Part shown: positions 1-40,835 of the stretch, piece after piece
Numbering within the stretch: the first letter of the stretch is position 1
Layout of the letters: each line of letters begins with the position of its first letter
Assembly (NCBI GenBank): GCA_963663405.2
Contig: CAXXSM010000006.1
Span: 1-40,835, forward strand
DNA: 40,835 nucleotides
Reading direction: 5' to 3'
DNA from: a bacterium
GTDB lineage: Bacteria; Hinthialibacterota; Hinthialibacteria; Hinthialibacterales; Hinthialibacteraceae
Notes under the pieces: generated by a model
Database searches by the model: none
What the model was told of the DNA's origin: nothing
The model's input: the letters and a program-made list of their open reading frames with translations, nothing else
Program-made: the position numbers and the translations under genes

Positions 1-270
1 GCTTTTCTTTTATTGAATGATCCAATTGGCACTGATTCTACAAGAAGCGATTCCGTTTCTAAAACAAGAAAGCAAGGTCGAAAGTCTGATGAAGAAAAGA
101 AGGAAAGGAGAATACGTCTATTCAAAAAGTATAAAGGTGATTGTCACTGCGTAGCGCAAGAAGAAGAGGCAATTACTGGTATAGAGATAAAAGCAAAAAC
201 GATTCGTGCCTATATGATACGAAACGGTTTTATTCCTCCCGAGTTTCCTAAAGCGTCACTCCAGAAATAG
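1..270 (+). CDS. 3' end of a gene probably starting upstream of the window; C-terminus resembles a Fis-type HTH
   Basis: Frame is open from base 1. LFKKYKGD..VAQ...GIEIKAKTIRAYMIRNG loosely fits the Fis/NtrC C-terminal HTH pattern. Confidence 0.35.
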   Translation, partial: AFLLLNDPIGTDSTRSDSVSKTRKQGRKSDEEKKERRIRLFKKYKGDCHCVAQEEEAITGIEIKAKTIRAYMIRNGFIPPEFPKASLQK

Positions 271-277
271 GCCAACG

Positions 278-350
278 ATCTACATAATGATAGTGATCTA
301 CAAAATCAAAACGTATTATCTACAAAATTATCTACATAATACATATCTAC
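278..350 (+). repeat. Five direct ATCTAC repeats (possible regulator-binding sites)
   Basis: ATCTAC at 278, 296, 318, 330 and 345. Confidence 0.7.
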
Positions 351-352
351 CA

Positions 353-365
353 TAACCTATTGATT
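353..365 (-). promoter_or_regulatory. IHF-binding consensus site
   Basis: Reverse complement AATCAATAGGTTA matches WATCAANNNNTTR exactly. Confidence 0.5.
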
Positions 366-390
366 ATATTCAACATACGTAAAATGTTCA

Positions 391-407
391 TTGGCATACT
401 TTCTGCT
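391..407 (+). promoter_or_regulatory. Putative sigma-54 (-24/-12) promoter
   Basis: TTGGCATACTTTCTGCT: GG(393-394)-N10-GC(405-406), about 45 bp upstream of the ATG at 453. Confidence 0.55.
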
Positions 408-452
408 TTATTATGATTCCAGGAAGCACTATTTACGCTCTGGGAGTCAAAC

Positions 453-653
453 ATGGAACCAACAGAACATTCACTGCCTTACTGGCTGAATATAAAACAA
501 GCCAGCAAACTCACCCAAATCAGCATATCGACATTAAAGAGACGCTGCGCTGCTGGAGATATATCACCCAAATGCGGTAGGCGTTTTGGCCGCGTATGGC
601 GGTTCAAGCGCGACATTATTCTCAACGATGGATTAATTCTTGTGAAGCAGTGA
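453..653 (+). CDS. Excisionase-like HTH DNA-binding protein (HTH_17/AlpA-like)
   Basis: 66 aa; WLNIKQASKLTQISISTLKRRC...RRFGRVWRF; GGAG RBS; directly precedes the primase. Confidence 0.8.
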   Translation: MEPTEHSLPYWLNIKQASKLTQISISTLKRRCAAGDISPKCGRRFGRVWRFKRDIILNDGLILVKQ

Positions 654-726
654 CATTCCAATTCACATATTAAGTAAGGAAGTTTCCAAGCGGATCGGTG
701 CAGTCTGTGCAAAGGTTCATTTCGCC

Positions 727-2934
727 ATGAATACAAAAGATCAAGACAAGAAACGTCATACATCGAACTTTCCATGCCCCGTATGTGGCGGATATAAAGA
801 ACTCCCAAAAGGTAAAAAGGAACGATGTTGGGGCTTCACATCCGAAGATGGTGAATGGTGTCATTGTACCCGTGAAGAGTATGCCGGGCCAATAACGATA
901 AATCCAGAATCCGAAGCATACGCGCATAAATTGAACGGGCCTTGTAATTGTGGGGAAACACACAATCAAACACAAGAGCAAACGAATTTCTCTTCACGAT
1001 CGAGTGTAGTAAATACTACCGAGTGGATTTACCGAGACGAGGATCGGAAACCATATCTAAAAGTTAAACGACTCGATTTTGAGGATGGTGGAAAAACCTA
1101 TTTTCCATTGACTCTCATTAACGGGAAATGGACAAAGGGTTACAATAAGAAAAAACCTATCCTATATCACCTTCCAGAAATAATTGAATCCGATCCCAAT
1201 GAACCAATTTATATTGCCGAAGGGGAAAAATGCGTCGAAGCATTACGAAAGAATGGGTTTGTTGCTTCTTGTAATCCGGGGGGTGCGGGGGGGAGTTGGA
1301 AAGATTATTTTAGCAAACACTTAAGTGGCCGTCGTTGCATTCTCCTTCCGGACAATGATGAGGCCGGTGAAAATCACGTTCAAAAAGTCGCGAAATCACT
1401 GGATGGAAAAGCCGCCTTAATTCGCATTTTAAAATTGCCAAACCTCCCCAAGAAGGGTGATGTCTACGACTGGTTCCAAAATGGCGGGACAGCCGAGGAG
1501 TTACGCCAGTTAGCCGAAAACACGCCGGAATGGGAGAGGCCTCCCGAACCCGAAAATTCCCCAGATCAACCAGCAAACGGGCTTTCCCTGCGAAGTGATT
1601 TAACGGAGCTCGGCAACGCGGAGCGATTTGTTAAACAACACGGCGAAAACGTTAGGTATTGTCACGCCTGGAAATCATGGTTGGTATGGAACGGAAATGT
1701 ATGGATTGTAGATGATTCCGAGTGGGCCAAAAAATTGATGGTGGATACCATTAAAAAACTCTATGAAGAAGCCGCGCAAACAAATGACGAAAATCTCCGC
1801 ATTGCATTGGCAAATCATGCGCGAAAGTCAGAACGATGCACTGTAATCAAAGCATCCCTACAGTTAGCGGAATTCCAGAACGGTATCCCAATCACGCCGG
1901 ATGAACTTGACTCAAATCCCATGCTCCTGACGGTTAAAAACGGAACGATAAATCTTGAAACTCGTGAATTCTATCCGTCACGGCGCAAGGATTTCATCAC
2001 CAAAGTTGCGCCTGTTGAGCATGACGAAAATGCAACCTGTCCCAGGTTCAAAGATTTCCTCTATGAAATTTTTGATGGAGATTACAAAATAATTGATTTT
2101 GTTCAGCGAGCGATGGGATATTCACTGACCGGCGATATTTCTGAGCATTGTATGTTCATCCCGCATGGCACGGGCCGGAATGGGAAATCCACACTCATTG
2201 AGATATTTTCTGAATTGATGGGGGATTACGCGCTAACCACTCCCGTAGAAACTCTGCTCCTTAGTCGAAACGGAAACTCTATCCCAAACGATGTGGCCCG
2301 ACTGAAAGGAGCGCGATTTGTTTCAGCGGCGGAATCCGCAGAAGACCGCCGGTTGAATGAGGCGAGAATAAAATCACTCACTGGAGGCGATAAAAGTAGT
2401 GCGCGTTTTATGAGAGGGGAATGGTTCGACTTTAAACCGGAATTAAAACTTTGGCTAAGCACCAATAATAAACCCGTGATCAAAGAAAGTGAAAAAGCCA
2501 TATGGAGCCGAATTCGGCTCATTCCGTTCGATCAATGTTTCGAAGGCAATGAGGCGGACAAGAATTTATTGCAAAAACTTAGGGGTGAATTGCCCGGGAT
2601 ACTCAACTGGGCGCTAGATGGACTCGACGAATGGAGACACCGGGGTGGATTGGAACCACCGGAAAAAGTCATGAAGGCGGTGGAAGACTACCGGAACGAA
2701 ATGGACACCCTCACGCCGTTCTTCGAGGATTGTTGTATTGAAGGGAAAGAATACAAAGTCTCGTCAAAAGACCTTTACGCGGAGTACAAACAGTATTGCG
2801 AAGAAAGTGGGGAAAAACCGATCAGCCAAACGAAATTCGGAAAGCGTTTGAGAGAGCGCGGTTATTGGGATAAACGAACAAACACGACGCGGTTTTGGCA
2901 TGGAGTGGCACTCCGTTATGAAAACGAAGAGTGA
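727..2934 (+). CDS. Phage/plasmid P4-family primase-helicase (Zn finger + TOPRIM + D5/SF3 helicase)
   Basis: CPVCGG Zn finger, IAEGEKC and PDNDEAG TOPRIM motifs, TELGNAERF, Walker A GTGRNGKST, C-terminal winged-helix-like end. Confidence 0.93.
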   Translation: MNTKDQDKKRHTSNFPCPVCGGYKELPKGKKERCWGFTSEDGEWCHCTREEYAGPITINPESEAYAHKLNGPCNCGETHNQTQEQTNFSSRSSVVNTTEWIYRDEDRKPYLKVKRLDFEDGGKTYFPLTLINGKWTKGYNKKKPILYHLPEIIESDPNEPIYIAEGEKCVEALRKNGFVASCNPGGAGGSWKDYFSKHLSGRRCILLPDNDEAGENHVQKVAKSLDGKAALIRILKLPNLPKKGDVYDWFQNGGTAEELRQLAENTPEWERPPEPENSPDQPANGLSLRSDLTELGNAERFVKQHGENVRYCHAWKSWLVWNGNVWIVDDSEWAKKLMVDTIKKLYEEAAQTNDENLRIALANHARKSERCTVIKASLQLAEFQNGIPITPDELDSNPMLLTVKNGTINLETREFYPSRRKDFITKVAPVEHDENATCPRFKDFLYEIFDGDYKIIDFVQRAMGYSLTGDISEHCMFIPHGTGRNGKSTLIEIFSELMGDYALTTPVETLLLSRNGNSIPNDVARLKGARFVSAAESAEDRRLNEARIKSLTGGDKSSARFMRGEWFDFKPELKLWLSTNNKPVIKESEKAIWSRIRLIPFDQCFEGNEADKNLLQKLRGELPGILNWALDGLDEWRHRGGLEPPEKVMKAVEDYRNEMDTLTPFFEDCCIEGKEYKVSSKDLYAEYKQYCEESGEKPISQTKFGKRLRERGYWDKRTNTTRFWHGVALRYENEE

Positions 2935-3150
2935 CACAGTGACACACCGTGACACAACTTTCATATTAACTCTATATGAGAAAAAAACAGCTGTTCATAC
3001 CAAAACCCGTGTCACAACGTGTCATCAAGCCCAAATGTGTCACCTTTTTCGGTATTTTTTGGTATATAACGCGCATTATTTTTGCGTATGTATATAAAAT
3101 CTGAGGGAAAACGAGTCATCGAAAGGTTTGGAAAATTGGAAACGTGTCAC
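2931..3150. repeat. Iteron-type replication origin candidate
   Basis: GTGACAC at 2931, 2939, 2949; inverted GTGTCAC/T at 3009, 3019, 3037, 3144; AT-rich core between; lies immediately after the primase. Confidence 0.7.
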
Positions 3151-3167
3151 CGAAAGGATTATAAAAA

Positions 3168-3359
3168 ATGAAGAATGTCGAACTCGAAATCGTAGAAAAT
3201 CACCTCATTATCACGGTTGACTTATCGCAGGATTGCGGGCCATCAAAGTCCGGCAAAACGCGCGTCATCGGCACAACCGCCGGAAACGTATCTGTGCCCG
3301 GGGCGGAAGGCGTCAAGATAGGTTTGACGGTTTACAAGTATCTGGAGGATGGAGAATGA
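3168..3359 (+). CDS. Small conserved hypothetical protein (VDLS..GPSKSGKT..IGTT type)
   Basis: 63 aa, AAGGA RBS, ATGA overlap with ssb. Confidence 0.75.
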   Translation: MKNVELEIVENHLIITVDLSQDCGPSKSGKTRVIGTTAGNVSVPGAEGVKIGLTVYKYLEDGE

Positions 3360-3751
3360 ACAGGATCATCTTCATAGGCCGTTTAACTCACGATCCAGAA
3401 ACACGTCACACGCAAAGCGGCGACATGTACGCGAAATTCTGTTTGGCCGTAGATCGGCACTATAAAAACTCGAATGGAAAGCACGATACCGATTTCATCA
3501 ACTGCGTGAGTTTGCGGAAAACTGCTGAGTTAATCCTGGAGTATTGCATCAAAGGCAGTCTCATCGCCGTTGAAGGCTCGCTCCAGTCGCGGAGATTCCA
3601 AACCAAAGAAGGCGCTAACCGGACGACTTTCGAGGTACAGATTGACAATGTTCAATTCCTCGGAAGCCACCAGCGAAGCGAAGCGTCAGCGCATGAGGAT
3701 AGTGGACCTCCGCCGGATACGGGCGAAAATGGGAGTGAACTTCCATTCTGA
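3356..3751 (+). CDS. ssb: Single-stranded DNA-binding protein
   Basis: Start moved to ATG 3356; MNRIIFIGRLTHDPE, KGSLIAVEGSLQSR, acidic tail ending ELPF. Confidence 0.93.
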   Translation: MNRIIFIGRLTHDPETRHTQSGDMYAKFCLAVDRHYKNSNGKHDTDFINCVSLRKTAELILEYCIKGSLIAVEGSLQSRRFQTKEGANRTTFEVQIDNVQFLGSHQRSEASAHEDSGPPPDTGENGSELPF

Positions 3752-3779
3752 AAACGCCTGCGAGTGAAAGGGAAGAGAA

Positions 3780-4112
3780 ATGAATCTAAATGCTGAACGT
3801 CGCATGAAAACAATGAAACACCACGTCACCATGCCGAGCGAGCCGCAAGTCCATGGTGACTCTCGTCGGAAAACTCCAGAGGCCGTGAAAAGAAACGGGG
3901 AAAATAAAACCGGATCTAAAAAACCGGAAATGCCGGAACTCGTTGCGGTCAAGTGCATGCGGTGTGAGAGAACTTTGTGTCGTGCGCCTCTCGGTACTAG
4001 GATTTTTTGTAATATTTGTCATCGTTGGCATATTGTCATCATGGATGAGAATAGGCGACTTACCGTCAAGGAGTGGCCTCCTGAGAAACGAAAATCGATG
4101 ACCAAGCGCTGA
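3780..4112 (+). CDS. Hypothetical protein with Zn-ribbon motifs
   Basis: CMRC...CNICHRWH; purine-rich RBS. Confidence 0.5.
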   Translation: MNLNAERRMKTMKHHVTMPSEPQVHGDSRRKTPEAVKRNGENKTGSKKPEMPELVAVKCMRCERTLCRAPLGTRIFCNICHRWHIVIMDENRRLTVKEWPPEKRKSMTKR

Positions 4113-4851
4113 TTACTGACGCCTATGGATAGCCAGAAATCAATGGAAAGGTCTTTCCCAAACTCTTCATCTGCCTCGATCAAACCAGAATAAGTTGTCA
4201 AATCCAAATTCCGTTATTGTATATATTTATTATACCAAATCATAATACTACCATTATATCGTTTTTTAATACATATAATTATATATTCAAAATTTAATTC
4301 TTGATTTAGAAAATTAGTTTTTGAATAATTGAAATTGTCATACGATAGACCGATATACATACACTAAAAAATCTAAAAAAATCCGCAGAGGTGTAATTAA
4401 CACATAAACCATCGATCCAAAGGGGGGGGCGGGGGGTCGATTCCTAGAGAACAACGGATATATAATCCGTTGCCTATAATACATAATCTATTGAATTTTC
4501 AAGACTTAAGAAATATGAAATTGGGATGAAATAGGGATAAAATAACCAGTTTGTTTACATGTGAATAATTATTGATGGAAGGTATTAATTGCACATATGC
4601 TCATAACTTCCCACAAATAGACTCCAAATAGCCATAAAATAGAGGGTTAATAAGCCCTTATTTCCCCGTTGTTTGCATCATATTTCCATTTTCCTATAGT
4701 ATTGACCGCGCGCGTTCAGGATGATACTAAATGGTTTAATAACTATCAAATAGTTGTTAAATAGGCAATTAATATGTTGACTTTTGTGATTTGTTCATGA
4801 TAGGATAGGGTTGTAGTTGAGAGACAAATAGAGATTGAAGGAGTAAGAACG

Positions 4852-5490
4852 ATGAGACTAACTGAGGAATACAGACCTAAAAAGTGGGCGGATGTTTTGG
4901 CCCAAGATAAGGCGATTGAACGCATCCAACGAATTGGAAAACGCGGCTACGGCGGACGCGCCTTTTGGATTTCCGGTCAAAGCGGGACCGGCAAAACAAC
5001 GATTGCCTATCTTATCGCGGAAGAGATAGCGGACGGCTGGAGTATTCACGAACTGGACGCGGGAGAGATGACCGTTAGCCGGTTGAAGTCAATCGAATCG
5101 GATATGAACCATCTAGCACTTGGGAAAGGCGGGAAAGCCTATCTCATCAATGAAGCTCATGGGTTGCGTAAAGAGGCGATCCGTCAATTATTGGTCCTTT
5201 TGGAACGCCTTCCTTCTCATGTCTGTGTGATTTTCACAACCACTTGTGAAGGCGAAGAGAAATTATTTGAGGACTATGACGATTCATCCCCATTAATCAG
5301 CCGTTGCGCGCATATCCAATTATCTAGACGGGATTTATCAAAAGCGTTCGCCGAACGCGCGCAATTCATAGCGCAAGAAAACGGTTTAGATGGAAAGCCT
5401 TTGGCTTCCTATATCAAACTAGCGCAGAAACACAGAAACAACCTGCGAGCGATGCTTCAAGCGATTGAAGCCGGTGAAATGATGGATTAA
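4852..5490 (+). CDS. Stand-alone clamp-loader-clade AAA+ ATPase (DnaX/RarA-like)
   Basis: EEYRPKKW, Walker [10 protein letters not shown], Walker B variant INEAH, SRC motif; AAGGAG RBS. Confidence 0.85.
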
Positions 5491-5542
5491 TTCAGCCTTA
5501 TTTCAAGGTTGTTTAAAACCTATTTCAAAGGAGTGAAGGACA

Positions 5543-5782
5543 ATGAAGGAAAAAAGAGACTACACGGTTATCGCAGAGGGAAACTCTCAGGGAGATTACG
5601 TTACTTGCCTTTATTCTGCTGAATACGATTGGGTTATGGAATGGGCGCGGTTTGCTTCGCGATATTACGGGAACGTTCCCGTTACTGTCTTTGAAACTAT
5701 TTCCCGTGAACCCTATCGATCAAAACAAGTTGGTTCAATTGAACCAAGTAACGAACCTCTATTTGACCATCCAGTAATCTAA
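5543..5782 (+). CDS. Hypothetical protein
   Basis: AAGGA RBS; within the + strand operon. Confidence 0.6.
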   Translation: MKEKRDYTVIAEGNSQGDYVTCLYSAEYDWVMEWARFASRYYGNVPVTVFETISREPYRSKQVGSIEPSNEPLFDHPVI

Positions 5783-5795
5783 AGGAGAAAAAATC

Positions 5796-6206
5796 ATGTA
5801 CAGATTAATCATAACAAGAAGTATTGTTTCGAGTGATGGGGAAGGGCGAGAGGTTATGACTGAAAAGAAAGACCTCGATTTCGATTTAGATACTTGTATT
5901 ACTTGTGGGAGAGTCTTGGTAAATGATCAATTCGTAAGAAGGGTAAAGGTTGTCGATCCTGAAAATGAGATCATTGTGCGATGGGATTCAGCGTTGGCTA
6001 AATTGGTTCAACGATGTAATGGGCGTGAATTGGAAATCTCGAACACGAAAATAGAATCAATTTACCATCTGCGAAAACGAGCCTTTAAATCGAGAGACGA
6101 GATTTTAAGAGAAGGAAAAGAGTTGAATCGCGTTGACTGGGTGATGGTTTATCCAAACGGCACAGAAAACCATGTCTGCGCGATGAATAATGGTATTCCA
6201 GTATAA
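5796..6206 (+). CDS. Hypothetical protein
   Basis: AAGGAG RBS; within the + strand operon. Confidence 0.6.
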   Translation: MYRLIITRSIVSSDGEGREVMTEKKDLDFDLDTCITCGRVLVNDQFVRRVKVVDPENEIIVRWDSALAKLVQRCNGRELEISNTKIESIYHLRKRAFKSRDEILREGKELNRVDWVMVYPNGTENHVCAMNNGIPV

Positions 6207-6298
6207 AACAATTGTAATACAAAAAATATCCCCAGGGAGCGCATCCTGTCAAGATCGATCTCCCTGGGGAACCACCAACGAAAGGCGGTATCCATATT

Positions 6299-7198
6299 AT
6301 GAAAGCGAAACGGAAAGAAAACAAGGATATTTACCAACTCATCACGGACCGAATCATCGAGAAACTAGAGCAAGGCGTCATTCCCTGGAAGAAGCCCTGG
6401 ACCGCCGGAGGAGCGCCACAAAACCTCATCAGCAAAAAAGAGTATCGCGGTATTAATATCTTTCTGCTGGACTGCGCCGGTTACTCCTTCCCCTATTTCT
6501 TGACATACAAACAAGCCCAGGATCGAGGCGGAAACGTCCGGAAGGGAGAAAAGGGCTTTCCCGTCGTGTTCTGGAAGATGGTCCAGAAAAAGAAATCCCC
6601 GGACGATCCAGGACCGCGCCCTGGAGAAGTCAGCACGAAAGAAGATACATTCCCCGTCCTGCGGTATTACACGGTTTTCAACGTCGAACAATGCGATGGG
6701 ATTGAGTATCCTGCAGACTGGGAGCGGAGACCGCTCAATCCAATCCCCGAAGCGGAACGAATCATCCAAGGTATGCCCAACCGGCCAGAGATCAAACACG
6801 AACAGCAACGCGCTTGTTATTCACCCTGGTTCGATTATGTCAACATGCCTGATAAAGATTCCTTTGTTAGCGATGAAGCATACTATCAAGTGCTCTTCCA
6901 CGAATTGACACACTCAACCGGCCATGAAAGCCGCTTGAAACGCGAAGGAATCACAGATCCTACGTTCTTTGGAAGCCATGCGTATTCGAGAGAAGAATTA
7001 ATTGCAGAGATGAGCGCCACGATGCTATGCGGAACCTGCGGAATAGAGAATAGCACGATAGACAACTCAGCCGCTTATATTCAATCATGGCTTGGGAGAC
7101 TACGTAACGACAAGAAGTTATTGGTCCATGCCGCTGGACAAGCGCAGAAGGCCGCCGATTTCATCCTGAATCGGAAATGGGAGGAAAACGAATCATGA
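6299..7198 (+). CDS. ardC: ArdC-family antirestriction protein (ssDNA-binding N domain + zincin-like domain)
   Basis: YQLITDRIIEKLEQGVIPWKKPW, YRGIN, VFNVEQ, HELTHSTGH, YSREELIAEM, SAAYIQSWL. Confidence 0.9.
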   Translation: MKAKRKENKDIYQLITDRIIEKLEQGVIPWKKPWTAGGAPQNLISKKEYRGINIFLLDCAGYSFPYFLTYKQAQDRGGNVRKGEKGFPVVFWKMVQKKKSPDDPGPRPGEVSTKEDTFPVLRYYTVFNVEQCDGIEYPADWERRPLNPIPEAERIIQGMPNRPEIKHEQQRACYSPWFDYVNMPDKDSFVSDEAYYQVLFHELTHSTGHESRLKREGITDPTFFGSHAYSREELIAEMSATMLCGTCGIENSTIDNSAAYIQSWLGRLRNDKKLLVHAAGQAQKAADFILNRKWEENES

Positions 7199-7701
7199 AA
7201 TATCACGTTGACATTCACTTAATTCTTCCGGACCTCAAGTATCCGAACAAGGTTATCGATTTACCATTTATTGAATCGAATCCCGAATTCTTAAATTATT
7301 GTTTTGAGCATCTAAGCGCCTCTATTTCCATATGGACTGGTGGCCGGTCATTCGGTTTAGTAAATTCGATCCCGGAAACTTATATCGCAATTCAACGCGC
7401 AATCAACGTAGAAAAACAACGGAAACGAGCGGAGCATTGGGAGCAGTACAAATGTATTGGCCTTACTCGATATGGTTTTCCTAAAGATGCGCTTTGGTTA
7501 ACGGAAATAACAACTACAGAAGACGCAATCACTTTCTACGGGAAAGGCTCTGTTATGGCCGAAATCATCCATCAAGAAGGAGATAAGCCCTTCGTCCTAT
7601 ACTATCACGAATCGGGAAATCTACACGCTATAAAAACGTTTAGGGATGACGGCGCAGAGTTTGAATATGCTTGTAAAGTAGTCGCTAAATACTGGAACTA
7701 A
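7195..7701 (+). CDS. Hypothetical protein
   Basis: ATG 7195 overlaps the ardC stop (ATGA); GGAGG upstream. Confidence 0.6.
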   Translation: MKYHVDIHLILPDLKYPNKVIDLPFIESNPEFLNYCFEHLSASISIWTGGRSFGLVNSIPETYIAIQRAINVEKQRKRAEHWEQYKCIGLTRYGFPKDALWLTEITTTEDAITFYGKGSVMAEIIHQEGDKPFVLYYHESGNLHAIKTFRDDGAEFEYACKVVAKYWN

Positions 7702-7750
7702 AAAAACCAATGGGGGCCAGTTCGCCGGTCCCCATATAAGGAAAACTAAA

Positions 7751-7906
7751 ATGAACCGAACCCAGATCAAAGAAATCATAGAAGACCGGCAGTGGTTCGT
7801 CCTTGAAATGTACGCGACGGGCCGGATAAACACACTGGAAGCAGACGGGCGCTTGAAGGAACTGAGTTGGATCACCCGGCTCTTGGGAAAGGAAAAGGAA
7901 GCATGA
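7751..7906 (+). CDS. 51-aa hypothetical protein, absent from the ORF track
   Basis: AAGGA RBS; MNRTQIKEIIEDRQWFVLEMYATGR...; its stop overlaps the integrase ATG. Confidence 0.55.
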   Translation: MNRTQIKEIIEDRQWFVLEMYATGRINTLEADGRLKELSWITRLLGKEKEA

Positions 7907-8754
7907 AAAAACTAGTAAAGTTAGTCACCGCCTATCGAACCACATTCGGTGGGAGGTGGAACAAACAACGTTTAATCCATAATTCAACCTGCATGGAACG
8001 GTTCTGCAAACGCTTTCCCAACATCAAAGATATTTCACACGAAGCTCTGGCTGGTTACGTTGCTGACCGACAAACCATATCAAAACGTGGAACGATCCGA
8101 TCGGACGCGACAATTAACCGCGAACTTGCAGAACTAAACCGCGTCCTCAACTGGGGAGTAATCACGAAGAAAATCAACTGCAACCCAATGAAGGGCTTCG
8201 GTCTCTTGAAAGAGCCGAAACACAGGGAACGAATACTATCTCCCGATGAAATGCGTCGGATTTTCAAAACTGTTGAAGCGTTCGATTCCGATTTCCGTCT
8301 CATCGTGAAGATCGCTCTGCGCCTGGGACTACGTTTCGGGGAAATCGTTTCACTGAAGTGGATTCATGTTGATGAATTGAATAAGCAATTGATTTTGCTC
8401 AACACGAAACACGGCCACAGGAAGATTCCGGTTCCCGATGACCTTTGGTATGAATTGAAAAGGCTAGAAAAACGTTCCGAGTGGGTTTTCCCATCGCCGA
8501 ACGATCCCGAATCCCATTTGAAAAGTGTTCGTCATCCGTTTGCTCGATTATTAAAGGAGAGTGGGATAAAATCGCTTCACTTTCACGATCTTCGCCACAC
8601 GGCGGCGACCTATATGCTCAAAAACGGTGCGGATATCAAGACCGTTCAAGAAATTCTCGGTCATGCCGACGTAAAAACCACGATGCGCTATCTCAATCCA
8701 CTTGAAGAGACAAAGCGTTCCGCCCTGGAATGGACGAAAGCCGAAGGTTTATAA
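7903..8754 (+). CDS. Tyrosine recombinase/phage integrase
   Basis: ATINRELA, GLRFGE, TKHG, FHDLRHT, LGH...TTMRY catalytic set. Confidence 0.92.
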   Translation: MKKLVKLVTAYRTTFGGRWNKQRLIHNSTCMERFCKRFPNIKDISHEALAGYVADRQTISKRGTIRSDATINRELAELNRVLNWGVITKKINCNPMKGFGLLKEPKHRERILSPDEMRRIFKTVEAFDSDFRLIVKIALRLGLRFGEIVSLKWIHVDELNKQLILLNTKHGHRKIPVPDDLWYELKRLEKRSEWVFPSPNDPESHLKSVRHPFARLLKESGIKSLHFHDLRHTAATYMLKNGADIKTVQEILGHADVKTTMRYLNPLEETKRSALEWTKAEGL

Positions 8755-9617
8755 ACCAACTCTGTCCTTAAGACAATCTTGATTTCTCTTGGCGGTATGC
8801 TTTTGCATACGGGAAGGTTCGGATATTTATTACTCAGAATTTCATGGATTCAGGATAGTGAACGTCCAGGTTGACCTGATCAAGCCTGATAACTATTCGA
8901 CGCTTCAAACGATACTCATACAAAAGCCTCTAAATGAATGCAGACTTGTAAAGCCAAAAACCAGAGCAACCAAAGCACGAATCCAAACCGAAACAAAAGG
9001 ACGTTCCCCCCCCACACCCGCTCCCGGGGCCGCAAACTTTCGAGCGACACACTCCAGGCCTGGATCCCGGACCAAACGGGGGGTACGGGGGGAAAATGAA
9101 TGGCCCGGGAGCGAACTCGACATACTGTCAGGGTCGTTTTTTGAGGAAATTTTTACCGCCTAGAAGATATCAAAAAATTCTCTGTAGGGTAAATCCTATT
9201 ATTTCCGATTGTTACAGAGGTGTTTCAGATTGGCTGGTTGAAAGCGGAAGTCATCAAGAAATATGCCGGGGTGATTGAGTAAGCGGCGACCGATCCGGAC
9301 AATCCGAAAGCATTGATTCACCTGTGAACAATACGGGATTTTCTCGATGAGCCGAGAGACGCCGTGATTGAAGGGGAGGTGAAAGCGATTTCTACGTCAT
9401 AGTTATTTTTTTTACTCTTTGAAAATATGATTCCATTATGCTATTCTGTTTTGAGAAAAATCGAATTTGGACGAAGCGGCTCCGCCGCAGAGTGTCGTAC
9501 GCCGAATTTTCTAGTTGAACAATCCCCTTGCGAAATCTCCTGAGTTGTCATGTATTTCTTCTGAGAAGGCAGTGGCTGTAAGACTGCCAACCACTACTTA
9601 TTTACAGGAGAAAGATC

Positions 9618-10465
9618 ATGAAATCATTACGGAAACGCATGATCGAAGACATGACGTTAGCAGGACTGAGCGAAGGCACGCAAAAAGCATACGTCCGAGC
9701 CGTCGCCTCATTCGCTCTAGAATTTGATTGCTCGCCAGAATGCATTAGCGAGGAACTCGTCCGGATCTATTTACTGAATTTGCGAGACATGAAGAAAGTC
9801 GCTCTCGGAACGTTTCAGGTCCACTACAGCGCGCTGAAATTTCTCTATCAAACCACGCTGGATCTTGGGTGGCCGTTGTTTGCAAAAAAAAGATTCGTAA
9901 GCCTCGCCAAAAGCGCCTGCCGCATTCATTAACCCATTCCCAAGTTCGCGCCCTCCTGGCCGCCGTCAGGAAAACGCCCTACCGGTTGGCTCTAACGTTG
10001 ATGTATGCGTGCGGCCTTCGGACCAGTGAAGTCATCTCTCTTCCGGTGCGGCAGATCGATTCCAACCAAATGAGTTTACGGATTATTGGGAAGGGCGATA
10101 AAGAGCGAATCGTTCCTCTCCCGGACACCTTGTTGGAGCCGATGCGTGAACTCTGGTTGATGCATCGCCATCCCACCTGGCTATTCCCCAACCAACAAGG
10201 CTCCAACCACATTCCCTCATCGACACTCGGCAAAGCGTTTCGCTTGGCCTGTAACGCTACCGGGCTGACAGACGATGTGAAGCCGCATTCGATGCGTCAT
10301 TCGTTTGCCAGCAGATTGCTGGAGAACGGCGAAAGCCTGCGCGTTGTCCAGATTCTTCTCGGCCATTCCAGTATTCGTTCGACGCAAATCTACACCCATT
10401 TGACTGAGCCGCTTCGTCACGAGGTTCAGGAACGTATCAACACCGTGTTCGCTGATCTGATGTGA
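9618..10465 (+). CDS. Tyrosine recombinase split across two frames at an A8 run (N-terminal SAM-like 9618-9932; catalytic part ends 10465)
   Basis: LRKRMIEDMTLAGLSEGTQKAY; YACGLRTSE, GKGDKER, PHSMRHSFA, LGHSSIRSTQIY; -1 shift at 9884-9891. Confidence 0.85.
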
Positions 10466-10474
10466 GAGGGAATC

Positions 10475-11641
10475 ATGAATCGGACATCATCGAACCTCGA
10501 ACTCGGCGATGTGGTTCGCCGGTTTGGCCCGGCTTACATCAAAAAGAAAGGCAAGCGTCTCTTACCGTCGCAACGCAAAGCGCTGCACGATATCATGGCC
10601 TGCCATACGGCGGAACTAGGGGGGCATCGGTATCACTGTCAGGACTGCGGCGAAAACTTCTGGGTGTATCACGGGTGTGGCAATCGATCCTGTCCGTCCT
10701 GTCATTCCCAGGCGATGCGGAAATGGATCGAGAAGCGGGAAGACCAGATGCTTGGCTGCCGTTACTTTCATGTGATCGTGACAGTTCCCCAGCCCATTCG
10801 AGCGGCCTTTTTGGCTCATCAAAAGATTCTCTATGGGTTGCTGATGACGACGGTCGCTTCCTGCGTCATGGATCTGATGCGCAATCCAAAAGTCGTTGGC
10901 GGAACCCCGGCGATCCTGGCCGTGCTGCACACTTGGCGAGGGGATCTGGATTTGCATCCGCATGTCCATCTGTTGGTCAGCGCCGGCGCCGTGAGTGAGG
11001 ACGGCGACTCTTGGATAGATTCCCGCCACCCGAAATGGCTCCTCGATGTGGGAACGCTCAGCTTGCTCGTTCGCCGGCGCTTCAAAGAGCGGCTCGAAAA
11101 AGCGGAGCCGGAGATCTTCCGGGAGATCAAGGCCAAAGTCTGGAATAGGGGCTGGAACTCGTTCTGCAAACCGTATGGCAAAGGCGTGAAAGCCATCTTG
11201 AACTACCTGGGACGCTATGTCTATCGCATCGCGATCTCCAACCACCGGCTTCTGGCAATGGACGCTACCCACGTGACGTTCCGCTACAAGACCTTCAAAG
11301 AGAAGCATTGGCGAACTCTCCGCTTGCCGGGCGAAGAATTTCTGCGGCGCTTCGTGATGCATGTGCTCCCCCGCGGCTTCCATAAAGTCCGCTACTATGG
11401 GCTGTGGCATCACTGTCATCGGGACACACGCAATCGAATCCGTTTGCTTCTCGCCCCCAAGGCGGAGAGCGCTCCAATTATTGAAGCGGTCGAGAATTCC
11501 GCCGCTGCAAACGAGAGCAACGACAAAGCAGTATTCGATCGGACCGGTCAAGAACCGGCGCCGGAATGGCCAAAATGTCCGCGCTGTAAAAGCCCGAACG
11601 TGATTATCGTTGAAATTCTCAATCGGAATCGAAGCCCCTGA
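10475..11641 (+). CDS. IS91-family (HUH/Y2) transposase with N-terminal Zn-binding domain
   Basis: CQDC..HGCGNRSCPSC, LHTW...HPHVHLL (HUH), YLGRYVYR (YxxRY), HVLPRGFHKVRYYG. Confidence 0.93.
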   Translation: MNRTSSNLELGDVVRRFGPAYIKKKGKRLLPSQRKALHDIMACHTAELGGHRYHCQDCGENFWVYHGCGNRSCPSCHSQAMRKWIEKREDQMLGCRYFHVIVTVPQPIRAAFLAHQKILYGLLMTTVASCVMDLMRNPKVVGGTPAILAVLHTWRGDLDLHPHVHLLVSAGAVSEDGDSWIDSRHPKWLLDVGTLSLLVRRRFKERLEKAEPEIFREIKAKVWNRGWNSFCKPYGKGVKAILNYLGRYVYRIAISNHRLLAMDATHVTFRYKTFKEKHWRTLRLPGEEFLRRFVMHVLPRGFHKVRYYGLWHHCHRDTRNRIRLLLAPKAESAPIIEAVENSAAANESNDKAVFDRTGQEPAPEWPKCPRCKSPNVIIVEILNRNRSP

Positions 11642-11945
11642 TCGATTCCGATTGTAAGCATCGCGATGGCTATACAAAGAAATTATAACTTTACGCGGGA
11701 AGATTTTTTACTTTTCTTGTCGTGAGGGGATTTCTATAGCTTCAAGATGATTTTCTCTTTCTAAACCATCAACTTCTCTTCCTCAATTAAGCCGTTTCGC
11801 GAATAAATGGCGTGTTATAGGTTCTCACATTCCCCCCGCGCTTCGTCCAATAGAGTTTGTATCTCGGCTTCGCTCGATAAAAACTCCTATCTATTTTCTT
11901 TATATACAATATGATTCATGAAGGCTATTAAACATTGGGGGGAAA

Positions 11946-12624
11946 ATGAATTTTAGCGAGTTTGATAAAAAAATTCCAAAAATCATCGGTGGATCACTTC
12001 TTGGTTTAATTCTTTTTTCTATACTGATTGAATGGGTATCTGATTTATTCTCATCAGCATTTCAATATATTTCCTCTTCATCACTCAACCTGACCATTTT
12101 TTTTCTTATTTCGCTTTTATTATTTACCGTGGCTTTGTCAATTTATTTGCTAATCTCTCTCAAGAATAGGAATAAAGAAATTATAAAAAAGGATCAAGAA
12201 ATTGAATCTCTTAAAAAGATAACAGATACCATTGATGAAGAATTATGGTCTTCTCCTTTAAGAGGTCAATGCAATAATCGTTTGTCTTTAACAGAAAGAA
12301 AAACTCGTTTTATTTCTGTTGTGAATTTGAAAGGTGGAGTCGGTAAAACAACTTTAACAGCAAATTTATCCGCTGCTTTGGCACACAATAATGATTGTAA
12401 TGTCTTGATAATTGATTTGGATTACCAACGCAGTTTAACAAGTCGTTGTGTTGACGATAGCATTTATTCACAACTATATGATGAATCTGACATACACCAT
12501 AGAACGGTCTCATTTCTTCTCGATGATGATACACAGACAACACAAATCATGAATACACTCCTGGAGATGAAAAATGAAAGTCGTGTCAATATACTTCCTT
12601 CTCATGAGTTTTTGGATACGATTG
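11946..12624 (+). pseudogene. Membrane-anchored ParA/Soj-family ATPase, truncated by IS3
   Basis: Two N-terminal hydrophobic helices; NLKGGVGKTT and IDLDYQRSLT; the frame runs into the IS left end at 12625 and no C-terminal half follows the IS. Confidence 0.8.
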
Positions 12625-12702
12625 TGAAGTGCCCCCCAAAATTCGGACAGTGGTTTAAGGTGGAAATCCGCCGAGTCGACAACTTGACTTGGAGGATTGA
12701 TC

Positions 12703-12993
12703 ATGAAGAACAAACGCAACCAATTCAGTGGCGCGTTCAAAGCCAAAGTCGCTCTGAACGCGATCAAGGGAGAGAAAACCCTGTCCGAACTCGCCAGTCT
12801 GCACGAAGTGCATCCGAACCAGATCCGGCAATGGAAAAAGAAAGTCATGGATGAGTTGCCCCATCTCTTTTCCCGCAAGCGCGAGAAAACGGACCGGGAT
12901 CAGGAAGCGCTCATCGATGAGTTGTACAAACAGATCGGCCAGTTGAAAGTGGAACTCGACTGGCTTAAAAAAAAATCTGACCCCTTCGGTTGA
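12703..12993 (+). CDS. IS3 transposase OrfA (HTH)
   Basis: FKAKVALNAIKGEKTLSELA..HPNQIRQWKK; ends at A9 slippery run 12967-12975. Confidence 0.9.
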   Translation: MKNKRNQFSGAFKAKVALNAIKGEKTLSELASLHEVHPNQIRQWKKKVMDELPHLFSRKREKTDRDQEALIDELYKQIGQLKVELDWLKKKSDPFG

Positions 12994-13813
12994 GGTCAAA
13001 CGTTCGTGGATCGATCCGGACCATCCCCACATTTCCATTTCGCGTCAATGCGAACTCGTGGGGCTCTCCCGGTCAGGCTATTACTATCAACCCAAAGGCG
13101 AGACCCGTTACACCATGAGTTTGATGAATATGATCGATGAACAATACACCCAGCATCCGTTCTATGGCGTGCGCCGCATGACCAAGTGGCTTCGGCTTCA
13201 AGGCTGCGCCGTAAACAAAAAACGTGTCAGCCGTTTGATGCGCCGAATGGGTCTGCAGGCGATTTATCCCAAGCCCCGCTTGAGTCAGGGCACGGACGAA
13301 CACAAGAAATATCCCTACCTGCTCAATGGCCTTGCCATCGATCAGCCGAATCAAGTCTGGTGTACGGACATCACGTATATTCGCTTGCGAAGCGGCTTTG
13401 CGTATCTTGTGGCGGTGATGGATTGGTATAGCCGGTACGTGCTGTCATGGCGGCTTTCGAATGCGCTTGAGGTGGAGTTCTGTCTGGAGGCGTTAGACGC
13501 TGCGCTGGGCTTGGCCCAGCCGGCCATCTTCAACAGCGATCAAGGCCGCCAGTTCACCAGCGCGGCGTTCACCGACCGGCTCCTCGCCGCGGGGGTACGG
13601 ATCAGCATGGATAGCCGCGGACGGGTCTTCGATAATATCTTCATTGAACGCTTGTGGCGAACCGTCAAGTATGAAGAGGTCTACCTCAACGACTACACCA
13701 GTTTGAGGGACAGCCGGACGCGTCTGAACGAGTATTTCACGTTCTACAACCGGGAGCGTCTTCACCAAGCGCTCCGCTATCAAACGCCGTATGCGGTCTA
13801 CTGGAACAATTGA
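12990..13813 (+). CDS. IS3 transposase OrfB (DDE/rve), probably fused to OrfA by -1 frameshift; start approximate
   Basis: WCTDITYI, FNSDQGRQFTS, DNIFIERLWRTVKYE. Confidence 0.9.
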
Positions 13814-13862
13814 TGTACGACGTCCCGGCGCCGAACAAAACAAGATTGAAAGGAGAAAACTC

Positions 13863-14036
13863 ATGGCTCGAACAGCAAAATTAAAGCCCCCCCCCTCCGC
13901 CCCCCAGGGGGAACGCGTTTTGATCCAATCCGGTATGAAGACAGCCCCAACAATAAGGGACTCCGTACCGTTTTGTCGCGGGATGGACGCCTCCATGGCC
14001 CGCACTGCCTGTCCGGAGTCCCCGGACAGACTATAG
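13863..14036 (+). CDS. Possible 57-aa passenger ORF inside the IS3
   Basis: AAAGGAGAAAACTC-ATG, a strong RBS, between orfB and IRR. Confidence 0.3.
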   Translation: MARTAKLKPPPSAPQGERVLIQSGMKTAPTIRDSVPFCRGMDASMARTACPESPDRL

Positions 14037-14152
14037 ACGAATCCAGAAATGATGCTATGGTAGGAAGTGATCTTACGAAATGAATCCCATACGACACGGC
14101 GGAAAAACTACCTTAATTCCTCCCCAATTTTGTCCAACGATTGGGGGGCGCC

Positions 14153-16105
14153 TCAATATGTATCCATCATCTTGTTGGAAGGGAGCGGGTAGATTAAATT
14201 ATACCGTCTTCTTAGCGTTAAGTTATCTATAACGAGTGATGATTCCGCGCCGGGGCCGCCGTTTTGGATGATGACGTATATCGGCGTTTCGGGATTCCGA
14301 ACCGTGAAATTTCCGCCAATCATTACGCGCTCAGAACGGGCGTAACTGGTTTCGGGACCGGGAAGTTCCGCGACATTTCGAAACAGCCCCACATTTTGAT
14401 AAGCGTTTGTCATCACGAATGACATTAATCCCCCGCCGCTGTATGGCGTTTCCCGGAACGCTTCCACCTCTCCGATCAGGGTCAAGGGATAGTGCTCCTC
14501 AACGCCGGTCACAATAGTTCCGATATTGGCGGCCATGTTGGTTGGTTCAATACTTATCCTGATGGCGATATCAGTCAGTGATTCAAAGAATGGAATCACG
14601 GCTCCATCCACCTTATTCATGTTGACGATAAGGTTTTCCAACTCTCCTTCGAAAGTTCCATCTACTTCCAGCGTCACCGGTTCACCCAGTTCAAGAGAAG
14701 GAGGTTCCACGATGAGGTTATCAACCCACACAGTTGAGGATAAAGTCGAGAATGGTGAGTTAACTACCTGGACAGCGACTTGCAACTTTCCGGATGGGGG
14801 CGCGTAATAGAGATCGAATCGCCGGTATTCATTGAGTGGAACTTCCGCTTCTGTTAGATTGACATAGGCTAGTTGCCCATCGATGGGGCTGTTCAGCGCA
14901 ATCAACGCTAAAGATACGTTCGATGTTGAGGCTTTAAACTGTCCGGAGATATGCGCCAAACCGTTCACCTCAACCGGTTCGAGAGAGATAATCAAATTCC
15001 CGTTGCCCGGAAACAGATCGACTGACATCCCGTTCCCATCGGTCCCGGTTCCTTCAGGTATATCACCAAACCGGACATTCCCGGATATAAATCCGGCGGG
15101 CGGGTCGGAGACAAGTTGATTGGAAGCGAGGTTACTTCCTTCAAAGGGTTGGTAATATGGAGGCGGGGCTGTTGGTTTTGGCGTAGAAGTAGGAGTAAGA
15201 GTTGGCATTGGTGTTTGTAGTGGTGGATTGGATGTTTCTATAATGGATAAATAGTTTCCTGAATTTTCATTATCAGCCCATTTTCCTTCATAATCATCAT
15301 CATAAATAAAAAAATATTCATCACCATCAGGTTCACCTTCCCTCCAATTGAAATAGGTTGAATCTTCTCCATTCGACCATATGTATTTTCCATCATTCAT
15401 GTATAGACCTATCCATAACTGATTTGTTGATAACAAAGATAAAATATTATCTACAATCCAATCGTTTTCCTCTTTGTTATTTATTGATACCAGATGACCA
15501 CCGTGAGATTTTGCTGCCTCCTCCGCTCCTTCTCTCCCCATTGCCTCTATAAGAACCATATACCCATGCCCATTGGAGGGATTAATAATCCATCCTTGTG
15601 GCGCTGGAGTCGATTCAGGTTGGTTTGTTTTTTCAATGATTGAAGCGTTGATTTGGGAAGATTCTGTATCGTACCAATTCCCCAAATCCTCCGTTTGGTG
15701 TCTATTGATTACCACATAGGGTTGATAATCTGGTTCACCACGACTCCAGTCTGTATAGATTACTGGTTCGCCACTAATCCATTCAAATTTTCCATTATCC
15801 TGAAGGAACAATCCAATCCAGAGCGTGTGCGCAGTTTGAGTATCATATTTCTCACTTGGTATTAAAGTATTGATTATCCAATCATTTTCTTCTTTGTTAT
15901 TAATTGTTACCAAATGACCACCTATAGATTGTGCGTATTCTTCGGCTTGCTCCCATCTTCCAGCTATCCCTCCTAAATCTCCTCTATAAATCATATATTC
16001 ATGTCCGTTTGTGGGATTAATGGTCCATTCTTGTGAATGAACGGAAACTACCACAACAAAACAAAAAACGAGACTCATAACGGTGATAAAGCGCAGCCTT
16101 TTCAT
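14153..16105 (-). CDS. Secreted protein: two C-type lectin domains, Pro/Thr linker, unassigned C-terminal beta-rich domain
   Basis: Start at 16105 (GGAGG RBS, signal peptide MKRLRFITVMSL); twice GGHLVxINNKEENDWI...LWIGL...W..GEPD; stop codon lies in the IS3 IRR. Confidence 0.88.
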   Translation of the reverse strand: MKRLRFITVMSLVFCFVVVVSVHSQEWTINPTNGHEYMIYRGDLGGIAGRWEQAEEYAQSIGGHLVTINNKEENDWIINTLIPSEKYDTQTAHTLWIGLFLQDNGKFEWISGEPVIYTDWSRGEPDYQPYVVINRHQTEDLGNWYDTESSQINASIIEKTNQPESTPAPQGWIINPSNGHGYMVLIEAMGREGAEEAAKSHGGHLVSINNKEENDWIVDNILSLLSTNQLWIGLYMNDGKYIWSNGEDSTYFNWREGEPDGDEYFFIYDDDYEGKWADNENSGNYLSIIETSNPPLQTPMPTLTPTSTPKPTAPPPYYQPFEGSNLASNQLVSDPPAGFISGNVRFGDIPEGTGTDGNGMSVDLFPGNGNLIISLEPVEVNGLAHISGQFKASTSNVSLALIALNSPIDGQLAYVNLTEAEVPLNEYRRFDLYYAPPSGKLQVAVQVVNSPFSTLSSTVWVDNLIVEPPSLELGEPVTLEVDGTFEGELENLIVNMNKVDGAVIPFFESLTDIAIRISIEPTNMAANIGTIVTGVEEHYPLTLIGEVEAFRETPYSGGGLMSFVMTNAYQNVGLFRNVAELPGPETSYARSERVMIGGNFTVRNPETPIYVIIQNGGPGAESSLVIDNLTLRRRYNLIYPLPSNKMMDTY

Positions 16106-16440
16106 GATCCCCTCCCAGTTAATTTGGTAACTAGGTAAATCTAGCATATGTCCAAAAAGGATTTCAAGGGATGGCGGGAACAATTTCTATAGATCGATAG
16201 AAAAATCGGTGCGGTTTAAGATCCAACCTATTCGCTCCCGGTGGATGTGGTATGGTATTCACGGAATAAAATATGGTTTTGGTGGCGCGTGAATATTGAG
16301 TCTCAATCTAAAAAAATTTTGAGCTGCGCGCCGCCGTTTTTTATGTCCATCGGCTAAGCCTTGCCACGCCTATGCGGACTTTTTCAATTTTCCAATAGAA
16401 ACAACATTGGGGAGAAAATGGCCATTTTCATAAGTAAAAA
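16060..16440. repeat. Copy A of a diverged inverted repeat (upstream region + signal peptide of the lectin genes)
   Basis: Reverse complement aligns with ~18210-18740, e.g. TTTTTGGACATATGCTAGATT; CCTATGCGGACTTTTT and ATAGAAACAACATTGGGGAGAAAA are also shared. Confidence 0.85.
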
Positions 16441-16492
16441 TCAACCTTTTCTTCTTTTGATGTTGGGCATTTTCCAATGCTATCATACAACC

Positions 16493-16714
16493 ATGGAAAA
16501 ATCCAACGCCGCGAAACAGAAAATCATCATCGGTCAGCACCGACGGACGCGGGATTGGTTTGGGATTGTGCGGGAAGCGGATGGGAGCCAGTCTAAGCAT
16601 TACGGACCGTTCAAGTCTGCGAAACACGCGGAGGCGGTGATCCGGAAAGTTCGGGGGATTCCGGGTGAAGTTGAGACTGAAGTGATCCCTGCTCCGGAAA
16701 TACGGCATGAGTGA
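16493..16714 (+). CDS. 73-aa hypothetical protein, copy 1
   Basis: Paralogous to the ORF at 22842 (KQKIIIGQHRRT.DWFGIVRE.DGSQSK.YGPFKSAKHAEAVIRK). Confidence 0.65.
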   Translation: MEKSNAAKQKIIIGQHRRTRDWFGIVREADGSQSKHYGPFKSAKHAEAVIRKVRGIPGEVETEVIPAPEIRHE

Positions 16715-17232
16715 ATTTACCAGAGGCTACATCCGCCTTCGTTTGTAGGATTTAATTCTTCATAATCGTAATCGTTTCTATCCTTGTCCAGTTTAATTGC
16801 GCTTTGCTTTGAGAAAAAAAATAACTACATTCATCTTCCGAAAACTCAAAAGAAAATCCCTCGGCTCCCCTTTTGGATCGTGCGCTAACTATCCAATTAC
16901 ACCTCTGCGTGGGATTTTATAAATTTTGCTTCCTTGAAAATAGTACGAAAGATTTTATGGTATAATCAAGAGTTCTTGTATTTGAGGATCGCTTTTTCAG
17001 AGGAATCTGCCTCTGCCTTCCATGTACATAATTCTTTTTGTCAGTGTTCTAATATTTTTAAATGCTATCGTTTTAGCGCCTGAAGTTGGGGAGCGAGAAA
17101 TACAATCGTATTATCCTTTCTATGTAGAAAGGAGGTGATAAAAACACGTACAAGAAGCATCTCACAAAATCCAATATTACGTATCTTTCACTTTGTTTCC
17201 AAATTTTTTTCTGAAAAGGAGATGTAGAAAAA

Positions 17233-17862
17233 ATGACTACAATCAGAATTATAGGGTGCTTATCATTACTCATCTTTGCAACTGGGGCATTCGCGGGCGA
17301 TTTGCTGATTCGTGGTGAGGTTAATGTTCCCGATGGAACCGAGATTAATTTTACCATTCCTCTAAAAGTCCTAGAAGCAATTAAAACCTCCGGTTTAAGC
17401 GCTATGGTAAACGATAAAGAGCATCTAAATGAATTGGTGGATTCTTTAATCGCAGATCTCGCATCGATGAAAGGACGCGACCTGATTGAGATTGAAATGG
17501 ACGGTCATGGAATCTCAGTTGAGGTGGATGAAGTGGACGAAGATCAACCAGAAGAGGCCAATTTCATTCAATTGGATGTCTCGCCTGCTGGAGAAAATGT
17601 TCCTGACATTAAAATCCGTATTCCAAAAGGAATCATCTTCTTATGCACATTTATCTGCAATCAATTCATTGAAATTAATGGAGAAGAATTGTTTGATATG
17701 ATCAAACAGCAGATTAAGATGAACCTTAAACCTCCTATTTCTCAATCAGGCTGCTGCGGAGAATGCAAAGTCTCTAGTTGCCCCAAAGATGATGACGATG
17801 ATGATGATCCAGAAGAACTCGTAATAAAAATCCTTGGTAAAATCTTGAAAGAACTAAAATAA
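17233..17862 (+). CDS. Secreted hypothetical protein with acidic/Cys-rich C-terminus
   Basis: AAAGGAG RBS, signal peptide ending AFA, GCCGECKVSSC and poly-Asp. Confidence 0.75.
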   Translation: MTTIRIIGCLSLLIFATGAFAGDLLIRGEVNVPDGTEINFTIPLKVLEAIKTSGLSAMVNDKEHLNELVDSLIADLASMKGRDLIEIEMDGHGISVEVDEVDEDQPEEANFIQLDVSPAGENVPDIKIRIPKGIIFLCTFICNQFIEINGEELFDMIKQQIKMNLKPPISQSGCCGECKVSSCPKDDDDDDDPEELVIKILGKILKELK

Positions 17863-17913
17863 GGATTGGTTGATTTTTCTCGGATTGGTTGAAAACTGAA
17901 GAGAATGAATTCA

Positions 17914-17950
17914 GTAAGGCAGCCCAAGGCAATGCTTTTGGCCGCCTTAC
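17914..17950 (+). terminator. Hairpin downstream of 17233-17862
   Basis: GTAAGGCAGCC...GGCCGCCTTAC stem; no clear U-tract. Confidence 0.35.
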
Positions 17951-18209
17951 CTGTTCATATATTTAGAACTGAGCATATTTGTTTGCAAATGGCCCACTTA
18001 AGGACTAGCGGATTTATTTGAACAGAAACCAGTGGGTTCGGATTATATCCTACCAAATGCGGCTAATCCCTATACTACCTCTGCACGGGGCGCAGCGAAA
18101 TTTCGGATCATAAATCAGATCGAAAGACTTTCGCTCAAATTGGTAAGGAATTTTGGAGTACATCCGGCGAGCACTGAAATATCTTGATCATGAATTACGG
18201 GGGCGGTTT

Positions 18210-18740
18210 ATCTTATGAAAATGGCCGTTTTAAAGCGTGCTTTACACCTCGTTTTCTCCCCAATGTTGTTTCTATAGGAAAATTAAAAAAAGTCCGCATA
18301 GGTGTGACGAGGGTTGGCCGGTGGGCATAAAAATGCGGCGCGCCGAACAGGATTTCAAAGGTTGAGATTCTTGGTTGGTCGCCAAGACGCGCCGCCAATG
18401 TACAAAACGTGTGTATACATTACAACACTTACCGGCAGCGTATAGGGTGAGTTCAGCGAAAGCCATCGAGCTATGTTAGGGGCCTAAGAAAAACCTCTGT
18501 ATCAGGCGATGGCGAGTTAACGAATGACAAGCCGGATGATTTCACACCACGAGACAATTCCATAGATATTTCCCAGTTTTTCCATCGATCAAAATTAAAA
18601 ATTTTCCAACTATCCCTTGAAAGCGTTTTTGGACATATGCTAGATTACCTACAGTTGTAAAAATAACTGGGAGGCGATCATGGAACGACTGCGCTTCATC
18701 ACCGGTTTGAGTCTCATTTTCTGTTTTACGTTGTCGAGTT
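18210..18740. repeat. Copy B of the inverted repeat
   Basis: See 16060-16440. Confidence 0.85.
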
Positions 18741-21700
18741 TGGTTTATTCAACAGAATGGTATACAAATCCCGCCAATGGAAATCAGTACACGGTTCATA
18801 CAAATTCAACCTCATGGCAAACCGCCGAAGAGTGGGCTGTATCTCAGGGGGGTCATTTAGTCGCAATAAACGATCAGGCCGAAAACGATTGGATTGTTGA
18901 TACTCTTTTACCAGAATTTTCAAATACTCAATTGCTTTGGATTGGATTGTATAAAGATAATGGAGTTTATAATTGGGTAAATGGCGAACCGGTAATCTAT
19001 ACAAACTGGCATCCCACCCAACCGGATTCTGATAATTTGACGGTTCTTGACACTGATCCGAACAGAGGACCAGGGCTCTGGTGGTCTATATCCACAGGAA
19101 CCAGGAGTTCGATCATAGAAATCGCTTCTGGAGGACCTTACGAAACACCAACACCTTTAAATACACCTATACCGATAGATACACCTACTCCGATTCCTGA
19201 ACCGTACATCAACACACCGGAAAATTTCCCAGACCCGAATTTCCTTAACCGAGTTGAAAGTTTCATGGGAGGAGATTTCACAGAAGCCCAAGCGGCGGTG
19301 AAGACAGGTGCGTTGTACTGTCAAGGTTATAACATCCGTTCTTTGATCGGAATTGAATATTTTACCAGTATACATGATCTGTACTGCGGTGATAATCAAT
19401 TAACCAGCCTGGATGTTTCCAACAACACCGCTTTGGAAAAACTCTGGTGCTTTGATAATCAATTAACAAGCCTGGATGTCTCCAACAATACCGCTTTGGA
19501 GTCTCTCTACTGCCATGAAAATCAATTAACCAACCTGGATGTTTCCAACAACACCGCTTTGATTGATCTCCGATGCCATGTCAATCAATTAACCAGCCTG
19601 GATATCTCCAACAACACCGCTTTAGAATATCTCGTCTGCTCACAGAACCAATTAACAAGCCTGGATGTCTCCAACAACACCGCTTTGAGATATTTCTGGT
19701 GCGAAGGCAATCAATTAACGGAAATTTCAAGCCTAGTCTCCAATTCCGGTATCGGATCAGGAGATGAAGTAGATGTATCATACAACAATCTAACTTGTGA
19801 TGATTGGGATGATATTCTCATACTGAAAAACCGAATTGGCGCAGGTTTTGTATATTCCCCTCAAAATGGTTTATATCCATTTGATTGTAACAACAACATC
19901 AACACACCAGAAAATTTTCCGGACGCGAATTTTCGTAGCACCGTTGAGAATTTTATGGGTGTTCCACCAGGAGGCGATTTTACTGCTGCTGAAGCTGCAT
20001 CGAAAACGGGTATTTTAGACTGCTCCAACCTGGGTATTTTTGAGTTGGACGGCATCGAATTTTTTACTGGTATACAGAATCTCTGGTGCAATCACAATCA
20101 CTTAACCAACCTTGATGTCTCCTACAACATCGCTATGACCGAGCTCAAATGTTATTTCAATCAATTAACCAACCTGGATGTTTCTCATAACTACTCTTTG
20201 ATCTCCTTGTACTGCGACAATAATCAATTAACCGGTCTGGATGTATCGAACAACACCGTTTTAAATACCCTTTACTGCGGGGTAAATCAATTGACCAGCC
20301 TGGATCTTTCAGGTGCTGACTCACTGAAATCTCTCTGGTGTTTTAACAATAAGTTAACTAACCTGGATGTTTCCAATAATCCTGAATTGATAGATCTTAA
20401 ATGCTATTTCAATCAATTAACCAATCTGTATGTTTCTCATAACACCGCTTTAATCGCTCTCTATTGCGGTGATAACCAGTTAATCAGCCTGGATGTATCA
20501 AAAAACAGCAATTTAAATGAACTCTGGTGCGTTAATAATCAATTAAATAGCCTAGATGTTTCGAATAACATCGCTTTGAAAACTCTCCGGTGCGATTGGA
20601 ATCAATTAACCAGCTTGGATGTTTCTAGCAACATTGCTTTGACTGAACTCTGGAGTTTTGAAAATCAATTAACAAGCTTAGATATATCTAACAATATTGA
20701 TTTAAAATACCTTCATTGCTACTCCAATCAATTGAGCACTTTGGATCTATCCAATAACACTGATTTAATTGAACTCAAATGCTATTCTAATCCATTAAGC
20801 AGCCTGGATATCTCAAAAAACACTTCGCTGGTATTTCTTCATTGCTATGACAGTCAATTGACTCACTTGGATATTTCCAATAATTCCGACTTATGTTTGC
20901 TCTGGTGTTTTGAAAATCAATTAACAAGTATTGATGTTTCTAACAACATTTCTTTAAAATATCTTCGGTGTGAAAGGAACAATTTAACGGAAATTTCTAG
21001 TCTAGTCTCCAATGCCGGTCTCGGATCAGGCGATGAAGTGGATGTGTCGTACAATGATCTAACATGCGATGATTGGGATGATATTCTTACACTACAAAGC
21101 CGGATTGGATCAGGTTTTGTATATTCTCCTCAAAATGGTTTAGATCCTTTTGATTGTACATCAGTTGAAACACCTACTCCTGAACCTACTTTGATCCCAA
21201 CACCATATCCAACACCAGAATTATTCCCCTACATTGAAGACGCAAATGTGAATGTCGGTTACAACGTATATCATAATAATGGCCAGATAGATTCTTCATA
21301 TAAATTTGGCTTGAAAATAGACGCTTTTGGCGAATTCAGTGAGATGCAAACCAGCGATGTAACTCTTATGGCAAACGGAACTAGTTTAAATTTAGATTAT
21401 ATCGATGTCTCTTTAAGGGATATTATCGAAGATTCCGCTTCCCCTATCGCTAAAGAAGTAGCGGGAAATCCGGAAGACGCCTCTAAAAATTTAGAGAGCG
21501 TGGATATCCCGATTGTTCTAGGAGATCAAATATTAAACACTTTACAAGTCACTGAACCGAATTTTTATATCATAAAAGCCGGTGGAATTTTTGAAAATAA
21601 CCCGATACTAGGCGAATATGTTGTAGATGTACGAGATAGCAGTGACACAACGGCATCACATATAATCGGAACGTTGTTGGATTACCCACAGGATGCGCCT

Positions 21701-22771
21701 ATTTTAATTTATCCAGCACACACACAAGTTATCACAGAACGGACACCAACCTTTGTTTGGAATATTTTTAATTTTACCTATAATGGAAATCCTGTTGGAG
21801 TTTCAAATTATTGCCTCGATTTAGAGATCCCAAGCGGTGAATTATTTTCATTGTGGGATATTCCTTGCGATTATACGAGCGAACAATACTTTGCACATTT
21901 GTGGTGGAATCATAAGTTTGGATTGTATACATTTTTGCCTCCACTCCCAACGGGAAATCATACATTGAACCTAGGAGCATTCCAAAATATTGGCACCGGA
22001 TTTAATTTTTCTGCAAATCGAACAATTCAATTTACTGCTCCGATTGCTGAGGATATCAATAATGATGGATATGTTAATATACTAGATTTAGTAATGATTA
22101 GCATTCATTTTGGGCGACAAGTAAACGATGGACTCAATCCTATCTGGACATTCATCGGGGATGGCTCTATTCCAGATAGATCAGATGTAAATAGCGATGG
22201 AGTAGTAAATATATTGGATATGGTTCGAGTATCAATTTCTTTTGATAATGACCAGGCATTTGAAATGGACACTTATATCAATGCGAATTCAACGGATACC
22301 ACGAGTGGACAAGACACTGTTTTGGTAGTTCACTCGATAGGTCCATCCGTTAGTGGAAGTCACGTGCGTACTTTGATGCAGTTTAATGTCAATATTCATT
22401 CACCTAATTCTTTAAGTGCGATAATTAAAATCCGACTTGCTCAAGTTGATCATCCCGGTAGTGTTAAGCTGTATGGATTGGAAAAGGAATGGGATGATGA
22501 GTGGGCATCGTGGAACACTCGCATGGAGGGAATTAACTGGGAGATTCCTGGAGGAGTTTTTGATACTGACAACAAAATAACAGAGGTTCATTCGGATACG
22601 GCTAATGAAAATGGTTGGATGTCATTTGACATTACTCCATTATTTAAAAAATGGGTAAATGGGGATTTGACAAACTATGGAGTCATTCTTTATCCTGGCT
22701 CATTAGACGTTAGATTAGAATTTGATTCAATGGAATCTTCTAATCCACCCTATCTTGAAGTTACGTATTAA
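18680..22771 (+). CDS. Secreted multidomain protein: C-type lectin, two LRR blocks, one HxWWNH repeat unit, internal dockerin-like tag, C-terminal DNRLRE-like domain
   Basis: Signal peptide; GGHLVAINDQAENDWI; 21-aa (63-bp) LRRs NQLTSLDVSNNTAL..L.C; duplicated INTPENFPD cap; DTYIN...SFDITPLFKKWV..NYGVIL..PYLEVTY. Confidence 0.9.
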   Translation: MERLRFITGLSLIFCFTLSSLVYSTEWYTNPANGNQYTVHTNSTSWQTAEEWAVSQGGHLVAINDQAENDWIVDTLLPEFSNTQLLWIGLYKDNGVYNWVNGEPVIYTNWHPTQPDSDNLTVLDTDPNRGPGLWWSISTGTRSSIIEIASGGPYETPTPLNTPIPIDTPTPIPEPYINTPENFPDPNFLNRVESFMGGDFTEAQAAVKTGALYCQGYNIRSLIGIEYFTSIHDLYCGDNQLTSLDVSNNTALEKLWCFDNQLTSLDVSNNTALESLYCHENQLTNLDVSNNTALIDLRCHVNQLTSLDISNNTALEYLVCSQNQLTSLDVSNNTALRYFWCEGNQLTEISSLVSNSGIGSGDEVDVSYNNLTCDDWDDILILKNRIGAGFVYSPQNGLYPFDCNNNINTPENFPDANFRSTVENFMGVPPGGDFTAAEAASKTGILDCSNLGIFELDGIEFFTGIQNLWCNHNHLTNLDVSYNIAMTELKCYFNQLTNLDVSHNYSLISLYCDNNQLTGLDVSNNTVLNTLYCGVNQLTSLDLSGADSLKSLWCFNNKLTNLDVSNNPELIDLKCYFNQLTNLYVSHNTALIALYCGDNQLISLDVSKNSNLNELWCVNNQLNSLDVSNNIALKTLRCDWNQLTSLDVSSNIALTELWSFENQLTSLDISNNIDLKYLHCYSNQLSTLDLSNNTDLIELKCYSNPLSSLDISKNTSLVFLHCYDSQLTHLDISNNSDLCLLWCFENQLTSIDVSNNISLKYLRCERNNLTEISSLVSNAGLGSGDEVDVSYNDLTCDDWDDILTLQSRIGSGFVYSPQNGLDPFDCTSVETPTPEPTLIPTPYPTPELFPYIEDANVNVGYNVYHNNGQIDSSYKFGLKIDAFGEFSEMQTSDVTLMANGTSLNLDYIDVSLRDIIEDSASPIAKEVAGNPEDASKNLESVDIPIVLGDQILNTLQVTEPNFYIIKAGGIFENNPILGEYVVDVRDSSDTTASHIIGTLLDYPQDAPILIYPAHTQVITERTPTFVWNIFNFTYNGNPVGVSNYCLDLEIPSGELFSLWDIPCDYTSEQYFAHLWWNHKFGLYTFLPPLPTGNHTLNLGAFQNIGTGFNFSANRTIQFTAPIAEDINNDGYVNILDLVMISIHFGRQVNDGLNPIWTFIGDGSIPDRSDVNSDGVVNILDMVRVSISFDNDQAFEMDTYINANSTDTTSGQDTVLVVHSIGPSVSGSHVRTLMQFNVNIHSPNSLSAIIKIRLAQVDHPGSVKLYGLEKEWDDEWASWNTRMEGINWEIPGGVFDTDNKITEVHSDTANENGWMSFDITPLFKKWVNGDLTNYGVILYPGSLDVRLEFDSMESSNPPYLEVTY
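22049..22246 (+). repeat. Dockerin-like module, copy 1 of 6 (198 bp)
   Basis: EDINNDGYVNILDLV...DVNSDGVVNILDMVRVSISFD. Confidence 0.88.
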
Positions 22772-22841
22772 ATGCACTAATCGAACACACTCGAACAGTA
22801 ACCTAAGGTTTATGGATATCTTATCATGCTATTATATCGGC

Positions 22842-23225
22842 ATGGGAAAATCTAAAGATATCAAACAGAAGATCCTTGTCGGCCAACACCGGCGGACGTG
22901 GGAATGGTTTGGGATCGTGCGGGAGTCGGATGGTAGCCAGTCTAAGAATTACGGACCGTTCAAATCCGCGAAACATGCAGAGGCAGTGATTCGGAAGGTT
23001 TGGGGGATTCCGGGGGAAGTTGAGACTAAAATGAATCCCTGCACCGGAATTACGATATTGTTGAGCATTCCGGTGACTTTAACCGCCTTCGATGGTTGGA
23101 TTCATTGCTTCATAATTGTTATCATTTCCATCATGTCCTGTTCAATCGCGTTTAAGTTTAAGAAAAAACTCGATTTCTATCCCATGAAATCTCAGAAAAA
23201 AGCCATCCCTACCGAGACGTATTAA
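22842..23225 (+). CDS. Hypothetical protein, copy 2; 1-base insertion near 23034 extends its C-terminus
   Basis: Direct DNA repeat of ~16480-16860. Confidence 0.55.
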   Translation: MGKSKDIKQKILVGQHRRTWEWFGIVRESDGSQSKNYGPFKSAKHAEAVIRKVWGIPGEVETKMNPCTGITILLSIPVTLTAFDGWIHCFIIVIISIMSCSIAFKFKKKLDFYPMKSQKKAIPTETY

Positions 23226-23341
23226 TAACAATATTGTCAACTGCTTATCGGTGGACCGATTCTTGGATAATAGCTACATGTGGTCCGATCCAAGCCAAAC
23301 TGGGTCATTCTTTATCCTGAAAACCTCAATGCAATAAATAT

Positions 23342-23782
23342 TCAATCAAATGCGATGGACACGCGGACCATATCCAGAATATTGACTACGCCGTCATTAT
23401 TCACATCCGCTTTGTCGGGGATGGAGCCATCGCCGATGGATGTCCAAAGTGGAATGAGACCATCATTCACTACCCGGCCAAAGTGGATACTAATTAATAC
23501 TAAATCTAAAATATTGACAAAGCCATCGCCGTTGACGTCCTCCTCTTTCACTTCCTCAAAATAGAGTTGTCCGATAAATCCAGTATAAATGACAGTCTGT
23601 CCACTTCCGGAGGATGAGGTTCCCCCGGTCTCCAGCGCGGCGAACATCGACACCGCGCCCCCACTTGAGGCTTGCGCCCCCGATCCGATCCCGCTGGGAA
23701 CAATCTCCGTGTCGGCTTGGGCGCCGAATGGGAAGAGTGAAATACATATTAACAAAGTAAGAAGCATTCTTTTTGTGTACAC
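23342..23782 (-). CDS. Small secreted Gly/Ser-rich protein with C-terminal dockerin-like tag (copy 2, 23345-23542)
   Basis: AGGAG RBS before GTG 23782; signal peptide ending AQA; tag EDVNGDGFVNILD... Confidence 0.82.
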   Translation of the reverse strand: MYTKRMLLTLLICISLFPFGAQADTEIVPSGIGSGAQASSGGAVSMFAALETGGTSSSGSGQTVIYTGFIGQLYFEEVKEEDVNGDGFVNILDLVLISIHFGRVVNDGLIPLWTSIGDGSIPDKADVNNDGVVNILDMVRVSIAFD

Positions 23783-24094
23783 TTTTTTTCTCCTATAATC
23801 TTTTATGAAAGCCAGGACTCTCATCCGCGCCATCAAAAGTAATCCTCGCGGTTGCTCGATCTTTATGTGATTCAAACCATCAAAATCCCGCGCGAGCTGG
23901 GGAGATATATCTCCCCAGCGCCCCTCTCCGGTTTCTGAACTCCAAATCTTTCCCTCTACCACCGTTCATTCCATCTTCCATGAACGGGCGGACGCCGGCT
24001 GCCGCTTCGCCGCCGCCCGTCCATTCCAGATTCCATTCTCTACCTATTCCGTTCTCCGAGTTTTCTCCCTCCAAGCCCTATAGGGTAAAAGCAC

Positions 24095-26356
24095 TCAAGG
24101 GTAAGACCTCAGGAGCCGGAAGCCAATGTAGTTGTAGCGGTAGCCGGGCGAGTCGTGGCTGCGATCCGCTGACCGGCAGTTCCTGGCGAAGTTAATCCAA
24201 CTGCCACCGCGAAGCACACAGTTCGAGCCGGTAGTAGGACCGGTTGGATCGATTTTATTTTCAATGGTATAATACGTGCTACTATACCAATCATTACACC
24301 ATTCCCAGACATTTCCACTCATATCATATAGGCCCCAGGCATTTGGTAGTTTTAAACCGGCTTCCTGTGTTTGTGACGATGAATTACTATTATACCAAGC
24401 GTAATCCCCAATCTCCGTATAACTCGGATCATCCCCCCAATAATACCGCGTCGTAGTTCCCGCCCGGCACGCGTTCTCCCATTCCGCCTCCGTCGGCATT
24501 CGATAGCCATCCGCTTCGTAATCTATCGCCCACGTTGATAGATCATACACAGGCGTCCTTCCCTCCATCTCACTTAAGCGATTGCAAAATCGCGCGCAAT
24601 CATACCAATTCACCTGCTCCACCGGATGATTGTTTCCACTAAAACCCGAAGGAGTAGTACTGATTCCCCATGGATTCCCAGCCATCACCGCCACCCATTG
24701 CGCCTGCGTCACCTCATACTTCCCCATGTAATAATCTTTCGTAATCATTACACCATGCTGGGGTTTTTCCCAATCAAACGCATCCGGATCGCTATCCGGG
24801 CTTCCCATTTTGAATACACCCGCATTTATATTAACCATCTCAAGTGGTTTGGCGCCCGCTGCCAGATTGGGTAGATTTACCGTAATCACATCCCATCCAG
24901 ATGGCCATTTCCCTTTCACCGAATCGGCCACTTTCGCATGGTCTGCATCTGTAGCCTGATCCGCGCTTGCCGCATGACCTGCGCTTGCCGCATGACCTGC
25001 GTTCGCCGCTTGATCGGCATTCGTCGCTTGATCGGCAAGATCGGCATGATCGGCATCTTTCGCTTTGAATGTATCGGCGGTTAATGTCCCCGTGACCGTA
25101 AGATTCCCAACATCAGCCGTCCCCGATACATCCATATCTCCGTGAATAAACGTCCCACCATTGGCGCGAACCACGAACTGGTTTTCGCCTGTGGATTCAA
25201 TATCCGCGTTCGTGCTGTCACCCCAGACAAAACTGCCATCGTGCAACGCTTTCGCCCTTCGGCCAGCCGCGAAACTTAAGCCTCCTTCAGCAGTGTTGCT
25301 TAATCCTCCAGGGACGGTTCCATAATTCCCACTTGCGGTGTTGCCCTGTCCTCCACCGACGGTGGCTCTCGAACCTGAGGATGTATTCCAGCCTCCACCC
25401 GCGACGTTTCCATACTCACCTTCAACCGTGTTATCAATTCCACCCGCGACGGTTCCATAATTCCCACTGGCTGTATTGCTTTGTCCTCCACTGACTGTGG
25501 CTCTATCACCGGATGCGGTATTGGTAAATCCCCCTCCTACGGTGGAATCAACTGCCCCTGCAGTATTCTGCCGGCCACCACCGATGGTTCCATAATGGGC
25601 GGTCACTTGGTTGAGTTGTCCTCCCTGTCCGCCCCCACTAATAGTCGCGCCCCACATACCATCTGTGACACTGTTTCCAGAATTCCCAGCAATAACATTA
25701 GGTGAAATAGATTTCGGTTCCAGCCGCATCACGCGTTGACTGTTCACGTGTAGTTCCAGCGCCTGGTTATCTGTCGTCCCCAGAAAATCAGTTCCGGGCG
25801 TGGTCCCCGCGTTGCCTGTCAGCCCCCAGAGCGTTGTGATATCGAAACCGGTTAGCGCGTCCGCCACATCGGCGTGATTTGATGTGGCTGCTTGATCCGC
25901 TTCCCCCGCATGCGCCGCTTCCATCGCATAGCCGACAACCAGAATCCGCTGATCGGTCGAGAGTTGCTCAAACGTCTCAGCAGGTGGAGGAGTAGAACTG
26001 AACCAGACCCGCAGATAGACTTCCGGATAACTAAACACATCCGGCGTAATCTCATCATCCATGTTGGTCAGACTGGTGTCTCCCAATCCGAGCGAGAACA
26101 ATCCCTCATTCACAGAAAGCGAGACCGCGTTCCCAGGCTCTACATTCGTCCCGGACGTCCCATCGTTGCTCCACAAAATCAATCCTGTTGAATCCACCAA
26201 AGCGAATTTGAAATGCCCTGTTCCATCATAGGGCGATCCATTCACCATCACTCGTCCCTGGTACCCCATAATCCCCGGTACCGCCGCGCCTGCTAAAGAA
26301 ACCAAAAACATGGAAACAAAAAAACCTGTGATGATACGAATCGTTCTCTTAAACAT
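24095..26356 (-). CDS. Secreted fibre/adhesin-like protein with C-terminal FGE-sulfatase (CLec-fold) domain; probable DGR target
   Basis: Signal peptide, YQGR N-terminal domain, 14-aa GGG..NTA.G repeats, Ala/Asp/His stalk, FKMGS, KYEVTQAQW, RMPTEAEWE, GLYDMSGNVWEWC, RGGSW...GFRL. Confidence 0.9.
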   Translation of the reverse strand: MFKRTIRIITGFFVSMFLVSLAGAAVPGIMGYQGRVMVNGSPYDGTGHFKFALVDSTGLILWSNDGTSGTNVEPGNAVSLSVNEGLFSLGLGDTSLTNMDDEITPDVFSYPEVYLRVWFSSTPPPAETFEQLSTDQRILVVGYAMEAAHAGEADQAATSNHADVADALTGFDITTLWGLTGNAGTTPGTDFLGTTDNQALELHVNSQRVMRLEPKSISPNVIAGNSGNSVTDGMWGATISGGGQGGQLNQVTAHYGTIGGGRQNTAGAVDSTVGGGFTNTASGDRATVSGGQSNTASGNYGTVAGGIDNTVEGEYGNVAGGGWNTSSGSRATVGGGQGNTASGNYGTVPGGLSNTAEGGLSFAAGRRAKALHDGSFVWGDSTNADIESTGENQFVVRANGGTFIHGDMDVSGTADVGNLTVTGTLTADTFKAKDADHADLADQATNADQAANAGHAASAGHAASADQATDADHAKVADSVKGKWPSGWDVITVNLPNLAAGAKPLEMVNINAGVFKMGSPDSDPDAFDWEKPQHGVMITKDYYMGKYEVTQAQWVAVMAGNPWGISTTPSGFSGNNHPVEQVNWYDCARFCNRLSEMEGRTPVYDLSTWAIDYEADGYRMPTEAEWENACRAGTTTRYYWGDDPSYTEIGDYAWYNSNSSSQTQEAGLKLPNAWGLYDMSGNVWEWCNDWYSSTYYTIENKIDPTGPTTGSNCVLRGGSWINFARNCRSADRSHDSPGYRYNYIGFRLLRSYP
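24098..24232 (-). other. DGR variable-region-like segment
   Basis: NNC/NNT codons at canonical AAY positions in a GC-rich frame; no matching template repeat in the window. Confidence 0.6.
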
Positions 26357-26396
26357 TCCGTGCTCTCCTTAAAATTAAGATGTTCTTATCAATACA

Positions 26397-26441
26397 CAAA
26401 AAGCCGGACCACTTCAAAATCATTTGAAGGCGGCCCGGCTA
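26397..26441 (-). terminator. Intrinsic terminator (riboswitch expression platform)
   Basis: AGCCGGGCCGCCTTCAAA-TGAT-TTTGAAGTGGTCCGGCT-TTTT on the minus strand. Confidence 0.8.
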
Positions 26442-26506
26442 TCTTTTCTATACCAAGATCCGTGGCTTTCCGTCCCTATCTCTCGATAGGTTTGGCTTTA
26501 TCTAAA
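26427..26506 (-). ncRNA. Cyclic di-GMP-I (GEMM-I) riboswitch
   Basis: Minus strand AAAGCCAAACCTATC-GAGA-GATAGGGACGGAAAGCCACGGATCT...AGATAGCCGGGCCGCC: P2 with GNRA loop, GGGACGGAAAGCC core, P3. Confidence 0.88.
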
Positions 26507-27036
26507 TTACCGAAACAATAAAATTATAATACTATATATATAGATTTACGTATATATAATAATATGAGAAAGAAAAGAGATTAATTTTACCACTTAAAAT
26601 CAACATTTGTCAATACAAAATCAGAAAAATCATAAATAAATAAATATTTTTGCAATATATCGTTACACAGTTTTTTTGATCAATTGAAACAAAAAAATAA
26701 GATATTTCTCTTTCAAAAAAATCCAGCCTTTAATCCGCTGTTAACATTCCTTATATTTATCCAGATATACCTGTAAGAAATAAAACTATAAATTCAATTA
26801 TTTATATTAAAAGACTCTCCAATTCTACAAAGTTTTATGAGTATGTCTATCGTGAATAGTCATGATTTTGAATGGCAAAAATCGCTAGTTACACTAGCTG
26901 TAACTGCTAGTAATGAATGTTAAAATTTGGGAGGGATTGATAGATTTAAAGGATGCAAATGAGAATCATAAATATTTATAAAGGTTTGAAATGGTGTAGG
27001 TTACGTCTTAGTAGTTCATGTAAAACTTAACCGAAT

Positions 27037-29958
27037 TCAATCAAATTTGATCGCTACCCGGACCATATCCAGTATATTAACCACCCCATCATCATTCACA
27101 TCTGCGCGATCCGGGATTGATCCATCCCCAATGGACGTCCAAGAAGGATCGAGTCCATCATTTACTTGGCGTCCAAAGTGAATACTGATCAGAACCAAAT
27201 CCAGGATATTGACGTAACAATCATTATTTACATCTTCAACAATAGGCGATCTACAAAGCCTGAAATAATCGTCACTGACATCCCATATCTTTTGATTCCA
27301 ATCGAATCCAAACGGATTGAATATGTATACCGCGCCTGAATTCGCTGCATTGTTGTCATGTCCACTTGCCCCTACAATGACACTGCTCTCGTACGTAGAA
27401 ATCGATATCCCGAGATGATCACCTGCGCCAATATCAGATGACATAATTTTCGTTTTATAATTCCAACTATTTCCCTCTCTCATAAAAATGTATATCGAAC
27501 CCGCATCGATTCCCAAAGCGTCAGTCTCAGGCGCGCCAATCGCCGCGATCTCTCCATACAACGCCACAGAATGACCAAAACGATCTCCTCCCGACGCATC
27601 GATAGCCAGTAATTTATCTTGCTGAGTCCATGATACGCCGATGCGAGTAAACACATAGGCGGAGCCTGAATCATCACTTACATCATCATTGTTACTCGCT
27701 CCAATTATTACGGTGTCATCGTATATCGATACGGATTCCCCGAAATTATCACCTTCAGAAGCGTCATCAGCCGTTAATTTCGCTTGTTGAGACCACGTCG
27801 TTCCATTACGAGTGAATACATAGGCTGAGCCTGACATGGGGCCTGCGTCATCATCATATGGAGATGTAGCGACAATGGTGTCTCCTGAAATGGAAACGGA
27901 GTAACCAAAGCCGTCTTCCGAAACTGCGTCGATAGGGATTAATTCCGCTTCTTCGATCCATTCAAGTCCATTCCAGATGAATACATAAACCGAACCAGCA
28001 TCCATTCCAGCGTTATCATTCGTAAAGGCGCCTACAACGATCGTATTTCCCGATATTGCGACGGAACTACCAAATCCGTCTCCCGCCGTTGCATCGCTGG
28101 CCACAAGTTTTGCTTGCTGAGTCCAGGCAGCGCCGTTCCAGGCAAAAACATAGGCCGATCCAGATTCTGAACTCATGTCCACTGTGGGGGCTCCAGCGAC
28201 AATCAAATCATCGTCTAGCGCCACGGCGGCTCCAAAGAAATCATCCTCCGCTGCGTCATCAGCCAATAACTTCGCTTGGATTTCCCATTCACTATTTTGT
28301 TTAGAAAATACATATACCGAACCGGCGTCCGGACCCGCGTCATTGTCATACTTCATCCCTGCTACAGCGATGTCTTCCTCAATTGTTACTGATCCACCAA
28401 ACTGATGATCGCGCGCCGCGTCCCCCGCTGTCAATTTTGCTCGCTGGTTCCAAACATCAATTTTTCTCTCGAATATGTAGGCAGTTCCCGCATAAATACC
28501 CCCATCGTCATCCGAATGTGCTCCTGCAACTATCGTATCTCCATAAATAACATGTCCACCAAATTGGTCTCCGGCTTCAATGTCGCTTGATAACAGTTTT
28601 GCTTGTTGAGTCCATGTACTACTATTTTTCACAAATACATACGACGCTCCTGAGTTTTCACCGATCCCATCCTGGCCATTAGCAGCAACTACTACAGTGT
28701 TTCCGGAAATGGATATACGACCTCCAAATTCATCCGCTTCATTGAGATCATCTGGAGATAATTTCGCTTCCTATACCCAGGAATTGCCGTTATTTGCAAA
28801 AATGTAGGCCGATCCAGAATTCTCACAACTGCCATCATTATGAGGAGAGCCAACCGCTATGAGATCGTCATAAATTGATACTCGCGCTCCAAAAAAATCC
28901 ATCGTAACACCGTCAGATGCCTTCAGTTTTGCTTGTTGATTCCAACTCTCACCATTTCTCTCAAACACATAGGCCGCTCCGACCCAAGCATTATCTCGGC
29001 TTCCAATAACCGCTATGTTATTCCAAATCGAAACATCCTGCCCAAAAAAATCTAATGTATGAGGATCACTCGCTGTTAGTTTTGCTTGTTGACTCCAAGT
29101 ATCTACATTTCTTACAAACACATAGGCCGATCCGGAATCTTCAAATACGTCATCATCAAAAGAGGATCCTACAATAATAGTATCTTCATAGATTGATACA
29201 GATTCTCCAAAATGGTCAAATTCAGCAGGATCACTGGCAATGAGTTTCGCTTGTTCCGTCCAAATACCACTATCTTTCACAAACACATAGGCCGATCCAG
29301 AATACGTTCCTCCATCATCATCTTCTTCAGCCCCTATGACAATGGTATCTCCATAAATCGCTACAGAACTTCCAAATTGGTCGCTTATAGCAGCGTCACT
29401 TGCAGTTAATTTTTGATATTGAATCCACCCCATCCCTTTTTTTATAAATACATAAACTGCGCCAACATCATTATCACGATGTGCGGCTATCACAACAGTA
29501 TCTCCATAAATTGCTGTATGCCTTCCAAACATATCATAATGATACGAATCGCAATTGCCATGAACGAGTTTTGTCTCTTCATGAGCAATAGCAGAAATTT
29601 CAATGGCGCATAGTGTGGAGGATATATCGGGTGTCAACCATGGATAACTGTTCAATCCAGGGATAGTTGTCACTGCGCGCTCTATCGTCTCCCAGGACAC
29701 CATTCCATCCGCGCTAAACATGAGATCAACTGAGCTTATTCCGCCTGTACATAGATATTCAATATCATTTACTGTATTCCCATCCCAAAATTCTCCTCCA
29801 TCAGGCGCGATGATTTGAATCTCCGGTAATATCTCCATAGAAGCTGTGTCAGTATCCGATAATCCCACATTAATGAAAGTATTCATAAATACAAATGTTA
29901 AACCAATTATAGCAATTCGGATATTTGCTTGTTTAAACATGATCGTTCTCCTTTCCAT
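27037..29958 (-). CDS. Secreted FG-GAP beta-propeller protein with C-terminal dockerin-like tag (copy 3, 27040-27237); interrupted by an in-frame TAG at 28771-28773
   Basis: Repeats of W.QQAKL.ASD....D.FG.SV.I....IVVGA..DD....GSAYVF; the two track ORFs share a frame and the sequence between them encodes an intact repeat. Confidence 0.85.
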
Positions 29959-29986
29959 AATTCAGGCAGAATTTGTAAAACGAGAT

Positions 29987-31594
29987 TCAATCAAACGCAA
30001 TAGACACACGAACCATATCCAAGATATTGACCACTCCATCATCATTCACATCCGCTTGATCCGGTATTGAGCCATCCCCTATGGACGTCCAGGCAGGTTC
30101 GAGTCCATCGTTCACTTGACGGCCGAAATGGATGCTGATGACGACTAAATCTAAGATATTAACAACTCCATCATTATTGATATCTTCTGGAATAGGGAAT
30201 TCGTACTGTAAGGCATTGTATGCGTTGACAAGCCCGCCAGTTACTGTTTTTCCATCCAGCGATGGAATTGGGCGAACTGTGTTTAAAATCACATCTTTTA
30301 TCTCTTGGTATGACCGATCTGGATGCTGGGCATACACCAAAGCGGCGACACCGGCCACGTGGGGTGTCGCCATCGATGTGCCACTTAGATAAATATAAGG
30401 GGGGAATCCCTTATTCAAATAAGTGGGACATGTACTTCCGACATATACTCCTGGAGCGCCAATATCTACACTGGTTTCGCCATAACAGGAAAACGAGGCC
30501 ATGTTGTCTTTATTGTCCGTAGCAGCCACAGATATGATATTGTCCAGGTCGTATGAGGATGGATAGACCGGTTGGAGATCGTTGTCACCATTGCTGTTTC
30601 CAGCGGCGGCGATGAAAAGATGCCCGATAGATTGAGACGCTTCTATCGCGTCGTAGAGCGCTTGGGTATGTCCACCAGACCAACTGTTATTTGAAACTTT
30701 CACCCCCATCATTACCGCATAATCGATCGCTTTAACCGCATAACTGGTATATCCACCATTAGGTCCCATCATCCGGAGAGGCATAAGTTTACAATTCCAC
30801 AAGACTCCCGTTACGCCTTCTTCATTATCTCCTACAGCGCCTATTATGCCAGCGACATGTGTGCCGTGATATTCGTCTGGAAGCCACGGTCGATTCCAAG
30901 GAGATGGATCGTTATCCCCTTCAAAAAAATCCCATCCATTTACATCGTCCACATATCCGTTATCATCATCGTCAATTCCGTTATCCGGGATCTCATTCGG
31001 ATTAACCCAAATGTTCGCTGCCAGGTCAGGATGTTCCATCTGGATTCCCGTATCGAGAATCGCAATCACAGTATTTGGATCTCCAGTGGAGATTGTCCAC
31101 GCTTCCGGAGCGTCGATATCCGCATCGGGTACACCCTCGTTGGCTGGTTGATCGGGGGGAATTGTCTGCCCCGTGTTATGTAATCCCCATTGCAGATCAA
31201 AATAGGTGTCATTGGGAATCAATGGAGTCGGCTCACCAGGATCTGATTGGATGAAATAATCGGGTTCTGCGTATTCAATAAATGGAAGATTACTTAACTT
31301 CTCTATCGCCTTCTCTACATCAATTCCGGTTATCTTGATATGTTCCAGTCCAGGAACAATCTTATATCCCTTAAGTTTTTTACCACCAACCAATGTTCTT
31401 GCAAGCGTCATATTCTTTGTTAAAATGTTCGTCTTGAATCGGACGAGAATGGAATCGGAAGCGAATTTAATACGAGTATTCTTATTAGATTTCTGCAACA
31501 TCTGGGATTGCGCCTTCAGCGCACATGTACATACGAATGCTATTATCGATAGTATTAGGATATGAGGATAATAACGCTGAAGACAGTATCTCAT
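29987..31594 (-). CDS. Secreted S8 subtilisin-like protease with dockerin-like tag (copy 4, 29990-30187)
   Basis: Triad ILDTGI / YHGTHVAG / GTSMATPHVAG, AAAGN oxyanion motif, propeptide YAEPDY. Confidence 0.94.
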   Translation of the reverse strand: MRYCLQRYYPHILILSIIAFVCTCALKAQSQMLQKSNKNTRIKFASDSILVRFKTNILTKNMTLARTLVGGKKLKGYKIVPGLEHIKITGIDVEKAIEKLSNLPFIEYAEPDYFIQSDPGEPTPLIPNDTYFDLQWGLHNTGQTIPPDQPANEGVPDADIDAPEAWTISTGDPNTVIAILDTGIQMEHPDLAANIWVNPNEIPDNGIDDDDNGYVDDVNGWDFFEGDNDPSPWNRPWLPDEYHGTHVAGIIGAVGDNEEGVTGVLWNCKLMPLRMMGPNGGYTSYAVKAIDYAVMMGVKVSNNSWSGGHTQALYDAIEASQSIGHLFIAAAGNSNGDNDLQPVYPSSYDLDNIISVAATDNKDNMASFSCYGETSVDIGAPGVYVGSTCPTYLNKGFPPYIYLSGTSMATPHVAGVAALVYAQHPDRSYQEIKDVILNTVRPIPSLDGKTVTGGLVNAYNALQYEFPIPEDINNDGVVNILDLVVISIHFGRQVNDGLEPAWTSIGDGSIPDQADVNDDGVVNILDMVRVSIAFD

Positions 31595-31649
31595 TTACAC
31601 TTCCTCCGAATGATTTAGATAAAGCGACTTCAAAAGTATCCTACTAACT

Positions 31650-33590
31650 TCAATCAAACGCGATTGACACACGAACCATATCCAGTACATTGACAACTCC
31701 ATCATCATTCACATCCGCTCGATCCGGGATGGAATCATCCCCTATTGACGTCCAGGAAGGATCGAGTCCATCGCTTACTTGGCGGCCAAAATGAATGCTG
31801 ATTACCACTAAATCCAAGATATTGACAACGCCATCATTGTTAACGTCTTCCGCATATTGTTTTAGTGTCAGACGGCCGGATCCAAAAAGGTTGTCTTTCC
31901 CTGGATCCCCTAAATCAACCGCCCATTGCTCGAGGAGATTTTGATAATCGGTTAATGAAAGATGTGGATATCGAGACATCAATAACGCCGCCGCACCCGC
32001 CACGTGAGGTGTCGCCGCTGAAGTGCCGCCTAGAACTGTTAAGATTTCTACAGAGACATCCGTCGGCCCACAAAGATCTGGTTTGATCCTTCCACCTAGC
32101 GACGGGGGATCGCCTCCTGGGCCATTGGTAGGTCCTTGCGAACTATACGATTTTAAAATCCCATTTTCCCATTTATCTTTTCCAATGGCTCCAACAGAGA
32201 TTGCTGTAGGTGAATTCGCGGGATTGATCAAACTCCCCGGTTTGATGTAGTAATTCATGTTTTGTGGAAAACTGAATAGTTCGAGATAACATTCGGGAGG
32301 AACGGGATCGTTGGATTCAATCCGTATCACATACCAACTATCGGATGGAGCGATCAAAGAAATCTTTTCTGTTGGTTGCTGACCGGAATAACCGTTTTGA
32401 GGATTATTCGAGACAGCCACTTCATGATAACTTTTATTGATCGAATCCCATTCCAATAATCGAAGTTCCAAATTAATCGTACAATTCGTCCAATCATTCC
32501 AACTGAGATATACGTCGATTCGATCGTCGGCTTTTGCCTGGATAAAGTTATCGGCGGAATTTCCATCCCCAGCCGGATTGGGATTTTGAAAGTCATGCAT
32601 ATAATTTGAATTCATTGCATACGGATTTGACTCCGAAATTTCAGTAGGGAAAAAAAATCCTTCATAATGTCTTTTAGCCATATTCCCCGCAGCGGTTACC
32701 CATAAGATTCCATTTTGCCGGGCATGATCAATGATATCACAAATCGGTCCAGTCCCATCATAAGGCCCTTCATTCGCCCATCCAACTGAATACGAGATGA
32801 TATCCACTTCTTGATCAATGAGCCAATTTACGGCGGCTCCCAGTTCAACAATCGTTTCGCTGTTCACTAAATATAATGTCGAATCCGGCGCCATATCATA
32901 GACAATTTCCGCGCATGCGGTACCATGATATGTACTTCCTGGAAAGACACCATTTTCCCCAGATGGATCACCATAAAAAGATTTGGTGATAAGACCGTTG
33001 GGTAAATCCGTTCCCAATAAATTTTCATAGCCGTGAAAGCCTTCATCAAGAACAGCGATTTTTACACCTTGCCCGTTATATCCAGCAATATGATATTCAT
33101 TGGCTTTGGTCAGATCGACTCCTTCGCTGATTGCGAAAGAGATCGGAGTGTTTGGAGTTTTTATATAAACGCCGGGTAGATTCGTGATACGATCGAGATG
33201 GATTAGCGGAATTTTAACTTGCAGAAAATGATTGTACGATCCTTCTACTTTTACACCAAGAGATTGGAGTGATATTTCTAGTTCTTTTGTATTACTCTCT
33301 GTGTCCACAACGATAATGATAGCAATCATCTCTCCCGGAAGGATGTTCCAATCCATTTTTCGCGGCTGTGTTTTTGAATAGGAATTCTGTTTGTGGAATT
33401 GCTCCAGATTCCACAAATTCCAATCTAATTTTAAATTGATTTCTGTTTCGTATTGATTATTATCGCCTTCTAATAATTTTTTAATGGTGGCCCCAGAATC
33501 ATTCACTCCATTAATTCGGGAAAATGAGATATCATCGATTAATAAAAGAAGAAAAAATAGAACTAAAATTTTTTTTATAGTGTTATTCAT
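31650..33590 (-). CDS. Secreted S8 protease with inserted domain and dockerin-like tag (copy 5, 31653-31850)
   Basis: AVLDEGF / YHGTACAE / GTSAATPHVAG, KPDLCGP; start moved to ATG 33590 (signal-like MNNTIKKILVLFFLLLL). Confidence 0.9.
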   Translation of the reverse strand: MNNTIKKILVLFFLLLLIDDISFSRINGVNDSGATIKKLLEGDNNQYETEINLKLDWNLWNLEQFHKQNSYSKTQPRKMDWNILPGEMIAIIIVVDTESNTKELEISLQSLGVKVEGSYNHFLQVKIPLIHLDRITNLPGVYIKTPNTPISFAISEGVDLTKANEYHIAGYNGQGVKIAVLDEGFHGYENLLGTDLPNGLITKSFYGDPSGENGVFPGSTYHGTACAEIVYDMAPDSTLYLVNSETIVELGAAVNWLIDQEVDIISYSVGWANEGPYDGTGPICDIIDHARQNGILWVTAAGNMAKRHYEGFFFPTEISESNPYAMNSNYMHDFQNPNPAGDGNSADNFIQAKADDRIDVYLSWNDWTNCTINLELRLLEWDSINKSYHEVAVSNNPQNGYSGQQPTEKISLIAPSDSWYVIRIESNDPVPPECYLELFSFPQNMNYYIKPGSLINPANSPTAISVGAIGKDKWENGILKSYSSQGPTNGPGGDPPSLGGRIKPDLCGPTDVSVEILTVLGGTSAATPHVAGAAALLMSRYPHLSLTDYQNLLEQWAVDLGDPGKDNLFGSGRLTLKQYAEDVNNDGVVNILDLVVISIHFGRQVSDGLDPSWTSIGDDSIPDRADVNDDGVVNVLDMVRVSIAFD

Positions 33591-33624
33591 AATTTTGTAA
33601 ATTAAATGAATGACTTTTTTTAAA

Positions 33625-33664
33625 TAAAAAATCAAGGGGAGAGATAATAGACCTCCCCCCTTGA
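33625..33664 (-). terminator. Intrinsic terminator after the cohesin gene
   Basis: CAAGGGG...CCCCTTG stem followed by a T-rich tract on the minus strand. Confidence 0.7.
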
Positions 33665-33713
33665 TAGTGAGTACTATTCAATTCGAACAAGATTTAGATT
33701 TTATGGATTGAAT

Positions 33714-34881
33714 TTAAGGCACGGCCACACAATCCTCAACAATTCCCATATCAACGAGAATTAAATACAGCCAATATGGAATTTCCACCAAATTCACCTG
33801 ATCGCCGCAGTCAATGATAATTACGATAGGAAGAGTCGGATCCGATTCATATGGAAGTAAGAACCAATTCATCGTCACGTATTCATAAATCTCTATAACA
33901 ATAGCAGGATCCCATGTGATTCCTCCGCCTTGGTAAAAACCAGCGTCCCAGGGGAATCCGTTGAAGAGCAACATCCAAATCACCGCTTGGATTTCATTGT
34001 TTGTTGCGCTTAACATAAATGGCAATTGTGGTAATTGAGAATTGTATCTATTGCGATATAACCACAAAAGATAATTAACAAGCGGGAGGTTTTGTGGATT
34101 CCCGATTAAGGGGCAATCTTGTACGGTGAGAGAGGAATAGCATCCGACATTTTGATACCACCAACCCAGTTTGATATTTGTATCGATATCCGCGCACCAA
34201 CCAGGATATATTGTGTCTCCACCCGCGGCCAACGTGGGAGTAAACCAAGCGTCAAAATAACCTAGAACACCCGGCCAATATTTACCGCTGCCATTCCCCT
34301 GCCCATCACCATTCACTAGGTAATCACGGTTGACGTCATTGCCAGTAGAGACATTGATGGTCGTATTTTCAAGCGAAACACCTGGTATCGCATTACCGGA
34401 CGAATCGGATATCAGGCAACCTGTTGGGCCGTAGGGGGCCAAAAGAGATTTCAGAAGAGTAATTTGTCGAACTTCCAGATATTTCCCGAAAACGAATGGA
34501 TACTAAATCTCCAGAAGCAGTAACAGGCACAATACCAACTTCACCTAAAGGATAGATTTTGTTGCCATTCACGAGGGTTGCAGGAGGAATTATAAATATT
34601 GGAAAAGATAAACCCGAAGGAAAAATTCCTGAATTCGTATGACTTACATATTCGAATTTGGAAGAATCGAAAAATATCTCTAATTGATATCCTCTCATCA
34701 ATTCTTGACTTTCCAAATGCACTACGACATCGAATTCATCACCCAGTCCTATGTTTTGACTTGGAGGCTGAAGTGAAAGGGTTGCCGTAGTCTGCGCGGA
34801 AACATCGTTAACGCCCCATCCGCAGATGAAAAGCAAAAGACTGCTCACAAGTACTACTTTCACACGGTTGTGTCTTTTCAT
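33714..34881 (-). CDS. Secreted cohesin-like domain + putative thioester-domain protein; one extra base at 34434-34438 splits it into two ORFs
   Basis: AAGGAG RBS, signal peptide; LSLQPPSQNIGLGDEFDVVV...GYQLEIFFDSSKFEYVS...SGDLVSIRFRE...ISF(GPY)...ISDSSGNAIP cohesin pattern; GWCAD...IQAVIW...DQVNLV. Confidence 0.7.
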
Positions 34882-34930
34882 TGCCCTATCTCCTTTTCTG
34901 TAAAAAAAAAAAGAATTTATTAAACGAGAA

Positions 34931-37900
34931 TCAATCGAACGCGATCGATACTCGCACCATATCCAAAATATTGACGACTCCATCATCATTCACATCCGCT
35001 TGATCTGGAATGGATCCATCGCCGATGGAAGTCCATAGAGGAACGAGTCCATCATTGACTTGACGGCCGAAATGGATACTGATCAAGACCAAGTCTAAAA
35101 TATTGACCACTCCATCGCCGTTGACATCCTCCGCTCTTGCCAGAGCGCACTCAAATTGAATGTTACGATTCGCCGAGAAACTAAATCCTGCATCCACATT
35201 TTGATACGCGCCCAAATTCAACGCATGGTTCCCCGAAGGCAATGGCTGCAATAGTTCTTCCTGTTGATTGTTGTGATTCCACCACAGATGCGCGTCATAC
35301 ACCTCACTCGTCTGTCCAGCGGGGATATTCCACAAGGAATAGAATTGCCCATCAGACATGGCAAGATCCAAACAATAATCCGAAACACCAATAGAATTCC
35401 CATTATAGGTGAAGTCGAATGAATTCCAAGTGAACGTTGGCTCCTGCTCAGAAATAATTTGAGTGTGAACCGGGTACGTTAAACTAGGCGCGTCTTGAGG
35501 ATAATCTAGCAACGTCCCAATCGAGTGAGCCGTAGTCTGACTACTGTTATCACGAACTTCTACAATGTATTCACTTAAGATTGGAGTTCCAATAAATTCG
35601 CCTCCAACATCGATGTGGTAACGATTACAGCCATTTGAATAAATATTGAAATTGTCAAGATTCAAATCATTGTCACCCACGACCATGACTCGAATATCAC
35701 TTATTTGCATACTACTGAAATCACCGATGACGTCGACTGATACTCCAAAATTGTACCAAGAATCGACTTGACCATTGTGATGGTTTACATTGTAGCTAAT
35801 GTTCATGTGCGCATTCGAGATATCCGGATTCGTCTCCGCAGACTGGAATTGAATATACCTAGTCGTTGAGAGACTGAAATTAGTATCAACATCGCTATGC
35901 GCACCAAGGCTCAAGCCGTGGCTGCCCACTGGCAGTGGTGGAAGAAATTCATCCTGTTGCGTATTGTGATTCCACCACTCATGATCACTATATCCCTCAA
36001 TCATTTGCTCATTGGGAATCCACAGCCCATATCCATCCCCATTATATATGTTCAGATTGAGAGAGTAATTCTGTGCGCTTAGCGAATTCCCACCGTAAGT
36101 GAAACTATACATATCCCACATGAATCTTGGCGTCTGGTTAGTGATCAACTCACAATGTGTTGGATGAATCAAGTTCGGGGCAGTTTGTGGATAGTCTATC
36201 AGGGTTCCAATGATGTATGAAGTAGTTTGATCACTACTGTCACGCACTTCTACTACATACTCGCCGAGAACCGGGATACCTGAATACGATCCCCAGACAT
36301 TGATATGATAATTGTCGCATCCTTGTAAATCGACGTTGAGACTCCCGCTTTCTAGGTTCAATACGGTTCCGTCTGCCAGTATTGTGATATCACTAATATC
36401 CATCCCGCTAAAATCACCGAGTGCGTTCACCCATAAACTAAATTCATACATTTCATCAACTTGGCTGTTATAATGGTTGACGTAGTAATTAAGATTAACT
36501 TCTGCGCTCACGATATCCGGATTGGTCTCCGCATATTGGAATTGGATGTGCTGGTTCGTCCAGAAACTGAAGGGCGTTCCTGTGTCCAAATGGACGCCGA
36601 TATTCATGCTGTGGCTGCCCACCGGCAACCGCGGCAGGTATTCGTTCTGTTGCGTGTTATGGTTCCACCACTCGTGATCCCCATATCCTTCACTCGTCTG
36701 CCCGCTGGATACCGATAGACCGTACCCATCCCCATTTTGAATCCACAGATCGAGATTGTAGTTCTGAAAACTGGCTGGAGTTCCGTTGTAACTGAAACTG
36801 TATGCGTCCCAGGTGAACGTCGGAGTCTGGTTCGTGATCAACTCGCAGGGCCCTGGATAGGTCAAGTTCGGCGCGTCCTGCGGATAATCCACCAGCGTTC
36901 CGATCATGTATGATGTGGTTTGATCCGCGTTATCCCGCACCTCCACCACATACTCCCCGAGAATCGGATCGCCCGCGTACGGCCCCCAAATATTGATATG
37001 GTAATGGTTGCACCCCTTGCTGATCAGCGCTGAAACTATTGCCGTCCAGGCTCAACGGCGTTCCATTCGCTGTCACGGTGATGTCACTTGAGTTCATCCC
37101 GCTGAAATCCCCTATCGCATCCACCCAAACATTCAATCCGTATGATGTGTTCAGCTGGCTGTTCCCGTCGTAATTGACGTCACAGTTGATATGAATGTTC
37201 GAACTTGCGATGTCCGGATTCGTCTCTCCGTACTGGAATTGTATGTACCGGTTTACCCAGAAATTGAAGGCTCCACCAGTATTCAAATAAGCGGCCAAGT
37301 TTAAGTTGTGTCCCCCTACCGGCAACGGTGGCAGATATTCATTTTGCTGCGTATTGTGATTCCACCACTCATGATCTCCATATCCTTCGCTCGTCTGCCC
37401 GGCGGATACCCAAAGGTTGTACACGTCCCCATTATAAATACTCAGATCGAGTGAGTAATCTTGTACAATCAGCGGAGTTCCATCGTAAGTAAAACTGTAC
37501 GCATCCCATGTGAACGTGGGTGTCTGATTCGTAATCAATTCGCAGTGCGTGGGATACGTCAGATCCGGCGCCTTCTGTGGGTAATCCACCAGCGTTCCAA
37601 TCGTATACGATGTGATCTGATCCACACTATCCCGGATCTCTACGATATACTCTCCTAATATCGGATCCCCCGTGTATGGAGCCCAGACATTGATGTGGTA
37701 ACTGTTGCATCCATTGGAATCGATGTTGAAACTATCGCCGTCCAGGCTCAGTGGCGTTCCATCCGCTGTCACGGTGATATCACTCACATCCATCCCACTG
37801 AAATCACCGATCGCGTCCATCCATACATAAAACCCGTATGATGTGTCTACTTGACCTTCATGATGGTTCACATAGTAATCAATATTAACATTCGCGCTGA

Positions 37901-40617
37901 CAATATCCGGATTCGTCTCCGCATACTGGAATTGGATGTAGCGAGTCGCCGAGATAGTAAAACCATTGTCAACATTTGTATGCGCACTCAGTTCCAAACC
38001 ATGATTTCCTACAGGCAGCGGGGGTAGTAACTCATCTTGCTGAGCATCATAATGCCACCACTCATGATCTCCATATCCTTCGCTCGTTTGCCACCAGGAA
38101 GATTCAGGCCGTACCAGTCTCCACTGTTTATTTCCAGACCGAGCGAGTAGTCCTGAACGCTCAATGGAGTGCCATCATAAGTGAATCCATACGCGTCCCA
38201 CGTAAACGTTGGCGTCTGATTCGTAAGCAAGTCACAATGCGTGGGATGTGTCAAATTCGGCGCGGATCGAGGATAATCCTCCAACGTTCCAACCGTGTAT
38301 GAAGTTGTCTGATCACTGCTATCCCGTATTTCCACCACATACTCTCCAAGAATCGGCTCACCCGTATATGACCCCCAGGCATGGATGTGGTAACTGTTGC
38401 ACCCATTGGAATTGACTTCGATACTGTCGAAACTCAAATCCGTATCGCCAACTACACTCACTCTTATATCACTGATATCCATCCACTGAAATCACCGATC
38501 GCATCCACCCATGCATAAAATACATATGACGTGTCTATCTGGCCATTATAGTGATGAACGTGGTAATCAATAATCATATTCGAATCCACAATATCCGGAT
38601 TCGTCTCTGCAGACTGGAATTGAATATGTCGCGTCGCCCAGAAACTGAAAGCGCCGCCCGTTTCCATGAAAGCGCCCAGGCTCAAGCCGTGATTACCCAT
38701 TGGCAACGGTGGCAGGTATTCATCTTGTTGGGTGTTGTGATTCCACCATTCGTGATCCCCGTATACTTCGCTCGTTTGTCCGCCGGGAATCCATAGGTTG
38801 TATCCATCCCCGTTATAGATACCCAGGTCGAGTGAGTAGTTCTGCACGCTCAACGGATTCCCATCGTAACTGAATCCATATGCGTCCCAGGTAAAGGTTG
38901 GCGTCTGGGTCGCGATCAATTCGCAATGCGTAGGATACGTCAAATTCGGGGCGGTTTGCGGATATCCTAATAACGTTCCTAAAGAGTGTGAATCCGTCTC
39001 GAAATCATCATCTATGATAGAAACAATATATTCACCTAAGTTTGGATTGCCTGTATAAGATCCCCATACATGGATACCAGCATCTCCACCATTGATTTCG
39101 GTTTCGACTCCATCAATGTTTAAAACATCAACACCAACAGTGAGGGTAATATCACTTGGTTCAACATCACTAAAATTACCGGACGCCTCAATGTAGAGAT
39201 CAAAATTATATATATTATCAACGGAACCATTATAATAATTTTCATTGTAGGAAATAACAAAATGCGCATCGTTTATTGCGGCTTCCACATTTTCGCGGAC
39301 AAAAATATCTGAATGGTTATTGGTATCATTAGGAACTAGGTTAAAAGATCCTGATTCAAAAGCGATGTAACGCCCATCCGTTGAGATGGATGGTTCATAA
39401 CTCGAACCATCTCCTTGGTTGCTTAAAGAATCGACGCTGGCTAAGGTAGTGATCCCTGTTTGGCAATCATGAACAAAAATATCCCTATAATTTGTATCAT
39501 TAGAAATTAGATTATTAGCCTCTGATTCAAATGCAGCATAACGTCCATCCGGTGAGATGGATGGATCAGTACTATTTCCATTTCCTTGATTTCCCGATGA
39601 ATCGACACTAACACGAGTTGTGGTTCCAGCTTGGCAATCGCGTATAAAAATATCATTTTGACCGTTCGTATCTCCGGTGACTAAATTGTCTGCAATGGAA
39701 TTAAAGGCAATGAAACGCCCATCCGCTGAAATGGATGGATAATCACTTCCTCCGTTCCCCTGATTTCCAGAAGAATCGACACTCACTAGAGTTGTAGTCC
39801 CAGCCTGGCGATCGCGAACAAAGATATCACATTGACCATTCGTGTCATTCGAAACAAGGTTAGAAGCACGTGATGCAAAGGCGACATAACGCCCATCCGC
39901 TGAAATAGATGGATGATAACTGGCTCCATTACCCTCAATTCCTGATGAAGAAATACTCACTCTTATTGTGTTTCCCGTCTGACAATCGTGGACAAACACA
40001 TCATATGCATTATTCGTGTCGTCGACAACGAGATTATTAGATAGAGAATAAAAGGCGGCATAGCGCCCATGCTCTGAGATGGAGATCAAACCTCCTCCAT
40101 CGCCCCCTCCACGATCTCCTTCGGTTCCAGAAGAATCAACACTGACTCGAGTTGTGGATCCTGTCTGACAATCGTGAACGAAAACATCTGGCCAATTATT
40201 TGTATCTCCGGATACTAGATTATCAGCAAGTGATGAAAAAATAACAAAACGCCCATCCGCCGAGATGGATAGAGATGAACAGTCCCCATTCCCCTGATTT
40301 CCAGAAGAATCGACACTGACTCGGCTTGTAACTCCTGTCTGGCGATCGTGCACAAAAATATCAACATGACCGTTCGTATCATTTGGAACAAGATTATCTG
40401 CAAAAGAAGCAAAGGCGACATAACGTCCATCCGCTGAGATGGATGCGTACATGCTTCTAGAATCCCCTTCACTCCCCGAAGAATCGACGCTGACTCTAGT
40501 AGTCGTTTCCGCTTGAATATCCCCAGGCATAATGAATGCCCATATACATGCGATGATAAGAATAATCCGTGAACGAGACGCTTGAATTCGAGACAATCCC
40601 ATTTTGATGGAAGGCAT
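34931..40617 (-). CDS. Giant secreted protein (~1900 aa once repaired): TolB/PD40-like propeller, six tandem ~230-aa repeats, dockerin-like tag (copy 6, 34934-35131); three 1-base frameshifts
   Basis: PSISADGRYVAF.S.A.NLV..DTN...DIFV.D repeats; the four track ORFs join when indels at 38483, 38091 and 37013 are corrected against sister repeats. Confidence 0.85.
35140..39280 (-). repeat. Six tandem ~690-bp repeats
   Basis: Anchor TCCGGATT(C/G)GTCTC recurs near 35823, 36516, 37213, 37906 and 38594. Confidence 0.88.
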
Positions 40618-40835
40618 AGCAATCTTCTCCTATAGTTAGAGAATAATAAAATAATATAAAATTGGTTTTGGAGGGGATTCGCCACTCGCTCCACGTATTT
40701 CTATTGGCGACCAATTAAAGGAATACGCATCAGCGCTTCCATAAATAACAAAATACATGAATGCATGTTTTTTTTATATCATAATTTCATTAAAATAAAA
40801 GCCCTTTTATAAATAAATCAAAAAAAAGCAATAAT

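Follow-up and report, generated by a model that had tools for sequence, protein, structure and literature searches.

The right half of the contig analysed here (the window is the whole stretch of 40,835 nt), which belongs to the genome of an uncultured diderm bacterium (probably of, or closely related to, Candidatus Poribacteria), is an island of genes for secreted proteins (Table 1), six of which carry the same 66-amino-acid tag. A Pfam scan bore out the cargo list of the initial annotation: two S8 subtilases, an FG-GAP_2 protein, a PD40 protein, a protein with leucine-rich repeats (LRR) and a C-type lectin domain, and a small protein. The cargo was also rightly described as non-cellulolytic, as none of the 29 window ORFs scanned matched a glycoside-hydrolase family and the only carbohydrate-related matches were CBM96 and C-type lectin domains. 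The gene for a protein with an FGE-sulfatase domain forms a cassette with the downstream gene for the small tagged protein; the latter likely starts at the Met codon at 23767 and then comprises a signal peptide, an N-module of ~50 amino acids and the tag. The left half of the contig encodes a D5 primase-helicase, SSB, ArdC, two tyrosine integrases, an IS91 transposase, ParA and an IS3 transposase, and the tetranucleotide composition of the contig is atypical (correlation 0.915, sixth lowest of 59).

Table 1. Features of the secreted-protein island (nucleotide positions in the window; each tag is 66 amino acids long; bits are Pfam scores).
Feature	Position	Strand	Details
Secreted protein: C-type lectin, two LRR blocks, one 230-aa module, dockerin tag, CBM96-like C-terminus	18680..22771	+	tag 22049-22246; LRR_4 101, Lectin_C 39, Dockerin_1 26.9, CBM96 43 bits
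Small tagged protein	23342..23962	-	tag 23345-23542; Dockerin_1 35.3 bits
FGE-sulfatase-domain protein, without tag or thioester domain (TED)	24095..26356	-	FGE-sulfatase 178 bits
FG-GAP_2 propeller with signal peptide and in-frame TAG	27037..29958	-	tag 27040-27237; FG-GAP_2 419 and 264 bits (two ORFs), Dockerin_1 26.7 bits
S8 subtilase with fervidolysin-type propeptide	29987..31594	-	tag 29990-30187; Peptidase_S8 198, Fervidolysin_NPro-like 28.8, Dockerin_1 29.5 bits
Second S8 subtilase	31650..33635	-	tag 31653-31850; Peptidase_S8 98, Dockerin_1 31.5 bits
Terminator-like hairpin, 15-bp stem, T tail	33631..33665	-	~50 nt past the stop of the cohesin-TED gene
Putative cohesin-TED adaptor gene	33714..34881	-	+1 frameshift in C5 run 34434-34438; read-through P0006, 388 aa
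P0006, signal peptide		-	residues 1-30
P0006, predicted cohesin	34344-34791	-	residues ~31-179
P0006, predicted TED	33717-34337	-	residues ~182-388
PD40 propeller with six 230-aa modules	34931..40617	-	tag 34934-35131; PD40 81, Dockerin_1 32.4 bits

Several gene structures had to be corrected. The tag of the LRR protein lies within the chain, ahead of the CBM96-like domain. The PD40 gene is read from 40617 to 34931 as four ORFs joined through three frameshifts (near 38480, 38040 and 36950), and its six module hallmarks are spaced by ~690 nt. The FG-GAP gene consists of two ORFs in the same frame, separated by a TAG at 28771-28773 (NSWV*EAKL). Past its +1 frameshift, the cohesin gene runs on into a C-terminal thioester domain. 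The initial annotation ended the gene at that frameshift and so overlooked the domain, the presence of which changes the most likely function of the system.

A regular-expression search of all six reading frames across the complete 8.44-Mb genome returned seven copies of the tag: the six gap-free copies already recognized in the window, and one on contig C55. They align without internal gaps, at a mean column identity of 88%. All six window proteins score above the curated Dockerin_1 (PF00404) cut-off of 22.9 bits (26.7-35.3 bits), as does the C55 protein (25.7 bits). The matches span 61 residues against 51 model positions, and the linker of the tag is therefore ~10 residues longer than that of the model. 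Each of the seven tags has two Ca-loop and helix segments (DxNxDGxxNxxD), with D1, N3, D5, N9 and D12 invariant in both repeats. As stated previously, both repeats have IL at positions 10/11 (VL once); at positions 17/18 each has SI. At the DNA level the copies are 72-85% identical and differ by 18-31 synonymous versus 5-11 non-synonymous changes among 63 codons, linker included. On these alignments the tags are supported as type-I dockerins, chance likeness is excluded, and the copies are, by their codon differences, old and under purifying selection.

Dockerins as such are, judging by Pfam matches, ordinary in this lineage, with PF00404 found in 34 of 34 same-class relatives searched. The genome itself has 11 other dockerins, all with an ordinary short linker. 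The tag profile, in contrast, found nothing in 19 same-family genomes, and its closest matches were only 48% (genome contigs) and 43% (metagenome contigs) identical. The tag thus appears to be a private, strongly conserved type-I dockerin subtype shared by six proteins of the window and seven of the genome.

The island carries five lesions in three genes, within ~13 kb of coding sequence: the three frameshifts of the PD40 gene, that of the cohesin-TED gene and the TAG of the FG-GAP gene. Given frameshifts and a stop in three genes, the system may be decaying. We nevertheless consider it unlikely that the island is only the remnant of a former cohesin-dockerin/TED system, now a set of pseudogenes without function on a mobile-element-rich contig. 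The integrases, transposases, D5 primase-helicase and ParA of the left half would suit such an origin, as would the lesions themselves, but in every tag synonymous changes are far more numerous than non-synonymous ones, and four of the seven tagged genes are intact. In addition, both lesions that could be checked against Logan contigs, an independent assembly from a run of depth 2-3, sit exactly at contig ends, with no contig bridging either. At the TAG codon only its first base, position 28773, lacks coverage between two Logan contigs, and the contigs flanking 34434-34438 each hold four of the five C's. Such breaks are the pattern expected of a SNP and of a C4/C5 length variant or error, respectively, and intact alleles may exist.

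The only cohesin gene of the island is predicted to encode, in order, a signal peptide, a cohesin and a TED. By sequence the cohesin is hard to recognize: it matches PF00963 (E 6e-4), but the scores of the ORF (20.4 bits) and of its read-through (19.2 bits) stay under the gathering cut-off of 24.1 bits; no other Pfam family competes for the region. We found no sequence homologue of it in 5.8 billion proteins or elsewhere in its own genome, and hhalign against four cohesins of this genome gave a probability of 11.5%. A cohesin fold is predicted for the gene at ~34340-34881 by AF2 modelling, Foldseek, VIA and the ESM Atlas. The AF2 model (pLDDT 59, pTM 0.61) may be biased toward that fold, as its four alignment partners are all cohesins; it resembles solved cohesins, which are nine-stranded beta-sandwiches. 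Its best Foldseek match is 6kgf_A (E 3.8e-7, TM 0.72/0.75), and cohesins lead the 57 matches with E<=1e-3. In a VIA comparison with 48,161 chains cohesins take the first 15 places (Z 11.3-13.2, rmsd 2.3-3.6), aligned over 127-142 of 152 residues including the stretch past the frameshift, with pilin-type sandwiches close behind (Z 11.2 and below). We thus assign the predicted cohesin fold with moderate confidence. In the ESM Atlas, 25 of 30 matches are cohesin clusters (score 0.93; 175-177 shared features). These language-model features support a cohesin independently of the AF2 model.

The weakness of this cohesin, the least convincing member and a sequence orphan, raises the question of whether the tags dock elsewhere. 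The genome has at least ten other PF00963 matches above the cut-off, among them two cohesins in one 898-aa frame on contig C21, and several proteins with both dockerin and cohesin. Docking of the tags to these would yield a true multi-protein surface complex of the kind that the initial annotation envisaged, leaving the cohesin-like domain of the window with another partner or none. We regard this as distinctly improbable, since tag subtype and orphan cohesin lie side by side and are both private to this genome, as the 0/19 count and the low identities of the best tag matches indicate for the tag, and the 11 other dockerins differ from it in their linkers.

The second half of the cohesin gene is, by its predicted structure, a thioester domain. 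The model (pLDDT 81.1, pTM 0.79) has the fold of TEDs, in which a beta-barrel joins a three-helix bundle; its top ten Foldseek matches are all TEDs, including 5a0g, 4c0z, 5a0l and 5a0d (probability 0.97-1.0), and VIA aligned ten TED entries over 140-170 residues at Z 8.2-10.1, the next entry having Z 3.5. In sequence the domain has no Pfam or NCBIfam match (PF08341 is absent even at E<=10), and a profile of its family matched no TED sequences in the PDB. It is linked to the Pfam TED family only transitively, through distant members that match it at E 1e-10 to 1e-7: P0020 (22.5 bits) and P0023 (24.3 bits) reach the PF08341 cut-off of 22 bits, and P0024 (20.5 bits) falls below it. The cysteine of the window domain aligns with C211 of P0020, within the Pfam TED match of the latter.

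TEDs, as described in PMC6194298, share a bond-forming Cys in [YFL]C-Phi-zeta, the motif TQXX-Phi-W, and a bond-forming Gln on a late beta-strand. All three positions have counterparts in the window domain (WCAD, IQAVIW and DQVNL, respectively), where Q361 (GDQVNL) falls in a predicted strand. The residues are conserved across the family: C229 in 27 of 28 sequences, Q298 in 27 of 28, W302 in 28 of 28 and Q361 in 26 of 27. Ahead of the Cys, W replaces Y/F/L in the window domain, and distant members have F, Y or W. Among the matches listed, all nine full-length close homologues have the TED at the extreme C-terminus with no anchor behind it. A cohesin occurs in none of the 21 TED-family homologues scanned.

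The genome contains about 17-20 copies of this TED, which form the C-termini of proteins paralogous to the tagged ones (subtilase, LRR, PD40 propeller and small N-module). The second S8 subtilase and P0008 (C132:22631-25102) share 52% identity over 565 aa; P0008 has the TED in the position of the tag, and the two diverge right after GSGRL.L..Y. On C55, tandem LRR neighbours (55% identity) carry a dockerin in one and the TED in the other, and the nearest out-of-window paralogues of the LRR protein of the window end in the TED (C149, 61%; C27, 51%; C55, 49%; C111, 48% identity). P0015, encoded on C85, combines PD40 with the TED and shares 60% identity with the window propeller over 443 aa. The N-module of the small tagged protein shares 65% identity over 71 aa with the N-terminal part of P0002 (N-module-PKD-TED), and paralogues of this protein on C36 and C110 have a C-terminal TED. 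There, the paralogues of the FGE-sulfatase-domain protein (C36:79910-82636, 66%; C110:5281-8562, 63%) adjoin N-module-PKD-TED genes (C36:83056-84174 and C110:4088-5290). Thus, for four of the six tagged cargo types the nearest out-of-window paralogue ends in the TED; among the paralogues in this genome, none with a TED was found for the FG-GAP and the fervidolysin-like S8 cargo. In the window, the PD40-dockerin and cohesin-TED genes are separated by 50 nt, and a strong terminator-like hairpin follows them. Across the genome, a dockerin or cohesin match lies no more than 5 kb from five of the 22 TED ORFs (random placement mean 0.65, P about 0.0008), and from four of 21 (P about 0.005) when the window contig is left out, an excess that may reflect mere general clustering of surface-protein genes.

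The same exchanges bear on whether the tag binds a cohesin at all. Peer et al. are said to have noted in 2009 that many non-cellulosomal dockerins lack a known partner. In a paper on Omnitrophota, such dockerins are regarded just as possible adhesins (PMC10066038). The tag could accordingly be a Ca2+-binding stabilising or sorting module, with the TED proteins independent of it. We find this very unlikely: a gene with a predicted cohesin fold follows the tagged PD40 gene after 50 nt, and in paralogues the tag takes the place of the TED at precisely the corresponding junction, which is easier to reconcile with tethering than with help in folding.

As the TED elsewhere in this genome is joined directly to paralogues of the cargo, a tagged cargo together with the cohesin-TED protein appears, from these gene architectures, to take the place of a direct cargo-TED fusion, as a split and exchangeable version of it. 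Our main reading, to which we give a probability of about 0.5, is that the cohesin-TED protein is a monovalent covalent adaptor for dockerin-tagged cargo. All parts would be exported by Sec. The dockerin would plug into the window cohesin in a Ca2+-dependent manner, possibly in either orientation, because both repeats have IL at 10/11 and SI at 17/18. An internal Cys229-Gln361 thioester of the TED would react with a surface nucleophile and bond the adaptor covalently, so that any tagged protease, LRR/lectin binder or propeller could be fastened, one per adaptor, to the target of the TED. Candidate targets are the cell's own envelope, in which case the protein would act as an anchoring scaffoldin with a covalent anchor, or host, prey or particle material. 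The tag and the cohesin-TED protein together suggest a plug-in system for covalently fastening proteases and binding proteins to a surface; that the complex serves for attacking cells or protein particles, as the initial annotation proposed, is speculation.

That annotation had described a cellulosome-like system. Its type-I dockerins, its cohesin (as a predicted fold) and its non-cellulolytic cargo stand; its multi-protein scaffold does not. Cellulosomes have a multi-cohesin scaffoldin that integrates several enzymes, and dockerin-borne glycoside hydrolases or other CAZymes; none of the 29 window ORFs has a glycoside-hydrolase family. The adaptor gene has one cohesin, the only one at the locus, and therefore cannot scaffold a multi-protein complex.

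The closest known counterparts of the cohesin half are the single-cohesin anchoring scaffoldins OlpA and OlpC of Clostridium thermocellum. As proposed here, these tether dockerin-bearing proteins to the surface one at a time, through a lone type-I-like cohesin; their type-I cohesin-dockerin complexes (3ul4, 4dh2) are among its top fold matches (Z 12.3). The anchor of OlpA and OlpC is an SLH module, held non-covalently on the Gram-positive wall. Here, in contrast, a predicted TED stands behind the cohesin in a diderm host, the docked cargo would include no glycoside hydrolase, and the dockerin linker is ~10 residues longer. Cohesin-dockerin systems outside plant-cell-wall degradation are likewise known from Archaeoglobus fulgidus (cohesin 2xdh) and Clostridium perfringens (2vo8, 2w1n), and the window cohesin model matches 2xdh and 2vo8 at Z 12.4; the window protein differs from these in carrying a TED. 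A literature search on thioester domain, cohesin and dockerin found no case of a TED on a cohesin protein.

Non-CAZy cargo on dockerins is already known. The dockerin proteins of Ruminococcus flavefaciens FD-1 include 28 LRR and 16 peptidase modules (PMC2930009), and in C. thermocellum a double dockerin is attached to an S8 protease (PMC12484212). Those proteins, however, belong to true cellulosomes, which combine many GH-dockerin proteins with scaffoldins of several cohesins, whereas here the 29 window ORFs include no glycoside hydrolase and the locus has one cohesin.

The predicted TED shares its fold with the Class I TEDs of Gram-positive TIE adhesins (SfbI 5a0l, Cpa 4c0z/2xi9, CpTIE 5a0g; Z 8.8-10.1), with no sequence-level match to solved TEDs. 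Its length of ~200 aa without a beta-sandwich insert fits Class I, and it shares the three motif positions given in PMC6194298, which places known TEDs distally on sortase-anchored proteins. The window TED, in contrast, is extreme C-terminal with no sortase anchor behind it, in a diderm host, and its family is fused to a predicted cohesin, subtilases, LRR and PD40 proteins, whereas Gram-positive TEDs are fused to isopeptide stalks.

A six-frame motif scan of the whole genome found the 66-aa dockerin tag in six window ORFs, as the initial annotation had claimed, and the census of further copies that it proposed yielded exactly one, in an LRR protein on contig C55. All seven tags score above the Pfam Dockerin_1 cut-off and align without internal gaps (88% mean column identity), which bears out the description of a gap-free, two-repeat tag. 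Each Dockerin_1 match covers 61 residues but only 51 positions of the model, which makes the linker between the repeats about 10 residues longer than usual; the 11 other dockerin matches of the genome span only 38-53 residues and are without the linker motif. Both repeats carry IL at positions 10/11, as had been read from the sequence, and SI at 17/18; to go by the entry titles of 2vn5 and 2vn6, symmetric repeat residues are of the type associated with dual-mode binding. The tag DNA is only 72-85% identical between copies, and synonymous codon differences (18-31 out of 63) exceed non-synonymous ones (5-11), which argues against recent duplication and for old copies that selection has maintained, the linker included. 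No close relative of the long-linker tag was found in genome contigs (best match 48% identity) or in metagenome contigs (best 43%), and the tag profile gave no match in 19 same-family genomes and one weak match among 40 relatives.

According to Pfam, the tags sit on two S8 subtilases, one propeller each of the FG-GAP_2 and PD40 types, a protein with LRR and C-type lectin domains, and a small protein. No glycoside hydrolase family was matched by any of the 29 window ORFs scanned, so both the cargo list and the absence of such enzymes noted earlier stand. The PD40 and LRR proteins also contain a module of about 230 aa (hallmarks TPTFTWD and HEWWNH); this module belongs to no Pfam family, lacks paralogues beyond the window and, in the ESM Atlas, matched only unnamed clusters at a recognition value below the threshold. 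C-type lectin domains, with their eukaryote-like fold, occur at two places in the window (Table).

Table. Features of the window and related loci elsewhere in the genome (window positions unless a contig is named).
Feature	Position	Strand	Details
Mobile-element genes	1-13813		D5-type primase-helicase, SSB, AAA ATPase, ArdC-like anti-restriction/zincin protein, two tyrosine integrases, IS91-family transposase, ParA, IS3-type integrase
C-type lectin domains, 676-aa protein	14153-16183	-	two stretches, 79 bits
C-type lectin domain, LRR protein	18680-19100	+	N-terminus
~230-aa module, LRR protein	21100-22040	+	one copy, ahead of the tag
FGE-sulfatase-domain gene, then small N-module gene	23342-26356	-	second gene ends in the dockerin tag
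FG-GAP gene lesion	28771-28773		internal TAG in a single frame
Cohesin-TED adaptor gene	33714-34881	-	
Thioester domain (TED)	33714-34340	-	
Cohesin ORF	34393-34989		most likely start ATG at 34881, yielding a signal peptide
Cohesin gene lesion	34434-34438		+1 shift in C5 run
PD40 gene lesions			propeller, six 230-aa modules and tag; three frameshifts
~230-aa modules, PD40 protein	35135-39600	-	six copies between propeller and tag
FGE-sulfatase-domain gene, then small N-module gene	C36:79910-84174		second gene ends in PKD and TED
FGE-sulfatase-domain gene, then small N-module gene	C110:4088-8562		second gene ends in PKD and TED
LRR tandem (locus L001)	C55:2450-7844		three genes, two TED-ended, one with long-linker tag
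Cohesin protein (locus L113)	C85:2529-12379		2784 aa; half dockerin, TIG, beta-helix repeats, PD40 repeats, C-terminal cohesin (25.6 bits)
TED-bearing subtilase homologue P0008	C132:22631-25102		

The cohesin-like gene reported among these proteins scored 20.4 bits on PF00963 (E 6e-4), with no competing family, but below the cut-off of 24.1. Reading the frameshift through by reference, with a step of CCCC=P, gives a 388-aa protein in which the stretch after the frameshift (…ISFGPYGPTGCLISDSSGNAIPGVSLENTTINV) resembles the last strands of a cohesin; this read-through protein is still sub-threshold on PF00963 (19.2 bits) and has no match in a PDB sequence search. A word-index search of 5.8 billion proteins for cohesin homologues (lengths 213-679 aa) returned only the window's own ORF, phmmer found no cohesin paralogue in the six frames of the genome, and hhalign against four bona fide cohesins of this genome, which has 10 or more besides that of the window, gave a probability of 11.5%. 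In the ESM Atlas, cohesin clusters made up 25 of 30 feature matches (score 0.93, 175-177 shared features). The AlphaFold2 (AF2) model is of low confidence (pLDDT 59, pTM 0.61), and its alignment partners were themselves cohesins, which may bias the predicted fold. With this model Foldseek returned 57 matches at E<=1e-3, solved cohesins first (best 6kgf_A, TM 0.72/0.75), and an independent all-vs-representatives structure search gave cohesins as its top 15 matches (Z 11.3-13.2, aligned residues 1-151). The fold check proposed earlier thus came out in favour of a cohesin, and we consider it likely that the domain is one, although family-level recognition by Pfam falls short.

The initial annotation ended at the frameshift and missed the 242-aa ORF behind it, which by predicted fold and motifs is a TED. 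Neither Pfam nor a PDB sequence search matched this ORF, and NCBIfam had no match for it or for the cohesin ORF. HMMER, run exhaustively on 1.84 billion representative proteins, returned 33 relatives (32 without the query); in each of the nine close homologues of full length the domain lies at the very C-terminus. Three distant family members match the Pfam family TED (PF08341), two of them reaching the cut-off and one falling just short; searched against PDB sequences, the family profile gave chance matches only (E>1). The AF2 model, built from a 30-sequence alignment (pLDDT 81, pTM 0.79), retrieved only thioester domains among the Foldseek top ten (CpTIE 5a0g/5a0d, Cpa 4c0z, SfbI 5a0l), and in a structure-alignment search with VIA ten TED entries reached Z 8.2-10.1, the next unrelated entry 3.5.

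According to PMC6194298, the bond-forming Cys of TEDs lies within [YFL]C-Phi-zeta, the bond-forming Gln on a late strand, and a TQXX-Phi-W motif adjoins the bond. The window TED contains WCAD (C229), GDQVNL (Q361) and IQAVIW (Q298, W302), and among the sequences covering each column these residues are conserved in 27/28 (C229), 26/27 (Q361), 27/28 (Q298) and 28/28 (W302). The Cys also aligns with one inside the Pfam TED match of P0020, a TED-bearing homologue. The Gln of IQAVIW was considered as the bond former and ruled out, since according to PMC6194298 that motif lies beside the bond and the late-strand Gln forms it. Further cysteines kept in the family, in '.DC.L', in 'IDCGDQ' (where some copies have Thr) and 2-5 residues ahead of the C-terminus, may form disulfides.

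Most TED homologues proved to be proteins of this same genome (100% matches). A local HMM found 17 TED ORFs in it at E<1e-29 and 24 at E<1e-3, and a single-protein query found 20; in 40 relatives that query gave one weak match (E 9.8e-4), which does not mean that the domain is absent from them. The TED is the last module in LRR and PKD proteins, in one S8 subtilase, in a PD40 propeller and in an FGE-sulfatase/caspase giant, and it is cargo of just these kinds that bears the tag in the window. A window subtilase is 52% identical over 565 aa to P0008, and the two split into tag or TED directly after GSGRL.L..Y. On C55 the LRR-tag gene stands in tandem with two LRR-TED genes and is 55% identical to its neighbour, with the tag/TED swap after SPQNGL.PF.C. 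Between the window PD40 propeller and a PD40-TED protein identity is 60%, and the N-module of the small protein shares 65% of its residues with the N-terminus of N-module-PKD-TED proteins. For four of the six tagged cargo types, the closest paralogue beyond the window is TED-ended; FG-GAP and the fervidolysin-like S8 have no TED-ended paralogue.

The pair of an FGE-sulfatase-domain gene and a small N-module gene occurs as a cassette three times in the genome (Table), and the LRR tandem on C55 is flanked by a phage portal gene and several transposases. Five of 22 TED genes lie within 5 kb of dockerin or cohesin genes, against a mean of 0.65 under random placement, a proximity to which general clustering of surface-protein genes could contribute. 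On C85, about 500 nt downstream of the gene for the 2784-aa cohesin protein, a 326-aa ORF has a weak TED-family match, making this a second site where a cohesin adjoins a TED-like gene.

The cohesin-TED protein has one cohesin, no other recognisable anchor and a C-terminal TED with nothing after it, and we therefore read it as a monovalent adaptor. Cargo-dockerin plus cohesin-TED would then be the two-piece counterpart of cargo-TED: the thioester of the adaptor would bond covalently to a nucleophile on some surface, be it the cell's own envelope or foreign material, and its cohesin would bind the dockerin of a single tagged protein in a Ca-dependent manner. A gap of 50 nt separates the PD40-tag and adaptor genes, and a terminator with a 15-bp stem follows them, which suggests that they are co-transcribed. 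We give about one chance in three to the full reading, in which a single cohesin-thioester adaptor serves as a universal covalent socket, irreversibly bonding interchangeable cargo with dockerin tags (proteases, LRR/lectin binders and propellers) to the surface of a host, of prey or of the cell itself, and in which the genome records an evolutionary exchange between direct TED fusion and docking. The parts of such a system are well supported and its action is hypothetical; the gene lesions count against it.

Three window genes are not intact in this assembly (Table). Logan contigs, an independent assembly of run X1, which contains the locus at a depth of 2-3, break at two of the lesions. Coverage stops at 28772 in one contig and resumes at 28774 in the next, leaving only base 28773 uncovered, and the stop codon of the FG-GAP lesion begins with it. 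At the C5 run one contig ends at 34437 and the other starts at 34435, each flank having four of the five Cs. These breaks match the de Bruijn graph pattern for a SNP at 28773 and for a C4/C5 length variant or error, and no Logan contig bridges 28773 or 34434-34438; the PD40 region has hardly any coverage in them. We infer that neither the FG-GAP stop nor the cohesin-gene frameshift can be taken as certain and that the locus may have an intact allele. Because coverage is low, the consensus of the window contig is uncertain as a whole, and the sequencing runs listed include no RNA run. If the lesions are real, the locus is a snapshot of a system being lost.

The window is an entire contig (C6) of an 8.44-Mb, 170-contig MAG (82% complete). 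Its ends do not overlap and so give no sign of a circular molecule, and its composition is atypical, but paralogues on more than 10 other contigs of the MAG link it to this genome. An integrative element or plasmid fragment may carry the secreted-protein island or lie next to it; a run of mobile-element genes makes up the left half of the contig (Table). Among the tag-like loci kept from genome contigs, 70 of 78 are titled Candidatus Poribacteria (<=48% identity), ORFs beside those loci are up to 68% identical to this genome, and dockerins occur in 34/34 same-class relatives. Taken together, these observations indicate that the organism is probably a poribacterium or a near relative of one; for it, dockerins in themselves are nothing unusual. 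For Poribacteria-like uncultured organisms the proposed system would be a possible route for fixing proteases and eukaryote-like LRR, C-type lectin and FG-GAP domains to the surface of a partner.

If the reading is right, bacteria have evolved a modular arrangement in which many secreted effectors share a single covalent anchor. The swaps of dockerin for TED at the same junction of paralogues would be a natural experiment on functionally equivalent modules, and the adaptor a natural, ready-made two-part tethering system, whose non-covalent plug and covalent hook would be of interest for protein engineering.

Cohesin-dockerin modules outside cellulosomes were reportedly described by Peer et al. 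in 2009. Peptidase and LRR cargo on dockerins is already known, as PMC2930009 and PMC12484212 indicate, and TEDs are described, in PMC6194298 and PMC9210967, as modules of Gram-positive surface proteins. None of 21 TED-family homologues scanned contains a cohesin; our literature searches found no record of a TED combined with cohesin-dockerin and nothing relevant on dockerins or cohesins in Poribacteria. Cohesin-dockerin pairs and TEDs are each well known, and their combination is, as far as we found, new. If the full reading is true, thioester-domain chemistry is not confined to Gram-positive bacteria but reaches a diderm candidate phylum, and cohesin proteins have a third, covalent, anchor beside SLH modules and sortase.

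Follow-up and report, generated by a model that had tools for sequence, protein, structure and literature searches.

A probable variable region of a non-adjacent DGR target in the C-terminal domain of a secreted, fibre-like protein

The window analysed here is one whole MAG contig of 40,835 nt. We propose, at a rough probability of 0.6, that its minus-strand segment 24116-24229 is the variable region (VR) of a non-adjacent target of a diversity-generating retroelement (DGR) residing elsewhere in the genome. The VR would encode the ligand-binding face of a TvpA-like CLec/FGE-fold domain at the C-terminus of a fibre-like protein. An earlier note on this DNA had placed a DGR VR in a CLec/FGE C-terminus, and that reading is borne out by a match to a TR scaffold, hypervariability among orthologues, a shift in composition and the match of the domain to TvpA. 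DGR targets are a known kind of hypervariable binding site; those of the FGE type have been described before, as have remote ones, and the mechanism is known; Wu et al. (2018) give 73 non-adjacent targets for 45 of 372 DGRs, and trans diversification is reported by Dore et al. (2024). The present locus would be a case in which a VR is recognisable without its cassette, from the codon signature, the composition break, the hypervariability of orthologues and a downstream hairpin. The features are listed in Table 1.

Table 1. Features of the locus in window coordinates.
Feature	Position	Strand	Basis
Target gene P0001, 753 aa, secreted fibre-like protein	24095..26356	-	ORF and translation
FGE-sulfatase/C-type-lectin domain, aa 506-750, non-catalytic	24107..24841	-	PF03781, E 2.5e-52
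Inferred VR, codons 710-747; variable codons within 24125-24223	24116..24229	-	TR scaffold, NNY, orthologues, GC3
Putative IMH-like stretch, 34 nt that follow the last variable codon and span the stop codon	24091..24124	-	inference only
Candidate feature: two TTACCCT copies and palindrome CCCTATAGGG (24076-24085)	24076..24104	-	sequence inspection
GC-rich imperfect hairpin, apical loop GGCA, 75 nt past the stop	23980..24024	-	DNA fold
Second perfect palindrome, 13-nt overlapping arms	23896..23919		same downstream region as the hairpin
Promoter-like site, TTGACA-18 nt-TAAAAT, 11/12 matches	26584..26613	-	consensus match, upstream of gene

The N-terminus of P0001 resembles a signal peptide, as judged by eye from its translation; a stalk of Gly/Asn-rich repeats follows, and an FGE-sulfatase/CLec domain makes up the C-terminus. 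The first ~480 aa of P0001 are homologous to fibre proteins that carry PF13884 or PF18792 and are named "tail fiber domain-containing protein" or "trimeric autotransporter adhesin" in their source records; one of the homologues, P0004, is 63% identical to the N-terminal region over 56% of the query, and many PF13884 proteins are homologous as well. The stalk is common to P0001 and the "tail fiber domain-containing" family, whereas the C-terminal Peptidase_S74 domain (PF13884) of that family is not found in P0001, where PF03781 stands in its place, so that only the first of the two marks of membership (stalk and Peptidase_S74) is present. To place the VR at an adhesin tip, as in the earlier note, is reasonable in view of the signal-peptide-like start and of the ~480 residues homologous to fibre proteins. 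The architecture that would be added is a fibre-like stalk on which a TvpA-like variable lectin domain stands in for the S74 chaperone. Seen at a locus with many surface proteins of the dockerin and cohesin kinds, it suggests a fibre on the cell surface whose binding tip can be programmed. Mobile-element genes occupy 1-14 kb of the contig. Promoter-like sites such as the one in Table 1 number 5 in the region, with 6.0 expected.

The codon string quoted in the earlier note corresponds to codons 720-747 of the P0001 ORF (window 24199-24116). The 14 test sites were defined independently, as the codons that read AAY in three bona fide TRs of other genomes. The window has NNY at each of them, while the background for the gene is 0.50 (p = 6.7e-5), in agreement with the proposed derivation of the variable codons from AAC or AAT. 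The window VR peptide ARNCRSADRSHDSPGYRYNYIGF fits the TR peptide ARNCRSANRNNNSPGNRNNNLGF of comparator locus L022. The switch in codon endings is also real: third-position C rises from 0.12 in codons 480-710 to 0.56 in codons 711-749, and GC3 from 0.47 to 0.79 (Fisher p = 2e-4), while third-position A is seen at 1 of 39 codons of the VR span compared to 46 of 231 upstream. One could suppose that this is an ordinary FGE-sulfatase-family C-terminus that has never been a DGR target, with loops under diversifying selection and a likeness to VRs that comes from family conservation and chance. The backbone RGGSW...RSA.R....P.......GFR is indeed general to PF03781 proteins. Yet the NNY codons at all 14 independently defined sites and the abrupt break in GC3 and third-position A, which is restricted to the VR span, make such an origin very unlikely, and the comparison of orthologues described below speaks against it too.

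Two orthologues of P0001, P0002 and P0003, were compared with it at the protein level. In P0002, 199 of 231 residues of the constant FGE region are identical to P0001 but only 1 of the 14 residues at AAY sites (Fisher p = 5e-10); for P0003, the corresponding values are 193 of 229 and 1 of 14 (Fisher p = 1e-8). Identity at 1 of 14 sites against 86% elsewhere is not what a protein that was never a DGR target would be expected to display, nor is the nature of the residues found at the test sites, which by hand count are reachable from AAY in 42 of 42 cases in the three orthologues. Within aa 711-753, P0001 and P0002 differ 17 times, each time in a codon for which TR adenines are plausible. Variation is confined to AAY-templated codons, as judged indirectly through the three foreign TRs and the two orthologues. 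P0001 and P0002 do not differ in codons 745-753, even though these contain adenines. This fits a 3′ boundary of mutagenesis, and the stretch that spans the stop codon may be IMH-like, in the sense in which the term is used by Wu et al. (2018).

The same comparison bears on the main rival of our reading, namely, that the segment is a fossil VR, which a DGR once wrote but which, after loss of the cassette, is frozen and subject to ordinary mutation only. By hand count, P0001 and P0002 have zero differences in the 26 adenine-free codons of the VR span. Since the constant domain diverges by 14%, the chance of seeing no differences is 0.86^26, or ~0.02, which argues against prolonged ordinary mutation, as do the persisting near absence of A from third positions (1/39) and the intact hairpin downstream. 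One position may point the other way: Cys713 of P0001 is encoded by TGT, whereas Arg (CGN) is found there in the two orthologues and in each of the three foreign TRs; this could be a non-adenine change. On balance, we consider a fossil rather unlikely, and further evidence on both sides is given below.

The C-terminal domain itself is closest to a known DGR variable protein, not to an enzyme, which speaks against a segment that was never a DGR target. Its top sequence match in PDB is TvpA of Treponema denticola (2y3c; E 3.4e-43), while true FGEs match at ~1e-22. The AF2 model of the domain (pLDDT 92.6) likewise has 2y3c as its top structural match (E 1e-22, TM 0.78). The VR is thus located at the C-terminus of the target ORF and inside an FGE-subclass C-type-lectin fold. 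The similarity to TvpA has its limits: identity in the structural alignment is just 35%; TvpA is a protein of ~300 aa, whereas in P0001 the domain caps a fibre-like N-terminal region of ~480 aa; and TvpA has a known cognate TR and RT, neither of which is on the contig for P0001. Catalytic FGE/SUMF1 has an active-site cysteine pair in its C-terminal segment. The segment of FGE 6muj with this pair aligns to a 3-residue gap and Ala724 of P0001, and all NCBIfam enzyme models score far under their cut-offs; a catalytic formylglycine-generating enzyme was therefore ruled out.

The earlier note had stated that neither a TR nor an RT is in the window, and our searches agree with it. With blastn-short (word size 7), the VR matched only itself in the window, the repeat finder returned no TR there, and the adenine-rule scan of the window gave a best non-self score of 84/117, with shuffle maxima of 77-81. 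None of the 27 window ORFs of at least 120 aa contains RVT_1, and tblastn of the window with three DGR RTs, two HRDC proteins and one Avd produced no match. The RT and TR would thus be separated from the VR by at least ~16.6 kb in one direction or ~24 kb in the opposite one, or reside on a different contig; with both missing from 40.8 kb, the P0001 gene would be a non-adjacent (trans) target. The lack of an RT and a TR on the whole contig is what a fossil VR predicts as well, and the mobile-element genes suggest rearrangement-prone surroundings; however, what one contig of a fragmented MAG lacks is a poor guide to the genome as a whole. According to Roux et al. (2021), RT-anchored DGR surveys are blind to non-adjacent targets in fragmented assemblies, and, by the account of Wu et al. 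(2018), the Treponema DGR also serves remote targets.

Comparator loci were obtained by scanning 185,579 species genomes with a loose scaffold pattern that the window VR itself satisfies, which gave 28 matches at 27 loci; the source MAG and the genomes of the orthologues were not among the matches. Three matches are TRs with 19-20 adenines that adjoin RVT_1 RTs (L014, L022 and L027), accompanied by an HRDC protein in L014 and L022 and by bAvd in L027. In these systems, adenine-directed change is evident: all mismatches fall at TR adenines between the L014 VR and its TR (24/24) and between the L022 TR and both L023 (15/15) and L025 (13/13), and the adenine rule is satisfied at 107 of 107 positions in L021. 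The three loci, from MAGs of other phyla, share with the window the VR/TR scaffold A-x-N-C-R-S-A-N-R-N-N-N-S-P-G-N-R-N-N-N-L/I-G-F, with AAY codons at the same positions. None of their TRs is cognate, each having 11-16 non-adenine mismatches to the window over 107 nt, and the FGE domains of the comparator loci reach at best 52.6% identity to P0001. Because NNY was built into the loose pattern and so imposed on whatever it retrieved, the comparator matches are non-independent evidence, a point in favour of the view that P0001 was never a DGR target, as is the fact that most of them have no RT nearby.

The comparators also bear on the case for a fossil. Among the seven VR-like comparator loci with full 10-kb flanks, none has an RT or TR within 10 kb, so many VR-like sequences may be fossils or may not be DGR targets at all. 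In L005 and L016, a VR and a GC hairpin are followed directly by the sequence that in L014 comes after the TR; these two loci thus lack the HRDC-RT-TR cassette at the site syntenic with L014. The strict adenine-rule TR pattern had no matches in the species-genome collection, which lacks the source MAG and is uninformative for this genome. A TR-encoded peptide was sought among proteins shorter than 414 aa, and none was found among 54 candidates with 44 matches; all 44 were FGE C-termini, and 0 of 9 sequences inspected were N-rich. Phage records contained no match, and the single match in plasmid records (73%) is an FGE-family gene of a Prosthecochloris plasmid.

If the segment is the VR of a remote DGR, the TR elsewhere in the genome would encode approximately N-R/S-V-N-R-G-G-S-W-N-N-N-A-K/R-N-C-R-S-A-N-R-N-N-N-S-P-G-N-R-N-N-N-I-G-F-R and would be expected next to a DGR reverse transcriptase and an HRDC or Avd accessory protein. 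The TR transcript would be reverse-transcribed with random misincorporation opposite adenines, and the cDNA would replace the VR, while the IMH-like 3′ end and the hairpin beyond it would identify the locus as a recipient. In Mtd of Bordetella phage BPP-1, the prototype DGR target, as described by Guo et al. (2011) and Wu et al. (2018), a CLec-fold VR is likewise C-terminal at a fibre tip, and a GC-rich inverted repeat follows the VR, whereas the TR has none. The BPP-1 cassette is adjacent and phage-borne; P0001, in contrast, is found in a cellular surface-protein context with no cassette within at least 16 kb. In Thiohalocapsa PB-PSB1, targets without a local RT and/or TR, some of them FGE-type CLec, are diversified according to Dore et al. 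(2024). That report concerns a complete genome, with diversification measured from metagenomes, and targets that are STAND/conflict-system proteins, whereas P0001 is a secreted fibre-like protein known from the sequence of one contig.

The GC stem pointed out earlier was recovered as perfect 8-bp arms, ACGGGCGG at 24013-24020 and CCGCCCGT at 23984-23991, within a longer hairpin that is unique in the window and is not a repeated element. Folded as DNA, the hairpin has an MFE of -20.2 kcal/mol (z = -3.77), a stability that none of 200 shuffles attained; it is also stable when folded as RNA. It lies ~66 nt after the inferred IMH. Hairpins of phage DGRs were characterised by a 7-10 bp stem, a 4-nt GRNA loop and a location 4-34 bp from the VR, the latter range being that given by Guo et al. 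(2011). The GGCA loop fits GRNA, but it sits on a weak 2-bp helix, and the distance from the VR exceeds the phage range. The BPP-1 hairpin has an 8-bp stem and a GAAA loop within 24 bp of the VR, in contrast to the long imperfect stem of P0001. An intrinsic terminator at this site was rejected for want of a U tract.

Comparable GC hairpins are present 3′ of the VRs of L005, L014 and L016. In L014, the hairpin is ~58 nt beyond the end of TR homology at the VR, and the TR has none; hairpins of the L014 type have 7-11-nt loops. GC-rich stems follow 9 of 25 comparator VR-like matches compared to 15.8% of random 220-nt comparator windows, and in this contig a stem of at least 8 bp with at least 7 G-C pairs occurs in 1.8% of random 220-nt windows. 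That the hairpin is a plain terminator or RNA-stability element of the gene, with no relation to retrohoming, is possible though doubtful. Its position in intergenic space after the stop, the stable RNA fold, the distance from the VR and the 15.8% of random comparator windows with GC-rich perfect stems would all fit such a role. Against it stand the missing U tract and the silence of the terminator scan, the rarity of such stems in this contig, their excess after comparator VR-like matches, and the bona fide L014 DGR, where a similar hairpin marks the VR and not the TR.

Around the stop codon, the TTACCCT doubling noticed earlier is present, with copies at 24098-24104 and 24082-24088. The window as a whole shows no enrichment of this word (6 copies against 3.4 expected; 11 of 100 shuffles reach 6), and the local doubling is a post hoc observation. 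A GGAATGG motif is common to the window, L005, L014 and L016; its derivation was post hoc, from these same four sequences, and blastn-short did not report it, so that it is a lead at most. A similar motif and hairpin are seen after VRs in the unrelated hosts L005, L014 and L016, including the bona fide HRDC-type DGR.

We finally mention a speculative and quite unlikely extension, in which the ~130 nt after the stop form a portable module of the recipient, through which a single DGR cassette could write unlinked genes in trans; the module would combine a GGAATGG-type motif with a GC hairpin lying ~60-75 nt beyond the VR. If this were true, VR-first searches would reveal remote DGR targets on cellular surface fibres as a large class that has stayed hidden because RT-anchored surveys miss it.

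The codon string quoted in the earlier note, which proposed an orphan variable region (VR) of a diversity-generating retroelement (DGR) at the tip of an adhesin, corresponds to codons 720-747 (window 24199-24116, minus strand) of the gene for protein P0001. The P0001 N-terminus, as read by eye in the translation, resembles a signal peptide and is followed by a Gly/Asn-rich repeat region whose homologues are named "tail fiber domain-containing protein" and, once, "trimeric autotransporter adhesin". A homologue search with P0001 returned 6411 proteins at E <= 0.001 among 8000 scored; among the 120 listed, most of the fibre-named homologues of the repeat region carry PF13884, and PF03781 stands in place of the S74 chaperone domain in only three: the orthologues P0002 (889 aa) and P0003 (953 aa), which have the whole P0001 architecture in common with it, and the truncated homologue P0005. 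No near-100% identity match was among those listed, and the exact P0001 sequence is absent from a 15-billion-protein collection in which five of the seven window proteins queried are found; public annotation may omit the gene or call it differently.

Among solved structures, TvpA of Treponema denticola (2y3c) is the closest relative by sequence (E 3.4e-43), with true FGEs at ca. 1e-22. The AlphaFold2 model computed for aa 481-753 from an alignment of 33 sequences (mean pLDDT 92.6) again had 2y3c as its top structural match (E 1e-22, TM 0.78). In the alignment to an FGE, the segment with the catalytic cysteines falls on a gap and Ala724 of P0001. By sequence and model the C-terminal domain is a TvpA-like lectin and no enzyme. 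The target class, CLec1/FGE, is already known and is here placed on a fibre-like stalk; the DGR mechanism at the P0001 locus would likewise not be new.

Contigs of 185,579 species genomes, a collection outside which the source MAG lies, were scanned with two degenerate patterns derived from the window VR. The strict "identical or A" template pattern, which is unable to match the VR itself, found no match in this collection; the loose scaffold pattern, which the VR fits, gave 28 matches in 27 loci, this contig not among them. Three of the matches are adenine-rich template repeats (TRs; 19-20 A in 71 nt) beside RVT_1 reverse transcriptases (RTs), accompanied by an HRDC-domain gene in loci L014 and L022 and by bAvd in L027. 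Over 107 nt, all mismatches fall at template adenines between the L014 VR and its TR (24/24) and between the L022 TR and the VRs of L023 (15/15) and L025 (13/13); the fourth VR/TR pair, in L021, follows the adenine rule (identical or A) at 107/107 positions. The TRs of L014, L022 and L027 translate as N-R-V-N-R-G-G-S-W-N-N-N-A-R/Q/K-N-C-R-S-A-N-R-N-N-N-S-P-G-N-R-N-N-N-L-G-F, where the window VR reads NCVLRGGSWINFARNCRSADRSHDSPGYRYNYIGF. As cognate templates of the window VR these three are ruled out by 11-16 non-adenine mismatches each. The L022 TR (L022:10001-10071, beside the HRDC-RT, 1.7 kb from the contig end) belongs to a Victivallales MAG and fits VRs on two other contigs, either as a multi-target DGR or through an assembly broken at repeats.

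Fourteen codons served as test sites, all of them AAY in the TRs of L014 and L022 and 13 of them AAY in that of L027. In the window they read AAC, CTT, ATT, AAC, TTC, AAC, GAT, AGC, CAC, GAC, TAC, TAC, AAC and TAC, so that NNY is found at 14/14 against a gene-wide fraction of 0.50 (p = 6.7e-5). The switch in codon endings that had been noticed is borne out: between codons 480-710 and 711-749 GC3 rises from 0.47 to 0.79 (p = 2e-4), third-position C from 0.12 to 0.56, and third-position A falls from 46/231 to 1/39, a shift consistent with copying of the segment from a template that avoids adenine outside the variable codons. Identity to both orthologues is lost chiefly at the AAY sites (see the table; Fisher p = 5e-10 for P0002 and 1e-8 for P0003). 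The four remaining P0001/P0002 differences (C/R 713, S/G 719, R/E 725 and I/V 744) lie in codons that could hold template adenines (AGT, AGT, AAG or AGG, and ATT). Codons 745-753 are identical in the two despite the presence of adenines, as is expected past the 3' boundary of mutagenesis. Set beside these contrasts, an FGE-family C-terminus never targeted by a DGR is an unlikely explanation, and the segment is very probably a DGR-written VR, active and fossil states taken together.

The window spans an entire contig; each of the five window proteins found in the protein collection has a contig of 40,835 nt as the longest on which it occurs. Neither RT, Avd, HRDC nor TR was found on this contig, in agreement with the earlier reading, and any cassette must therefore be on a different contig or at least ca. 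16.6 kb away to one side or ca. 24 kb to the other. Remoteness from the cassette is common for this scaffold among the comparators: an adenine-rule TR is present in the fetched locus for only 2/25 VR-like matches (L014 and L021), and for the seven whose 10-kb flanks are complete, neither a TR nor an RVT_1 ORF was found (122 stop-to-stop ORFs of at least 230 aa). L014 is arranged as target(VR)-hairpin-HRDC-RT-TR-Sel1 gene; L005 and L016 have the VR and hairpin directly abutting the same Sel1-gene start that comes after the TR in L014, and thus the cassette is missing at the syntenic place. Both loci have a second VR-like paralogue (77-79/107 identical). Such loci cut both ways, since remote targeting is documented by Wu et al. 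(2018) and Dore et al. (2024), and orphaned fossils are likewise plausible. The reading we consider most likely is that a cassette located elsewhere in the genome writes to the VR as a non-adjacent target (probability about 0.6); a fossil VR, the main rival, is plausible but less likely.

Positions of features in the window, in P0001 and in comparator loci
Feature	Position	Details
P0001 gene	24095..26356	minus strand; ORF, 753 aa; VR at 3' end
FGE-sulfatase domain PF03781	aa 506-750	C-terminal; Pfam, E 2.5e-52
Constant FGE region	aa 480-710	identity to P0001: P0002 199/231, P0003 193/229
AAY sites	14 codons	identity to P0001: P0002 1/14, P0003 1/14
Other positions	within aa 711-753	identity to P0001: P0002 25/29, P0003 18/29
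VRs fitting the L022 TR	L023:891-961; L025:2588-2658	
VR/cassette synteny loci	L005:2455-2682; L016:9844-10071; L014:1484-3236	
Long imperfect hairpin	23980-24024	75 nt past stop; perfect arms 24013-24020 and 23984-23991
Inverted repeat of Lectin_C genes	15727-16418 and 18252-19028	spans the 5' ends of both genes and sequence upstream of them; complementarity 73-95%
Dockerin module copies	22040-22246, 23323-23542, 27018-27237, 29968-30187, 31631-31850, 34912-35131	
Long coding tandem-repeat arrays	19322-21016, 35694-39094, 39293-40536, 27516-29529	

Folded as DNA, the hairpin downstream of the VR has an MFE of -20.2 kcal/mol (z = -3.77; 0/200 shuffles equally stable). It lacks a U tract, received no call in a terminator scan and is not among the repeated elements of the contig. 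Guo et al. (2011) describe a GRNA loop consensus and stems of 7-10 bp located 4-34 bp from the VR; the window apical loop, GGCA, agrees with that consensus, whereas the helix under it is weak and the distance from the stop is greater. Perfect GC-rich stems of at least 7 bp follow 9/25 comparator VR-like matches and 1/3 TRs, compared with 15.8% of random 220-nt windows from comparator loci. In L014, ca. 58 nt separate the end of TR homology from a hairpin whose stem is related, with none at the L014 TR, and hairpins of the same kind follow the VRs of L005 and L016. The GGAATGG motif 5' of the hairpin in the window and these three loci (4/4) is only a lead, being derived from those same sequences. 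The doubled TTACCCT reported around the stop is present, but its frequency does not exceed chance; a 10-bp palindrome (CCCTATAGGG, 24076-24085) overlaps the second copy, and a perfect palindrome (GCTGGGGAGATAT / ATATCTCCCCAGC) lies at 23896-23919, ca. 176 nt past the stop.

Elsewhere on the contig, Pfam matches on ORFs mark a mobile-element block (727-13813) with a D5_N primase/helicase, SSB, ArdC-N plus zincin peptidase, two tyrosine recombinases, a ParA-like ATPase, an rve integrase and an IS91-family Y2 transposase, whose 90% cluster has five members, one of them on eight contigs. Two divergent genes with a Lectin_C N-terminus (14153-16183, minus; 18680-22771, plus) have in common a ca. 700-nt imperfect inverted repeat, which may represent a regulatory region that is duplicated or invertible; its 1.8-kb spacer holds an ORF (17233-17862) that starts with a signal-like sequence, ends in a poly-Asp tail and has no Pfam match. 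A dockerin-coding module (72-82% nucleotide identity) ends at least six genes, FG-GAP, S8 peptidase and LRR proteins among them, and there is a weak cohesin match at 34393-34989. The VR gene appears to be surrounded by a cohesin-dockerin surface system and has no dockerin of its own. The tandem-repeat units measure 63 nt (LRR protein), ca. 693 nt, ca. 174 nt (PD40 protein) and 165 nt (FG-GAP proteins).

Follow-up and report, generated by a model that had tools for sequence, protein, structure and literature searches.

The gene described here raises the question of whether a cohesin-like module joined to a thioester domain (TED) could fix dockerin-tagged proteins covalently to a surface. It lies in a bacterial stretch of 40,835 nucleotides, to which we refer in its entirety as the window, and an initial annotation had read it as a frameshifted cohesin followed by a putative TED; the gene limits and motifs on which that reading relied are all in place, correct to the base (Table 1). 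The best explanation for the repaired reading frame is a product that would be exported via the Sec pathway and that comprises a predicted signal peptide (modelled by AF2 as a helix at residues 4-23), a single cohesin of divergent sequence and, forming the tail, a TED that is compact and class-I-like.

Table 1. Features of the cohesin-TED gene and dockerins located in the window
Feature	Positions	Strand	Basis
Whole gene (signal peptide, cohesin-like domain, C-terminal TED)	33714..34881	(-)	two ORFs, one frameshift
Shine-Dalgarno-like AGGAG, 8 nt upstream of ATG	34890..34894	(-)	direct sequence reading
Start codon ATG	34881-34879	(-)	read from sequence
Predicted Sec signal peptide, MKRHNRVKVVLVSSLLLFICGWGVNDVSA	34795..34881	(-)	called by eye
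Cohesin-like beta domain, limits approximate	34345..34790	(-)	Pfam-matched core 34465-34746
C5 homopolymer (CCCCC) carrying +1 frameshift	34434..34438	(-)	
Putative thioester domain (TED), 207 residues, class-I-like, extreme C-terminus	33717..34337	(-)	AF2 and structure searches
Cys48, WCAD motif, predicted thioester Cys, codon TGC	34194..34196	(-)	conservation and strand context
Cys75, tail-clade-specific	34113..34115	(-)	invariant in 15/15 tail-clade rows
QAVIW of TQxx-phi-W helix motif, Gln117 to Trp121	33975..33989	(-)	conservation and helix context
Helix-motif codons	Gln 33989-33987, Trp 33977-33975	(-)	direct sequence reading
Gln180 of DQVNL, predicted thioester Gln, codon CAG	33798..33800	(-)	conservation and strand context
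Cys203 in conserved tail motif LGIVxDC	33729..33731	(-)	invariant in 15-row tail-clade alignment
Stop codon	33716-33714	(-)	read from sequence
Terminator-like hairpin, 15 pairs, then T run, directly 3' of stop	33631..33665	(-)	
Dockerin of upstream neighbour	34934..35143	(-)	PF00404
Dockerin of downstream S8 protease (gene 31650-33635)	31653..31862	(-)	PF00404
Dockerin of second S8 protease (gene 29987-31594)	29990..30199	(-)	
Dockerin of FG-GAP repeat protein (gene 27037-28632)	27040..27249	(-)	
Dockerin of small protein (gene 23342-23962)	23345..23554	(-)	
Internal dockerin of lectin/LRR/CBM96 protein (gene 18680-22771)	22037..22249	(+)	

It is important for all that follows whether the locus is a functional gene. 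In the assembly it is split into two ORFs (34393-34989 and 33714-34442), and the frameshift proposed initially is confirmed as one extra C in the C5 run; reading CCCC as one Pro yields a single open product of 388 residues. Most likely, the locus is one gene and the frameshift an assembly indel, because (i) the adjoining gene contains three similar frame breaks, two of them adjacent to a G5 or C5 run and the third within a short run of G, as is the pattern of technical indels, and (ii) contigs of public run X2 break exactly at the C5 run, with one record stopping at 34437 and another beginning at 34435, at a depth of 2-2.7. If the frameshift were real, the gene would be dead: it would encode a truncated cohesin fragment only, devoid of the TED, and the fusion would be a relic. 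We regard such a pseudogene as quite improbable. The frameshift is indeed present in the assembled sequence, 3 of the 16 genes of the tail clade are likewise split, and the site is bridged by no contig of either public run (both present as contigs only). However, both halves are otherwise open, the TED half retains every residue that is invariant in the family, and ribosome binding site and terminator are intact. Programmed frameshifting was considered and rejected in view of the three similar breaks in the neighbouring gene and the lack of an evident slippery-site context. Public run X1 contains only pieces of a relative's TED, which are 90-95% alike.

The AF2 model of the tail, calculated from a 32-row alignment (pLDDT 88.4, pTM 0.88), exhibits the six-stranded β-barrel and three-helix bundle by which Walden 2015 and Miller 2018 define the TED fold, and the secondary-structure context of its motifs agrees with both descriptions. 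When the model was compared with 48,161 PDB representatives using VIA-align, ranks 1-8 were all occupied by TEDs (2xi9_A, Z 9.8; 5a0g_A, 9.6; 5dcq_D, 8.6; 5a0l_B, 8.5; 6fwv_B, 8.3; 5a0n_A, 8.1; 6fwy_A, 7.8; 6fx6_A, 7.2) and the next match had a Z of 4.1, with values of 8-10 rated by the tool as only a moderate excess over a typical best hit. Foldseek likewise lists TED-fold adhesin structures exclusively among its first 13 entries (ranks 1-21), with probabilities of up to 0.99, at a best E of 2.6e-3 (none at E<=0.001) and TM-scores of just 0.4-0.5. The β-sandwich insert of class II TEDs is absent, with 12 residues connecting helix 3 and strand P in the model. On these structural grounds, it is very likely that the C-terminal domain is a TED homologue by fold. 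The assignment made initially is thus corroborated by both structure searches, which place only TEDs at the top, and a different fold was not seen.

The class I TEDs of Gram-positive TIE adhesins (CpTIE-TED 5a0g, SfbI-TED 5a0l, PnTIE-TED 5a0n, Cpa 2xi9/4c0z; PF08341) share the fold of the window tail with Z values of 8.1-9.8, and they agree with it in motif order, secondary-structure context and Cys-to-Gln spacing (132 residues, compared with 129-153 in CpTIE, SfbI and PnTIE). The ends of the structural alignments place Gln267 (5a0g), Gln261 (5a0l) and Gln247 (5a0n) on model residue 180 if an ungapped last strand is assumed. The tail differs from the Gram-positive domains, however, in that it is devoid of helix α-0 and possesses an extra C-terminal helix as well as a clade-specific Cys pair, and identity with solved TEDs amounts to only 7-13%. 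At E<=1 or 10, the window copy yields no match to any Pfam or NCBIfam family, TED and TED_2 included, and does not reach the gathering cut-off of PF08341 (22 bits); profile searches with three domain alignments did not detect a TED among PDB sequences, the best hits being chance matches with E 0.05-1. Sequence relatives provide the link to the family. A phmmer search of 1.84 billion representatives, with the window ORF as query, gave 33 matches, including P0019 (E 1.2e-10) and P0022 (6.7e-10), which exceed the PF08341 cut-off with 22.5 and 24.3 bits, respectively. TED is matched by 7 of 26 proteins scanned against Pfam and, at E<=1, by 9 of the 32 alignment members, and it is the sole family matched by more than one of them. 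Furthermore, hhalign aligns the tail clade with an intermediate group, which holds members that are Pfam-TED-positive, at 99.8% (E 5e-28), placing Cys on Cys and Gln on Gln. The window copy is outside the present PF08341 model but within the TED superfamily.

Half of the 32-row alignment, 16 sequences, stems from the genome itself and consists of the window copy, 14 further tail-clade members and one divergent paralogue; the remaining 16 rows are distant metagenome homologues. The Cys-Gln pair singled out by the initial annotation did not turn out to be unconserved: over identities of 22-65%, Cys48 is present in 31/32 rows, always preceded by an aromatic residue (32/32), and Gln180 in 32/32, while the IQAVIW motif shows Gln in 31 and Trp in all 32 rows. 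In the AF2 model, Cys48 is located at the end of strand E43-48, IQAVIW within helix H113-124, and Gln180 at the start of strand E181-187. WCAD, IQAVIW and DQVNL are found in the right order and secondary-structure context, and as judged from the aligned sequences their match is far beyond chance; the motif scheme assumed initially is the one given by Walden 2015. Deviations from the published patterns are Trp instead of Tyr, Phe or Leu before the Cys, Ile for Thr in the helix motif, and Asp instead of a hydrophobic residue before the Gln. In TEDs generally, the TQxx-phi-W motif resides on the central helix and is not universal. Based on this evidence, the tail probably contains a live thioester.

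Alternatively, the tail may have the TED fold but be chemically inert, serving in non-covalent binding, in sorting or in secretion much as a T9SS C-terminal domain does, with its Cys and Gln being structural. This would be compatible with its invariable location at the extreme C-terminus of diverse cargo, with the lack of a direct Pfam match, and with the conservation of both the terminal motif LGIVxDC and the clade-specific cysteines. The latter, Cys75 and Cys203, co-occur in 16 rows of the 32-row alignment and possibly form a disulfide pair. In addition, Arg replaces the Cys in P0012, a natural relative, and because of this variant the fold can be taken to persist without the bond. An inert tail is nonetheless improbable in our view, since the two residues required for the bond, like the helper Trp, belong to the most conserved columns of the alignment. 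Moreover, the available text of Walden 2015 states that thioester Cys and Gln are the only universally conserved residues of TEDs, and that the bond was formed by every Gram-positive TED tested (12 domains).

The role of the domain can be addressed by considering its distribution in this genome, where the TED tail ends 16 genes, including the cohesin-TED gene, and where a genome-wide profile search matches 23 ORFs, 21 of which have merely 0-4 residues after the TED. Its passengers comprise an S8 protease, caspase/FGE/fn3, GEVED, PD40, PKD and LRR domains, β-propellers and the cohesin of the window. LRR passengers were found in 7 of the 15 tail-clade proteins scanned, and dockerins in none of these 15. 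Comparison of the S8-dockerin protease of the window (31650-33635) with its S8-TED paralogue P0007 (52% identity over 565 residues) reveals that the two diverge exactly at the tail, which shows that, at the level of sequence, a dockerin tail and a TED tail can substitute for each other on paralogous passengers. The occurrence of a C-terminal tail in multiple copies makes a general anchor a more likely role of the TED than an adhesin head. The genome is that of a diderm bacterium (two Omp85 proteins and LpxC are present), and a search for sortase in the genome, which is 82% complete, gave no match. A dedicated partner gene of the TED genes was also considered and rejected, the recurring neighbours being additional LRR proteins that end in a dockerin or carry no recognised tail.

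This organization is different from that of TIE adhesins, in which the TED is N-terminal and is followed by a stalk and a C-terminal LPXTG motif in a host possessing sortase. The cohesin-TED protein does not show this architecture: its TED is located at the extreme C-terminus, domain scans detected no isopeptide or ester stalk domains, and an LPXTG motif is absent. A further difference from the TEDs of Gram-positive TIE adhesins is that 16 genes whose passengers are unrelated carry the domain as their tail.

Evidence that the other half of the protein is a cohesin comes from several profile comparisons. All matches to PF00963 stay short of its 24.1-bit cut-off: 21.2 bits (E 3.6e-4) for the N-terminal ORF, 19.2 bits for the read-through product and 20.7 bits at 34465-34743 in a search of the genome. 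A profile derived from the genome's 10 above-cut-off cohesins recognizes the window domain with 24.9 bits (E 2.5e-5, 28,595 ORFs), aligning the G-D-E...V-V and L-E-I-x-F-D blocks, and 20 of the 30 nearest ESM Atlas clusters belong to cohesin-bearing sets, at 0.92. These weak but concordant signals suggest that the window domain is homologous to bona fide cohesins. As proposed initially, the homology is thus borne out by the own-genome profile and the Atlas, whereas the Pfam cut-off is not attained. On the opposing side, jackhmmer retrieved only the domain itself among the ORFs of the genome, and the homologous proteins found are limited to itself and one fragment of 107 residues. An AF2 model of the N-terminal ORF, based on a 2-row alignment, is all-β after the signal helix and, with a pLDDT of 48, unusable for a fold search.

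Potential partners of this cohesin are encoded nearby. Out of 18 dockerins in the genome, 6 are located inside the window (Table 1), and seven near-identical dockerins of 61 residues exhibit 79-84% identity to the first row of their alignment, with their carriers being otherwise unrelated; the dockerin of the upstream neighbour belongs to these seven. The idea put forward initially, namely that the protein may be a scaffold recruiting tagged proteins, is supported by this genomic context, that is, by the presence of six dockerins in the window and by the protease paralogues that swap dockerin for TED. That the cohesin-TED protein acts as an adaptor for its dockerin-tagged neighbours is accordingly a possibility to be taken seriously, with the odds somewhat short of even.

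It is then tempting to speculate on how the two modules might cooperate. Upon folding, an internal thioester would arise autocatalytically between Cys48 and Gln180; its attack by an amine belonging to one target common to all tails would result in an isopeptide bond to Gln180, and the tail would therefore constitute a sortase-independent covalent anchor. The target would most likely be part of the surface or matrix of the producer itself and, less likely, the surface of a host or substrate. The cohesin is predicted to bind the uniform dockerins of six neighbours (two S8 proteases, the FG-GAP protein, the lectin/LRR protein and others), and the cohesin-TED protein would thus be a one-cohesin anchoring adaptor that directs dockerin-tagged proteins to the very site reached by TED-tailed ones on their own. 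For this entire chain, comprising a covalent anchoring tail and a cohesin-TED adaptor with the producer's own surface as target, we estimate a probability of roughly 0.4. Its elaboration into a sortase-free covalent display with two routes, in which TED tails would bond via Gln180 to an amine of the own surface or matrix while nearly invariant private dockerins would plug into the cohesin-TED adaptor, is put forward tentatively.

It counts against a role as anchor that the TEDs known so far are heads located at the N-terminus and directed at foreign targets. A live thioester might instead react with a surface other than the producer's, for instance the extracellular matrix of a host, prey or a particulate substrate, to which enzymes, LRR proteins and, via the cohesin, dockerin proteins would then be fixed covalently. 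LRR, C-type lectin, protease and PKD passengers are indeed typical of proteins directed at hosts or matrices, and there is no established amine acceptor on the outer surface of diderm bacteria. We nevertheless consider a foreign target unlikely: known adhesin TEDs are distal N-terminal heads located opposite a separate cell anchor, whereas the TED-tailed proteins have no other anchor and would be lost by the producer cell, and both the position of the TED and the diversity of its cargo resemble those of anchoring or sorting modules. The A-B region forms the variable specificity loop of known TEDs; among the paralogues, it exhibits a mean pairwise identity of 0.67, compared with 0.57 overall. 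Such conservation fits one common target, self and foreign alike, and does not by itself tell the two apart. As far as the available texts of Walden 2015 and a later paper report, the sole known targets of TEDs are host proteins, namely fibrinogen for SfbI and FbaB, and this would favour a foreign surface.

Anchoring of the producer's own proteins, as proposed above, invites comparison with cellulosomes. According to the part of the literature available, their anchoring scaffoldins (cohesin plus SLH, or plus LPXTG, LysM or TM) likewise combine cohesin with a C-terminal surface module in the midst of dockerin-bearing enzymes, and covalent attachment of a scaffoldin has a precedent in the sortase-linked Ruminococcus type (PMC11557425). 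A self-reactive TED is not among the categories of scaffoldin anchors in the available text of that source, in which the word 'thioester' occurs 0 times. The present system differs from cellulosome scaffoldins in its single divergent cohesin, in its diderm host, and in its cargo, which consists of proteases, LRR proteins and FG-GAP proteins rather than glycoside hydrolases. If the two routes indeed exist, they would amount to a cellulosome-like assembly that holds proteases and LRR proteins covalently at the surface, and to the first case of a thioester domain being used for anchoring instead of as the head of an adhesin. Provided that the bond forms, cells of the Gram-negative type would possess a new route for fixing proteins covalently to a surface, and the tail together with the adaptor would constitute a natural pair of self-ligating C-terminal tag and adaptor useful for protein immobilisation.

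In the literature examined, as far as its text is available, TEDs appear solely as the tips of Gram-positive adhesins: according to Walden 2015, they occur 'exclusively in Gram-positive' bacteria, and a paper of October 2026, in its available part, still places them in Firmicutes and Actinobacteria. In the literature searched, 'thioester domain' and 'dockerin' appear together in a general review only. Against this background, four features are novel, that is, (i) a TED in a diderm bacterium, (ii) its move to the C-terminus, (iii) its presence on 16 proteins, and (iv) its interchangeability with dockerin and fusion to cohesin, the type of receptor that corresponds to dockerin. Unannotated TED-like domains of other diderm bacteria, which are found in proteins with SdrD-B/CnaB stalks, lipoproteins and PEP-CTERM proteins, are members of this superfamily as well (the hhalign value for the intermediate group is 99.8%), but they are mostly N-terminal or internal heads combined with a separate anchor (stalk repeats, lipobox or PEP-CTERM). 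The named members carrying such a domain are from Methylomirabilota, Planctomycetales, Leptothoe, Poseidonocella and Chromatium. A search for related loci with the alignment pattern of the tail clade, covering one genome per species, gave 13 pattern matches, with 0 confirmed. In four related genomes with one TED copy, the domain is followed by at least 500 residues, and among the genomes compared it is only in the present one that the TED forms a terminal tail, has expanded to 16 genes and is exchanged with dockerin.

The gene for the cohesin-like and thioester domain (TED) protein (window 33714-34881, minus strand) is read as two overlapping ORFs (Table), which combine to a single open product of 388 residues once one CCCC is taken as one proline. 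The three motifs for which the initial annotation had proposed a Cys-Gln thioester lie exactly where it placed them, that is, GWCAD with its Cys codon at 34196-34194, the VNYLL...EIQAVIW segment, and DQVNLV with its Gln codon at 33800-33798. We consider the frameshift probably a technical indel, and the rival reading of the same break, a true pseudogene, the less probable one. Three further breaks interrupt the left-hand gene, two of them next to a G5 and a C5 run, respectively, and the third within a short G run, and 3 of the 16 genes of the clade described below are split; in the one public run covering the locus, contigs end and begin within the C5 run, where the depth is 2-2.7, and none spans it. 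That neighbouring gene (34931-40617, minus strand) is very long and dockerin-ended; a PD40 propeller forms the N-terminus of its product, and about five copies of a ~200-residue unit matching no Pfam family come next; its frame breaks, probably assembly indels, split it into four ORFs.

Table. Features of the cohesin-TED gene, its putative thioester triad (residues numbered as in the model; A2, 32-row domain alignment) and the dockerins of the 61-residue form.
Feature	Position	Strand	Remark
AGGAG	34894-34890	-	precedes ATG of cohesin-TED gene
ATG start	34881-34879	-	from sequence
N-terminal ORF	34393-34989	-	true start is ATG at 34881
C-terminal ORF	33714-34442	-	overlaps N-terminal ORF
CCCCC run	34434-34438	-	both ORFs go out of frame by one base
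Terminator-like hairpin	33665-33631	-	15 pairs; 3' of stop codon
WCAD	Cys48		end of model strand 43-48; Cys in 31/32 rows of A2, Arg in P0012
IQAVIW	Gln117, Trp121		model helix 113-124; A2: Gln 31/32, Trp 32/32
DQVNL	Gln180		start of model strand 181-187; A2: Gln 32/32
Dockerin	22037-22249
Dockerin	23345-23554
Dockerin	27040-27249
Dockerin	29990-30199
Dockerin	31653-31862
Dockerin	34934-35143
Dockerin	L046:1-210

The C-terminal half alone had no match in Pfam or NCBIfam, nor did any TED turn up when PDB sequences were searched by profile. In a word index of 5.8 billion clusters, five proteins matched this half, and exhaustive phmmer with the window ORF against 1.84 billion representatives gave 33 matches (E<=0.001). 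When 26 of these relatives were scanned with Pfam, seven matched the TED family PF08341, two of them above the 22-bit cut-off (P0019, 22.5 bits, phmmer E to the window ORF 1.2e-10; P0022, 24.3 bits, 6.7e-10). TED was likewise the sole family matching more than one member of the 32-row alignment A2 (9/32 at E<=1, the window copy not among the nine). Moreover, hhalign related the 15-row alignment of the window's clade to an intermediate group (99.8%, E 5e-28, 158 columns) in an alignment where the Cys of both groups line up, as do the Gln, and IQAVIW falls on IQAAIW.

The AlphaFold2 model predicted from A2 (pLDDT 88.4, pTM 0.88) points to the same fold. Among 48,161 PDB representatives, VIA-align ranks 1-8 are all TEDs (Z 9.8 to 7.2; rmsd 3.5-4.2 Å over 136-169 residues) and the next chain has a Z of 4.1, while the first 13 entries listed by Foldseek (ranks 1-21) are all TED-fold adhesins (Cpa, CpTIE, SfbI, FNE, EfmTIE86, BaTIE), none reaching E<=0.001 (best 2.6e-3; TM-scores 0.4-0.5). 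In contrast to class II TEDs, the window domain lacks the β-sandwich insert, 12 residues leading from helix 3 to strand P; it also differs from known TEDs in lacking helix α-0 and in having an additional C-terminal helix.

In Walden 2015 and Miller 2018, TEDs are described by three motifs, among them a Cys in [YFL]C-φ-ζ on a strand and a helper TQxx-φ-W in the central helix, with the thioester Cys and Gln as the only universally conserved residues. The corresponding residues (Table) are spaced, from Cys to Gln, by 132 residues in the window copy (CpTIE 129, SfbI 152, PnTIE 153), and, as indirect evidence, the structural-alignment ends place Gln267 (CpTIE), Gln261 (SfbI) and Gln247 (PnTIE) on model residue 180, assuming an ungapped last strand. 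A rival reading of the tail is that its fold is inert. Cys75 and Cys203, invariant in the window's clade and specific to it, may form a disulfide. P0012, a natural metagenomic relative from the clade (A2 row 17), has Arg for the thioester Cys (YPAWRAN), retains the Gln and both clade-specific Cys, and could act as a ready-made negative control.

The domain is a recurrent terminal tail. In the producer's genome (8.44 Mb), the single window protein finds 20 matches and a profile 23, with 0-4 residues following the domain in 21 of the 23 ORF matches. By our count, 16 genes at 50-65% identity (13 intact, 3 frameshift-split including the window's) constitute a tail clade, six further TED-like genes being more divergent. 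Passenger domains comprise S8 protease, GEVED, PD40 propeller, PKD and LRR (the latter in 7 of 15 tail-clade proteins scanned), the 2904-residue P0006 carrying FGE-sulfatase/fn3/caspase/PKD; a dockerin occurs in none of the 15. Among 35 species genomes of the phylum only five have any match, and since the other four have one copy each, with at least 500 residues following, we regard the terminal tail as a lineage-specific expansion. At loci L026-L029 (genomes G004, G011, G017 and G007, same family), a single TED-like domain lies inside proteins of 1500-1950 residues, resembling the divergent paralogues on contig C22 of the window's genome; this internal form may be ancestral.

The N-terminal half (AlphaFold2 model too poor to use, pLDDT 48) scored 21.2 bits against Pfam cohesin (cut-off 24.1) and 24.9 bits (E 2.5e-5) against an own-genome cohesin profile, and 20 of its 30 Atlas neighbours belong to cohesin-bearing sets; weak but concordant, these sequence matches point to a cohesin. 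Six of the genome's 18 dockerin matches lie inside the window. Together with a seventh from contig C55, these six share 79-84% identity with the first of the set over ~70 residues (mean column identity 87%). They sit on otherwise unrelated proteins, a pattern suggesting that they evolved in concert with a single private cohesin; in their unusual 61-residue form a long conserved insert (GRQVNDGLxPxWTSIGDGSIPD) separates the two calcium-binding repeats. Tail and dockerin are swapped between related proteins: the adjoining dockerin-tailed S8 protease (31650-33635) and TED-tailed P0007 are 52% identical over 565 residues and part ways exactly where the tails start, and LRR proteins occur with TED tail, dockerin tail, or no recognised tail domain. 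A second cohesin/TED neighbourhood (L048 and L039) lies on contig C85 of genome G000, where a 2791-residue protein (20507-28879; dockerin, TIG, β-helix, PD40) ends in an above-cut-off cohesin and, ~0.5 kb downstream (29398-30375), a separate small secreted protein has a TED-like domain of general diderm type.

The most likely mechanism, in our view, is that the tail builds a Cys48-Gln180 thioester which the amine of one common target would attack; the A-B region, the variable specificity loop of known TEDs, is better conserved among paralogues than the domain average (0.67 versus 0.57). The tail would then work as a covalent anchor, and the cohesin-TED protein as a minimal anchoring adaptor for dockerin proteins, analogous to the cohesin-SLH and cohesin-LPXTG scaffoldins described in PMC11557425. 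Our preferred target is the surface or matrix of the producer itself, given that position, cargo diversity and the absence of another anchor fit anchoring modules; a foreign surface is nearly as likely. With two Omp85 proteins and LpxC encoded, the genome (82% complete) is that of a diderm, and it yielded no sortase.

Published TED descriptions (Walden 2015 among them), in the portions available, place the domain in Gram-positive bacteria only. Literature searches on thioester domains in Gram-negative bacteria or with TQXA found no account of the tail/cohesin arrangement, nor did the one general review joining thioester domain and dockerin. The wider family reaches beyond the window's genome: a profile search gave 26 longer proteins, often with SdrD-B or CnaB stalks, some of them with named sources in Methylomirabilota, Planctomycetales, a cyanobacterium, an alphaproteobacterium and Chromatium. 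As the wider family spans those lineages, the diderm TED appears undescribed in print yet recurrent in sequence data; what is new at this locus is that the TED forms a terminal tail, that this tail has expanded and changes places with dockerin, and that it is fused to a cohesin.

C-type lectin domains, typical of eukaryotes, occur in two large window proteins (14153-16183 and 18680-22771), the second combining C-type lectin, LRR, dockerin and CBM96. A 753-residue protein (24095-26356, minus strand) shares its C-terminal FGE-sulfatase (formylglycine-generating enzyme-like) domain with P0006. Adjoining the surface-protein cluster is a mobile-element block (727-13813, plus strand) that encodes a D5-type primase-helicase, SSB, an AAA ATPase, ParA, an ArdC-like anti-restriction protein with zincin domain, an IS91-family transposase, an rve integrase and two tyrosine integrases.
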